From assembly GCF_000150275.1 (NCBI RefSeq), contig NW_002060950.1, positions 3,264,198 through 3,328,197 on the forward strand: a stretch of DNA of 64,000 nucleotides. The letters are read 5' to 3'. Both the position numbers and the translations under genes were made by a program. Each line of letters opens with the position of its first letter. Positions within the stretch are counted from its first letter, which is position 1. Origin of the DNA: Trichoplax adhaerens. Taxonomy: Eukaryota > Animalia > Placozoa. This document shows positions 1 to 64,000 of the stretch, one piece after another. The notes under the pieces were generated by a model, which had not been told where the DNA came from, made no database searches, and was given only the letters and a program-made list of their open reading frames with translations.

Positions 1-1584
1 GAATACTGACGATTTCCTATCTTAAGGAACAGTAACACAACATCAGTATTTCTTTGACATAACTGAATCCAAACTTTATTGAAAAGTCAGTCGATTTGTA
101 GTAGACTGATATAAATATGAATTATCAGTTTATAAATAGCTTTATTATAAAACTACGCAGTTATCTATTAAAAATATGTAAAATATCATATATAAACCAA
201 TGCAAGTGCATTCCTAGATAAACTATCTAATGGAATCTATGTTACGACAGCAACGCAAAAGCTACTCCGAAATAGTATCACAGCGTGCAACTAAAATTGA
301 TACGGAGTAGGATTAAGTAGAAACAATTGCTGTCGCAAAATAAACTAACAAAGTTGTTGTTCTAGTTAAAGTCAATAATTATATTATAAAATTTCATTGT
401 AGCACTACGTCAATCATTTTATAATATAATTGTAGAAGTTGAATAATTAATTAGGCAAATCATTATCTCTACCGTATCGAAAGAACTTACCTTTACCGTC
501 TATATTCTCTTAGTATTGACGTAGCAATATTCTCTCAATGATTGAGTCTTTGTGCCAGACCTATACGTAGTTGTCCATTAGTATAACTATCATTATGTAA
601 CAGCGTATAGGTAAGCCATCATCAATAAAGTTTGTTTAATGAGTCTTTACTTTTGAGTGGTTTTTACTCTAGGTAAAAAAGGAATGGATCAATGAGCTGC
701 TTATTAATAGTAACTACTGGCAAGACAAGAATTACATATAGAAGATAAATTTTTCTATTATATTCTTGAATAATAACTAAACGCTACGTAATCATATTGT
801 TAATACAATATAAACTAAAAATCATGCGTCAGGTTTACTCACAGATCGGAAGAACATATTAATCGACATCAGACTACTAATGGAAATAATGAAATTGTAT
901 TATCTTTATAAAATTCTAGACAATCGACTATCACCATCATCAAAGCTATACTTACCCTCTAGAAATAAATACTTTTCATCAGAGAAGCAAATGCAGACGC
1001 GAAAATAATAAGGTCTATAATCTCATTTCATCCCTATCCATAGAATGAGCATATCCAGGCGTATTTTGCTTCAAAAATACTAGCCATAAATTACTTGTCG
1101 GGTAATCACATTAAACTATGTTATCAAATTGATTCGATGATATTTCCAAAGTAATTAAAATGCTGTAAAGCAGCTGAGGCTACTTTAATTAAATTTTTCT
1201 TGATGGGCTACGGTACTGTGCCTAAATTTATCTTAAAGATTAAGATCAAAAATGGAACATAAATAATGTATAAGCATTCAGCACTGCATTAATTTCGTTC
1301 CATCTTTCAAATGGATTATTGGCCAGTTTTCAAACTTAAATTCTCAATTTAAAATGTTACGTAAGTATCTTAGCGTTAATCGTCAACTTCGATTTTGATC
1401 AGGAAACATTTAAATTTCAAAATTTTGATCATAATCGTAAAATAGTTATCAACCCTAACGCCAGTCTAATTATAATTATCTAACAATCAATCATCATCTC
1501 CAAATTCTAACCAAGGAGCAATTAACTTGAAATCTATCAAATTTGAATCGAAAAAGCAAAAATTTGCTATCGGATTGTATTAAA

Positions 1585-2564
1585 ATGGAAAAATGATTAT
1601 TTATTGTTATTTTGAATATTGATAGTAGCCTAATCAAGTGAATTAATCGCCTTTATGGCGAAATTGACCTACTCAAGGTTATCACCAGTCATACATAAAT
1701 GGGGCTGGCAAACTGTGCTTTTTTAACCGTTATATCTGAGAAAATAAATGGCCGTTGCTTGATATTGCTTGTGTGATCCATTTATTTCTGCTAGCAAGCT
1801 GTGATCTATTGCTTGCTACGCCAATGACATCTGCCTTAAGTACTTCAATCATGGCAAAGAGAAGTCCCATACCATCTCTTATTCATATAATAATTTGTAA
1901 AATCTTGATCGCTTTCCCAGTTTATTGGTCGTATACAGTTTCGGTATAAATCCTCGTTATCATTAGTATTAAGCGCTATATCATTATCTTCCGGCCCACT
2001 GAGAAATTAGCACCAAAAATACTAAAATGTTGTACGCTTTGGTATGAATTATCTTGTTACTTTTTTAACACCCTTCCCCATTCATAATCATATCGGTTCA
2101 AAGTCAATGTGCTCAATTTTCATCTCGATCAATTTGGGCTATTATTGTTAATATGATATTGGTTGTGTTTCAATTTTTTTATTCGGATGATCGTTACATT
2201 GACTGCTTATGTTTTGATCCTATCCCAACTTGAGAGGAAAGTGATTTCAATTGAACAGGAATCTACTAATAGTAAAAATCTTAAGCGTAAGTTTACTTAC
2301 GTTCTTCTAATTATAACTGTAACATTTTTTTATGCTCTTTACCTTGGACCTTACCGTTACTTTGAAGGCATTTACGGTCAATTTGTGACACTGGTTTTAC
2401 TAGATGATAGCAATCCAAGGAATCCAAGGATGCGGGCAATTATCATATTAGGTAGGATATCAATGCCTGTCACTGCGACCATCTATAATCCAATAATTTA
2501 TTGTATTTTTATGGTAAAATTTGAGAATTACTTTTTTTCTATGCTATTATCGATGGAAAAATAA
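1585..2564 (+). pseudogene. Degraded class A GPCR pseudogene (array copy 1)
   Basis: Fragments in several frames match the intact neighbours: TM2 LASCDLLL, TM3 ICKILIAFPVYWSYTVSV then TAA at 1947-1949 where most paralogues have Gln, ERY decayed to KRY, ICL3 ESTNSKNLKRK, TM6 PY, TM7 GRISMPVTATIYNPIIYCIF. Frameshifts lie between the fragments. The 5' boundary is approximate. Confidence 0.88.
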
Positions 2565-4878
2565 CGTAATTGCCTCAAGCGTTGGGCTCCCTGCTCAAGA
2601 AAGGACTGAGAATCGTCTTTAATTAAAAAACACATAGTTTCCAATTCGAAAGGATCAATTAAGGGTGCTCACCATTAAGAAACAGCTCCATTTAGATTTA
2701 GCTTTATAGTAACTATTATATTATCATAGATCATTCAATGCTACAAAATTTTCTGCCAAAATTGCTCTCATTCTTAGTTTGATCTAATTTTAAAACTGAG
2801 TATAACTCCATGCTTTCTATTGGGTAAAAAGCAAAAAGAATTTTGACGTTCTTGAAACTTCGGAAAATTACTATAGTACAGTTGGCATTTTTGTAATGAT
2901 TAAAATATCTACTATCGACTCGATCGGAGAAAGCTTATTAGCTTCATACATAATGAAACTGTACTTTAATTATCGAAAATATACAATAGATATTTAACGT
3001 CATATGCATTAAAAGTTAGCAAATTATGCTAGAGAATGCCAGATTGCACTGCATGCAATAGTTGACGTTACATAGTATTATCAAAAAATCCCCGTTTGGA
3101 CTGATATAGATTTTAGCACACTGACCGGCATATAATAAAATATAATTAAAAACATTATGCAAAAGGCACATACATAATTATATTTATTGTACCAATATAA
3201 ATTCACTAGTATCGGTATATTATAAATATTAATATTATTGTTCGAATTAATTAAAAGGCTTTCGATTCCTATACGTGATTTATGTCTAAAATTAAACAAA
3301 GTCGCAAATAAAAATTGTTACCAATCTAACCATTGTTCAATTTCAATTATCAAAATAGTCTTATATTGAAAGCTATTCCATAATAATTCTTATGAACTTA
3401 TTTAACGATACGGATTCAAAATATGTCACCATACTCTCCAGTAATATCCACCTTTACTTAGTTTTAACTTTTTGGTTAGCTAATCAATTATACTGCGTTC
3501 TTAATTAACTAATATACAATTAGTCATCATAGAACAATGAAATAGCTTCAAATTTCTATGGCCAAAACTGAGATAACGTGTTCTTAATGGAAATAAAAAA
3601 TAATAAGCTTGATTTTACGTGTAAGTACCTCAAGACAGTTTATTTCTTCAGTACCTTCATTAGAAGACGATAAATGAGGAGAAATAATATTTTACTATGA
3701 GTACACACAACAAAAAGATATTGTTGATATGCAAATTAATTATGTTAACATTCTATCTTATAGTACTTAAGAGAGCTTGTTTGATAAATTGATCTTGCTT
3801 GCATTCTGTCTATGAAATCACGGAGCATAATTTTTATCATTATAAAACTTTCCTAAGTTGACCATGATTATAGAGACTAAAAGCATCACAAAAACTTCAT
3901 CACATCGTTAATAAAATACAACAGTAAAGAACTAACTTAACCAAACCAAATTACTTTTAGAAATGTTCATGCTATAATTTTGCTTACCTAATTAGTTTTT
4001 GATATGCCGATCTTTAAAATCGAACAAATGACCAATAATTAAACATAATCAAAACAAGATGATATTTATGCGTAATAATTCAATATTTAGATATTATCGT
4101 TGTTATTGGTTATAATCTTGTTTTTCAATAAACACGATCTTCTATTATTAATTAACTAATAGATAGAATATGAAAAATTACACCTAATAATTAAAAACAT
4201 TGACAGCAGTGCTTTATTAATAATTTTGATAAATAAGATATCAGTTTTGAATAATATCAAGTATCTCAGGCTGATTGCTTTTGTCAAACTATTTTAATCA
4301 ATTCCTGTTTTACTCTTTTACTCGAATCATCGATATAAGCACTAACTCTGGACGGAGAAAAAATAATTATTGTGTATAATTAGTTAAAATTTACTATTGC
4401 AAAAGTTGCCGATTGAAAGTGGCTTTGCATTCTAGCTTTGTTAAGCAAATTTATGTTAACGATATTGCCTTATATTCTATGGTAATTATTGATAAAACTT
4501 GATCAATCTATCGATAAATAGTACAGTCCGAATGATAACAGTTAAAAACCCCAGGGTGATCATATAAACAAATAACATTGCACCTACCGGCATTTATGAT
4601 AGAATACAAATTGACATTGGCACTATTGTTAAATGATACCATCTATTTTTTGTTCTAATAATTGTACTAATTGTAAGCTCAATATTAGTAAGGTATATAT
4701 AGACACACAATACTGTAATTGTTCGTGAATTATTTTTTATACCGCAGCCTAGAAGTTGTAAATCAAAACTGTTTCCACTTGTTGAATTACCTTTACCTAA
4801 ATTCAACTGAGAATTAATCGCCCAATTCATAGCGGTTTAATCAAACTCTTATCAGTCACTAAATCAAATTGATGATAT

Positions 4879-5964
4879 ATGAATATCACATCGGATAACA
4901 GGATTGATCGTAATCTTACCTTTGCTCCACAAGCGATCGAGATGCAACTTGGAATGGGTATCTTAACTCTGGCTTGTATTAGCATCATCCCTAATTTAAT
5001 TATTATTATCGGTACTCATTATAAGACGATACTAAGAAGGTCAATGTACTATTTTATGGCCAACTTAGCTTTTTGTGATGTAATATTGTCTATCTCTCTA
5101 CAATTAAGTATTTTATTAGCCATAGCAGCACAAAAAAAAACAATTACTGAATCAGATCATAGTATGCTCTGTAAATTTTTGGTAATCTTTCTAGGGTACT
5201 GGTCATATGGAGCTTCAGTACATACCCTCATTGTTATTAGCTATGAGCGCTATAATGCAATCTTACGACCAACTGCAAAATTATCACGCAAAAAGGCCAA
5301 AAGTCTATGCGGCATAGCATGGCTTACTTCGCTTCCAATTTCAATTCCATTTCTAGTTACTGGTACCGCTAAGGGTTATCAATGCACTTCATATACTCAT
5401 CATACAAGTTGGGTACTTGTCAGTAACTTGACTTTGGTAGTATTCCAATTCATCATACCCATTACTGTCATGATAACTACCTATTCTTTAATTTTACGTC
5501 AACTAAGGTTTAAAGTATCGTCAGGACGAACTGAATGTAACAAGAATAAGCAGCTTAAACGGAGAACAGTTTATATGGTTATGCTTACAACGGCTATCTT
5601 TTTCGTTTGTGCCTTACCTTGGACGCTATCTCAGCTCATTGAAGCGTTTACAGGAAAATTTTCATTTCAATTTTTTATTGATACTAGATTTTCTGCTTTT
5701 CAAACAATTATTAGATTAAGCAGAATATTATTGCCCGTGACCGCGCTATATAATCCAATTATTTACTGTATCTTTAATGAACAGATACGAAAATTATTCT
5801 TTCCTTGCTGCTACTGGCAACGTATTACAGCCATTCAGATATTTTCTTCGCCCACTTCTCACAATAGATTCAACAAGGTTGATAATAGCCTATCAGCCCT
5901 TTCAGCTATTAAATCTGAATTTAACCATACGAAGTCTACATTAACTGCAATTTCTATAAGCTAA
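4879..5964 (+). CDS. Intronless class A (rhodopsin-like) 7TM GPCR, orphan, 361 aa
   Basis: Seven hydrophobic segments; IPN (TM1), NLAFCD (TM2), LCK and ISYERY (TM3), W (TM4), ECL2 Cys, FQFIIP..Y (TM5), FFVCALPW (TM6), YNPIIYCIFN (TM7/helix 8); N-terminal glycosylation sequons NIT and NLT. Confidence 0.96.
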   Translation: MNITSDNRIDRNLTFAPQAIEMQLGMGILTLACISIIPNLIIIIGTHYKTILRRSMYYFMANLAFCDVILSISLQLSILLAIAAQKKTITESDHSMLCKFLVIFLGYWSYGASVHTLIVISYERYNAILRPTAKLSRKKAKSLCGIAWLTSLPISIPFLVTGTAKGYQCTSYTHHTSWVLVSNLTLVVFQFIIPITVMITTYSLILRQLRFKVSSGRTECNKNKQLKRRTVYMVMLTTAIFFVCALPWTLSQLIEAFTGKFSFQFFIDTRFSAFQTIIRLSRILLPVTALYNPIIYCIFNEQIRKLFFPCCYWQRITAIQIFSSPTSHNRFNKVDNSLSALSAIKSEFNHTKSTLTAISIS

Positions 5965-7781
5965 CACATAGTAGATATTACTGAAAAGACGCTCGTAATA
6001 TGTCGTGTTATTATAGTATAATTCATTCATTTTCGAGCTTTTAATTTACCTTAACACATTATTGAATACGATTAATAATTCAAGGCCAATGATATTTTTG
6101 AAGTCTCTGTTTATTGATAATTCAAATATTGATAATTTGCTAGTAGCTTGAATTTTGGAAATTCGTTAGATATTTTTTCCAATATTTTGGTGAATATTAT
6201 ATTTGAGCTAAATGTTAGGAATTTTGAGCGTCTGGTGTCAATGATATTTTTAGCAATGCTACAGAAAGCATCATATTTTTGGTATAAGAGCGTGCTTAAA
6301 TTAATTTCTGCCCTGTAATCCGAAATAGCTATCATTAGATAACTTTTCTAGGAATTTACTGATAGGCTCTTATCTAAAATTGTTAACATCTCTGAATAGA
6401 TAATTAAATATTTCTATACCATAGCTAAGTAAAGTTAGCTATTTTTACGTAGCAAGACCACAAATTGGTTGATTTTTCGATTTTCCTATAAAATTTGGGT
6501 ACATAGGTTACTCTAGAAAAGATTTGTGGCCGTTATTACCTTTTAGCAATAGGTGTTTGTTAGTATTCATTTTTAATGTTGGTAAATCTCGAGCAGAAAT
6601 ACCGTAATATTAGACTCTAGTAATTTACTTTATTTGTGCATTTTAGATTATTAACGGAATGATGTAGAAGAAAAAAATTATCTTATCGCTTAAATTAAAA
6701 ATAAATATTGCTTTAAAACTTAATTCAATAAACTTTTTTTCAAATTAAAATTATGTTACTAACTACTACGGTACTATTCATAACTGTCGGATCCAGTGAA
6801 ATAAGCCGCAATGATTATAAACCGTATAGCAAGACCACATAAAACTTGTGGCCTAAAAACATCGCGAATACTACTAGTTAGCTGATGAGCTGTTAAGTAA
6901 TGCCTTTTACTCCAATTTTAATATAGATTAGCACTTGGGAACAGTAAAAGGATCTTAGTTCTAAGTCCAAGATTCATTCCTTACTATCACATACGAAAAT
7001 AGTTTACTCGATAGTATAAATAAGAAAATTTTGGCATTGCAGTAATTAATTATGCCTACAAGATGATATTAGCTATACTGACTTTTAGATCGCATACAAG
7101 GAATCCGGCAATAACTGATTACTTATTACCCTTATATTTTTCTTACATTTATATCACGTTTATAAATTTTCTTATCTTGTTTTATGTAATTTCTTGGGTG
7201 CATGACTTCTTATCCAAATTAGTATACTTGCGTTCTCTAATGCTTTGATCAGGTAATACTCTAACACAAATAATTAAGATTATTTCAAATTTGAGATCTT
7301 TGCATTAACGATATTATTAGTGCGTCTATTTCTATAGTATAAACTGGTTGGTGCTAGTAGCCAGATAGGTACCTTAACAAAGGTTTTCAAACTTTTGGAA
7401 CGAGTCGGAAAGGTAATTTGTAGAAAAATAAGTTAAAGCATACCGACCATAATGAATTTCATAGCTGTGTCACTTTAATTTTAAAGATAATTTCAGTATA
7501 ATAGCTGTATTATCGGTTATTTCACGTGATTACCAGTTGGTGTTCGGTTATCTGATACCTATAATTCTGAAATTCATAAGTTTATATCCACCAACTGAAC
7601 AATTTTATTGATTATTTAATTAAAATGATGCTATATTGTTTTTAAATATTCGTTTACAACACAAAACATTAATCAGTACTGTTTCTTTCTTCGAATTAAT
7701 TATATTATCACTAATGAATAAATTCCTATACTAAGAAGAATCGACACATTAGCAGCTGATCTTTTTGTATTTGTACATCGT

Positions 7782-8280
7782 TATAATAAATCGTCTTCTC
7801 AAAAATACAAAAGAACTACAGCTTCTTGTAAATTTTACTCTATTACATAGATTAGGTTCGTCTTACAACTTCCAAGAACTATCCAGCTTCAATAGGACTA
7901 TCTCTGAACTATATGAATTATCACAGCAATATTCACAATTGATATACAATTAGTTATACAAAGATTTTCTTTCAAGTAAAATCATATCTTACCAATTAAG
8001 TTACAGAATCATATCTGAATTTACAATCGTGCTATCAATTCATAATTCGCGCTTCTAATTTAAGCATCACAATACAAATCTCACAGTACTAACATAATTA
8101 ACGCTATCTATTATCATCTCAGATTCTTAATATAAGCATCTGAATTCAATTACTACAATACGTACCGTAAACATCTTCCACAATTAGACACTTATGCAGT
8201 CTTACAATCTAGCGTACAATTTAGCCTATTCTCGTGAATCTTGAATCGTAATCTAAGCTATATTTGGGAAGTGCACTACA
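7782..8280 (-). mobile_element. Probable old solo LTR
   Basis: Ends TATAAT...ACTACA (TGTAGT...ATTATA on the minus strand), flanked by ATCGT/ATCGC (5-bp TSD with 1 mismatch). The interior has the same strand-skewed composition as the other LTRs here. Confidence 0.45.
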
Positions 8281-10897
8281 ATCGCTTAGGCAACTTTTCC
8301 ATTATCACTATATTAAAATATTCAAAATTCCGCAAAGCACTAAACTAACGATTAGACTTAATTTACGTACGCGTAATTTTTTGAAGTTATTAATAAGCAA
8401 CTAGAACAGACAGCATAGCTTGATACTTTTTATTATGATGCTTTTCTGGTCAATTCATTTCTATTAAGCTTTGTTTTATATCATTCTGCTTATTCAGTGC
8501 ATTTCTACGACTTTGTTTTCGCTATCTAGATCACTCTGAAGCTCTTGATACAAAAAGTTAATAAACTCCTAATTTGCCTACAGATCAAATGTTCAAGTTT
8601 GGGATATCTTAGAGTTTTTCGAAGGATTTTGGTCTTAATTTTAAGTTCGTAAAGTCATGTTACAATCCGAATTATGCTAAACTTATTTATTTCTATAATG
8701 TTAAAGTAATGATCCAAAATTATACCCTATCGTTAACGAAAAAAGGATTACAAAATATTCGAAAATTACTTATCATGAAACTAAAAGTCTTGATGCCACT
8801 TTTTATAATTTATAATTGGTAAAACAGAACGCTCTATTAAGATATCTAAAAATGTTCGTAACAAATATGATCATAGCATATTTACTTAATATTAGGAATA
8901 ATCAATTTCTTACAAAAACATTAGTACGGAATTTAATATGAGATAAAGGATATAAATAACAGTAGAATAAGAATGCATACGTTTAATTAATTGATAAATT
9001 ATCATACCATTTTGTATTATGAAAGAGAATACATAAACGCCATTTAGTATACTTAGCTAAGCTCTGTAATATTGGATGTGGCAGAACTTTGATCTCATCC
9101 ATGGGAAAAGTGTCGAGACTAGATGCTTATTTAATTAGTACTTATATCGATATAAATTTTTAAAGAACTTCATGAAACATACGCATGCAAATGATCCTTA
9201 TTTTTTAGAATGAAAGTTTTCTTCAAGTCTATCACACCACTTTTAAATTTCTATTTGAAGACATTATGATAAGCGTTGACTATTCGATTTTGAAGTTACG
9301 CTAGTTCAACTGAAACATTTCTATCATTATATAAATGATAAAGCTTAGACCAGGATAGTTTTCCGATGTTAAACCACGAAGAAATCATTTCTTTGGAGTA
9401 TATATTATAATTTAGAAGTTGGCAAAGAAAAGTTAGGATAGTCTAAAGATACATTCTAGCTAAAGTATGTAATGATTTCACTAATGGTTAAAATTTTCTA
9501 TTTCTTTACAGAAGTAGAACTGCTCGATTACTGCATGATGACTCCGATAATGGAGTAATTCTAGTGTTTTACTTATTTCGTGCTATAAAAACATATTTTG
9601 GGCCTTAGATATTTGTAGTACCGTATAAATTTTAAGATTCCTCCATATTTAACTAGCTAAGTAATACTCTAGTTATAAGTCCTAAGCACTAAAGAAATCA
9701 ATAGTAATTTGTATGATGATTCTACAGTCCTAAGTATCAGGATAATTACCCAGTTTATCTTAGTCGAGTGTCGTTATACACAAACAGAACAATTAATATG
9801 CAAACAATGTTTTATCATCAGCAATTATGAAACTATCTTATAAGTACAGTAGACTATTCTACTTCTTAATGCTACCTCACTTCAATTACTGCTGTAATTA
9901 GCTGAAAATACTACAATAGCTCACTCTTAAAGACCCTGATTTTTTGTCAGATACTGACAATCTTGTAAATAGGATAGAAAATTAACTATCAGTTTACATA
10001 GATGACAGAAGTATCTTCAGACCTTAAATCATCTTTTTTCCAAAGACAAAGACAGTATTAGCTTCCTATATTTGTATCTAAGACAGATACTATGGGTAAA
10101 AGATTCCAGGCAAGGTTCGATTATCGTCCCCATCATTTTGTTTTCGTAATAAATTTTTTTATACCTCATTACGTCACGAAGACGTGCTTAGAGCTGATTA
10201 CTTTAATCATTTCCTTAAAAATATTGATCAATCTGCGATCAAATTTTTTTGTCAATAAAACTTCTCACTTGTAAGTTTATCAATTGGTTTCAACTAGCTG
10301 ATTCGGTTAGAAATATGAGTAGCAGGTTCACTGAATAAAGTTGTTCTGTTTATTATAGTGCGATGTGACTACTGATCGCGAGCTAATTAAAAGAATATTT
10401 CTTGGATTTTATAGCAGTATTTGCATACGTATTTTACTCAATCCTGAACCAGATTTGGGTCTTAATTTGTGGAAATAATTGTGGCTAAATGCTTTACATC
10501 AGTTTGGTAAACTCATCGTTTAGCAAATTTTCTCTAAAGCTACTTAAGAGTAATGAAAGCATATTAGAATATTATCGCGTGTTTAAATTTTAAATCTTAG
10601 TTACCGAGAGAATTTTGGTTCTATATTGTAATTGACACAGTCTTTCAAGTAAAATAATACAATTTGTAGTTTTCTAGACAAAACAACAATCTGTATCCCT
10701 ACGTTATGAAAAATAGAATTACCAATATTGCAATAAAAGATTTCCCTATAAAAAAGTTATGTTTAAGTAATTACGTCCAATAATTACAACAAGAAATACA
10801 TTTCTCGATAACAGCAAACTTCCTGATATAACAGTGGTTGCTATATTGTCTCTACATTCTTTATAAAAAAATTCGCAAACAAAGGAAAAATCAAATA

Positions 10898-11116
10898 NNN
10901 NNNNNNNNNNNNNNNNNNNNNNNNNNNNNNNNNNNNNNNNNNNNNNNNNNNNNNNNNNNNNNNNNNNNNNNNNNNNNNNNNNNNNNNNNNNNNNNNNNNN
11001 NNNNNNNNNNNNNNNNNNNNNNNNNNNNNNNNNNNNNNNNNNNNNNNNNNNNNNNNNNNNNNNNNNNNNNNNNNNNNNNNNNNNNNNNNNNNNNNNNNNN
11101 NNNNNNNNNNNNNNNN
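10898..11116. other. Assembly gap (N run) immediately upstream of a GPCR start codon
   Basis: Run of N. Confidence 0.99.
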
Positions 11117-11121
11117 TAAAT

Positions 11122-12153
11122 ATGTCTAACGTTTCAACATGTAATGAAAGTAATATTGGTAATTTCTGCAATCGTTCAAGGTATTTCAGTGAGCACATGC
11201 TTATATTATCAGCAACAACTCTCGTTCTTGGTGGTATTATTGGGATTTTTCCGAATGTAATTATAGTTGTAACCGTTTATCGCAATAAATCATTCCGAAA
11301 GCCAACTTACTTCTTCATAACTAATTTAGCAGTCTGCGATTTGATGCAAAGCGCGGCAACGGTATTCAATTTATTTTTAACGGCCATAGACAGACAATTT
11401 CAATTGCCATTAAGTGTTTTAACTGTTTTATGTAAAATATTTGCCATCTTTCTAAAATATTGGTCCTATACCGCCTCTATGCAGACATTAATCATCATCA
11501 GCGGTGAAAGATACCACGCCATTTTTCGACCCACTAGAAAGCTTTCAACAAAGAGAGCTAGATCGTTATGTTTTCTTTCATGGGTAATATCGTTCGCAAT
11601 AGCATTTCCATATCTAATAACGGCTTCAGCCCTCAATAATAAACCAAAAATTTGCGTTGCGTATCAAAATTATACAGAATGGACGACTGTAATCAATATT
11701 ATTCTATTTATTTTCCAATTTATGCTTCCTGCAATTATTATGATCATTTTATACTCTCTTATACTACGTCATCTAAAAAGAAAGAGTAGAATATTACAAA
11801 AGGAATCGAATGCAAACAAAAAGGTAAAGCAACGAACTGTTTATATGTTAATGACCACTACATTTTTTTATTTTATATTTGCTACTCCTTGGGCTATATC
11901 TCTAGTTACTATCTTCACAACGCGTAGATTACCTTTCAATTTAGGAAGAGATAGAAGCAATCCACTACTGCAAACTATTATGGGAATAAGTAGAATGTCA
12001 TTGCCGTATACTACATTATATAATTCAATAATTTACTGCATTTTCAATCACAAAATGAGACGGATATTTTTTCCATGCTTTCATCGCTCAACAAGATTTA
12101 AAGTGAAGCATGTTCATTCCGTTGGACCTAATGTAACATTAACGCCAAGCTAA
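11122..12153 (+). CDS. Intronless class A GPCR, orphan, 343 aa (NSxxY variant)
   Basis: GIFPN, NLAVCD, LCK..WSYTASMQTLIIISGERY, FQFMLP, FIFATPW, YNSIIYCIFN. The ATG is 5 bp after a gap, but N-terminal length and Cys pair match the paralogues. Confidence 0.95.
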   Translation: MSNVSTCNESNIGNFCNRSRYFSEHMLILSATTLVLGGIIGIFPNVIIVVTVYRNKSFRKPTYFFITNLAVCDLMQSAATVFNLFLTAIDRQFQLPLSVLTVLCKIFAIFLKYWSYTASMQTLIIISGERYHAIFRPTRKLSTKRARSLCFLSWVISFAIAFPYLITASALNNKPKICVAYQNYTEWTTVINIILFIFQFMLPAIIMIILYSLILRHLKRKSRILQKESNANKKVKQRTVYMLMTTTFFYFIFATPWAISLVTIFTTRRLPFNLGRDRSNPLLQTIMGISRMSLPYTTLYNSIIYCIFNHKMRRIFFPCFHRSTRFKVKHVHSVGPNVTLTPS

Positions 12154-13289
12154 AAACGGATTATAAAAATAAGTACGTCATCAAAATTGTCAATATAAAT
12201 TTAGTAAGTCCTGACATCTGTAAATCACGGAGTAAAATTAGGAAAAGTGATGCAATTTAACCAATACCTTGACCTTATATTATAAACGTCAAAATACTGC
12301 ACTGTAAATTGTCCGTTACCTATCGTTGATAACTTTACGAGGTATATTACGAAATATTATAATTTTATATGGCTAATTGATTTGATAATACTTAATTAGA
12401 ATTTTAATATTAACCCTATCAGTGATTAAAGTGTTTAAACTTCACAACTGTAGAATAAATTTATACAACTTACCGATTAATTAATAATTATAGAATATTG
12501 CTATCCCATGTATATGTTGTTACTTATTGAATTAACTTATTAAAATCAATACCACCAATTATTTAATTAGTCTATAAAAATATTCATAAATAAATGTGCA
12601 GAGCCAATATCATGCTTCTGATCTAAGGAATATGGTAAATTTAATTATCGAGTAACAAAAGCAGAAGTAGATTTCTAGCCAACGTTCGCGCTTAAGCGTA
12701 AATTTGGAAATTAAAGTATCTTAATAACACTCGACAGTTAAGCATGGTATATTTAATTTGTGATGAGAAATCTGTATAGTTGAAAACAGCTATGTCTCAA
12801 TAGGCACCCATTTATTTCTATTCTCGCTACATAGCATCAAATATAGATCAGAACTATCCGATCTAGGAAAATAGGTTATTTAGTAAAACCTCAACGATAA
12901 ATAGAAAGATGGCAACACTAGTCCATAGGAGAGTAGTGTTGCCAGAGATACGATATTGAGGCGTTATAAGAGAGCTCAGTCTGAGATGTAGCAGTGTAAT
13001 GGTATATTTCGATTACGAGATCTTAGTTGCTATTGTAACGTTCAACAATAAAACTGAGTATTAAATAATTTTTATCTGCTAACATCGGAAGAAAATTTAT
13101 TGACTAGCTGTTTCATAATAAGGATGGATATGGTGCATATTACATCGGGATTATTATTGAGAAAAATTCGTTTTTCCTCCCTCCATAATAACATTAGAAA
13201 TAGGCTAAGATAAAACAGACAGTCGAAAATAAACTTTGATATCATATACCTCTTTAATGATAATATCATACAGCTTAATAATCACAGTA

Positions 13290-14187
13290 GCTTAAAGTAT
13301 GAACTTATGTGAAAAATTAAGTGAGTAAATTTGGTGACGTAGCATTTACATATGGTAATTACAATTAGTTGCTTACATTAAGAATCACTAGAGTTATAAT
13401 GAGTTACAGTAAATTATATGTTGTACTGTAATGCAATTATTATATAATACTGGAATGCAGTACAAGATCCTGTAATTGAAATTCTGACTAATGATAGATT
13501 GCAGGTGTATTGAAAAGACTCTGTGAGTGGACATACTGCAGTCCTGTTGCATTTAGATTGCTATTCATCTGACGTTGGTAATTATAATTATAGGCACTCC
13601 GATTAATTATTAGCTAGGTAGTGAGACACAATATTAACCAACGCACGATGACGTTCAGAAATTAAAATTACTTCTATTTTACTCACGGGTGGTAAGACGT
13701 AATTCGGCTCGGCTTCACTCTAAATATAACTTCGGATGTGATCAGTAATCCTAAATGCAGTCTGATGACTAAGACAAACTCTTCACTACTTCAGAATAGA
13801 ATCGACCATATTAAGAAGCCGTGCTAATTAAACACCTGCGGCAGATTGCACACAAGTAACAGAATATCCAAAGTACTAGTAAACCAGTATAATGTATATA
13901 TATATATATTAATATATAACAAAATCACAAGTCCAATTAGGTAAAATTAGTCAGTAGATGTTCATATCGATACTTGTTGGGGTAAGATGATTTATCAATG
14001 TTAGCCACTACCGAAAATTATTTTAGTTCAGTAGACCAAAGAATAAAATTAGTTCTCTAGTTTTATAACGTAGAGGTAAAGGCGTCTTAGAACTTATGAG
14101 TAGTCAAGGAATACTGAATCTCGAAAGCTTTCGAAAATTGAGAAATTTTTCTTTAAGTAAACCTTGTCGCAAATCTGATTTATGATA
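13290..14187 (+). mobile_element. Diverged family E solo LTR interrupted by a nested element
   Basis: 13290-13470 and 13930-14187 align by eye with 32150-32586 (e.g. GTTACAGTAAATT..TGTTGT.CTGTAATG, AGTAGATGTTC, AACGTAGA...AAAGGCGTCT, ATACTGAATC, 3' end TCTGATTTATGATA). The 5' boundary is approximate. Confidence 0.75.
13471..13929. mobile_element. LTR-like insert nested in the family E copy
   Basis: TGTAAT...ATCACA termini; 459 bp absent from the uninterrupted family E copy at 32150; flanks GATCC/AGTCC (imperfect TSD; the uninterrupted copy reads AGTCC). Confidence 0.6.
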
Positions 14188-14529
14188 GCATATTACAGGA
14201 AAGCAGAGCTTTAGATAACAGTCAGATTCGGCCTTTTAGTACATAATACAAAAATTACAAGTACTTACAATATAATCGGTTATAAGCTTATAAAATTTAT
14301 TTAATTTCGTAATCATTTCAGCTAATTGTAGTAGTGCAGTATGTGGCTGTTACAGCACTATGTTGCTTAAATTATAGACTTTAAAAAAGTATATTTGCAG
14401 GCAGTGTTTCAGTTTTATAGTATAGGAAATGCTAGGATTTGTTGTACTTATAACTTTAGGAATTTATATTCTATAGTAAATTAATAATACTCTTGCTTTA
14501 CTCGAAAAATGAAAGCTGTGAACGCTATT

Positions 14530-15342
14530 TGTAATGTGATACATTTACTAGCCAAAAAGATTTTGTGATTACGTTCGTAATTTAGATAAGATTATTCTTA
14601 TAAATAAGTTTATCTTTTTATCTAATTACATCATTAAGGTGTGTCAGGTATTTCTTTGCTAAGGTAAGCGGTTATTTATGAGTGTATTTATTTGGTTTAA
14701 ATCTATTGATTTTAAAGGAGAACGGTAAGTAGTGAGTTGCCGAGTAAATCTTTTTCTAGATTATAGTACAGCACCACGTTTTTACTGGTTATGAGCCTTT
14801 AAAAGGTAGTTCTTAGGCGTTACAGTAGCATTACCATATTCTTACTGGATCTTGTGATAGATTAGGGTAGTGATCTGTAGAAGCAGCTCAAAGTGCTTTA
14901 CGTTAGACTACTAAACTTGTCAGGAAGTAGTCCGTGACAGTGGCTATAAGGATGAGATGATGCTCTTTTACTCTTTCTAGTATAAGACTAGGATTCTCCA
15001 GTTAATGCCATATCTGATAGCAAAACGTAGGATTGTGTGTAGACTGTCTTCCATATAAGAGTTAAAGTATAATTATCCGGTTTATCTTAGCAAGATATTA
15101 AAATGAGGTTTTACAGTCTCGAATTAGTATGTCAGCTACAGAATAGAAGCATTTATTAGTGCCGTTTGTATAGAAGTGATTTGTGTGCAGATTTGCCTAA
15201 GTGGTGTTATCCGGTTTGTCTTAGTCGTTTCCAACTGTTCTTAAGAGGAAAAGAAATTAGAAATCTTCTCCGATAGACGGACGCATTAATAAATGTAGTT
15301 ATTCAAGGCTATTTTTTTCGGTATTGACCTTCGTGTATCACA
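14530..15342 (+). mobile_element. LTR-like segment, 5' boundary uncertain
   Basis: TGTAATGT start and AATAAA...GTATCACA end resemble family A termini; G/T-rich strand skew; no matching TSD found. Confidence 0.35.
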
Positions 15343-16862
15343 TTAGCAATTACTCAATTTTTTTAATTCAAATTCAGGTTACTTAAATGAACCTACGGCA
15401 ATAACAAGAGATTATTACTCGGTTACAACAAATATGTAAGGTATAGTTTATTCATAGTAAAAGTTAATTTCTACTGCGTTGTAATAAAACTCCATATTTT
15501 TGTGCTCCATATTTATTATTTACACCGTAGATTTCTATTTATACTTCAATCCGATTATACCATGGAAATCTTCAAACATAAAAGAAACTTTTCTAATTTC
15601 TCAATCGCGTTTGCAAATAATTTCCTCCAGGTAAGATTGTTGCATAATAATACCTATCTTAATGCATTTATCTAGTTCGCTAATTCTGCTGGTTACGTAG
15701 CAAGCTTGGACGCTTTGCCTAGTCTACTTTACAAGCTACAACCTAATATTATTTTCCTTTTCACACTCGTTAGCTGCAGCAAAGACTAATACTTCGGTTA
15801 CTTATCCTCGTATAAATTCTTGCGATTTTGTGGATAAGCAATTTTTGACAGTATCACACACAGTCAATGCGGATTCGAGCACAAATTTTGCCCTGTTAGC
15901 ACTTAAGGTTACGAAGTCAGATGCAACCAATCCAACATAAAAAAATAATATTTATTGAAGTGTTGCTATTAAGCGTGATTGTCAAGGTATTATAATTGCC
16001 ATGGCGAGAAAATTAAATTAAATTATATTAAAATATAATGACAATATAATGACAATAGACATCTTATACTAAATATTGTGATGATTGATATTTAGAATTA
16101 AAATTTAGTAAAAATAGATACGTTAAGTTAAGATATTGTGATAATTGATATTTTGTCCGAATATATAGTCCAAATGGAGAAATTATGTAAAGATATAGCG
16201 ATAATTAATTAATATTTAAAAATACTAATGTACGAATTTCTTAGACTAATCACTAAATTATAATCTGTTAGTAAATTTAAAAAAAACTACGGTATTAAAA
16301 CATACCGTAAATAGGCAAATTAGGAGAAAAAACAAAAATGATTTAATTTTTATCGACACATCTTCTATTACTCACTTTTGAAGACTTTGTTACGCCAAAC
16401 AACTAGAGAAATATTTACAAAGTATGGTACAGTTACTTGACTAGCAGCACCTAACGTTGTAGTCTCTGATGTTGTATACCATAGCTATACAATATTAGTA
16501 AAAGAACAATAAAAGTTTACAAGGTAAAAGAAGACCTCCTGTATTACTAATGTGGTTATGATATTAATATGTTCCTTGGTATGTATCACGTCGCTAGATA
16601 CGAGTAGCTATAATTTGATATGTATTATACGTAGAGTGATAATTGCAACACTATTCAAGGAGTAGTCCCATCACTAATAACTCGAGCCTTTTTTAGAAGT
16701 GCATCTTATTATAAATTAAGGTTATAATTTATTTTACTCAAGCTAAACTGCTGATTTTGGGCTTTTAACAGCATTAGATTAATACCTTGACTATAGGATG
16801 TAAGCTTATGCTATATGATTTCGTATGGAAATGATTGCTTGTAAAAATAATCGAAGTCTGTT

Positions 16863-17280
16863 TGTGAGGTTGATAGATCAAGAATCTTCAAAAAACTTTA
16901 GTAAATTAAGATTTATTGAACAAAACCTCCTTTACGAAGATACAACGTAATCAATTAGCTGAGAACCTCTAACGGGAAAGAACTAACTTACTATACTAAA
17001 CTACTCGCTTATATACCTTTCCGCGTTTACAGTCTTAGCACCTTACTTACTACACACTTCAGTATTAGCATCTCGAATACAGGCTAGTTTACACCTTTCA
17101 TGTGAAGCTCTCATGTGAGCACTGTAGCGCTCCTCTTCAAAAGGATTACAGCTACTAAGCTAGCTATATTTAATACTTAAGCTTCTAACGAGTATATCTA
17201 TCACATGTTGAACACAACACCTACGGTAGACATTACTAAATATATCATCAACTTAGAATACAATATTACACTGTCTTACA
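16863..17280 (-). mobile_element. Solo LTR (418 bp) with 5-bp TSD
   Basis: TGTGAG...CTTACA termini; perfect TSD CTGTT (16858-16862, 17281-17285); minus strand has TATATAAG followed by AATAAA. Confidence 0.82.
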
Positions 17281-17491
17281 CTGTTTTATCTTAGCCGTTT
17301 TCGATTAATTATATGAGAGGTGCAAATTGAATTCACTCTCACGGACAGGCGGAATAATAAACGTAGGTTTTAAGCTACTCTCTCGGTTGTGACGGTTTAT
17401 AGCATTTCATAAGGATTTGCTTAACTTCAATATCTCAGATTAAGAGTTAGAGGTCACGAACCTATAGTAATAGTAAAAGACTATCACTCGG

Positions 17492-18122
17492 TGTTACGAT
17501 ACACTGCTCGTTTTGATATTAATTTGTTATAGCTTGTGTAGATTAGGATTAACTTGATTAAATAATATACTGTTAATGTTGTTGTTGATCAAATGTTTAA
17601 GGTGTTAGACCGTCATGTTTGTGATAAAAGCTTAACACTTTATTAGTCTACTGTTAGCTGCTAACAATACATGTTAGTAATTAATTTTCCTTACTGAAAC
17701 CTTAGTGATATATCTTATTATGATGCATATATACTTTTAGAAGGGTGTTTTTGTTGTTTTCGCACCTGATCTTCCACGAGAACATAAAAGACCGGTGTCT
17801 GAAGATTGAGCTCTTCAGTTAGGGCGTACGTCAGTCTAGTCTAGTCTAGTTGAACATAGTTCGATAGCTAGTAGAGATAGTAGAGGTAGCTTGCTGGTTG
17901 AACTAATAATTTTAATTTGTGTAAGTTCTCTTAAGTAACAAATATAGAAATAATTCTTTTATCACCTTGTTCACTGATTGTAGTGCTACAGCTATAGTAG
18001 TATTCGGTCGTTGGGACTATTGCACGTGGTACTATAGCAAATCATGTCTCTTAGAGTTAGTAGGAGATGTTCTTTATTAGCGTTAGTGTGTGGACATACT
18101 TTGTTACTAGTGGACGGTAACA
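17492..18122. mobile_element. Solo LTR family D (631 bp) with 5-bp TSD
   Basis: TGTTAC...GTAACA inverted termini; perfect TSD CTCGG (17487-17491, 18123-18127); a homologue of its right end is inverted at 43267-43413. Confidence 0.88.
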
Positions 18123-18869
18123 CTCGGCCATCGCAAAGATTTAATATTTAAAATTAATTCTAGCCCTTTATTATTAGTAGATGCTACAAATAATAAATCC
18201 AAACAATTCTTATACATAATTAATTGAATCCTTAAGGCGAGCAACATGCCACTTGATTTTAAATTGTATTCAATAATTTTTAGGAATAGTCTACCTTTTG
18301 AATTTGATTTTTAATTTAGACTACTTAATATTTAGCAGCAATCAACTGGTCAAGTTCCATGAAAGCCCAAAAAAATAATAACGTTTTTTCCGAAAAATAC
18401 AGATTAGCGTTTTTGTTGGGAAGATCGAAGAGTTTTTGATTAGTTTTGATCATATTACTTGCTGGAGGCATATCGTTATGATTTATTTTTGTTTTTTCAT
18501 TGACCAAAAGGTGACTTCTAATTTTTCTAACGAAATGAATTGAATACTTTGACGGATCTGAAGATCTAGTCATTATTAATTACTGTATCTCAATACTAGA
18601 TTTAGTAGGTATGCTTTAGATCGGACTAGAAATCGAATTAATTGTGGATTCCGTAAGTACATATATTACTAGAACATCAACGCACATTAATATAAGTAAC
18701 TATGATTCATCTCCTCCATTTAAGATTAGATACATTCTAAACTTAGTTAAGATCAATCTACAATACAACGCCCCTAGTTAGTGACTTGTTCACCGTTTGT
18801 CTACCAGGTAATAATTACGTTCCAAAAGGTTATGTAGCAAATGATAGAGTTAATTTTAGATGTTGTCAA

Positions 18870-19360
18870 TGTCACACTATAAACTATCGTGAAAAATAGA
18901 TGGTCAAAATTTAGTGAATTTAACATTCGTATACAGTGATAGCAATTAAATACTCGCAGGAGAAATCTTTTAATTATAATTCACTACAGCAAATTATTCG
19001 TTGAGCTCAATAAGAATTTAATATAGTAACTAAGATCAATAGAGTATAGTATGGTCTTAGTAATTATAAGTTGGATTGATAGCAAATAGTTGGTTATATT
19101 TAAATGGCTTTGTGAATAGATCGACCGTAGTCTAACTGTCTGAAAAGTTACTGAGTAAATGTCTACTTCCACGAATGCTATCGTATTAGTTCAGCTGCTG
19201 AACTAAGAGCAATTGTTAGAATGTTTGAACGACTGTGATCACTTATAGTATCGATTCTGGTAGATTGACAAATAAATTAATTCTCTAGTATCGTAACGTT
19301 AAAGAAACGGCGTCTGAATTTCTATAAATTGTTATAGGATACTAGTTCCCAGAAACTCCG
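18870..19360 (+). mobile_element. Diverged family E-like LTR, 3' end unresolved
   Basis: Starts TGTCACACTATAAACTATCGTGAAAAATAG (compare 32150 TGTCACGGTACGAACTATCGTGAAGAAATAG) and contains AACGTT...GGCGTCTGAATTT...GGATACT. Confidence 0.65.
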
Positions 19361-22300
19361 GAAGCAAAGATCACGACTCTTATTCCGATAAAGATTCATG
19401 AAAGCTAGAGTATCCAAGCGAAATTAAAGACGCTTTACACAGATCAAATGAGATTAATTAAGGTTCTGTAGACGGTAGTGATAAGAATAAGTTGTAATGC
19501 ATGAGCAGTAACGGCTAAATTAAAATATATCACAAAATTGGGTAATATTTGTAAAATTGAGGCTTTGGTAACGAGTCAGAGCGACACACCGCATGCCAAA
19601 ATCTTACATTAAGTTACGTAAAAGTGTTTATGTAAGGTAAGAACTCTGTTATCCTTAAGATTTAGACCTTTCCTTAGAGTTTAGTGTTGAATGGCAGAAG
19701 CGAGTATTGACAAGCATCGAAAATGGGCTAAACATGATTTCAGTTGTTTATTAGTCTCCTATAATATCGGATTTCTTGTTGTACATCAAATTAGTTTTAT
19801 GTTGCTGGCTATGCAAATTTTAATAAGTTTTTGCTTTTCCTATCGTCTCTTAATTGCCTCCGATAACTAATAAAGACGACACTTTCCAGCAAGGATATAA
19901 ATCCACTCTAAATTTAATGCTATCAGACATAATTCAAAGTCGGCTACAGTATTTCCATCAAGATCGACTTTTAAAGCATTCCACGTTTGCTTTCAATACT
20001 ATTACGGTATTTTATTCCATTAGATATTTTAAATTAATTGCTTTTACTATGCATTAAATTAATTTCACTGCAATGATAATTAATTTTTAATTAAATAATC
20101 ATGTTCAGGTCTAAAATTCAAAATAAAGTTTGTTTACTAGGCTTAAACAAAATAATGACGAAACAGCTGCATTTTATTGATATAATAGTGAATATCGCTA
20201 TAACAACGATATTTAAAAAGACAAGACTTTTACTTTTAAATATCTTCAATAGAAACCTTATCAATTATCAATCCAACAAAGATCTTATCATTAATCGAAA
20301 GCAGTTTCGTAATTTTATTAAAAACAGTGTACGTTACAATATGAACGCTTTACGGGTTGCGTTCGTAGGCAAGAAATAAAGCGCAGTAATAGTAATGTTT
20401 GATTAAGATCGAGCCACTAATGTATCATACCTTATAACCAGATTATTGAATCTAATCTCTTATAAATTATTTACTTGCGTATGAATAGAGCATTCAAATT
20501 TCATTACTACTTCGTTTGCTATGTGCACAAATATGCAATGGCAAATTAGCAGCAAAGTAAACCTAAATTTTTGCCACTTGAAAGGCAATTAAACCATCTT
20601 GCCAAATATATGTGCTGACGCCTGATTTACATTACACTTTACAAATTTGAGCAATTTATAATGATAGCTCAAGGAATCTTGAGTTTATGTCTAGGTAGAT
20701 GGATATTGTTTATTATAGCTAAAGAGAGTTTAAGATTTATTTAAATGAATTTCATTACGTGAGAATAAAGTTAGGATTTTTACGTATAAATTCAGATTTC
20801 AGCTTGAATTTTACTATGAACTTTCGAAATATAATTTATTATAACTACAGATTGTCAGCTATTTTTACCGTAGTTTCAGACAATAGACATAGAATTTTCA
20901 TTCATTTTAACGATTGTTAATCATTATATTGAAAACTAATCTTTAATTTTTTCCAATTAACTTGATTTCAGTGTAACCTAGCAATACAAATATTATCGAA
21001 TCTAAGACAGATTTAAATGTAGAAAGCATAACAGATATAGACATTGTTTTAAATTTCGATAATGACTTATAAAATAAAGTTTGACGTCAAAAATAGCTGA
21101 TGCTAAATTAAAAGCATTAATAACTACCGTTTATTTCGTGTTCCTAGATTATTATTAGGCATAGAGAGCACTGAAATATAGGGATAAGAATGGTATAGCA
21201 AGAATAGAAATTCAAACTTCAATTTTAAATATAGTACAATAGTAAAATGAAGTAAAATATCTGAACAATAATTATTCCTCGGCTTAATTTTACAAATTCT
21301 GTGTTGGTATCCAATTACAAATTTAGCTTCCTAATTCAAACTATACTTAAAAGAAATTTAAATTCTACTCCTTGATATGAATAATTGGAGATGGTTCACG
21401 GGATATAAAATTTTTTACAAAAGTTTAGGAGATACAATTTGATACGACAACTCCTGTTTACTTACTAATGAGATGTTTCAGCTTAGTATACTACTTATTA
21501 TACTAAAAAGGAGCATTGCATCGCACAAGAACAGAATTAATAATTTCTGAAAGCGCTTCAAACGGTGACGCATTATTTGCAAAGCCATTACTATAACATT
21601 TTGCAATGTGTCATGGCTGCGATAATAACTTGTATTCATGACAACTACTGACAAGTTATAATTTTTTGGATTTATGATACGATTTAGTCTCGTTATATGT
21701 CATGTTATTTAATAACAAATAATGACTTTTACTTATAATTATTGAAATTATTGTTTGGCTCATACTAGAAACGAAAATCAAGTAATTTCGCTAATTTCTA
21801 TACAATTAATACTTACAATTTATCAGACTGGAGCTAAGATATATTAATACAAGATATTAATCTTCAACCAAAATTCAATTTAAGAAAAAACTTCTAATTC
21901 TACAATAATTCGACAACTTAGTTTAAATTTTATTCATGCAAAATTTTCTATTAATATTGTCATCTTGCTTGTTTACTACAATCAATTACCTCTATATCGT
22001 TTAAAGCTTCATTTAACATGAAAGCTAACGTCAATATTCAATTCAGAATATATCATCCATTGAGTCATCTAATTCAATATCAAGCGTCAAGGCAGAAACT
22101 TTATTTTCAATAGTAGAAAATATTAAGAACAGATTAAATCTTTTAGCTATTATTTAAAATTTTATGGCACTGTTTGCTTTTGAATTGGTGGGAGGACACA
22201 AATTTATTAGCAATAAATGTACTAGACATTTGTTGTTTTTAATTGAGACAAAATCTGATTCTTTGATATCATAAATTAATCCAACTGAAGACAAAACTCT

Positions 22301-22495
22301 CGGGTTGATTTGTACAATATCATATTGATACTGTATTCGTTTTTCATCCATATAAAAAGCATCATTAAGTTGTATTATGTGCAGTTCAAGAAAGTCAACC
22401 AAAACTTAAGGAAATTTAAAGATTTTTCAACGTATGATAGTTACGGAATTTAACAACGAAAAGTAATATCTCTCTAAGTTTAAATTTGGATCATT

Positions 22496-23593
22496 ATGAA
22501 TATCACATTATGTACTAGCAGCCTCTGTAGAAACGCTTCTAGCAATCTTGCTTCACCATTAGGATTCTCAACTGCGACTACTTTAATGATCGGTGGTTCA
22601 ATTGGAATTATTCCCAACATTATTATCATAGCTGGTATCTACCTAAAATCATCATTGCATAAACCCACTTATTATTTAATTGCTAACTTAGCTGCAAGCG
22701 ATATTATGCTCGGAATAGGAACAATATTAAATGTCATATTAGCATTAATCGATTATCAAATTGGAATATCTAGAAAGATTCATTTATTATTATGTAAAAT
22801 AATCGTTATCCTACCAAATACTTGGTCTTATACTGCTTCTATACAAACCTTAGTTATAATTAGCGCCGAACGATATCAAGCTATATTTCGTCCGACCAAA
22901 GTATTAACAACCAGAAGAGTAAAATGGTTATGCCTCATAGCATGGGGAATATCATTAATAGTTTCAATTCCTCCTGCTATCGATGCATCAATCAGAAGAC
23001 CAAAATTGCGATTTTGTATTAATAATGGAAAATACACTTATTGGACAACGGTGATTAACCTTGTCTTATTTATTTTCCAGTTTGCCCTTCCAGCTGTCGT
23101 TATGACTGTACTATATTCATTAATACTTCGCCAATTGAGTAGAGGAAGCATCGTTGGACAAATTGAATCAAGAAAAAGTAAAAAGCTTAAACGTAGAACT
23201 ATCTATATGCTATTAATAACAACATTTACGTTTCTAGCATTAGCAACACCTTGGGCACTAACTTTAGCAATTGTAGCAATTACAGGCAAAATAACCTCAC
23301 AAATCATTTCAAGCACAAATAATCCAACAATTCGATCGATAATTCGCCTCAGTATATTAATGCTTCCCTTCACAACATTGTATAATCCTGTGATATATTG
23401 TATATTTAATAACCAAATTCGGCAGTTATTCATTCCAACTTGTAAATTATTTGCCAGAAGTAAATACTTTGCTGTTCTTCCAGTAGCACAGCAAGACTCT
23501 AACAATATGAATAATAAAGATTCAACACCAGTAGTGCTAACAGCTCATTCCCAATCATTATCCAAGCAAGATACTTTAGCAACAATTCCGTGA
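22496..23593 (+). CDS. Intronless class A GPCR, orphan, 365 aa
   Basis: GIIPN, KPTYYLIANLAASD, LCK..WSYTASIQTLVIISAERY, FQFALP, FLALATPW, YNPVIYCIFN. Confidence 0.96.
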   Translation: MNITLCTSSLCRNASSNLASPLGFSTATTLMIGGSIGIIPNIIIIAGIYLKSSLHKPTYYLIANLAASDIMLGIGTILNVILALIDYQIGISRKIHLLLCKIIVILPNTWSYTASIQTLVIISAERYQAIFRPTKVLTTRRVKWLCLIAWGISLIVSIPPAIDASIRRPKLRFCINNGKYTYWTTVINLVLFIFQFALPAVVMTVLYSLILRQLSRGSIVGQIESRKSKKLKRRTIYMLLITTFTFLALATPWALTLAIVAITGKITSQIISSTNNPTIRSIIRLSILMLPFTTLYNPVIYCIFNNQIRQLFIPTCKLFARSKYFAVLPVAQQDSNNMNNKDSTPVVLTAHSQSLSKQDTLATIP

Positions 23594-24575
23594 TATATAG
23601 ATCGAAATTTCGTCTTTCATATTTTTGATCTATTACCTAGCACTGAGTAAAAATTAAGTGCCACGGTATCGCGTTTACAATTTTGCAATGTATCACTTGA
23701 TCTAAAAAATTCTATGTCTGTATTCTTGTCACTATTATGAATGCGCGATTCATAAGTATCAACATCTACAAAACTAAGGCCGGCGTTTAAGTGTTTAGTT
23801 TAACACAGAATACCCATTGATAATGTTCGCTGTATAAATGCTATAATTGGACTTGTTACAAAAATTGACGATAATTAATTTCAGTAGTTATACCTTCCTA
23901 TAACATGTATTTCCTTTACTTACCCTACTTTTACTATCAATTATGTGAATAGCATTTCTGTCATATATAAAATGTATTTAACTTTAGCAATGAGAAAACA
24001 CTGTATTACAAGCAGCCTTGAAAGATACAGCAAGAGCAGATTATTAATCATTTAGAATTTAACTGAGGTATTTATTTTATCTATCATTTAAATTTTAAAG
24101 TGACAAATAAGTAGTTTCAGCTTTAGTTATTATCTTTACATACTGTTCTTAATTTATTCATGTGCTAAAAATGAACCATTTTAGTGAAATAAAATTCTCA
24201 TTTTGTTTGTTTGAGCGAATGCGATATAGCCCTACATGCGCTCTGCTATTGGTGCTAAGAATGGATTGTATTAAGTTAATATTATAGTTATCCTCTAATA
24301 GCTTCAAATTTTACACTTGTTTATTTGTCCGAGATATCTTAACATTTAGGATTGAAATCGCTCTTAAGCTACAAAAATAACCTAAATCATTGATATTTAT
24401 TAACTATCACTTCCATTAAAGAAACAAAAATAAACACTGAAAGGTGATTTAAATAATTACTATCACCCATTGATTGTCTACATAATAATTGCAGATAGGA
24501 AAAAATTTGACACCAAAGAAGATATAGCAATCAGTAGCTTTATCTTCCTATTATTTTGGATTTATTATTAATCAT

Positions 24576-25198
24576 TGTCACAAAACAGCTTTGCAATAAG
24601 ATAACGTAATGTACGATCAATAAGTCAATTCCTTGAACCACGTATCAAGGAACGATATCTGCACTATCACGAACACTTTTGCTCTACTAGCAGACTACAC
24701 AAAGACTTAGACGCCTCGTATTTTACGTTAAACACTAAGTTTGAGAATTCACTTTATTTCACGATATACTGCATTTATATACTATTCCTCAATAGTTTAT
24801 GAGTCATACAATTAACATTAGAATCATTTACTGAATTAGATATTAATTTTAGCTACTGCTCCCTTAATGCAGACAACAGTATTTACGAATATAGACATGT
24901 AATGACTAATACAGAATAGTCAGATTACGATATGTCCTATCACGGAACATTTCCATGATAATTTACAATCTACCATAAGTAAATTACAATCACAATGATT
25001 CGAACTGTAAGTAGATGATTTGCATTCCCTATTATAACTATTAATTTCAGTATGAGTATAAGTGTCACTGTCATAAAAAGTCAGTGCTATATTAAAACAC
25101 AGTATATCCAAAATAGAAGTTAACTAAATAAGAATAAGCTAACAGAATTATCATAACATAGATATTTCTACTCTAATACAGTATATAACACTGTTATA
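24576..25198 (-). mobile_element. Solo LTR family B (623 bp) with 5-bp TSD
   Basis: TGTCAC...TGTTATA termini; perfect TSD ATCAT (24571-24575, 25199-25203); closely similar copy at 42601-43231; minus strand has TATAAAT followed by AATAAA. Confidence 0.9.
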
Positions 25199-27114
25199 AT
25201 CATTTAAAAGAATTGAATACCGGCCTTTTTACTAAATCTGAAGATTTGACGCTAATAGTAGTTACTAAGTTTGGGACGCAGCTGGCTTGATATTTATCTA
25301 CATTTCTACCAGATCTTGATCGACGCTCTAATTTCTTCATATTTTGTTTAAGGGGAAAGAGATGTCTGTATAGAGGAAATAATAATGGCTGACTTCTAGC
25401 TGAAAGCTGCGGATACTAAATTGAATGAAATTTTTGTTAACTTTAATTCTAAGATTTAGATAAGTCATGTCACTTTACGTAGTAGTTTCTTCTAAATACA
25501 CAATATTTAATGTTATAAATTCAGAGAAATTACATCAGTTACGGTTCTAACAGTATTGATAGCATAATCTTAGAACACAGATAAGTTAAAAATTTTCAAT
25601 ATTTCGCCAAAATTTTTAGTTGTTCACCGCATTTGAGTTTCTATAACAGGACATTGAAATTCAAGATGAAATCAGTCCCTAAAGCCTTTTTTGCCCTTGA
25701 CGGATTTTTATTGTAACTTATACATGATTATAAAAATTACAAATCATGTCAAAATCGCATTAAACATTCGATAGTCTTCATTGAAGCCGCGTTCACTTGC
25801 ATCTGCCAACAATATCAAAATAGATGAATCGCCGATATTAAAGTGGAAATAATAAACAGATTATATAGTAACATAATTTAGAATTACATCCATCATTGTT
25901 CTAATAATTCTACATAAACGACAAAATTTGACTGACTACCGCATCATGCGATAGGATAAGACAAAAGCAACCACGAATATGATTGTCAACGCGAAGTGAT
26001 TATAAATGCTTTACGAAATTAGCATCTATAATTAATCCCGATGAAGATCTAATTGCAATACAAAGCAAAAGTACCAAAATCGAGACCTGTCGTAAGATTC
26101 TAAGGTATGTAAGCAATATCTCTGAAATTTGCTTTGATTGATATATTATTAAAAGAGCTATAATTTAATATTGAAAAATTATGGAATGGAAGTTTGCATG
26201 GCTGCAATATTCTCAAGATTTTGTCAAAAGTTAAGCATCAATTAATTTCAATTTAAGCAGAAGATTTTGAATTTAAATGCAAGAATTTTTAATTATTCTA
26301 ATAACTGTAGAAGCATTGACGACAAAATAATTTATATCGAAACGAAGTAAGACTGCCTGTGTTAGCCATAGCTCATTTATACTGTACAAGATTACTTTAA
26401 TTTATGCGAAAAAATTTATCGATTATAAATTTTTTTCGCCATTTCATTCAATTCTTTTTATGTACTTGATTCATTCCAAGCCTATTTTTATTTATAAATA
26501 GGAAAATGATGTAAAACCCTTTCTTATAGCAAGTAACGAATTTACTATAAGAACGAATTTGGCCATAAAATGTTGACAACTATTAGCGATACTTAGCGTA
26601 ACTATTGCATGTCATGTCATGTCATTAAACAAAATTATAAATGCGGAACAATCTCAGATGGCAAAAATCTGAAATATACGATGAAAAAATTTCCTTAGCC
26701 TCTACTAACCTGCTAAGGTATCTAATGTTTAATTCTAAGTTTATTATGGTCTAGGCTAATAACCATTATGTCAGCATACCACAATGGCAAAAGAAAGCAC
26801 CATTAACACGTAGCTTCTTCTGAATTAAAGAAGCTTCCATACAAATCGATTATTTCCTGTTTACAGATTGTCAATTACTAATAATAATTTAACGGTTAAA
26901 TATGATTTAAAGTTCTGAAAACTTCAAAATCAGTCTCGATGCGTAGTTAATATACTTATTTTCTAGGATATTTTATATGGAGAAGCTGAGTTTTCCACGA
27001 GGGATCGTCGTTTTCATATTATATGTCCAAAGCAATTTCGTTCCTTCAACACAAATGTATTCATTTTAGTCAATTTAGATCATAGTAAAGGTATATTGAC
27101 TTCTAATATCGCTA

Positions 27115-28485
27115 TGTAATTAAATGAAAAGTGTAGAAACCAAGCTACTAAACTTCTAACAAACTTTGATTCTGTTTTCTTTGCACTCCGGTCGACTTAA
27201 CAAAACTTTGACAACAAATAAAATTGGAGAAACAACCGATCAACAATTTATTATGAAAAAGTGAGAGAGTCAGATCAAACAATTTCCAAAGACTTAAATT
27301 TAAGTATTATAAGTATACAAATAAAAAACAACGAAAAAACTGAAACTGTCAACAACCAAACAACCTAGCAAAATCAACAACGCTTTAACTTACAACAGTT
27401 CGACTCCTATGGCTTTTAAAATTTAACAAGCTCTTCAAAAAAAATCTTCTTTTGCTCTCTAATTTAAATTTTCAGATTGCACTATTATTTAAAGGCTTCG
27501 CAGAGAGCCCTCAGTGATACTTAAAATTAAATATTTATCAACCAATCACTTTTAAGATCCATTTTAGAAAATTACTTTGCATCACCTAAGAAAACAAAAA
27601 TCATTCAAAGCTTAGACACAAATTACCTCATGATTCACTTACAAAACACCATAAACCCATCAAACTAACAATAAAATACTTCAAGCTTCACTTCTAAATA
27701 AATTTTCAATCATTATACGTTACAATAGTCTAAAATTAACCTTAAACATCAAGATTTAGTCATAAAAATAACGGTCTAACTACTTAACAATCGCACAATC
27801 AACACAACCTCTACTATTTGCAATCTTATCTTCTTTCTTCTCAACTAAACTTCCCTAATGTAGCTTTCATGTCACTTCATAAAATTTCAAAGTTTCAAAT
27901 TCACAACAAAAAGTTCAAATTTCAAAAGTCAACTCCTATAATATTTTTCAAAAATTAAAATTCAAACATTAAAAAAAATTAAAATTAAAATTATATCGGA
28001 CATAAATCCGACCGAATCCGGAATCCAAATCCTAAAAATTCGAATTTTATAAAGATCACAGCAAATCGCTTATCAAAAAATTTTATATAACAACTATGAC
28101 CACTTTTTTGACATTGGTGTTGACAGTTGATGTTTTAGCGTGAAGTTATACGGTAACTGTACGATTATAGCCAACATTACAGTACTTTACTGTCATGTTA
28201 TAAATACCCTTCCTCTACGGATAGGGTTTTGTTACTAAGTCGAATTCGTTTATAATCTCAATATATTATCAAAGGCCCTTTCTGTAGACTAGGCGATTGC
28301 TTTTAAGTTATTCCTATAGTAATCTTTATAATACCTTGTAAATTAATGGAGAAGAAAAGATGGTGACATAAAGATTTGGCAGGGTAAATCTAAAATATAC
28401 TACCTTTTTCTAGGTATTTTCTGTAATAAATTAAAATAGTTACATACTAAATGCTATAAACGACTGCTTTTAGTCCTTTATTATA
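27115..28485 (-). mobile_element. Long solo LTR family C (~1.37 kb) with 4-bp TSD (Gypsy-like by TSD length)
   Basis: Reverse-complement homologue of 42095-44282 and 62162-62397; ends TGTAAT...TTTATTATA; TSD GCTA (27111-27114, 28486-28489); strong strand skew. Confidence 0.85.
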
Positions 28486-28619
28486 GCTACATGTATAATT
28501 TCCTTAACGTACTAACTAAGTATTAAGTACAGGCAATAATATTAGTATATCGAACTTGACGAAGTTCTAATTCTGAAATTCAGCTTTAAATCATAATTAA
28601 AATAACCGGATTACTTACT

Positions 28620-29367
28620 GCTAGTACGTTAGCGAAGTCATCGGAATTTTAACAAGCATTATCATGATATGGGATATCTACCGTAAGAAATCCTTGCATA
28701 AATCGATCTAATACCTTATTGATAATTTCGCTCTCTGCAATATTCTTCTGAGCATAACAATTATAAACAATCCAGCTTTGACAATTGCTGTCCAAAGCAA
28801 TTAACCTTCCAATATTCACAAAATATTGTGCAAAATTTTCACTATATTTCTAAGAACTTGGGCTTGCTCAGCTTCTATTCAAGCCTCATTATTGTCAGTC
28901 TCAAGCGACATCACACCATCTTCAGACCTGCTAAACTGTTAAGCAACAGAAAAGGCAAAGCAACTACGTATTTTTCTTTGGTCAATCTTACTTATCATAT
29001 CGTTTCCGTTTATTATAACTTCGACGAATCTGAATAAACCTCCACATTTATGCATTGGATTTCAACTTATGATGCATGGACAATCATCACTAGTAATTTA
29101 CTCTTCATTTTTCAATTTGCTATTCCAAGCGAGAAAATGATTATGCTATATTCCTTGATACTATTCAAATTAAGTAGGAAAGCTATGGTTGGACAAATTC
29201 AATCTAAAAGAATTTTCAGCTCAAGCGTCAAGCGATCTATATGCTATCGTTGACAACGTCTCCTTCATTAGCTTTTTTGCACCATGGGTGATATCGAATG
29301 CTTTCGCCTTAATATCAGGAAAAGTGCTGATTAAATCATGACGAAATTCAGGAAGTTCATTTATCCA
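28620..29367 (+). pseudogene. Degraded, 3'-truncated class A GPCR pseudogene
   Basis: Reads VIGILTSIIMIWDIYRKKSLHKSI*YLIDNFALCNILL (TM1-TM2), SLKRHHTIFRPAKLL (ERY region), LFIFQFAIPSEKMIMLYSLIL (TM5) and APW (TM6), with stops and frameshifts. TM7 is missing, replaced by LTR sequence. Confidence 0.88.
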
Positions 29368-29383
29368 AGCTGTCTTGTATGAG

Positions 29384-29946
29384 CGTCACGTTACGAATCA
29401 CCAAGAAGAGTACATGACTAAATTTAGTGTTTAATATTTATATATAGAGATAACTAATACAGTAAGAGCTATGGTAATTATTATTATTTTGTTACAGTAA
29501 ATTATACTGTATTGTAGTAAGAGTTCTCATAAGGTAACTAATATTAATTGATGATAGTGCTATGTCTTGTAACGCTTGTGGTGAATATTCTGAAGATATT
29601 CAATTGTAGATGATACTATAAATAATTCTATGTGTGGATATACTGTAGTCTAATGTTCTAGAATCGTTTAGTATATGTCCAAAATTATGAATACTGTCTG
29701 TATTAATTTAGCTATCCGATATGAGCTATATTTCATGAACTGTTATGACTCATACATGATAGCTGCTGCCGAAGTGTATTTAAGCTCGGCAGATAGTAGA
29801 ATAAAAGAATAATTATATAGTTGTTTTAACGTAGAAGCAAAGGCGTCTAAATTCTTGTGAAGTAGTTAAGGGATACTGAATCCCGTAAACTATAGTAATT
29901 TAGAAATTTGTTTACGTTATATTTGTCGCGAATCTGGTTTGTAACA
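29384..29946 (+). mobile_element. Solo LTR family E (563 bp) with 5-bp TSD
   Basis: CGTCAC...GTAACA termini; perfect TSD ATGAG (29379-29383, 29947-29951); homologous to 32150-32586. Confidence 0.88.
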
Positions 29947-30322
29947 ATGAGCCATAACAGTTCATGAAATTTAGTTAATATTGGAAAGCTAAATTAATAC
30001 AGAAATTATTTATAATCTTAGATATGTTAGTGAATGATTGTAGATAGTTAGATTAAAGTATGTCTATACACAGAATTATTTATAGTATCATTCATAATTG
30101 AATATCTTCAGGATATTCATCACAAGCGTTATAAGACATAACACTGTAATCAATTAACATTACTTACCGTATTAGAGCTCTGGCTACAGTACAGTATAAT
30201 GTACTGCAACAAAATAATAACTACCGTAGTTCGGACTGTAAGTTATTATTAGCTATCTCCATATATAAATGTTAACCTCTAAATTTAGTCACTTACTCTT
30301 CACGGTGGTTCGTACAGTGATA
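29947..30322 (-). mobile_element. 5' part of an older inverted family E LTR (host of the 29384 insertion)
   Basis: Reverse complement aligns with 29384-29753; about 16 bp of its continuation (AGCTGTCTTGTATGAG) lies at 29368-29383 on the far side of the insertion. Confidence 0.85.
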
Positions 30323-32149
30323 CACTACTGTTTAACTCATCCTAGATGTCGGAAAAACCGATAAATCAGAATGTATCAAATACCACGTAAGGATTCTAGC
30401 TATTCGAATATGTACGACCGGAAGAATAGTAGATTCCGATGCACATTTGTTACAGTTGCATCATGGTAATACATTAATTTCTGACTGTATTGATTAAAAT
30501 AATATCTAAAACTGAATCATAATTCAAGGAGTAAAATTCCACTAAATAACATTATTTTGAAGACGAAAAATTTTCAAGTCATCTAAACATAAAATTTTAT
30601 AATTTATAAAAATTGAAAGTTTGGAGGATAATTTATTGTGCATTTTTAAATTAATAAGATCTTTATCTCATCTACTATGGATAAAAATAAGAGTGTGAAA
30701 AAACACGAAGATTACTAATATACTGTTTACTACCTTCTAGAATCTGATTATTTGAATTACTGCATAACTGATTAGTATAGTATAATTTAATTGTATAGCA
30801 ATTTGCGAAATGGCCTAATAAAGTAATAACTCTCATGAAATCAAGATAGAGAGACGCCAAAATTGAATGCGGTCGTTATTCATTATTCTCCTCGCGATGG
30901 CAAATAAATTAGTAAAATATGAATCTTCTACTTAGTAAAAAATTGAGCTACAGGCCAGGTAAATACTATTTCCACGACAGCAATATATCTGAATCATAAT
31001 AATCGTACTCGTAATCTAATGTAGCGATTTAAAATTTGTTAAATTTGATATAAATCCCTAGGGAAGCATTCGTCATATAATTTCTCTATAATAGTCCTGC
31101 TAATATACTAGATTTAGTTATTATACTTCATGTGGAAGAATATTATTGTCATAATGACTACCTACAATTACAGAGCTAGTTTATTAGTAGTTGATCATTG
31201 ACTTTTCAGAGTACTCTAAATGAGTTAACTGCAATTTCTAAGAGATGAATTTGGTATCAACTGAAAAAAATCTTTTTATTTTTATTCGTATTTAATACAG
31301 CGGCATCATTTTATACTTTTTTCGAGTAATATAATGTTATATGATACTTGCATTACTTTTACTTAAATAAAGCTTTGTTTTATACGGGACAAACTATTGA
31401 GTAAAACGTTTGAGAATCTAAATTTACTTTCTTCCATTGAAAATTTCTGACTGTAATGCCTCAGTTTTTATATAAATCATGACTTATCTACTTGACAAAT
31501 CATAAATGTGTAACAAAAGTCTATCTTCACTATGCTTATTACTAAATTTAAAATACCAGACCAAATGAAAGTTACTACATTCTGTATGACAGTTTTGTCC
31601 AAGCACCTTTATGTGAACATATTTCTTCTAGTAAAAGTAGTCGTAAGCCTTAGTTAACTTTAATTGACACATCAGATTTTGTAATCTAATTAAATATTGA
31701 TAGTTTTCAACCTTACAGTAGACTAATTTCGTAAGCAGACAGCAGTATTAAAATTTAAAACGACCTTGAAACCTAATTTTTAGACTATTTTCTCGATTCA
31801 GATAACTGTCTACAATCGTTTGATGTCAATACAAGAGCTATATCAATAATGGAATGTTGTCTTAGCATAAAATTCTGTGTATAATAATGGAATGCATATT
31901 TAGAAACTTTAAAATAGATTCATTATAAACCAAAAGTACTACCATCATACCATGTATTATCTAATAAAAAGGATTTTAAACATTATCCTAAGCTGATTTC
32001 AATGAAACCGCGATAGCAATGATTGACATATGTCTACATAAAAATAAGAACGCATATAGTACTAATTAATTAGTGCTGAGCTAATTTCTAAACAAACTGT
32101 GATATATTTTTGTAGTCTCATCCAATATACTAAAAATTTATAATCATAT

Positions 32150-32586
32150 TGTCACGGTACGAACTATCGTGAAGAAATAGCTATCTTAATTTGGTGAATA
32201 TAATATGGTGATAATATATTACAACTAGTTACTTACAATAGGAATTACTCTAATTATATATGGGTTACAGTAAATTTAATGTTGTGCTGTAATGTGCACT
32301 GAAATGATTCTGGGAATGGATATGTTGTAGTCCGAATGTGAAAAATTAATTAGTAGATGTTCTCACCTAAATATTTTTATAAGATGACTCATGAATGTTA
32401 GCTGCTGCTAGAAGGGTATATAAGCCCGTCAGATAGTTGCATAAAGTAGTTCGCAATTGTCTAGTTGAGTTTAACGTAGAATCAAAGGCGTCTAAATTCT
32501 TGTGAGTAGGTATACTGAATCCGCAGATTTTTAGAGATTTAGAGATTTATTTTACGTTATCTTTGTCACGAAGCTGGTTTGTGACA
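32150..32586 (+). mobile_element. Solo LTR family E (437 bp)
   Basis: TGTCAC...GTGACA perfect inverted termini; flanks CATAT/TATAT (TSD with 1 mismatch); internal GGTATATAAG box; homologues at 13290, 18870 and 29384. Confidence 0.85.
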
Positions 32587-34186
32587 TATATATATAGCAT
32601 CTATTACTATAGGATGATTGTAGTATTTTAAAAGACAAAACAGAAATGAAAGTAACTGATACAATTCCAATATTCCAATGTGATAACATACTTTTAATTA
32701 TAATATTATTACACTCGTGTCTAATGCAATTTTTTATGATTAGATCTACACTTACTAGAAATAGTTAACGGCCTGTTACTTATCTTGAAATTTACTGGAG
32801 TAATTACTAAATATTGAAAGACTGATAAATTGTATTTATTAAATGCATTTATACTTACTCCTTTAAGTTATCGCAATCTATCATATTTTTACTATATTTT
32901 TGTACGCCTTAGAGTTAAAAGATGTAGCATACTGCGTATCTAATAATTGGTTCTGTAACTGTAACTTCATCATAACACTTATACTGTATGTTACATTTAG
33001 AGTAGAAGTTTTTAAATTTATTCTAATTCACTTTTGAATTTTTCTATGGAAGAATAAACGTAAAGTTCCTTAGGAAAAATAATTACATGGATTATCCACA
33101 ATAGCTCTTCAGAATGTAGAAAATTTAGCAGCGTTAATTTATCTAAATTGATAAATATAAAAGAATTATTTAACCATAATACAAGTAAAGTTGATTAGCT
33201 AATGTAAATTCTATATTCGAGAAAAGAGATGGAATTTTAGTGTGGAACTCAAACAATTATTTGATAATAATTATGATATTGATCAATATCTTAGTAATTA
33301 ATCACAGTTTATATCTCAATGATGAATAGAAATTATCTATTAAATATTCCATTAACAATTATTGTATAGGAGACAATTACAAAATTCTAATTTAAATATT
33401 AAAAATGTCTTAATAAAAGAAAATTATCATTTTCACTCCTTTAAAATTATTTTTTTTTAATAAATATGTCGTTTTATTACTTTATCCATGAAAATGTCTG
33501 AAATACCTAACTTGAGTGGCACAAGTAGCACCACCGTTTGTAATTTAACGTAATCAAGGCATCCAAAACCTTATAGTTAATAATGATAGCAACTTTTATA
33601 TTGCTTATCTAGACTGGGTTAGCATCTGTTAATTCAATTATTCGCATTTTAATAAATATGCACGAAACTTAGCCCTTATTAGCTTCAATTTATTTAAAAG
33701 AATTAATTTTTCAAGCAAGCAATTAAAAAATTCTTCAAAAAAAAAATAGCAAGTTTACTCATTTTATAATTTTTTTAACCATTATTAAGCTATTAATAGT
33801 CTAACTTTATAAGTATATATGGTTAGGATTTAATCAATACCTGGATTCTGCAATTCTTTCCATAAGTGTTATTGTCAAATCAGTTTGATATTTCTGGCCT
33901 TAAAATTATTATCCAATGAAGAAATTTTAGAAAATGTCACACCACCGTAAAAATTTAAAATTTTTAATGATCTACATTATAGGACATTACTTGTTAATAC
34001 GCTGTTGGAGTAGACATTTTCATTTTAACTAGGAGGTTGTTTAGAATTACGCAACATAATTTTTTGCGGTAGTGTATTGGCATAGTAAAGTTATATCAAT
34101 TTGTTATACTAATATATCATGAATAACGCTAACCTTCGACCTAATTGTTTATAATATAATTATTACCGTCCAAGTACGAAATCCAG

Positions 34187-34370
34187 TCAATTCGCGAAAT
34201 GCTTATTCAATTCGCGAAATGCCTAGTCAGTTCGCGAAATGCCTAGTCAATTCACAAAATGCCTGGTCAATTTGCGAAATGCCCAAATATATTTCTTTGC
34301 TGATTATGTCAATTCGCGAAATGCCTAGTCAATTTGCGAAATGCCCAGATATATGTCTTTGCTGATTGTA
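34187..34370. repeat. 20-bp minisatellite (TCAATTCGCGAAATGCCTAG), 7 units with a higher-order ~62-bp duplication
   Basis: Five adjacent units, a ~24-bp tail, then two more units and a second copy of the tail. Confidence 0.92.
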
Positions 34371-34673
34371 ATAACCTCTATTCTTGCAGTAAATTTATTA
34401 GTAGATTTACGAAGTCCATTAAGAAATATTATAACTCGAATACGAGAAATGATGGAATGCATATTTGTGGCCATTGAAGAAATTTACGACATTCTAAGCA
34501 GTGTCTAGCACATAACAATAGCAAATAATCAGTCAGAACATCTTTATTAAGGGAAAAATAAATTTCGTAAAAAAGACATCTACGCTTAATACTGTCTAAC
34601 AGCTAGTAAATCTACGGTAGTTGCCATAGTAATAGCTTAAGGGTGTAATTGTACTAATTAAATGTTTGACATT

Positions 34674-35223
34674 TGTAATGTAACTTAGTATTGTGATTGT
34701 AGACTGTTAGCCATGTGTAGTATAATGTACGGTAGATATTTATCCTAAGAGATATTTGGTAGCTGTAACTATAGACTGTAGTGGTAGAGACTCTATGCTA
34801 GAGTACAGATGACTATATACAGTAAGCTGTTGAGTTACTAATATGGCTATAGGTAGAAATAGAACTGTAAATCATATATTAGGATATGGTTAATTCATTG
34901 TACTTTGGCTGGTGTGAATAATGTCTACGTAAGTACTGTAGTCGTATCCATATTGGATTAATGATGGTCCGCAGTAGAATAGTCTTACTAAGAATAATTT
35001 AACTATGTGTAAAATAAGGTAAAAGGTTGCCATGCGGATTGTAGCTGCGAATGCTACGAAAAGTATAAAAGCATGCAACTTTAGATTATTCTGTTAGTTC
35101 GTTGTAGAAGTCTTTAGAAGTAGTATTCGGCTAGAGTAGAGCTGTGTAGTTAATCTTTGTATAAGATTCAATAAAGCCCTTATTTTTCTAAAATTTGGAA
35201 TTTCGTGATTGGTATATATCACA
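34674..35223 (+). mobile_element. Solo LTR family A (550 bp) with 5-bp TSD
   Basis: TGTAAT...ATCACA termini; perfect TSD ACATT (34669-34673, 35224-35228); TATAAAA box and AATAAA (35170); near-identical copy at 53109-53660. Confidence 0.93.
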
Positions 35224-38140
35224 ACATTACAATTATCGAGTGACCTTGGGGTGCCTTAGATTAAGATTGATATTTAAGTTTTAACAGTAAATGCTTGCTT
35301 CATTAACTTTATTCTATTCTTTATTATACATTTTCAATATTTCCGGCCCTTGACCAAGCATTGGTTTTAATTAATATAAGCTTAAGTAACAATTTTATGC
35401 AGTGCAATTTTGTTGTTTGATATTTTAAATGTTAATTAAAGTCCATCAGCAACAGAGATTATGTAGCAATTAACGTAGTAGCCGTTTACGATTGTATAAT
35501 TCATTATTGTAGCCTATTTTTGTGTTTTGAATATGCTCTTCCGGCAGATGTTACATTCTCAAGATACACAATTGAAGTAGAAAGTCTTTATGGGCGTCAA
35601 AACTAGAGAAATATAGCGTTCCAGTGTTTAAACTCATCTAGGAATTTGAAAATATTTTTCGCATTGTCTAAAGCTGTACGTTAAACATTGTGACGATATT
35701 AATTGGTCTTTAGATTTTAGAAGATTTGCAGAATTTTATTTTCTTGGAAAATATCGACTAAATTGCTATTCTTTTTTCTATACATTTAATAGCATACTTT
35801 TTTATTAATCTATGGGGTCAATAGCCATCTTCTAATCTTCCTACGGAACCGTGAGATGATAATAACTCCTAAGTTTATAAGCCTAAAATCATACTTTACG
35901 CTACAAATTTTGTGGTAAATATACAAACAGGTTGGCCGAATTATACTTTAAAATCTAGATTTTATTATATATTATAAAAGTACGTATTTGAAGTAAGAAA
36001 TATGATTAACATTTTACGAGAACTATTTTACCTTCATCCATAAAATTACTGAAATTTAAAAGATATTTCAGTGTTAATTTAATAAAATTAATACTATTAA
36101 AACGACCTTTTAGCATAACTAAGGAAGTATGTACGCAGCATAAAAATAATTTATCGCGAATTTATATGTATGTCCTGAGATACTCCAAGAAGTAATAGTT
36201 AACAAATATATGTAGTAGCAATCAAAAATACACTCTATGAACATATGAGTAACCAAAGTAAAATTTCTCTAATTTTCTCTCTAATTCTAATCAATCACAA
36301 AATTAAGCACGCTAATAAACTTCTTAGATTCATATTTAATGCTACTAGATGTTACATTAAAGGAATATAACCATGCAGCTGCATGATACTAACCGTCAAC
36401 GCATGCAATCAAAATTTTCAAAATCTTTCAAATTAAATGATGATATAATATGTCTAGCATATCATTTCGTTTTGTGCTTTTATTTATTACTACTATAGCA
36501 ATTAATATACAACTCTAAACACTATGTCAACATTTTTTTAATTCACATGGGTAATATTCGAAGATTATCCGCAACTAGTTTGACCAGTTCCTGAGACAAA
36601 TAAATTAGTTGTCTCGAATTTGATAAAACAAGACATCCTATAATACCTTCCAAATGTTACTTTAATAGGTGCGAAACAGAAATGTCTAAGTTCTGTCAGG
36701 ATTGGATGGCAAGATTTTACTATTCTAAAGATTTTATTCGTAGTGAATGTAGATGTCATTCGGCTACATTTTACTCGCTATGAATTACTTTTACTAAAAA
36801 GCTGTAACAGTTATTGTTTAATAACCCTTTCAAGAATTTATGACCTTATAGATGACATTTATAGATTTGTTAACACAGCTACCAAACTTGGCAACAATAT
36901 TCACACATAAGTTACGGCCAACGTCAGAAATTAATCGTATTTAAAGATTATTTTATTTGCATAATGACATAATGTAGAGATCTATTTCTCAATAAAATTT
37001 GGGTTTCATGGTCTCATTAAAGATGCATGTACTTACTCCTTCTCAACTATCGTAGAGGTTGAGATTAGAAGTTTTTCTAATAGACTGACATTGAGAAAGG
37101 CAAGCCTGATAGCTAATCTAGTACTTTTAGTTTCCGTATCGCAAATTTCGTTCTATGAAAACTAATATATAACAACTTTAAACAATACTGAAAAATTCTG
37201 AATAGACAGTAATTATCTATTATATCCTAAATTGGGCAATTAAGTCATGATTACTATTGTTGTAAAATAAGATATCAAACCGAATGACCTTTATAACATA
37301 AATATAATCTACTTGATAAAAACAGTTAAGTTAAAGCAAAACCTTGAAAGCCGTTATTATAAGTAAAGAATTTGCAAAATTTAAGAATAATAACAGAAAA
37401 CTAGTAATGAAGTAATTGATACTGTATTATGCATGCTTGCACGTGATTTAAAGCCGCATATGATAATAGAAACAACCTATAATAATCAATGTTTATTTTC
37501 AGCGATTCAACATTCGAAGCGGAACCTAATCGGTAATTAACTTATCCCAATAATCTACGTAAAAATATCAATTTATAGCAACTATTACTTTAGAAACTAT
37601 TTTGCTCTTATTTGTTTTCATAGAACAATAAGGTTATCCAAACCAAATTACCCATTGTTAAAATGCTTTCATTCTCTATGATAAATTGCCGTTAAAAAAA
37701 TTGTTACGGGCTTGTTTATTATGCTTTGAATGAAATTATCCTCTTAAAAGTTTTGATTAGTGCAGCTAATCAATACAAAACGCAACGATTATCGGTAACG
37801 TTTATCATTTTATAAGAAGCTTTCAGAGTATAACGATAGAATAGGAAAAGCAACATAGGTTGAACCCTCTTCATCTTATAAGAAACGTTGCTTGAAGAAT
37901 TATTCAATATTATCTCACTTCTAATAGAAATTACTTTAAAGATCCACGTGCAGAATCTTCAAGATTTAATGGCATTGAGAGTTTGCTGCAGGTACCACTA
38001 GGAAACGATTACAAGGCAATCGGAAACTGATATATTTTATGGTAGTGATTATTCTTCTTACGCTACAACATAAATTTTTATTCCTTTACTGTAAAAGTCA
38101 TCAAGTAATCATTAATTTGTATATTCGATAATACATTAAA

Positions 38141-39250
38141 ATGAATTTTACCGGTGCTCTCTGTATCAACAATACCTGTCGAAATGCAAGCAACCCAACA
38201 TCATTTACTTGGCAAAGTGATACGTTAGCCATGCTCTTAATCGGAGGATTAATTGGTGTTATACCCAATGTTATCATCTTAATAGGCATCTCCCGTAAAA
38301 AGGAATTACAAAAACCAACCTATTACCTTATAGCTAATTTAGCTATTTGTGATCTAATGCTCAGCTTTACAACTATTTTCAATATTATACTTCCTATAAT
38401 ATCTATTCGAGCTTCGCTTTCAGTTGGATTTCATACTTTTATATGCAAGGTAATAGCTATATTTCCAGCTTATTGGTCTTATATGGCTTCTGTTCAAACC
38501 TTAATTTTTATCAGTGCAGAGCGTTACCACGCTATCTTTCGACCTGCAATCAAGTTAACAGCCAAAAAGGCTAAATTCTTATGTCTATTAGCTTGGATTA
38601 TATCGCTGATTATTTCATTCCCCATAATTATAATTTCGGCCCCGGCTCGTAGGTCTGGAAAAGGTGTACTGTTTTGTCGTGAGTATGTTTCATACACAAT
38701 TTGGATCTCAGTCATCTATATGATTTTATTTGTTTTCCAATATGCCCTTCCGGCAGCTGTCATGATTATATTATATTCGCTTATATTACGTCATTTAAGG
38801 AAGAAAAACATAGCTGGTCGAAATGAATCATACAGAAGTAAAATGTTAAAGCGTAAGAGTATCTACATGCTAATGACGACAACAGTTATATTTTTTATCT
38901 TTTCATCACCATGGGCACTCGCACTGGCTATCATAGCAATCTCAGGAAATAATATAATATCAGATGTACAAAGTAATCCTACCTTAGGTTTCATTTTAGG
39001 AATCAGCAGGCTCTCTTTACCATTTACGACGGTCTATAATCCAATTGTGTATTGCATTTTCAATGGTCACATAAGACGATTATTTTTTTCATGTCCTTTT
39101 ATATTAATTAAAGAAAGACAATATGTGCATCCAGAACCAAAGATATTATTGAGTCATGAAAGTAATACCTTTAAATCAATAAATAATACGGACATGCAAG
39201 GTGACCATAAGCTAACAAGTGGAGAATCAATGTTAACTTCAATAGCTTAG
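38141..39250 (+). CDS. Intronless class A GPCR, orphan, 369 aa
   Basis: GVIPN, KPTYYLIANLAICD, ICK..WSYMASVQTLIFISAERY, FQYALP, FFIFSSPW, YNPIVYCIFN. Confidence 0.96.
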   Translation: MNFTGALCINNTCRNASNPTSFTWQSDTLAMLLIGGLIGVIPNVIILIGISRKKELQKPTYYLIANLAICDLMLSFTTIFNIILPIISIRASLSVGFHTFICKVIAIFPAYWSYMASVQTLIFISAERYHAIFRPAIKLTAKKAKFLCLLAWIISLIISFPIIIISAPARRSGKGVLFCREYVSYTIWISVIYMILFVFQYALPAAVMIILYSLILRHLRKKNIAGRNESYRSKMLKRKSIYMLMTTTVIFFIFSSPWALALAIIAISGNNIISDVQSNPTLGFILGISRLSLPFTTVYNPIVYCIFNGHIRRLFFSCPFILIKERQYVHPEPKILLSHESNTFKSINNTDMQGDHKLTSGESMLTSIA

Positions 39251-40730
39251 CTGAGAATATCAAAATATCAATTGTTCTTTTCTGAATTCAGGCCAGAAAT
39301 CTGTTAAACATGTTAAATGTCTACTCTAGTAACATGCACAGTGAAAGAGCGAAATTTTTTTTTTCTTAAATATGCAAATGGTAACTTTCTGCATTCATAC
39401 ATGAAAATGATTAAAGCAGCGTTGCAATGAAAGGGTTTCAATCCCTAAATTTCACACTCTTCTAAGTCACAATTTCAATTTATTTAAATACAGAAAATCT
39501 TTCACGCATCATACTATAGTTTATACGGCAATTTATCATCAAAACATCATTGCTTAGGGCATAGGCTATCTATTGCAAAAGAATCCGTCTTGCTCCTTGT
39601 CTTTAAAAGTATTGAAAACTGATAAAATAAATTGTATCATCGAATTTTAAATTCCAATGCAACTATTTAATACAATTTTAATACGGCATAAATGCTTTTC
39701 CGCAATACTCAACGCAGCAGTTAAGAATAGCATAAGCACTTCTTTAAATGCATCACTTATAGCCACCTGCCATAGTCTTTGATGCACGTAATACGAGCAG
39801 TAAAAGTGCCCCATTTCATTGTACCAGCTACAATCTACAATTACTTTCTCAAGCACAACGAACTATTCCAAATTACGAGGTGCCTTACTTCATGATGTCA
39901 TAACCACTTTAATTAGCTTTAATCATTTCTAATATCATTAGATAAAATTAGATCACGGAAATACCAACTCCATCAGTTCCAGTAATGTGTGGAAATGTTA
40001 TTCTCTCGAAAGAGTATTATCGTGGCATGCGTGATATAGCATTTTATCATATTTCTTTCGATGTGCACTTAAGTGTCAATAATGTTTACGATCTATCTAA
40101 CTATAAGTTACTTAGTGAATAGCAGTTGATACGTAAGCTACCACTAATTTAGGATTAGATAGATTAAAAGTGTTAATTACAAACTAGCTTAATCGTAATA
40201 TATAAATCATCTTGAATGAAGTTAAAATCGAAAGTTCAGCTATTAAATTTAGTAGAAATATTATACAGTACTATGGTAACTTCTTATACGAGTAACTTTG
40301 TTAACTGTGTTCAGGAAAAAACTAATTTAATGCTTAGCTATCATAGTAAATTTTAATGGACTCGATAATATTCCAATTTATACCGGTACGAATGAAGTTT
40401 CTTAAAGCAATTATATAGCAAATTGGTAAAAGACGAAGTGATTTGTTTCGTTGAATTGATATTGTTAAATACCCATAAACCTACATTACCAAAGCTATGA
40501 TCTCACAGTTATTAATATAGCTTGCGATTTTCTGGGTGAGATTTGAAGTCTCACTGTACTTTATCTTAATTACATCCAGCATTGGAATATTAGGCAATTG
40601 GCATTCCATTTCTTGTAGTGTACAATAAAGATAACATGTTCTCAACTGTGGTTACAAGATAAATACTTATCATCTTACTTTCGTGAACTAAATAATACAA
40701 CTTATACAGTATGCCTGCTATTTTTATATC

Positions 40731-40806
40731 TTCTTGTTATAGGTGATACAACTTGAGGCTTCATATATACGCGCATAGCCTCAAATTGTAAAACCTGTAA
40801 TAAGAA
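40731..40806. repeat. Imperfect inverted repeat, 30-bp arms with a 16-nt loop
   Basis: TTCTTGTTATAGGTGATACAACTTGAGGCT pairs with AGCCTCAAATTGTAAAACCTGTAATAAGAA (3 mismatches and 2 G-U pairs as + strand RNA). Confidence 0.85.
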
Positions 40807-42094
40807 AGCAAAATAACATATATAGCTTTTTTGCTGTTCAATTAAGTTCCTTTAATGATTGATCTTTCTGAATTTTGTTAATAGATACATATATTTGCAT
40901 TGCAATTTGTAAATTAATTATTAATATACATTTAATCTAATATCATTATATGCATAATTAATTAAACTTTTGCTTAATTTTACTCACTTTTACACTCATA
41001 TTACCATACTCTCTATAAAAGTTTATTCATTTATGTATCGATATCACTTCTCAGTTATTACAACGGCTTACTTAACTTAGCAATGTAAACTTACCGTGCG
41101 CTGAGCTGTTTTCCTGACCTAGCGCTCTATTACTAAGCAATCCTTAATTTAACGATGCAAAGCGCATTTAGAACGTTTATCAGTCATCAACCTAGACAAA
41201 GATAGATAACTATAGAAAAATGAAAGCTTCTATTCAAATAGTAATACAAATTACTTTATGGAGCAAAAAAACATTACCATCAACCTTTCGTAATAACTGG
41301 ATACTATTATACGTGAATAATCATAGTATACTTCTCCAGTACTAATTATAATAATTGACAGTAATATTAAAAAAAGTTTTATATGAAAAGCCTAACAAGA
41401 ATTTCTTTGCTAAAACTTTATTCAGTATGAAAGCCTTGATTTAAATTATTACACTTGGTCACTAACGCTGATTCATCAATGAAAATCTATAAAAATCTTC
41501 GCAAAATTTTCCTTATTGCAAATATCGTTAAAGTCTAAACCTACTATGATGCTATGCTATTATGATGTACAACAAGTCAAAATTAACAATGTCCGTCATT
41601 TATCAATCTGCATAACTACACTTTAATAAATTATCTAACCTCATTTGTAGTTATGACAATACTAGAGAATCGTTTTATGAATTTTTCTCAGTATCCTAAA
41701 TAGATACTTCAAAATAATATATAATTATTTATATTTTCATGCTAATATTTCATATTATGGGGATTTAAGCATTTTTTGATATTACTCGTAATCTAATATC
41801 AGTAAAGAAATGTAGGATTAGAAAGATAGTAGCTGATATTCTAGCAAAAGTTGGTACTTAATAGTTTAACTGAAGCTATTTACAGAAAATTATACTGTAT
41901 TCTCATTATTAATTAATAAAATTTGAAAACAAGCTTGTCGCGGTACGCCGTTACTAATTAAGTAACTGTTGATTAATGAATGCTTATGAATAGATAAGAT
42001 AATGTTATGTGCTATGTTTAATGCGCTTGTAGCTGATAATAGGATGGTAGAAATGAGATAGAAATAGAAGTTGTTAACAGTTAATTTACTGTGG

Positions 42095-44282
42095 TGTAGT
42101 AAAGGACTAAAAGTAGAGTACTTTATAGTTTTTAGTATGTAACTAGTACTATTTTACTATAGAAAATACCTAGAAAGTGATAGTGCTTTGAAGTTTTACC
42201 CTGCCAAATCATCATGTCGCCATCTTTTCTTCTTCATTATTTTAAAAGGTATTATATAGAGATTACTATAGAAGTAGCCCGAGAGCAATTGCCTAATCTA
42301 AAGAAAGGGCGTTTGATCGTCTATTCAAATTGTAAAGGAATTTGACTTAGTAGCAAAACCCTATCCTTAGAGAAAGGGGATTTATAACATGATGGTAAAG
42401 TACTGTAATGTAGTCGTACAGTTACCGTACAATCTGACGCTAAAACATCAATTGTCAATACTCGCGAATACTCAGCGATACTAATGTCAGAAAAGTAGTC
42501 GCAATAGTCATATAAATTTTTTTGATAAGCGATTATTGTGATCTTTATAAAAACTGAATTTTTCGGATTCGGATTCCGGAACCGGTCGGACTTATGTTCG
42601 TGTCACAAAACAGCTTTGCAACAAGATAACGCAATGTACGATCAATAAGTCAATTCCTTGAACCACGTATCAAGGAACGATATCTGCACTATCACAAACA
42701 CTTTTGCTCTACTAGCAGACTACACAAAGACTTAAACGCCTTGTATTTTACGTTAAACACTAAGTTGGAGAATTCTCTTTTATTTCACGATGTACTGCAT
42801 TTATATTCTATTCCTCAATAGTTCATGAGTAATAGTTAATACGATTAACCTCGGAATCATTTACTGAATTAGATATTAAGTTTAGCTACTGCTCCCTTAA
42901 TGCAGACAACAGTATTTACGAACATAGACATGTAATGACTAATACAGAATAATCAGATTACGATATGTCCTATCATGGAACATTTCCACGATAATATACA
43001 ATCTACCATAAGTGAATTACAATCACAATGATTCGAACTGTAAGCAGATGATTTGCATTCCCTATTATAACTATTAATTTCAGTATGTGTATAAGTGTCA
43101 CTGTCATAAAAAGTCAGTGCTATATTAAAACACAGTATATCCAAGTTATAAGTTAACTAAATAAGGATAGTCTAACAGAATTATCCTAACATAGATATTT
43201 CTACTGTAATACAGTATTTAACACTGTTACAGTCCGATATAATTTTCCTGTTTTAATCTATGTCTGTGTCACACACCACTAGTGAAAAGGTAGTCTACGC
43301 ACGCCAATCCTTGCGGAGAACGCCACTTACTAACTTAAAGAGGCGAGATTAGCTATATCACCAAATAATTCAGTTCCAACGACCGAATACTGTAGTATAA
43401 TTATAGCGTCACAGATAACAGTCTGATATAATTTTTCTGTTTTAATTTTTGGATTTTAGTTTATGAAAAATATCGTAAGAGTTCATTTTTGAAATTTGAA
43501 CTTTTTGTTATGAATTTGAAACTTTGGAATTTTATGACGTGACTTGAAAGTCACATTAGGAAAGTTTAGTTAGAAAAATAGAAAACAAGGTGTAAATTGG
43601 TAGAGGTTGTGTTGATTGTTAAGTAGTTAGTATGTTATTTTTATGACTAAATCTTGATGTTTAAAGGTTGATTTTTAGACTTTTATAGTGTATTAATGAT
43701 AGAAATTATGTTAGAAGTGAAGTTTGATGTATTATTATAGTTAGTGTTAGTTTTATAGTGTTTTGTAAGGGAATCCTAGGGTAAATTGTGTCTGAACTTT
43801 AAATGATTTTTGTTTTCTTAACTGGTGCAAAGTAGTTTTCTAAACGAATCTTGAGAGCGATTGGTTAGCAATTGTTTAGTTTTAAATACCTCTGACGGCT
43901 CTAAGAAGCCTATATATGATAGTGCAATTAGAAAATTTAGAGAGAGAGTAGAAGAAGATTTATTTGAAGAACTTATTGAATTTAAAGGCCTTCGGGGTCG
44001 AATTGTCGTAAGTTAAAAACGTTCTTCTTTTTGAAAGGTTGTTTGGTCGTTGACAGTTTTTAAGTCTGTCACTTATTTTATTAATACTTAAAGCTAAGTA
44101 TTTGTAAGGTTGTTCGGTTTATACTTCTCTCCATTTTGTTTTGTAATAAATTGTTGTTCGATTATTTCCCCAAATTTTATTTGGTGTCAAAGTTTTGCTA
44201 AGTCGACCGGAGTGCAACGAAAGTAGAATGAAAGCTTGTTAAAGTTTTGTAGCTTGATCTCTACACTTTTCATTTCATTACA
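42095..44282 (+). mobile_element. Long LTR family C carrying two nested insertions
   Basis: TGTAGT...ATTACA termini; colinear with the reverse complement of 27115-28485 apart from inserts at 42601-43231 and 43258-43417; TATATA near 43911 and AATAAA near 44145; flanks GTGG/CATT do not match. Confidence 0.85.
42601..43231 (-). mobile_element. Solo LTR family B nested in family C LTR
   Basis: TGTCAC...TGTTACA; TSD GTTCG/GTCCG; the empty site is visible in the other family C copy at ~27990-28010 (TATATCGGACATAA). Confidence 0.92.
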
Positions 44283-46438
44283 CATTATTATCATTTAATT
44301 TTACTTATGATACATTTGATTAGGTGTATAAACTGCTAAATGTATAACTTACTGGCATATTAGTAAGCTTTTCACGTTAGCACAATTTATAAAAGTGCTA
44401 TTATTTATTAAAGATATGTTTGATTAAGGGTATAAACTGATAATTACAATAATGTACTGATGTTGTAATTAATTTTGTCTGAATGAGCTATTTATGATTA
44501 CAAAATTTAAAAATGCGTTGATATATTATTGGAAAATAGATTGCTGTTGTAGTATCACGTTTGTGAGATCGAGTACAAATAATAGGTGGTTTTGAAAGCA
44601 TATAAATCCTAAGGTGACGTAATGTAGATATGAGGAATGAATAAGACAGAAGCTCTTTTATTAAGAACCCTCGACTTATCTATTAAATTCACCTTAAGTA
44701 AATGATCATCTTCTTGATGGTCACAGAAGCGTAGTGTTAAATACTAGTTAATCAGCGTAGTAATTAGCAGGAAATCATCCATTAAAGATATATTTTAGTG
44801 ATAAAGACACATGGAGAGATAGAGAAGACCTCTTCTCTATCTATGGAGATATTTCTAGGTTTCCTTCCATCTCAAACTATTTAGTAAGATTAGTTCTCCT
44901 AAACAACTATCAATTTCTTCCTTAAGCTACACAGAAGAAACGTCACAGGCCATCTTCTTACGCGAGAACGATAATATAACATATTTTTTTATCGTAATAA
45001 GTAACCGCTTTAATAACTTCTATATTCGCGTGCAGCTACAGAGTATACTCGTATACATAGATATTAATTCTAATAAATGATATTGGCTGTTCTATATTCT
45101 TAGATCTAAATCTGTATAAATGTTTGTTCTACTTTAAAATGTGTTAGAGCTTGTATAATACGAGGTAGCTATGATCAGAACACGATCTGTCATTTGAACT
45201 CTCTTACAATTTAAGAATCTAATAAATTCACTAGCCTCTACTGGAAAATAAATTAGTTTTCACAACCTATAGTAAACTACAAGCCATCAACTACATACCG
45301 ACCACAACAACGTATCTGTACCTAAATGAACTTCCGCATTACAAACGAGGTTACGAAATGTTGGTGAGAGCGGCGGGATTCTCATTTACCAAGATAGGGC
45401 CAGAACCGGAGAAAAGCTTGTATCTCAACCGAAACTAAAATGATAAGTAAACAATTACCGTTCACAAGCACACCTACCGATGATGTTGAGGCTGCACGGC
45501 TCAAACAATTACACTAACTCTTAGAAGATCCATGAGAGTTGTTGACAATCTATTAATGTATAGAATACAAAACGCTCCACTCATGTCTGTTTCAAAGGTA
45601 TTCCAGATAGAGCAGATAAACCAGATACTGTTCCTTATTACATAGTTCAGGGCGTGATATATGTAGGTCAAAAATCGCGGGACTTTGCAGCAAAAGTGAT
45701 GTTGTCGCACAAAAATAGGTAATCCTTTCGTCTATTAAAGTAACCATTTTAATGCTTATTGTAGTTCCCGTAAAAATCAAATTTGTACCACCTATTAAGG
45801 CATTATTGTCTGCAGACAAAACTAGTAGCTGACAATCTAAGCAGCCCTACCAATTAAAAATAACAGAAAGATCTGTTACTTGATGCCTTTCCTATAAATC
45901 TAATCCTTTTGTTATTAATTTACTATTATTATAAGTGTAATAGTAAAGATTCATTTATTTTTTAAATTTAGTCACGTATACCGCATTCCTCAATCCGTAA
46001 GAACGATGATGATATATAAATACATATTGTAATTACCTTTTAAATCTGTGCTAATTGTCCATTTAAGTAATTTTCTATCAATATACAGTATAGTAGACAA
46101 TTAATAAAGCAATTTAAATATATTCTAAATCGATATTCAATTGTTTATTATTTGGCTTGAATTTCTGTCATACATAGAAAACTGGTCCTTACGCTACCTT
46201 TCAGATACATCCAAGATGGCATCTACTTCATAATTTTATTTAAACTTTCTCGTGAGCTCAGTAAGAAACTTACTTGGTAAATAAATTAATCGATAAAAAA
46301 TGAATCATTAAATACTCACTATAATAGATTGGATGAAATATATACTAAATTTATCCTTTCTTAAATCTGAAATCTTTAATTTTTTAGCTATATAACATTT
46401 ATTAGATCAAGTCCAAAATTCTTCAAACTTTATTGACT

Positions 46439-47535
46439 ATGAATACAAACTATTCTATACCGTGCTTTGCCAACAACTGCCGAAATTTTGGCAATGCTAC
46501 AGCTATTATCAGACCACAAACATTTTCTTCTTTAAACCTTTTAGTAATCGTAACCGGAATCGTAGGAATTATTCTTAATACAATACTTCTTATAGGTTTC
46601 TATACTAAAAGATCTTTCCATAAACCGACATATTGCCTACTTGCCAATCTAGCAATTTGCGACGTGTTATTAGGCCTAGCAAGTCTATCTAATTTTGCTA
46701 TCATTTCGCTAGCATCAAGAGCAAGAATACCAGCAAATATCTTTCTAGTGATTTGTAAGCTTTTTTCAGTATTCCCAGTCCACTTATCTTATACTGCTTC
46801 AATACAAACATTAACTATGATCAGCAGTGAGCGATATCTTGCAATTTTTCGACCTAATTCTGAATTAACTCGTAGAAAAGCTATAATATTATGCCTCATA
46901 GCGTGGATCATTTCCCTATGTATTAGCTTCCCATTTATTATTACAACGTCTATTACTACTGGAAGACTATTCACGCGATGTATTGCCTTTAAAAGCTATA
47001 CAAGTTGGACAAGCATCATTTATGTTATACTATTTGTCGGTCACTTTGTTCTACCAGCTGTCATAATCACCACATTATAGTCGTTGATATTGCGTCGATT
47101 AAGCGAAGCTGTCCAAGGACATTCAGAGTCGAGCAGTAGTAAAAAGTTGAAGCGCAAAACTATCTACATGTTACTAACCACAACGACTTTATTTTTTTTA
47201 TTTCTACACCATGGGCATTATCGTTGGCTATTATAACAATAACTGGAACATTAGGATCTGATATATCAAAAGATCCCAAGCAGCCTTTTGCTGCGAAAAT
47301 TGTATAATCCCGTAGATACATTTTGCTATTTACTACAGTTTACAATCCAATAGTTTATTGCATTTTCAATAAGCATATACGACAGCTGTACATTTCTTGC
47401 TGTTTTAAATTTTTAAAAAAGCTTCCATTTCACCCAGTTCTCAATCAAGAAGTGACAACTGCCATATCAATGTTCCAGATTTATCTGCAACACCGGATCA
47501 AAATCGTATCAAGGATGATATTTCGAATTCGGTAA
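46439..47535 (+). pseudogene. Recently inactivated class A GPCR pseudogene, closest paralogue of 51333-52550
   Basis: ATG at 46439; intact through TM5, then TAG at 47078-47080 (Tyr5.58 position), a 1-nt deletion in the poly-T run near 47192-47202 (TM6) and TAA at 47305-47307. The TM7 motif YNPIVYCIFNKHIRQLY is still recognisable. Confidence 0.93.
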
Positions 47536-49036
47536 TGAATAAAGTCGGATAAAAATCAAACTCAGTCGAAGCCGATCTACGTATTATCTATAGGTTATAA
47601 AGTTGCGGATTTAGTGCCAAATATAATATCAGTAGAGCAATTAGCCTTGGATTAATCATGAAACACCCGCATTGCTAGAAATAGGGAAAGTAAACGTATA
47701 AAGACTCAGCAGCAAAGACCAGTGTTTGCACTAAAGTTTCATTGCTTTGGGTTTTAACCGGATCTTAATCTTCTAATCGTGTCTAGTCTTCAAGGACATA
47801 CGCTCCAGTATTCGTACTAGGTGTAGCACCTAATGATTGAGCTAACAGAGCTAATATAATACGTTAGTTAAATCTACAACTAAAATGACTATTCTATTAT
47901 CTTTATCTTTCTTCCTTAGTATACGGTACTGCTATATAATCTAACAAAATTAACTCTCATTTGAAAATTTATTACTGCAATTCGACTCTTATTCAGTTAT
48001 TAGTCCATTTCTTAGTACTTATTCGTACTACTAATTCTTCATTAAAACTCACGGATATCTAATTAATCGCGCTATTAATTGTTTAGCTTATAATTCAATC
48101 TTATCAAAATAACACGAAAGTAGAATAAAATAACTTCAATAAGTTTCAAGTTTCAAGTATTTCGTGTACTTATTTGTTATTTTAATTAAATTATAGTTTA
48201 AGCGTTATTTGCTATTTAGTATTCTTTTTCAATTCTAAGCTAACATTACGGGATAATAGCGCGGGTCATTTTTTTCTTATGTTCTTTACAGTAGTGCTTA
48301 GTAATTATGTAGCAGATTTCCTACAATTTTAGCGATTCATATCATGCATTCCCATTGTAACAGGTTCATAAATTAAAAATTACGATGCGTAAATTATAGA
48401 AATATTGCATCGTTTAACTTTCACGTTACAACAGTTAATAAACTTGTTTAAACTCGATCAATATCTGTTATCTTTCTTATATGTTAAATAGTACCGTGAT
48501 AAAGGAGAACATAGATGCAATAATTTGACTTGCCGTAAACAATTTTTAATCTTGTCTTAGTAAAATACGATAATATCATCTACCACATTCAAGTCATAAG
48601 TCTGTAAAGATTTCAGCTAATTACAGAAGTTATGAGTAATGATGAGTTATACAAACGGTAAATACTTGAAGAGTACATAGGACCTCGGACTAGTTATTTT
48701 ACTATAGTTGCAAATCTTGATTGATACTATTTAATAGTAAAGGTGGTTTATAAGTCAGAGAAAAAAAGGTATTTGACATTTACTGCTAGCTACGATGCGT
48801 TAAAACTTGTGACATTCGTCCTATTATCGTTTGAACATTGCCATCAATTTATGAGATTGTTTTGATTCTTTGCTTTAATATGAAGATTTGCCCATCTATT
48901 GGTTCAACCCGCTACGTAGCCATTTTATCTGATCCATGTCTTAACTGAATTAAGATACCGATAACCTTAAGAGAAGTCAAAAGTGAAATATTTATTTGAG
49001 CTGCGATTCATCGGTAGCTATTAACTTGAAAGATAC

Positions 49037-49516
49037 CGTTACAGTGGTATACACTATAACATTGAGATTGGAGCAGAAATATCTATTGCATGTTAGGATA
49101 ATTTAGGAAATCGAGAATAATCTTCTTACAATTCAAATCACTATAATTGTAACTTACTTATGTTACAGTAGATTGTAGATTATCGTGGAACTATTGCGTG
49201 ATAGGACATGTTGTAATTTGACTATTTTGTATTAGTCATTAGATGTCTATGTTCGCAAATACTTTTGTCTTCATTAGGTAGAGGTAGGTAAAATTAGCTT
49301 TTGATTCATTAGAAGCTTTCAACGTTAACATTACTAACTAGGATATCTAAACTATTGTAAAAGAGTACATAAAATGCGGTGTATCGTATAACAAGTTTAG
49401 TTCTTAAGATTAGTGTTTTACGTAAAATACGATGATGCTAAGTCTTTGTGTGTTCTACTAGTATAAGAAAAGTGTTCTTGATAAAGTAGATATTGCAACC
49501 TGACATGTGGTTCAAC
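49037..49516 (+). mobile_element. Diverged, 3'-truncated family B LTR
   Basis: Aligns with the reverse complement of 42601-43231 (GTAGATTATCGTGGAA, GTATTAGTCATT..ATGTCTATGTTCG, ACGTAAAATAC, AAGTCTTTGTGT, AAAAGTGTT, GTGGTTCAA). Confidence 0.8.
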
Positions 49517-51332
49517 CTTCACCTTATTCAGAATTTAAAAAATTAGAAATATCAGAATGTTAGAATACTTTACGCTTTAACTGAAATATTCATAGTTTTA
49601 AAATTTACTCGATTATTATATCAAGAAAGTAACTTCACTATTTTAATATATGCTTATTTTAGGTACGATTTTTCATTACTTGGTTTGAACTTCTTTGAGA
49701 ATACAGACAATTAGTTTTAATCATCTTATTATTAGCTAAGCATAAGAATCGACAAGAATTATGTAACAATTGATTTTAAATAACAATACTAATAAAGCAT
49801 TGACTATTAAATCAAGTATTGCAGTTGAGGATATTGCTATAATAGCTATGACTAAAGATATTCGAACAGTGAGGTAACATCATAACAGTGTCATAAACTA
49901 AACATTTATTGGAAATGCTATTCTATAGTAGACATCGCTTCGAAAGATAACATGAAAAAGAATCTTGCTTTTTTTACGATTAAAAAAATTGCTTTATAAG
50001 TCTAAGTAAGTAATCTAGGAATTCAGACGTAATTTAATGCTTAAACTATTTGTTCATTTCCTACTCGAGACTTTTAAAGTAAAAGGCAATACCTAGGCAT
50101 AACGAATATTTATAAGCTCATTATAATTACATTAATTTATAACTCCTTTCGTAGCACTATTTTTCACAGGCAATAAAATAAAATAGCGCTCTTAAGATTT
50201 CTATTACTCTAAGGCCTGTATATCGAGTACAATTAAATATTAGATGATATGCTGTGACCGTTCAGTATTTTTAAGATATTGCTTGTGAACTATTTCATCC
50301 GCAGATGCGGGAAGTTCTCGAGGTACTCCGACTAATGTACTGATTGGACTACTTCCATACAAATAATCAATACCTGGCCGATATTTGTTAGTTCTAGGTT
50401 ACTCTTTATTTGATACCAAGTAAATGATCCAAAACGACGTTGAATATTATTTGACCTTACGGTCTAACTGAAACAATATAGATCACGATGAATCTCACTA
50501 ATAAACGTAACTAAATCAAACAGCGCACACAATGGTGCTTAGACTTCTCAAACAATTATAATTGCTTACAAATGTCAGTAACTGGAATATACTAACTGCA
50601 ACTCCGATGAGTTGACAGACTAGGATCGAATGATCAATTGCCTCATTGCTAGAAAAATGAACTTAGAGTATGTAACCTTTAATTTTTCATGCAAAATAGG
50701 AAGATCTTGCGCATTTCTGTATCTTACCAAATTTTTCAGTACTAAACAATCTAAACAGTGCAATTTCAAAATAATAAGGTAAGTGTCCAGTTATAAGAGA
50801 TTTTAATAAAATGCCTTTTATGTCAATATTGTCATTGCTATTCATTAAATTCTTTATGCTAAGGATGAATCTTTACTTAATTTAGAATTTACGAGAATGA
50901 TAATTATTATATTCTTGTAGTACTTGACAAACTTAATTATATGAATATAATTTTAGCACTTATGCTATTGTTGTATTAAAAAAATAAATTCACTATATCA
51001 ATATATACCTAGACAACATTCAAGTTTCCATCATCTCATTTGAATTTCTATCAGAAGGCGGATATTTGATTTTAATTAATACTAGCTGTCAATGTGGACA
51101 AGATAGAAAGATACCATAACAGACAGTCACAACTCTTAATGAAAATTTCCTCCTAAAAATTTGTTTTCTTTAAAGGTATAGGCAAAGTCGTTTTCAGTGT
51201 AAGATTTAATTAATATTGAAATAAGATTGTGTAGGTAAATATTAATTCTCATTATTGCAAAACTTAATCTTTAATTTTAAGTTCTAAACAATATACATAT
51301 TTGGCCTAATCAAAAAAATTTCATCTTCTACC

Positions 51333-52550
51333 ATGAATGCAAGTAAATTAGCATCGTGCATTGGCAACAATTGCCGAAATTTCAGCAATGCTACAGATAA
51401 TATCAGACAGAGACCAGCCAACCCGATACAACTCTTATTAACCATAGCTGGATGCATGGGAATTATTCCTAATATAATACTTGTTATAGGTTTCTATACT
51501 AAGAAATCTTTCAAAAAGCCAACATATTGCCTGCTTGCCAACCTAGCAGTTTCTGATATGATATTGAGCCTAGGAAGTCTATCTAATGTTATCGTCAACT
51601 CGCTTGAAGCAAGGTTTAGAATACCATTAAATATCTATCTTGCACTCTGCAAAATTTTTGCAATATTTCCACTGTATTTATCTTACAGTGCGTCTATACA
51701 AACATTAATTATGATCAGTAATGAGCGATATCTTGCAATTTTTCGGCCTACTTCTGAATTAACCCGTAAAAAAGCTAATTTCCTATGCCTCATAGCATGG
51801 ATTATTTCTTTATCTATTTCTTTCCCATTTATTATCACAACATCTGTCACGAACGTAATACCAAAACAATGTGTTGCCTTTGAAAAATTTACTAATTGGA
51901 CCGCCATCATTTTTGTTGTAATATTTATCTTCCAGTTTGCTCTACCGACCGTAGTCATTATTACATTATATTCATTAATATTGCATCGATTAAGGAAAAC
52001 AGTCCAGGGACAAACTGACTCTAGCAAAAGCAAAAAGTTAAAACGGAGAACTATCTATATGTTGTTAACAACAACGATTATATTTTTAGCCTTTTCTACA
52101 CCATGGGCTATATCACTGGCTATCATGGCAATAACAAGATCATTACCAGCTAAGATAGTGGTGGATCCTAACTATCCAATAGCTGGAGGAATTGTACGAA
52201 TCAGTCGATTTGTGGTACCATTTACTGCGATTTATAATCCAATCATTTATTGCATTTTCAATAAGCATATCCGACAATTGTACTTTTCTTGCTGTTTCAA
52301 TTTCATCAAAAATTCAGCTGTTGTACCTAGCGTCTATACAAACAGTGATAATGGTCAGATCGACACTGTCAATTCCACTGCAGCTGCCAATTCAAATACG
52401 ATCATAGTTTCTAATACAGCCGCAGGCATAGTTGCAAATTCAACTACAACAGAATTTGCTGATTTAAATACAACTGCAACAGCTGATTTAAATTCAACTG
52501 TAGTACAAAAGTATATATCGAAAGATAATGAGGCAATGTCAACCGATTAA
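51333..52550 (+). CDS. Intronless class A GPCR, orphan, 405 aa, extended Thr/Ser/Ala/Asn-rich C-tail
   Basis: GIIPN, NLAVSD, LCK..SYSASIQTLIMISNERY, FQFALP, FLAFSTPW, YNPIIYCIFN, CC after helix 8. Confidence 0.96.
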   Translation: MNASKLASCIGNNCRNFSNATDNIRQRPANPIQLLLTIAGCMGIIPNIILVIGFYTKKSFKKPTYCLLANLAVSDMILSLGSLSNVIVNSLEARFRIPLNIYLALCKIFAIFPLYLSYSASIQTLIMISNERYLAIFRPTSELTRKKANFLCLIAWIISLSISFPFIITTSVTNVIPKQCVAFEKFTNWTAIIFVVIFIFQFALPTVVIITLYSLILHRLRKTVQGQTDSSKSKKLKRRTIYMLLTTTIIFLAFSTPWAISLAIMAITRSLPAKIVVDPNYPIAGGIVRISRFVVPFTAIYNPIIYCIFNKHIRQLYFSCCFNFIKNSAVVPSVYTNSDNGQIDTVNSTAAANSNTIIVSNTAAGIVANSTTTEFADLNTTATADLNSTVVQKYISKDNEAMSTD

Positions 52551-53108
52551 GAAGTATAAAATTCTAAACTTCATTAAAGCCGCTTAGAGTAATGATTCTT
52601 TATCTTATTCTTTATAGAATTGATAGTTTAACTCCATTTGATTAATGTCTTGAAGCTATTTACAGCATTCGTATTATTTCAACTAGTAATAAGATGTGGC
52701 AGGCTAAAATTACGGTTTAGTCACGATAATAATAGTTTAATAGCCTTATGTTCATTAGACTATCGTATTTTAACTGATTTGACTTTGTAGTTGAGAATAA
52801 TTGAACTTCTAAACATAATATTTGACTGCTTTTCATATTCATTAGATGATTATGGATTATTAAAATAGCCATAACCTAAAATGAAAATTTATTGCCTTAA
52901 AATTACTTTAAGCAATAACCTTTTTCAATTTTAAGCGTAGGAACGTGTCACTTCACTAATCTTTATTAGTAATTTAAAAAATTAATGTACCGTAAAAATA
53001 TTTCAATTTTTAATTGATCATTGATACATTAAATAAGAGCAGGAACAAATACTATTGAGTTTTTAATAAGCATTGTTGGTGGCATAAATCACGTTGCTAA
53101 TTATACTT

Positions 53109-53660
53109 TGTAATGTAACTTAGTATTGTGATTGTAGACTGTTAGCCATATGGAGTATAATGTACGGTAGATATTTATCGTAAGAGATATTTGGTAGCTA
53201 TAACTATAGACTGTAGTGGTAGAGACTCTATGCTAGAATACAGATGACTATATACAGTAAGCTGTTGAGTTACTAATAAGGCTATAGGTAAAAATAGAAC
53301 TGTAAATCGTATATTAGGATATGGTTAATTCATTGTACTTTGGCTGGTGTGAATAATGTCTACGTAAGTACTGTAGTCGTATCCATATTGGATTAATGAT
53401 GGTCCGCAGCAGAATAGTCTTACCAAGAATAATTTAACTATGTGTAAAATAAGGTAAAAGGTTGCCATGCGGATTGTAGCTGCGAATGCTACGAAAAGTA
53501 TAAAAGCATGCAACTTTAGATTATTCTGTTAGTTCGTTCTAGAAGTCTTTAGCAGTAGTATTCGGCTAAAGCAAAGCTGTGTGTAGTTAATCTTTGTATA
53601 AGATTCAATAAAGCCCTTATTTTTCTAAAATTTGGAATTTCGTGATTGGTATATATCACA
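53109..53660 (+). mobile_element. Solo LTR family A (552 bp) with 5-bp TSD
   Basis: TGTAAT...ATCACA; perfect TSD TACTT (53104-53108, 53661-53665); about 15 substitutions and one 2-bp indel relative to 34674-35223. Confidence 0.93.
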
Positions 53661-56623
53661 TACTTTAAATTAACTGAAATTCCGCATTTTATTGATGCAT
53701 TCTATCTGATCTGGCAAGCATAATTGTGAGAGCAGAACTTAATTATTCCATGAATTACTTAAATAGAAATAAATTTGAATAGCCTGAAGGTAAATAACAT
53801 AACATGTGCAGAGATTATTTACTCAGCTCTTAAAATAAGATAATAAGCGTAGTAAGCGAATCGCGGCGAGCAGATAAGAAATATTGAATAACTGGATTTG
53901 TATCTTCTAATAATAATTAAGAAACTCATGATCCTACAATCGACATTTTTTGCATTGTAATACCGACAATACGAGAAGAAGTCGAAATATGAGCATTGTT
54001 GGAATGTTATGTTTGCATAATAATTAAAATTAAATGGATTACTAACAGTAATCCTAAATATGATTAAAGTTGAATACCGTATTCTATAACACGGAAGCCG
54101 TAATATATTATTAGCTTGGTATAAATTACTATAATTTATAGTAACTTAATGATATATTGCAAAGACTTCTATTCGTTGATTTAACTTGTAGAGCATTCTA
54201 TTACCTATAATTCAAGAAGTACAATTAACAATGGAGGAAAGTTATAAAACTGAATATATTTTCAATGCATAACAACGAATAATTCGATTAAGAATTGTAA
54301 AGGTAAATTCTTATCCTCTTTGATTACAATATGAACTCTAGTATCGTACATCAGCTGATATTATTTATTCGATGTTCGATACAGCAATTTCTTTTGAAAT
54401 ATATTTTAATTAGATTGTATATTCCTCATTGAATAACGTATTTTCCTACTAGCTTTTCCAATCATTCAACTAAGATATACTTTAAAATTAATTCACAGAG
54501 ATCTCCTCTAGTATGGATCCTTATCTTCAATTAAGCCACCTCATCCGATAAGCAATAATTTTCTTCCCTGTTTCATTACTATATTCGAAATTTTTAAATA
54601 CGCTATTACTCTAAAGCTGAGAATAATGTATTACTAAAATTTAAAAAATTTGTAGATCTATTCTTAATTTATAGTTGAAATAGTCTTTAATAACCAGAAA
54701 TTTCCCTATCTATTTTATTATTATAATCTAAATTCGTATACACGCTTCCAGTCTAAAGTAGAGAATACTATATTACTGGAACTAAAATTATTTGCGCCGC
54801 CACTATTAATTTAAAATTGAAATACTGCCTTATTAGAGTAAAGTAAAGAATCTTTAATAAAATAATCTACTATATTCAAATAGGTCTTTGCATGTGATCG
54901 TTTTCTCGTCCAAACTCAGCTTCATGAATTTCAAGCCTAAATGTTTAAAGCAATCAATTGCCCTACCTAGTTGAATATTTTAAGCAACTTCTTTGTTTCC
55001 GTATTTTGTGATTTGTAGAAAACATCATAATATCTGCTAATAAGAATTAAGAGAGAAAATCTGGTGTGATTTGTTTCACTACTTTAATTAAATCTCCTAC
55101 CGTAAAAGTCGCAAATCTTGAAGTGTCTTATTACCATAATCGAATTTAATAAAAATATTTACACTTTAGACTTCAAATGTTCTTTCCACAAAAGTAAAAT
55201 AAATACCTTGCAATTAAATAAACCTATTATAGATCAGCTTTAGATAAATGATCATAAGGAAATTTACAATTTCTCAAATTTTTAGCTAAAAAATTCAAGG
55301 TTATTACCGTAATCGCAACATAGCATTACGTACAAATTCCTTTTAGCATATCCATATACTTTTTCTTTCATATGTCTTATGATTTTTATTTAACTACGGA
55401 GTCTGCTTTAACTTGTTTCATTAATTTCAATTAAAGCATATATCCGCCTTGAAAACCACAAATTATGGTATTTTATTACCATATACAAATGAATCATAAT
55501 TACTTTTAATATAAAGTTAAAATACTCTATTACTAGAGTAAATACTTTGCAATAAAAACAATTTATTGTACTCCATATAGATTTAGAAAGATCTTTACTT
55601 GTAATAACTGCCTCACTTAAATGTCAGCTAATTATCAGCATATCTGAAATTCCGATATGAAAACCTTAAGAATGATAATTTAATTATCTACTAAACTTTT
55701 TAGACAGATATTTTGATTTTAGTCATTGCGTTTTATCATTTTCGTTGATTGAAGCCTATTTCAAATAGAATTAAGGCTAAACAGTTGATTTCAATTGTTT
55801 TCGCTAATTTCCAATTAAATCGTTTTTGCCTCGAAAATCAAACTTCTATGTTTTTCCGTATTCTTGTAATATTTATATGCGTATGCATTTATTAACATAT
55901 TCAAATTTCTTATAAATGGCTGCAATCAAATTTTAAGAACATTGTATTACTAGAATAGCGGAAATCTTAAATATTTAAAAATGTCTTTAATTTCTATTGT
56001 ACTACATAGTGAGCTTGCCCCAGAATGGGGTATTGAAACCTTTATTTTAAACTATTAATAACATTTAGCTTCAGATGATAAGTTCTGATGATAACGTAAT
56101 TATTTTTAAAACGGTAATGATTTACCATCCTTCTCAACAGATATATGCGTTTAGCAAACTTTAGAAAATGGTAATGACGATCAAGCTTCAAGACTATAAG
56201 TGCGTATTTCTTATTTATGACCTCGCCTGTGCAGAGAGAAATCAATTTGCCAATCTAACCACAACGCTTTACAACTTCTAGATAGGAATTTTACGTTTCA
56301 AAGAAAGTCTAATTCAATTATATGACATGAAATTACAAAGTTACATAACTTAACTTAACGCATGAAAAATGAGAAATGAAGAATAATGGGCAAAGGTTAA
56401 AATTATTTTAGTCTGCTGATACCTGATATAATTTATTCGAAGCAAATAACAAAAATATATAAGAGCATAATAATAACATGGTGCTGTCTGACATTAAGTA
56501 CAATAACAATTTTTTCCCCTTTATTTACCATGATTATCTTCGATGCGAAGTAAATTTTGTAAAGGGCATAATTAACAATTATTCAAATTTCTACATTATT
56601 TCTAATAAGCAATTAAGGAGTAC

Positions 56624-56673
56624 NNNNNNNNNNNNNNNNNNNNNNNNNNNNNNNNNNNNNNNNNNNNNNNNNN
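56624..56673. other. Assembly gap
   Basis: 50 N. Confidence 0.99.
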
Positions 56674-59234
56674 GGATAGATCTTTAGGTTCCATTAAAAA
56701 TGTCCTATAACTGAGGTGACCTAATTTCTCCTACCTACTCGATTTAACATCTTCTATTCGTAATTTACAGATTAGGGAAATAAAATTGCTATTTTTCTTC
56801 TTGATTTTCAGTACAATCAAAAAACAAAGTATATCTAATCAATATCGGGCAAATTAATTGGGCACATGATCAATAACATCAGAAGTTATGCCCAACGACA
56901 AACTTAGATTTTGAAAAACCCTTTTTAAGCTTTATGAATGAATCCATTATACTTTCATATATCGTTAATAAATTAAGATACCTTAAGTTTTACCAGAAAA
57001 TTATATTGAAATTACAGACTTAAAATTTTATGTTAACGCTCGTATCATTGTAAATAATAAATGTTTTTGTACTATACACAGCAATTAAATCAGATGGTAA
57101 ACATAATCGGAAATCATATTAACTTTATCCAAAAATACTTTATTTATCATGTTTTTGATCAAGGAAATAAGTTTCGAACTGTATAAGTATACCGTTTGCT
57201 TTTTTAATGACACTGAATAAGAAAGTAACAACTACTCTTGTGACTTACCGTATTATAATATTCTGATGAGAATATTACTATACCGAACAGTAAAAATAGA
57301 ATTACTACCCTAAGATGTGTAATCTTTCCATACTGTAACTTATATTAGGAAATGGCTAATAATCAGTTATTTAATCACATTAATTAAACTCAATTCTGTA
57401 AATATCCTAATATTGCAAATTCATCAGTTCAATAAATAGTTATACAATGAAGCATTTTCCTTAACAGTTTTAAATTAGTCATAGAATTTTGTAACCTAAT
57501 TATAAAATAATGATTCTGTAGCCTTATCCAACCCACTTAGAAGTTTAGCTTCCGGCTTCTGTGTTTTTTCGAGAAGCAATTATATGGTTAGAAAATAAAT
57601 GCTTGAGTATTCATATTTATAGTTATAACTTTTATCATCGCCATACCCTAATTAAATTATTGCGAAACGTATCAGTCGCTGAATAGAATTTAGTAACGGT
57701 TCTATCACTTTCCAAGACCCAACTGGCTACGCGTTAATTGCTTTTGGCTTCTAAGTAATCTTTAATTATAAAGTGTATCAGAATTTAAATCGGTAGTATT
57801 TCTGTAATCAAATATTCTATTAAATAAATGTATCTGTAGGACACTTTAAGACTAGAATAAAAATCATGTAACTTTTATATTAATATTTTCTATTCTATTA
57901 CATCAGTGCAAATGAAATTTCGTTAACATTTTTATTACCGAAACTAGGCAAGCATAACTTAAGATATTTCGAACTTAACTTTAGTAAATCTTAACTTAAG
58001 CGAATTATTTCCAGTTTGCAAGTATCTAGGGGGCTATCAGTAAGCCTTTACCCGAAGATTTACCTTTAATATGATATAGCTTTTAATGAGCTGTCGGTCC
58101 GCCATTTTTTCATGAAAATATTATCGCATTCGTTATTTGTAAAATGTCGCGTTTGGAAATGCATACTTTGGCCGGCCAAACCTTTATTTTTTATAAACTG
58201 TGCGAATAACGACAATGTAAGAACTATAACATTGTAACTCAATGCTATAGCTTTACTAGAGTGGCTCAAAAATTCATTATTAAATCTTTGTAGCTGATAA
58301 AAGACACAAGAATTTTCAAATTATAAAATTAATCAATGAGCTTTTCATTCATATTTTACGATGTCTTACATTCGAAGAATGATCGGTAAACATTTTTAAC
58401 GGCAATTTAAGGCAGCTCGTGTCATAGGTCGATGAAGTAGTGTTTTTTATGATTCTTTAATTACCCTAATAATTTATTTAGTAATCAAAATCCCCATCGA
58501 ATTCATTTGTGCTATGCCAATCACATCCGTAAGGGTAAATAAAATTTATCGATTAATTTTGTCTACGAAGCAAAGCATCATTATTTAATTATATATATTA
58601 TTACAAAAGGCAATTTGTTCAGTAAGCTAGTAATTTTTTATAAAGTAACTTATTCTTTATTAATTTGAAGTACTACCATTACTGAAGCGAGTGAAAGGAA
58701 TCATGCATTCTTTGAAATAAGGGTACGAACTCTTTAAAAACTTTGCTTATGTAACCATTATTAAACGGCATATTATTGTCAATCAAAATTAGTTTAAAAT
58801 CCTCATATATATTTCATCGCATAAACTCATCTTGTTTTAATAAACTTATTGATAGCTTCCTTAATTATTTTGCAATTAAAAATACGTAATCTGTTTAAAT
58901 ACATTCAATTTTAATCGCTTACTTATCTGCAAGTAGAAAAATATTATTAATCAACCTTGTCATACAAATAAATGCAAGTTTGTTTACTATCCTTAAATCA
59001 GGAACCAGATTGCGCTGAAGTGAGCACTTTGTCCAATCTTAAAGTTACATCTTCTATATGATTCAAACGAAAAAAATCCTTACAAGATTTACAACTTATT
59101 AACAACTAATAAGTAGAAGATATTTTATGGAAAACTAATCTTTCAATATACTAAATCTATTAGCAGTTAGCGAAGTTACATTCATAAGCCCAGCTTCAAT
59201 ATCAAAGAATCACTACTAATCACGTTTTTATGTC

Positions 59235-60302
59235 ATGAATAGTACCGTGTGTGCACCTAATAATTGCGATAACTTAATCAACTCCACAGATATTTTCCTA
59301 GCATCTGGAGTCGAATTTAGTGTATTAATAGGAAGCGCAGTCATAGCCATATTAGGAATTGTTCCTAATATTATCATTATTCATGGAATCTGCCGCAAGA
59401 AATCATTACAAAGGCCGACATTTTTCTTCATCGCCAACTTATCTGTTTGTGATATTTCGTCAAGTGTCTCCATGTTAGCAAATATAACTTTGATAATTTT
59501 AACGGTAAAAAGCAGCTTACAATTACTAACTCATATTATATTATGTAAAATTGCTATGTGCTTGTTTTACTGGTCTTATACCGCCTCAATACAAACTTTG
59601 ATTATCATTAGTTGCGAAAGATATCATGCTATATTCCAGCCTTTTAAGCCCTTGAGAGCAAAAAGAGCTAAATTATTGTGTCTATTAGCCTGGACTGTAT
59701 CATTTACTATTTCATCTCCATTCCTTATAACAGCCACTACTGATAATTCTAAACCTAAGAAATGTGTTCCATATACATCTGAAACTGCTTGGACAACTAT
59801 AATCAATACGATATTATTTGTTTTCCAATATGCTTTACCAGCGATTATAATGATCGTCCTATATTCGCTAATATTACACCAATTAAAGAAGAGAAATCAT
59901 GCAGTAAGAATAGAATCAAAAAAAAGCAAACAACTTAAGCGTAGGACTATCTGCATGCTGTTAACGACTACAATAATTTTCCTAATATTTACCGCGCCAT
60001 GGGCTCTATCTCTGGCTGTGCAAGCAATTACTAAAAATTATGCAGCTGGAGCAGTAAATCATTCAAGTCCTTTTCAACGCTATATTACTCAAGCAAGTAG
60101 GGTCCTCTACGCATTAACAACTCTATATAATCCGCTAATATACTGCATTTTCAACGAGCAAATAAGAGATTTATTTTTCTATCGTTGCCACGTATTGGCC
60201 AAATACAGTAATCAGAGTAACAACCGCATGGAATTATTATCACAAAACAAAAGCAAAACAACTAGGAGCTCTATCCAACAATATCCAGTTATTGCCCTAT
60301 GA
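59235..60302 (+). CDS. Intronless class A GPCR, orphan, 355 aa
   Basis: GIVPN, NLSVCD, LCK..WSYTASIQTLIIISCERY, FQYALP, FLIFTAPW, YNPLIYCIFN. Confidence 0.96.
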   Translation: MNSTVCAPNNCDNLINSTDIFLASGVEFSVLIGSAVIAILGIVPNIIIIHGICRKKSLQRPTFFFIANLSVCDISSSVSMLANITLIILTVKSSLQLLTHIILCKIAMCLFYWSYTASIQTLIIISCERYHAIFQPFKPLRAKRAKLLCLLAWTVSFTISSPFLITATTDNSKPKKCVPYTSETAWTTIINTILFVFQYALPAIIMIVLYSLILHQLKKRNHAVRIESKKSKQLKRRTICMLLTTTIIFLIFTAPWALSLAVQAITKNYAAGAVNHSSPFQRYITQASRVLYALTTLYNPLIYCIFNEQIRDLFFYRCHVLAKYSNQSNNRMELLSQNKSKTTRSSIQQYPVIAL

Positions 60303-60424
60303 CATAGAAATTGATTAATTGTCAAGCTAAATTTATTGTTGTATTGCATATGTTTCATTATCACTAATAGAAATATTAGTATTGCTTTCGCTTAAATTAT
60401 TAATCGAAATTGTTTATGAATCAT

Positions 60425-60826
60425 TGTTACAGTGTTACCTTATCGTAAGGATGGTTTTATAAGTACAGTAGTAGCTAGTATGGAGAATATCCATATTTGC
60501 AGTGCTAGGTAAGATAAGTAATGCCTTAAAGTGGATGTGGTTTGTAATAGTTCATTACATATTTGATATTGATTGTTATTGTGTGATAGATAGCAGTAAG
60601 ATTATTCAAGTTCTAGTTGATGATAGTTGAATTAGACAATCTACGAGCTTAGATTAAGATTAACTATGAGTAAGAGATTCAAAATATTTACTGATAGAAA
60701 AGCTATGTAAGGAACATCTTAGTTCGAGATGTTTCTCCTAGTAAGTTATAATAATAATGCTGTTGTTGTTTATAAATTAGACGGTTCCTATATAAACGGG
60801 AACATTTGAGTTGAGTGGTGTAGTAA
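60425..60826 (+). mobile_element. Family F LTR, runs into an assembly gap
   Basis: Starts TGTTACAGTGTTACC; identical to 63124-63525. Confidence 0.85.
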
Positions 60827-60876
60827 NNNNNNNNNNNNNNNNNNNNNNNNNNNNNNNNNNNNNNNNNNNNNNNNNN
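60827..60876. other. Assembly gap
   Basis: 50 N. Confidence 0.99.
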
Positions 60877-60902
60877 AATCGAAATTGATTGTTATGAATC
60901 AC

Positions 60903-61958
60903 TGTTACAGTGTTACCTTATTGCATGAATAGTTTAATAGAACCGTAGTAGCTAACATGGAAAATATCTATATTTATAGTACCAGAAAAGATGAGTAATA
61001 CCTTAACATGGATATTAATAGTAATATTTCATTACATATTTGATACTGATTGTCATTATGTATAGATAGTAGAGAGATGATTCTAGATTTAGCTAAAGAT
61101 AATTGAGATAGACAGTATACATGCTTAGATTAAGATAAAGTAAGAGTCGTAGATTACAAATATAGACCGATAGAAAAGCTATGTAAGGAACGTCTCTGTT
61201 CGAAATATCTTTACCAGTAAGGTATAGTAATAATACCGTTGATGTTGAAATGTTAGATAGTTCCTATATAAACTGGAAGATTTTAAGTTGAGTTGCGAAA
61301 ACTTATAGATCTGCATATACTAATTAAATTCCTATCTTTGTGGTACTTTGCTGTATGTTGTTACGGTATTACCTTACCATTAGGATATTTTAATAAGTGC
61401 AGTAGTAGCTAAAATGGGCAATATGCATATTTGCCGTGCTCGGTAAGATAAGTAAGGCCTTAACTAGGATATTATTTTTGATAGTTTATTAAATAGTTGA
61501 TATTGATTTTTATTAAGTGCAGATAGTACTATAGTAAGATAATTCAAGTTCTAGCTATTGATAGTTGAACTAGACAGCATACATGTTTAGATTAAGATTA
61601 AGTATTAGTAAGAGAATAAAAATATTTACTGATAGAAAAGCTATATAAGGAACATCGCAGTTCGAGATGTATCTCCTAGTAAGGTAAAGTAATGATACTG
61701 TTGTTATATACAAATTAAACGATTTCTATATAAACGGGAACGTTCGAATTGAGTTGTGTGGCGAGACGTCGTATACGTATCTATGCTAATAAAAGTTCTA
61801 TCTTTACCGTACTTCGCTGTAAGCATTTAACGTTTAGTAAAAGGGCCTTTCAGTCAGTAGTTACTTATAGACTTTTACAGGGAGTTTCCTTGTCGCAGAG
61901 TTGAAATTGTTACATATGTGTTAACGTTTAATAAAAGAGCGTTTAAGTTAGTAGTAAC
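60903..61958 (+). mobile_element. Family F host LTR split by a second family F LTR
   Basis: 60903-61358 and 61915-61958 join into one family F LTR, which is cut again at 61959 by an unrelated TG-starting segment. Confidence 0.82.
61359..61914 (+). mobile_element. Solo LTR family F (556 bp) nested in its own family, 5-bp TSD
   Basis: TGTTAC...GTTACA; perfect TSD TATGT (61354-61358, 61915-61919); CTATATAAA box. Confidence 0.9.
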
Positions 61959-62161
61959 TGTTAGCGGTAACGATAGCGTCTGTTTTTTGGTATGCTCCCA
62001 GTCAACTGAAGCGAGATCGTCAGCTAAGCTTCCACGTGAATATCTACCTTTATTCTGATTTCTCACCACCTTATAAACTGTACAATACAGTACCTTTACT
62101 GATCTAGTACGGAACAGAACTAGTGCCGTTAAGCTCTGATAAGGTTGCAATACAACCGATA

Positions 62162-62397
62162 TGTAGTAAAAGGACTAAAAGTAGAGTCCCTTGTAGTTTT
62201 TAGTATGTAATTAGTATTATTTTACTATAGAAAATACCTAGAAAGTGATAGTGTCTTTAAGTTTTACCCTGTCAAATCATCATGTCGCCATCTTTTCTTC
62301 TTCATTATTTTACAAGGTATTATATAGATTACTATAGAAGTAGCCCTATAGAGCAAATGCCTAATCTAAAGAAAGGGCGTTGATGTCTATCAAATGA
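62162..62397 (+). mobile_element. 5' end of a family C LTR, cut by a gap
   Basis: Highly similar to 42095-42330 (TGTAGTAAA(A)GGACTAAAAGTAGAGT...). Confidence 0.88.
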
Positions 62398-62447
62398 NNN
62401 NNNNNNNNNNNNNNNNNNNNNNNNNNNNNNNNNNNNNNNNNNNNNNN
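62398..62447. other. Assembly gap
   Basis: 50 N. Confidence 0.99.
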
Positions 62448-63001
62448 CTAAACCTAAGAAATGTATTCCATATGCATCTAAAACTGCTTGGACAACTACA
62501 ATCAATACGATATTATTTGTTTTCCAATATGCTTTACCAGCGATTATAATGATCGTCCTATATTCGCTAATATTACACCAATTGAAGAAGAGAAATGATG
62601 CTGTAAGAATAGAATCAAAAAAAAGCAAACAACTTAAGCGTAGGACTATCTACATGCTATTAACGACTACAATAATTTTCCTAATATTTACCGCGCCATG
62701 GGCTCTATCTCTGGCTGTGCAAGCAATTACTAAAAATTATGCAGCTGGAGCAGTAAATCATTCAAGTCCTTTTCAACGCTATATTACTCAAGCAAGTAGG
62801 GTCCTCTACGCATTAACAACTCTATATAATCCGCTAATATACTGCATTTTCAACGAGCAAATAAGAGATTTATTTTTCTATCGTTGCCACGTATTGGCCA
62901 AATACAGTAATCAGAGTAACAACCGCATGGAATTATTATCACAAAACAAAAGCAAAACAACTAGGAGCTCTATCCAACAATATCCAGTTATTGCCCTATG
63001 A
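62448..63001 (+). CDS. 3' half (ECL2 to C-terminus) of a near-duplicate or allele of the 59235 GPCR; 5' part hidden in the gap
   Basis: Matches 59749-60302 at offset 2699, with 9 substitutions in the first ~210 bp and none seen afterwards; reading frame open from the gap. Confidence 0.85.
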
Positions 63002-63123
63002 CATAGAAATTGATTAATTGTCAAGCTAAATTTATTGTTGTATTGCATATGTTTCATTATCACTAATAGAAATATTAGTATTGCTTTCGCTTAAATTATT
63101 AATCGAAATTGTTTATGAATCAT

Positions 63124-63989
63124 TGTTACAGTGTTACCTTATCGTAAGGATGGTTTTATAAGTACAGTAGTAGCTAGTATGGAGAATATCCATATTTGCA
63201 GTGCTAGGTAAGATAAGTAATGCCTTAAAGTGGATGTGGTTTGTAATAGTTCATTACATATTTGATATTGATTGTTATTGTGTGATAGATAGCAGTAAGA
63301 TTATTCAAGTTCTAGTTGATGATAGTTGAATTAGACAATCTACGAGCTTAGATTAAGATTAACTATGAGTAAGAGATTCAAAATATTTACTGATAGAAAA
63401 GCTATGTAAGGAACATCTTAGTTCGAGATGTTTCTCCTAGTAAGTTATAATAATAATGCTGTTGTTGTTTATAAATTAGACGGTTCCTATATAAACGGGA
63501 ACATTTGAGTTGAGTGGTGTAGTAAAAAAGTTGTAGATGTATCTTTGCTAGTAAAAGTTTCATCTTTACAGTCTTTTGCTGTTTGTGTTTAACATTAAGT
63601 AAAAGAGCGTTTAAGTCAGTAGCTACTTATAGACTTATACTGTACGTTACCTTGTCGCAGAAGTAAAATTGTGACAATTAGTAAGAGATTAAAAATATTT
63701 ACTGATAGAAAAGCTATGTAAGGAACATCTCAGTTCGAGATGTATCTCCTAGTAAGGTAAAGTAATGATACTGTTGTTATATATACAAATTAAACGATTT
63801 CTATATAAACGGGAACGTTCGAATTGAGTTGTGTGGTGAGACGTCGTATACGTATCTATGCTAATTAAAGTTCTATCTTTACCGTACTTCGCTGTAAGCA
63901 TTTAACGTTTGGTAAAAGGGCCTTTCAGTCAGTAGTTACTTATAGACTTTTACAGGGAGTTTCCTTGTCGCAGAGTTGAAATTGTTACA
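63124..63989 (+). mobile_element. Compound family F LTRs (full LTR 63124-63676 plus 3' half of another, 63677-63989)
   Basis: TGTTAC...GTGACA, then ATTAG and sequence nearly identical to 61604-61914, ending GTTACA-TATGT. Confidence 0.85.
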
Positions 63990-64000
63990 TATGTGTTAAC

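What the first reader, a model, noticed from the sequence alone, without database searches (positions are those of the whole stretch)
1585..63001. Tandem birth-and-death array of single-exon orphan GPCRs, a candidate chemoreceptor cluster
Seen: nine loci plus one partial duplicate, all intronless, all on the + strand, one family, with no other recognisable protein gene in 64 kb. Six are intact and three are pseudogenes at different stages of decay. TM cores and intracellular loops (KPTY, IFRP, SKKLKRRTIYM) are conserved, while the N-terminus, ECL2 and ECL3 vary strongly. Established: single-exon clustered genes with variable extracellular faces and frequent pseudogenisation are typical of chemosensory receptor repertoires such as vertebrate olfactory receptors. 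Inference: this is an independently evolved sensory receptor repertoire sharing one G-protein interface, probably in an early-branching, possibly neuron-less animal.
Basis: partly seen in the sequence, partly recalled or inferred. Interest (0 to 1): 0.8.

Follow-up and report, generated by a model that had tools for sequence, protein, structure and literature searches.

The report
Placozoan class A GPCR tandem array
This window from the neuron-less animal Trichoplax holds a head-to-tail row of single-exon rhodopsin-type receptor genes found only in placozoans; the row is real, but such expansions are already published, and these genes look more like peptide receptors kept for a long time than like fast-evolving smell receptors.

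Summary
The window (Trichoplax adhaerens scaffold C1407, 3264198-3328197) carries six intact intronless 7tm_1 genes, three pseudogenes and one gap-cut copy, all on the + strand, and nothing else recognisable.

There are three corrections:
- The array is larger: at least 16 loci over about 104 kb, plus members on unplaced contigs.
- The "partial duplicate" is cut by an assembly gap, and its probable 5' half lies on unplaced contig C1146.
- The N-terminus carries a conserved C-x4-C/glycosylation motif.

The family is restricted to placozoans. A profile search of 1.8 billion proteins shows a clean score break. The nearest outsiders, by sequence and by fold, are neuropeptide receptors (opioid, orexin, tachykinin, QRFP, ghrelin).

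The chemoreceptor inference is not supported:
- The variable outer face and conserved inner face are no stronger than in 93 unrelated class A receptors.
- Most paralogues have orthologues in other placozoan sequences, with the outer pocket retained.
- H1-H2 dN/dS is 0.15-0.24 for two genes.

Placozoan-specific GPCR expansions, expressed combinatorially in peptidergic cells, are already published (Najle 2023; Eitel 2018). The scan also noted a class C GPCR array elsewhere in this genome (unchecked). The ligands remain unknown.

The parts
1791..2613 (+). Pseudogene psi1. It covers TM2 to the C-terminus only and is closest to the -3187/C979/3115981 clade (about 45% aa).
   Evidence: tblastn shows 3 in-frame stops, a frameshift near 2521 and indels in TM4-ECL2. 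ERY has become KRY and the Pro6.50-Trp6.51 motif is lost. No TM1 is detectable upstream.
4879..5964 (+). Intact gene A (361 aa). It belongs to the basal subclade that lacks the N-terminal Cys pair.
   Evidence: 7tm_1 E 1.4e-36. It has an orthologue clade with unnamed placozoan proteins P0025/P0170 at 100/100 support.
10898..11116 (.). Assembly gap just upstream of gene B.
   Evidence: Unplaced contig C286 (L020) is 99.7% identical to 11117-12040 and reads 279 nt into the gap. It shows a stop 15 codons upstream of the ATG and no other ATG. It does not reach the left edge of the gap, so the gap is longer than 279 nt or the sequence differs there.
11122..12153 (+). Intact gene B (343 aa).
   Evidence: 7tm_1 E 5.3e-37. 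N-terminus confirmed by C286.
22496..23593 (+). Intact gene C (365 aa). Its H2 orthologue is RDD36422.
   Evidence: 7tm_1 E 1.3e-36. 99.7% aa identity to H2, dN/dS 0.15. AlphaFold2 model pTM 0.73 with 7 TM helices, an ECL2 hairpin and helix 8. Orthologue clade with P0002/P0003.
28637..29326 (+). Pseudogene psi2 (TM1 to ICL3 only).
   Evidence: At least 4 stops and a frameshift. Homology ends just before the inverted repeat 29386-29753 / 29947-30320. The same sequence is present in H2 at 98.7% with no gene called.
38141..39250 (+). Intact gene D (369 aa). Its H2 orthologue is RDD36421.
   Evidence: 7tm_1 E 1.7e-37. Orthologue clade with P0004 at 100/99 support.
46439..47418 (+). Pseudogene psi3, the sister of gene F (61% aa, 74.5% DNA).
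   Evidence: TAG at 47078-47080, where H2 has Tyr. Both H1 and H2 (RDD36337, 273 aa) leave the family frame near codon 254, inside TM6. H1 has a further stop downstream.
51333..52550 (+). Intact gene F (405 aa). It corresponds to TRIADDRAFT_58780 (modelled as 380 aa) and to H2 RDD36336.
   Evidence: 7tm_1 E 2.5e-36. dN/dS H1-H2 is 0.24 from 18 substitutions. Orthologue clade with P0008/9/11/13.
59235..60302 (+). Intact gene G (355 aa). Its H2 orthologue is RDD36335 (95.8% aa).
   Evidence: 7tm_1 E 3.1e-40. H2 agrees with G at 39 of 45 sites that separate G from G2. 11 of the 15 aa differences from H2 lie in residues 276-353.
59961..60826 (+). An 866-nt tract identical to 62660-63525, ending exactly at gap 60827. 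It is either a gene-conversion tract or a chimeric contig end.
   Evidence: The two window copies are 100% identical here. H2 is 98% identical to both up to about 60150 and then falls to 94-61%. No H2-like version exists elsewhere in G000.
62450..63001 (+). G2, the 3' part of a second G-type copy (codons 173-355, open frame). It is cut by gap 62398-62447.
   Evidence: 99.2% identical to 59749-60826, with all 9 differences in the first 212 nt. The probable 5' half is on unplaced C1146:3-2623: 95.9% to 57063-59685, open for codons 1-150, ending 63 nt short of this piece. C1146's other end equals the scaffold at +66388..+67593 at 100%.

Best explanation
This is part of a placozoan-restricted subfamily of rhodopsin-class GPCR genes in Trichoplax adhaerens.

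Arrangement (shown): the genes are laid out head to tail, with at least 16 loci over about 104 kb at the end of scaffold C1407. Further members sit on unplaced contigs, and an older 4-gene cluster lies on C1412.

History (shown): the array grew by local tandem duplication, because neighbours are each other's closest relatives. Most duplications predate the split between Trichoplax and the other placozoan lineages in public data. Since then turnover has been slow: a few recent gains (G/G2, -3187/C979) and about one third of loci decaying, one of them ending at a repeat insertion.

The proteins (shown from sequence and model): each intact gene encodes a complete 7TM receptor with:
- a short glycosylated N-terminus, with a C-x4-C loop in the main clade;
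- the TM3-ECL2 disulfide cysteines and a predicted ECL2 beta-hairpin;
- ERY and NPxxY motifs;
- a family-specific TM6 that lacks Trp6.48 and has an invariant Pro6.50-Trp6.51.

Mechanism (inferred): a ligand binds in the outer half of the bundle. The residues there differ between paralogues but are kept between orthologues, so each paralogue probably has its own stable ligand. The signal passes to heterotrimeric G proteins through the conserved inner half.

Ligand class (inferred, about 50%): secreted placozoan peptides or other paracrine signals. That would make these genes part of the receptor side of the published peptidergic cell network, not a fast-evolving detector array for environmental odorants.
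For: - Identity and placement: G000 coordinates and genome size. Proteins from Trichoplax sp. H2 and T. adhaerens at 94-99.7% identity.
- Class A membership: 7tm_1 scores of 126-139 bits. Anchor residues are invariant or nearly so in 40 family sequences. AF2 model with 7 TM helices plus helix 8, pTM 0.73.
- Array extent and orientation. Neighbours as closest relatives.
- Placozoan restriction: in a profile search of 1.84 billion representatives, family members score 184-522 bits. Every named one is Trichoplax, and the rest are unnamed Logan/ENA contigs. Below that there is a break to 164 bits and less, where the named hits are starfish, teleost, nemertean QRFP-like, amphioxus GHSR-like and other Trichoplax GPCRs.
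- Old duplications: 100%-supported orthologue clades for A, C, D, F, 91738 and two C1412 genes.
- Constraint: dN/dS 0.15 (C) and 0.24 (F) between H1 and H2. Orthologue identity is 0.62 in the outer TM halves and 0.70 in the inner halves, against 0.34 and 0.53 between paralogues.
- Peptide-receptor likeness: PDB sequence hits are opioid, nociceptin, NPFF, SSTR2 and NK3. All top 49 Foldseek hits are opioid, orexin, NK1/3, ghrelin, SSTR2 or QRFP receptors, with target-normalised TM-score mostly 0.73-0.83. ECL2 forms a beta-hairpin.
- Literature: placozoan peptidergic cell types express a median of 25 GPCRs in unique combinations, and these are 'largely a placozoan-specific expansion' (PMC10580291).
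Against: - No ligand, expression or coupling data for these particular genes could be found. Look-ups of TRIADDRAFT_58780/58781 and the RDD accessions in three papers' supplements and in the full-text library were blank.
- Resemblance to peptide receptors is at the generic class A level (about 20-24% identity) and does not fix the ligand class.
- The species of the unnamed orthologue sequences is unknown (a metagenome scaffold and an SRA run). The depth of the 'old' duplications is therefore relative, not dated.
- Gene G shows dN/dS of about 0.7-1.2 against H2, partly because of its odd 3' end.
- A pseudogene share of one third is high, and it is typical of chemoreceptor arrays.
Confidence: 0.6

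Rival explanations
1. One reading: this is an independently evolved chemosensory (environment-sensing) receptor repertoire. Its ligand-facing surfaces diversify, and it turns over by birth and death like vertebrate odorant receptors.
For: - Tandem, single-exon, same-strand array with about one third pseudogenes.
- Lineage-restricted family.
- The outer half is more variable than the inner half.
- Recent duplicates G/G2 and -3187/C979, and raised dN/dS for G.
- Published remarks link placozoan GPCR duplications to 'sensory capacities' (PMC6067683). It also remains open whether peptidergic cells are sensory (PMC10580291).
Against: - The outer/inner asymmetry is weaker than in a control of 93 unrelated class A receptors (0.59 vs 0.48).
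- Most paralogues have conserved orthologues, with the pocket region retained.
- Purifying selection acts on C and F.
- There is no affinity to odorant-receptor families: 7tm_4 is below threshold, and the nematode Sr models score about 90-110 bits below 7tm_1.
- The closest folds are all neuropeptide receptors.
Confidence: 0.3
2. A sub-claim about the 'partial duplicate'. It is not a separate locus. It is the second, divergent haplotype of gene G, which the assembler placed in tandem, with its 5' half left on unplaced contig C1146.
For: - The match between 59749-60826 and 62448-63525 runs from gap edge to gap edge.
- C1146 is collinear with 2.2 kb of sequence upstream of G at 96%, and rejoins the scaffold at 100% beyond the next gap.
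- The sequence after both copies is collinear: 61604-61925 matches 63677-64000 at 97.5%.
- Both Trichoplax assemblies are unphased consensus sequences of highly heterozygous genomes in which one allele is often shared between H1 and H2 (PMC6057997). H2 tracks G at 39 of 45 sites.
- Other unplaced contigs here are clearly redundant: C286 matches B at 99.7%, and C929 is an alternative version of C979.
Against: - The order G, then 60877-62397, then G2's 3' half, then a gap, then +66388 fits one linear path, with C1146 filling the gaps as a true tandem copy.
- Silent divergence of 4-7% is high compared with the 0.3% between C286 and gene B.
- An 866-nt stretch of zero divergence next to 4% divergence needs a further event under either model.
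Confidence: 0.45
3. The array is a decaying relic: the open genes are not expressed or are losing function.
For: - One third of loci are already broken.
- No expression data were retrievable.
- Upstream regions share no detectable similarity.
Against: - Nine 343-405-aa ORFs stay open in DNA of about 30% GC, where the longest non-GPCR open frame in the window is 108 aa.
- Activation motifs are invariant.
- dN/dS is 0.15-0.24.
- Intact orthologues exist in other placozoan sequences.
Confidence: 0.05

Closest known systems
Placozoa-specific class A GPCR expansions (Najle et al. 2023, PMC10580291; Eitel et al. 2018, PMC6067683; 420 GPCRs in T. adhaerens and 923 in Trichoplax sp. H2 as cited in PMC4302439 and PMC10580291)
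   Same: Same organism and same kind of gene: 7tm_1 receptors without orthologues in other phyla, duplicated within placozoans. Several of these very genes are already in the public annotations (TRIADDRAFT_58780/58781; RDD36422, 36421, 36336, 36335, 36337, 36155).
   Different: No paper I could search describes this particular subfamily, its array layout or pseudogenes, the Pro6.50-Trp6.51 TM6 signature or the N-terminal C-x4-C loop. Its expression and ligands were not retrievable.
Bilaterian neuropeptide receptors of the beta/gamma rhodopsin groups (opioid/nociceptin/somatostatin, orexin/QRFP, tachykinin, ghrelin)
   Same: These are the best sequence matches in the PDB (E about 1e-16), and they make up all 49 top Foldseek matches. 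Shared features are the TM3-ECL2 disulfide cysteines, the ECL2 beta-hairpin, E/DRY and NPxxY. The named non-placozoan profile hits include nemertean QRFP-like and amphioxus/nemertean GHSR-like receptors.
   Different: There is no orthology: outsiders score 164 bits or less, against 184-522 bits inside the family. Trp6.48 of the CWxP motif is absent in all 40 family sequences. The automatic H2 names (CXCR1, tachykinin-like 86C, mu-opioid, parapinopsin, OXGR1, 'Rhodopsin, GQ-coupled') are best-hit labels, not assignments.
Vertebrate odorant receptor clusters (Pfam 7tm_4)
   Same: Single coding exon, same-strand tandem arrays, many pseudogenes, and a lineage-specific family within class A.
   Different: 7tm_4 scores of 17-24 bits are below the 27-bit threshold, while 7tm_1 scores 126-139 bits. 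The family has roughly 25 loci rather than hundreds. Orthologues are retained across placozoan lineages. Extracellular variability is not above the class A norm.
Independent peptide-GPCR expansions in Cnidaria (Thiel et al. 2024, PMC11087051)
   Same: A non-bilaterian lineage with its own large class A expansions that cluster near bilaterian neuropeptide receptors without 1:1 orthology. Many of the cnidarian ones proved to be neuropeptide receptors when tested.
   Different: A different phylum and no shared orthogroups. That study filtered out the placozoan-only clusters, so this family was not analysed.

Membership tests
Rhodopsin-class (class A) GPCR, Pfam PF00001 7tm_1 | Score above the curated Pfam threshold over the full model | tested here: met
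   126-139 bits against a 30.5-bit cut-off, model positions 2-260 of 260, for all six intact ORFs.
Rhodopsin-class (class A) GPCR, Pfam PF00001 7tm_1 | Seven transmembrane helices plus helix 8 | tested here: met
   AlphaFold2 model of gene C, pTM 0.73: helices 21-50, 57-89, 93-131, 139-162, 182-216, 226-263, 277-304 and 306-312. Target-normalised TM-score is mostly 0.73-0.83 to solved class A receptors.
Rhodopsin-class (class A) GPCR, Pfam PF00001 7tm_1 | Anchor residues N1.50, D2.50, E/DRY, W4.50, P5.50, NPxxY, and the C3.25-C45.50 disulfide pair | tested here: met
   Counts out of 40 family sequences: N1.50 38, D2.50 35, E3.49 38, R3.50 39, W4.50 40, P5.50 40, N7.49 36, P7.50 38, Y7.53 40, C3.25 40, C45.50 40.
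Rhodopsin-class (class A) GPCR, Pfam PF00001 7tm_1 | CWxP motif with the Trp6.48 toggle in TM6 | tested here: not met
   Position 6.48 is Ser/Ala/Thr/Met in all 40. Pro6.50 is present in 39 of 40 and is followed by an invariant Trp6.51. This is a family-specific variant. Other accepted class A families also lack Trp6.48 (my own knowledge), so it does not exclude membership.
Rhodopsin-class (class A) GPCR, Pfam PF00001 7tm_1 | Coupling to heterotrimeric G proteins on ligand binding | not testable with these tools
   Needs a cell-based assay.
Vertebrate-type odorant receptors (Pfam PF13853 7tm_4) | Score above the curated threshold | tested here: not met
   Best scores are 23.6, 20.4 and 17.1 bits against a 27-bit cut-off.
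Nematode serpentine chemoreceptor families (Srw, Srsx, Srx, Srv) | Best-scoring family for the protein, not a cross-hit within the rhodopsin clan | tested here: not met
   Some hits pass their own cut-offs (Srv 34.7, Srsx 31.4, Srx 27.8, Srw 24.6-25.1 bits), but 7tm_1 scores 126-139 bits for the same full-length proteins.
Bilaterian neuropeptide receptor orthogroups (opioid/SSTR, orexin/QRFP, tachykinin, ghrelin) | Orthology: family members nest with receptors of other phyla | tested here: not met
   The profile search shows a break between family scores (184 bits or more; Trichoplax or unnamed placozoan-like only) and all others (164 bits or less). The tree is rooted with other Trichoplax GPCRs and the family is one clade at 99/98 support. 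No cross-phylum tree was built.
Chemosensory receptor repertoire (functional category) | Tandem arrays with frequent pseudogenes | tested here: met
   16 same-strand loci on the scaffold, 6 of them broken or fragmentary.
Chemosensory receptor repertoire (functional category) | Ligand-facing variability in excess of ordinary class A receptors | tested here: not met
   EX/IN identity ratio is 0.59 in the family (0.65 for TM halves) and 0.48 in 93 unrelated class A receptors (0.52 for TM halves).
Chemosensory receptor repertoire (functional category) | Rapid, species-specific gain and loss | tested here: inconclusive
   Most paralogues have orthologue clades in other placozoan sequences, and H1-H2 orthology is 1:1. 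There are also recent H1 duplicates and H1-specific lesions. The species of the unnamed sequences are unknown.
Chemosensory receptor repertoire (functional category) | Expression in sensory cells; response to environmental chemicals | not testable with these tools
   Supplement look-ups by gene ID were blank.

The most novel reading that the evidence does not exclude
The intact members are environment-facing chemoreceptors, each expressed in a different peptide-secreting cell type. A neuron-less animal would then have its own olfactory-like, receptor-defined sensory-secretory cell classes, evolved independently of bilaterian and nematode chemoreceptors.
Probability: 0.25. Interest if true: 0.7.

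Novelty: new member of a known kind. Interest (0 to 1): 0.3.

Why it matters
Placozoans coordinate behaviour without neurons, through peptide-secreting cells that each express their own set of GPCRs. Which receptors hear which signals is the main open question in that system (PMC10580291).

This report adds the following:
- It delimits one compact, placozoan-only receptor subfamily of about 25 loci.
- It gives clean gene coordinates and family-specific sequence signatures.
- It sets out the orthologue structure.
- It corrects misleading automatic names and one faulty gene model.

That makes the subfamily a tidy candidate set for deorphanisation. As a discovery it is modest, because the phenomenon is published and the chemosensory reading has no specific support.

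Tried and rejected
In the meantime I set the topology from Ballesteros-Weinstein anchor residues; it later agreed with the model to within 0-5 residues.
- I searched G000 for an H2-like version of gene G's 3' end, to test for a chimeric contig. Only the two window copies came up, at 90%, so this is unresolved.
- I tested whether H2 is a mosaic of G and G2. It is not (39:6), but this does not separate allele from paralogue.
- Gene-ID look-ups in supplements of Najle 2023, Yanez-Guerra 2025 and Eitel 2018, and in the full-text library, found nothing. The stored files are truncated, so this says nothing about expression.
- All-against-all comparison of 600-nt upstream regions of the intact genes found no similarity.
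- dN/dS between paralogues was not attempted. At about 45% aa identity, synonymous sites are saturated.
- Site-model tests (codeml) are not available here.
- One script failed on an empty list and one timed out in MAFFT. Both were rerun.
- I considered a bacterial or contaminant origin for the window and rejected it: 105.6-Mb genome and Trichoplax proteins at up to 99.7% identity.

Full report
WHAT THE WINDOW IS

The window is G000:C1407:3264198-3328197, in a 105.6-Mb, 1,414-contig genome. The encoded proteins match Trichoplax sp. H2 and T. adhaerens proteins at 94-99.7% identity, so this is the placozoan Trichoplax adhaerens (H1). G+C is about 30% overall and 34% in the coding parts.

CHECKING THE OBSERVATION

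Six ORFs of 343-405 aa lie on the + strand: 4879-5964 (A), 11122-12153 (B), 22496-23593 (C), 38141-39250 (D), 51333-52550 (F) and 59235-60302 (G). Each hits Pfam 7tm_1 at 126-139 bits over the whole model. Each is one uninterrupted frame from ATG to stop. The H2 gene models for C, F and G cover exactly these frames, so the coding regions are intronless.

tblastn with the six proteins finds three broken copies and one partial copy:
- psi1, 1791-2613: three stops, a frameshift, TM1 unrecognisable.
- psi2, 28637-29326: at least four stops and a frameshift. Homology ends just before an inverted repeat at 29386-30320.
- psi3, 46439-47418: TAG at 47078, leaves the family frame near codon 254, one more stop.

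H2's annotated product for psi3 (RDD36337, 273 aa) has Tyr where H1 has TAG. It also leaves the family frame near codon 254. So that gene was already disabled or is decaying in both lineages, and H1 carries an extra lesion.

Nothing else recognisable is in the 64 kb:
- The ten longest non-GPCR open frames (84-108 aa) have no Pfam match.
- There are no tRNAs and no Rfam hits.
- The H2 annotation calls only GPCR genes on about 32 kb of collinear sequence.
Short exons of an intron-rich gene would escape this test.

THE ASSEMBLY GAPS

Gap 10898-11116 ends 5 nt before gene B's ATG. Unplaced contig C286 is 99.7% identical to 11117-12040 and reads 279 nt further. It shows an in-frame stop 15 codons upstream and no other ATG, so B is complete.

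Gaps 56624-56673 and 60827-60876 are intergenic.

Gap 62398-62447 matters most. The 'partial duplicate' (62448-63525) is 99.2% identical to 59749-60826, and the match runs exactly from one gap edge to the other. All nine differences lie in the first 212 nt, and the remaining 866 nt are identical.

H2 agrees with G at all nine sites. Its identity to both window copies then falls, from 98% around 60050-60150 to 94-61% further on, over the stretch where the two window copies are identical to each other. No H2-like version of that stretch exists elsewhere in the assembly. The 3' end of G is therefore either a gene-conversion tract or a chimeric contig end.

The missing 5' half of the second copy (G2) is very probably on unplaced contig C1146:
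- C1146:3-2623 is 95.9% identical to 57063-59685, which is 2.2 kb of upstream flank plus codons 1-150. The frame is open.
- It stops 63 nt short of where 62448 begins.
- After a 3-kb gap, C1146 ends in 1,206 nt that are 100% identical to the scaffold just beyond the 2,387-N gap following the window.
- Silent divergence from G is similar in both pieces (dS 0.042 and 0.068; dN/dS about 0.55).

So G2 looks like a full-length copy broken by the assembly, not a truncated duplicate. Whether it is a tandem paralogue or the second haplotype of G cannot be decided here. H2 tracks G at 39 of 45 diagnostic sites. That fits both readings, because both Trichoplax assemblies are unphased consensus sequences of highly heterozygous genomes that often share one allele (PMC6057997).

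THE ARRAY IS LARGER THAN THE WINDOW

On the same scaffold and strand there are also, in window coordinates:
- intact genes at -3187, +91738 (TRIADDRAFT_58781) and +100034;
- pseudogenes at +74262 (one TGA) and +82023;
- a fragment at +67081.

That makes at least 16 loci in about 104 kb, ending about 10 kb from the scaffold end.

Unplaced contig C979 carries another intact paralogue (82% aa to the -3187 gene). It overlaps the scaffold edge of the gap at -8405..-6631 at 99.5%. C929 is an alternative version of C979. C809 and C270 hold further partial or broken copies.

A related gene lies at C1407:3115981, and an older four-gene cluster lies at C1412:4372978-4398939 on the - strand.

Neighbours are each other's closest relatives: psi3 with F; G with G2 and psi4; psi1 and the -3187 gene both fall in the C979/3115981 clade. 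That is the signature of local tandem duplication.

WHAT THE PROTEINS ARE

Across 40 family sequences the class A anchors are invariant or nearly so: N1.50, D2.50, ERY, W4.50, P5.50, NPxxY and the C3.25/C45.50 disulfide pair.

Two features are family-specific:
- TM6 lacks the Trp6.48 toggle in all 40 sequences. Instead it has Pro6.50 (39 of 40) followed by an invariant Trp6.51.
- The main array clade has a short N-terminus reading MN-x-T ... C-x4-C ... N-x-S/T, with two to four glycosylation sequons. The spacing between the two Cys is longer in B and in the 100034 gene.
So the N-terminus is not simply variable.

An AlphaFold2 model of gene C (pTM 0.73, core pLDDT above 85) gives seven helices, an ECL2 beta-hairpin and helix 8. 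The helix ends agree with my anchor-based boundaries to within 0-5 residues.

RELATIVES

A profile of 21 family members was searched against 1.84 billion representative proteins. It gives 184-522 bits for family members. Every named one is Trichoplax, and the rest come from Logan or ENA contigs, for example a metagenome scaffold and SRR30664517. Below that there is a break to 164 bits and less. The named hits there are starfish and teleost models, nemertean QRFP-like, amphioxus and nemertean GHSR-like receptors, and other Trichoplax GPCRs.

The best PDB sequence hits are opioid, nociceptin, NPFF, SSTR2 and NK3 receptors at E about 1e-16. All 49 top Foldseek hits are opioid, orexin, NK1/NK3, ghrelin, SSTR2 or QRFP receptors.

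So the family is restricted to placozoans, has no one-to-one orthologues elsewhere, and most resembles neuropeptide receptors. Pfam 7tm_4 stays below threshold, and the nematode Sr models are weak cross-hits.

TESTING THE CHEMORECEPTOR ARGUMENT

Among 14 H1 paralogues, mean pairwise identity is 0.22 in extracellular loops, 0.34 in outer TM halves, 0.53 in inner TM halves and 0.41 in intracellular loops plus helix 8. Overall EX versus IN is 0.29 versus 0.50, p = 9e-12.

The same measure on 93 unrelated class A receptors gives an EX/IN ratio of 0.48 (0.52 for TM halves), against 0.59 (0.65) in this family. The asymmetry is thus a general property of class A receptors and says nothing about chemosensation.

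In a maximum-likelihood tree (46 rows, LG+G4, rooted on four other Trichoplax GPCRs):
- A, C, D, F and the 91738 gene each form 100%-supported clades with unnamed placozoan sequences at 53-63% identity.
- Every H2 protein pairs 1:1 with an H1 gene.

Between such orthologues the outer TM halves are kept almost as well as the inner ones (0.62 vs 0.70). Between paralogues they differ much more (0.34 vs 0.53). This pattern suggests that each paralogue keeps its own binding pocket.

dN/dS between H1 and H2 is 0.15 for C (3 substitutions) and 0.24 for F (18 substitutions). It is 0.7-1.2 for G, which includes the anomalous 3' end.

Birth and death does occur. There are recent duplicates, about one third of loci are pseudogenes, and H1 carries its own extra lesion in psi3. 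But it is slow, and most duplications predate the split between the placozoan lineages sampled.

LITERATURE

- T. adhaerens was reported to have about 420 GPCRs (cited in PMC4302439), and Trichoplax sp. H2 has 923 (PMC10580291).
- Eitel et al. 2018 reported independent GPCR duplications in Hoilungia and Trichoplax and linked them to sensory capacities.
- Najle et al. 2023 showed that peptidergic cell types express a median of 25 GPCRs in unique combinations, that these are largely a placozoan-specific expansion, and that deorphanisation is still needed.
- Thiel et al. 2024 removed placozoan-only clusters from their cross-phylum map.
- Yanez-Guerra et al. 2025 deorphanised five monoamine receptors from other clades.
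- No paper in the library names these genes.

The kind of thing is therefore known, and these genes are annotated, but this subfamily and array are not described.

VERDICT

My best reading is a slowly turning-over tandem family of peptide-receptor-like class A GPCRs. They most likely receive endogenous secreted signals (about 50%). Environmental chemoreception is a live alternative (about 25-30%).

Earlier scan notes on this window (LTR nesting at 60877-63989; an LTR hairpin at the end of psi2) gave useful leads and are consistent with what I saw. The scan also noted a class C GPCR array elsewhere in this genome, which I did not check.

Noticed in passing
window 24576-25196 / 42601-43229; 34672-35235 / 53107-53672; 27115-27987 vs 43429-44282 (inverted): Dispersed repeat families (93%, 96% and 80% identity) sit between the receptor genes. 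A piece of one LTR-like family has dozens of copies at about 80% identity across the genome. They coincide with assembly breaks and may drive unequal crossing-over in the array.
   Followed up: partly
window ~57071 (H2 locus L002:7165-7799): H2 carries a 635-nt insertion of the 24576-25196 repeat family at this point, and H1 lacks it. Unplaced contig C1146 (the G2 flank) begins at almost the same position, 57063.
   Followed up: no
window 51333-52550: The public T. adhaerens model TRIADDRAFT_58780 is 380 aa and aligns to the 405-aa ORF at 93.8% over 405 columns. The 25-residue deficit suggests a wrongly predicted internal intron. The H2 model RDD36336 has the full 405 aa.
   Followed up: partly
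H2 orthologues of window genes (P0001, P0005, P0016, P0019, P0023) and relatives (P0017, P0024, P0028, P0030): The automatic names in the H2 annotation differ for each member of one family: CXCR1, tachykinin-like receptor 86C, mu-type opioid receptor, 2-oxoglutarate receptor 1, 'Rhodopsin, GQ-coupled', parapinopsin, neuropeptide S receptor, blue-sensitive opsin, neuromedin-K receptor. They are best-hit labels only, and the opsin names in particular could mislead.
   Followed up: yes
window 59961-60826 and 62660-63525: 866 nt are identical between G and G2. H2 is 98% identical to both at the start of the tract and falls to 94-61% from about 60150. This is either recent gene conversion within H1 or a contig end built from the other copy's reads.
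   Followed up: partly
G000 contigs C286, C979, C929, C809, C270, C1146: Six small unplaced contigs all belong to this array region. Some are near-identical redundant copies (C286 at 99.7% to gene B). Others carry real extra paralogues (C979 at 84% DNA identity to its neighbour). The locus is under-assembled, so gene counts are lower bounds.
   Followed up: yes
G000:C1412:4372978-4398939 (- strand): A second cluster of four intact family members branches at the base of the family tree. Two of them have orthologues in unnamed placozoan sequences. It may be the older seat of the family.
   Followed up: partly
window 29386-29753 vs 29947-30320: An inverted repeat (80% identity) starts about 60 nt after the point where homology of pseudogene psi2 stops. 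This is consistent with truncation by an element insertion, as an earlier scan note proposed.
   Followed up: partly
just outside the window: -19999..-10047 and 64001..66387 (window coordinates): Long runs of N (9,953 and 2,387) flank the window. The first may be an assembly gap or withheld sequence. Both could hide further family members.
   Followed up: no
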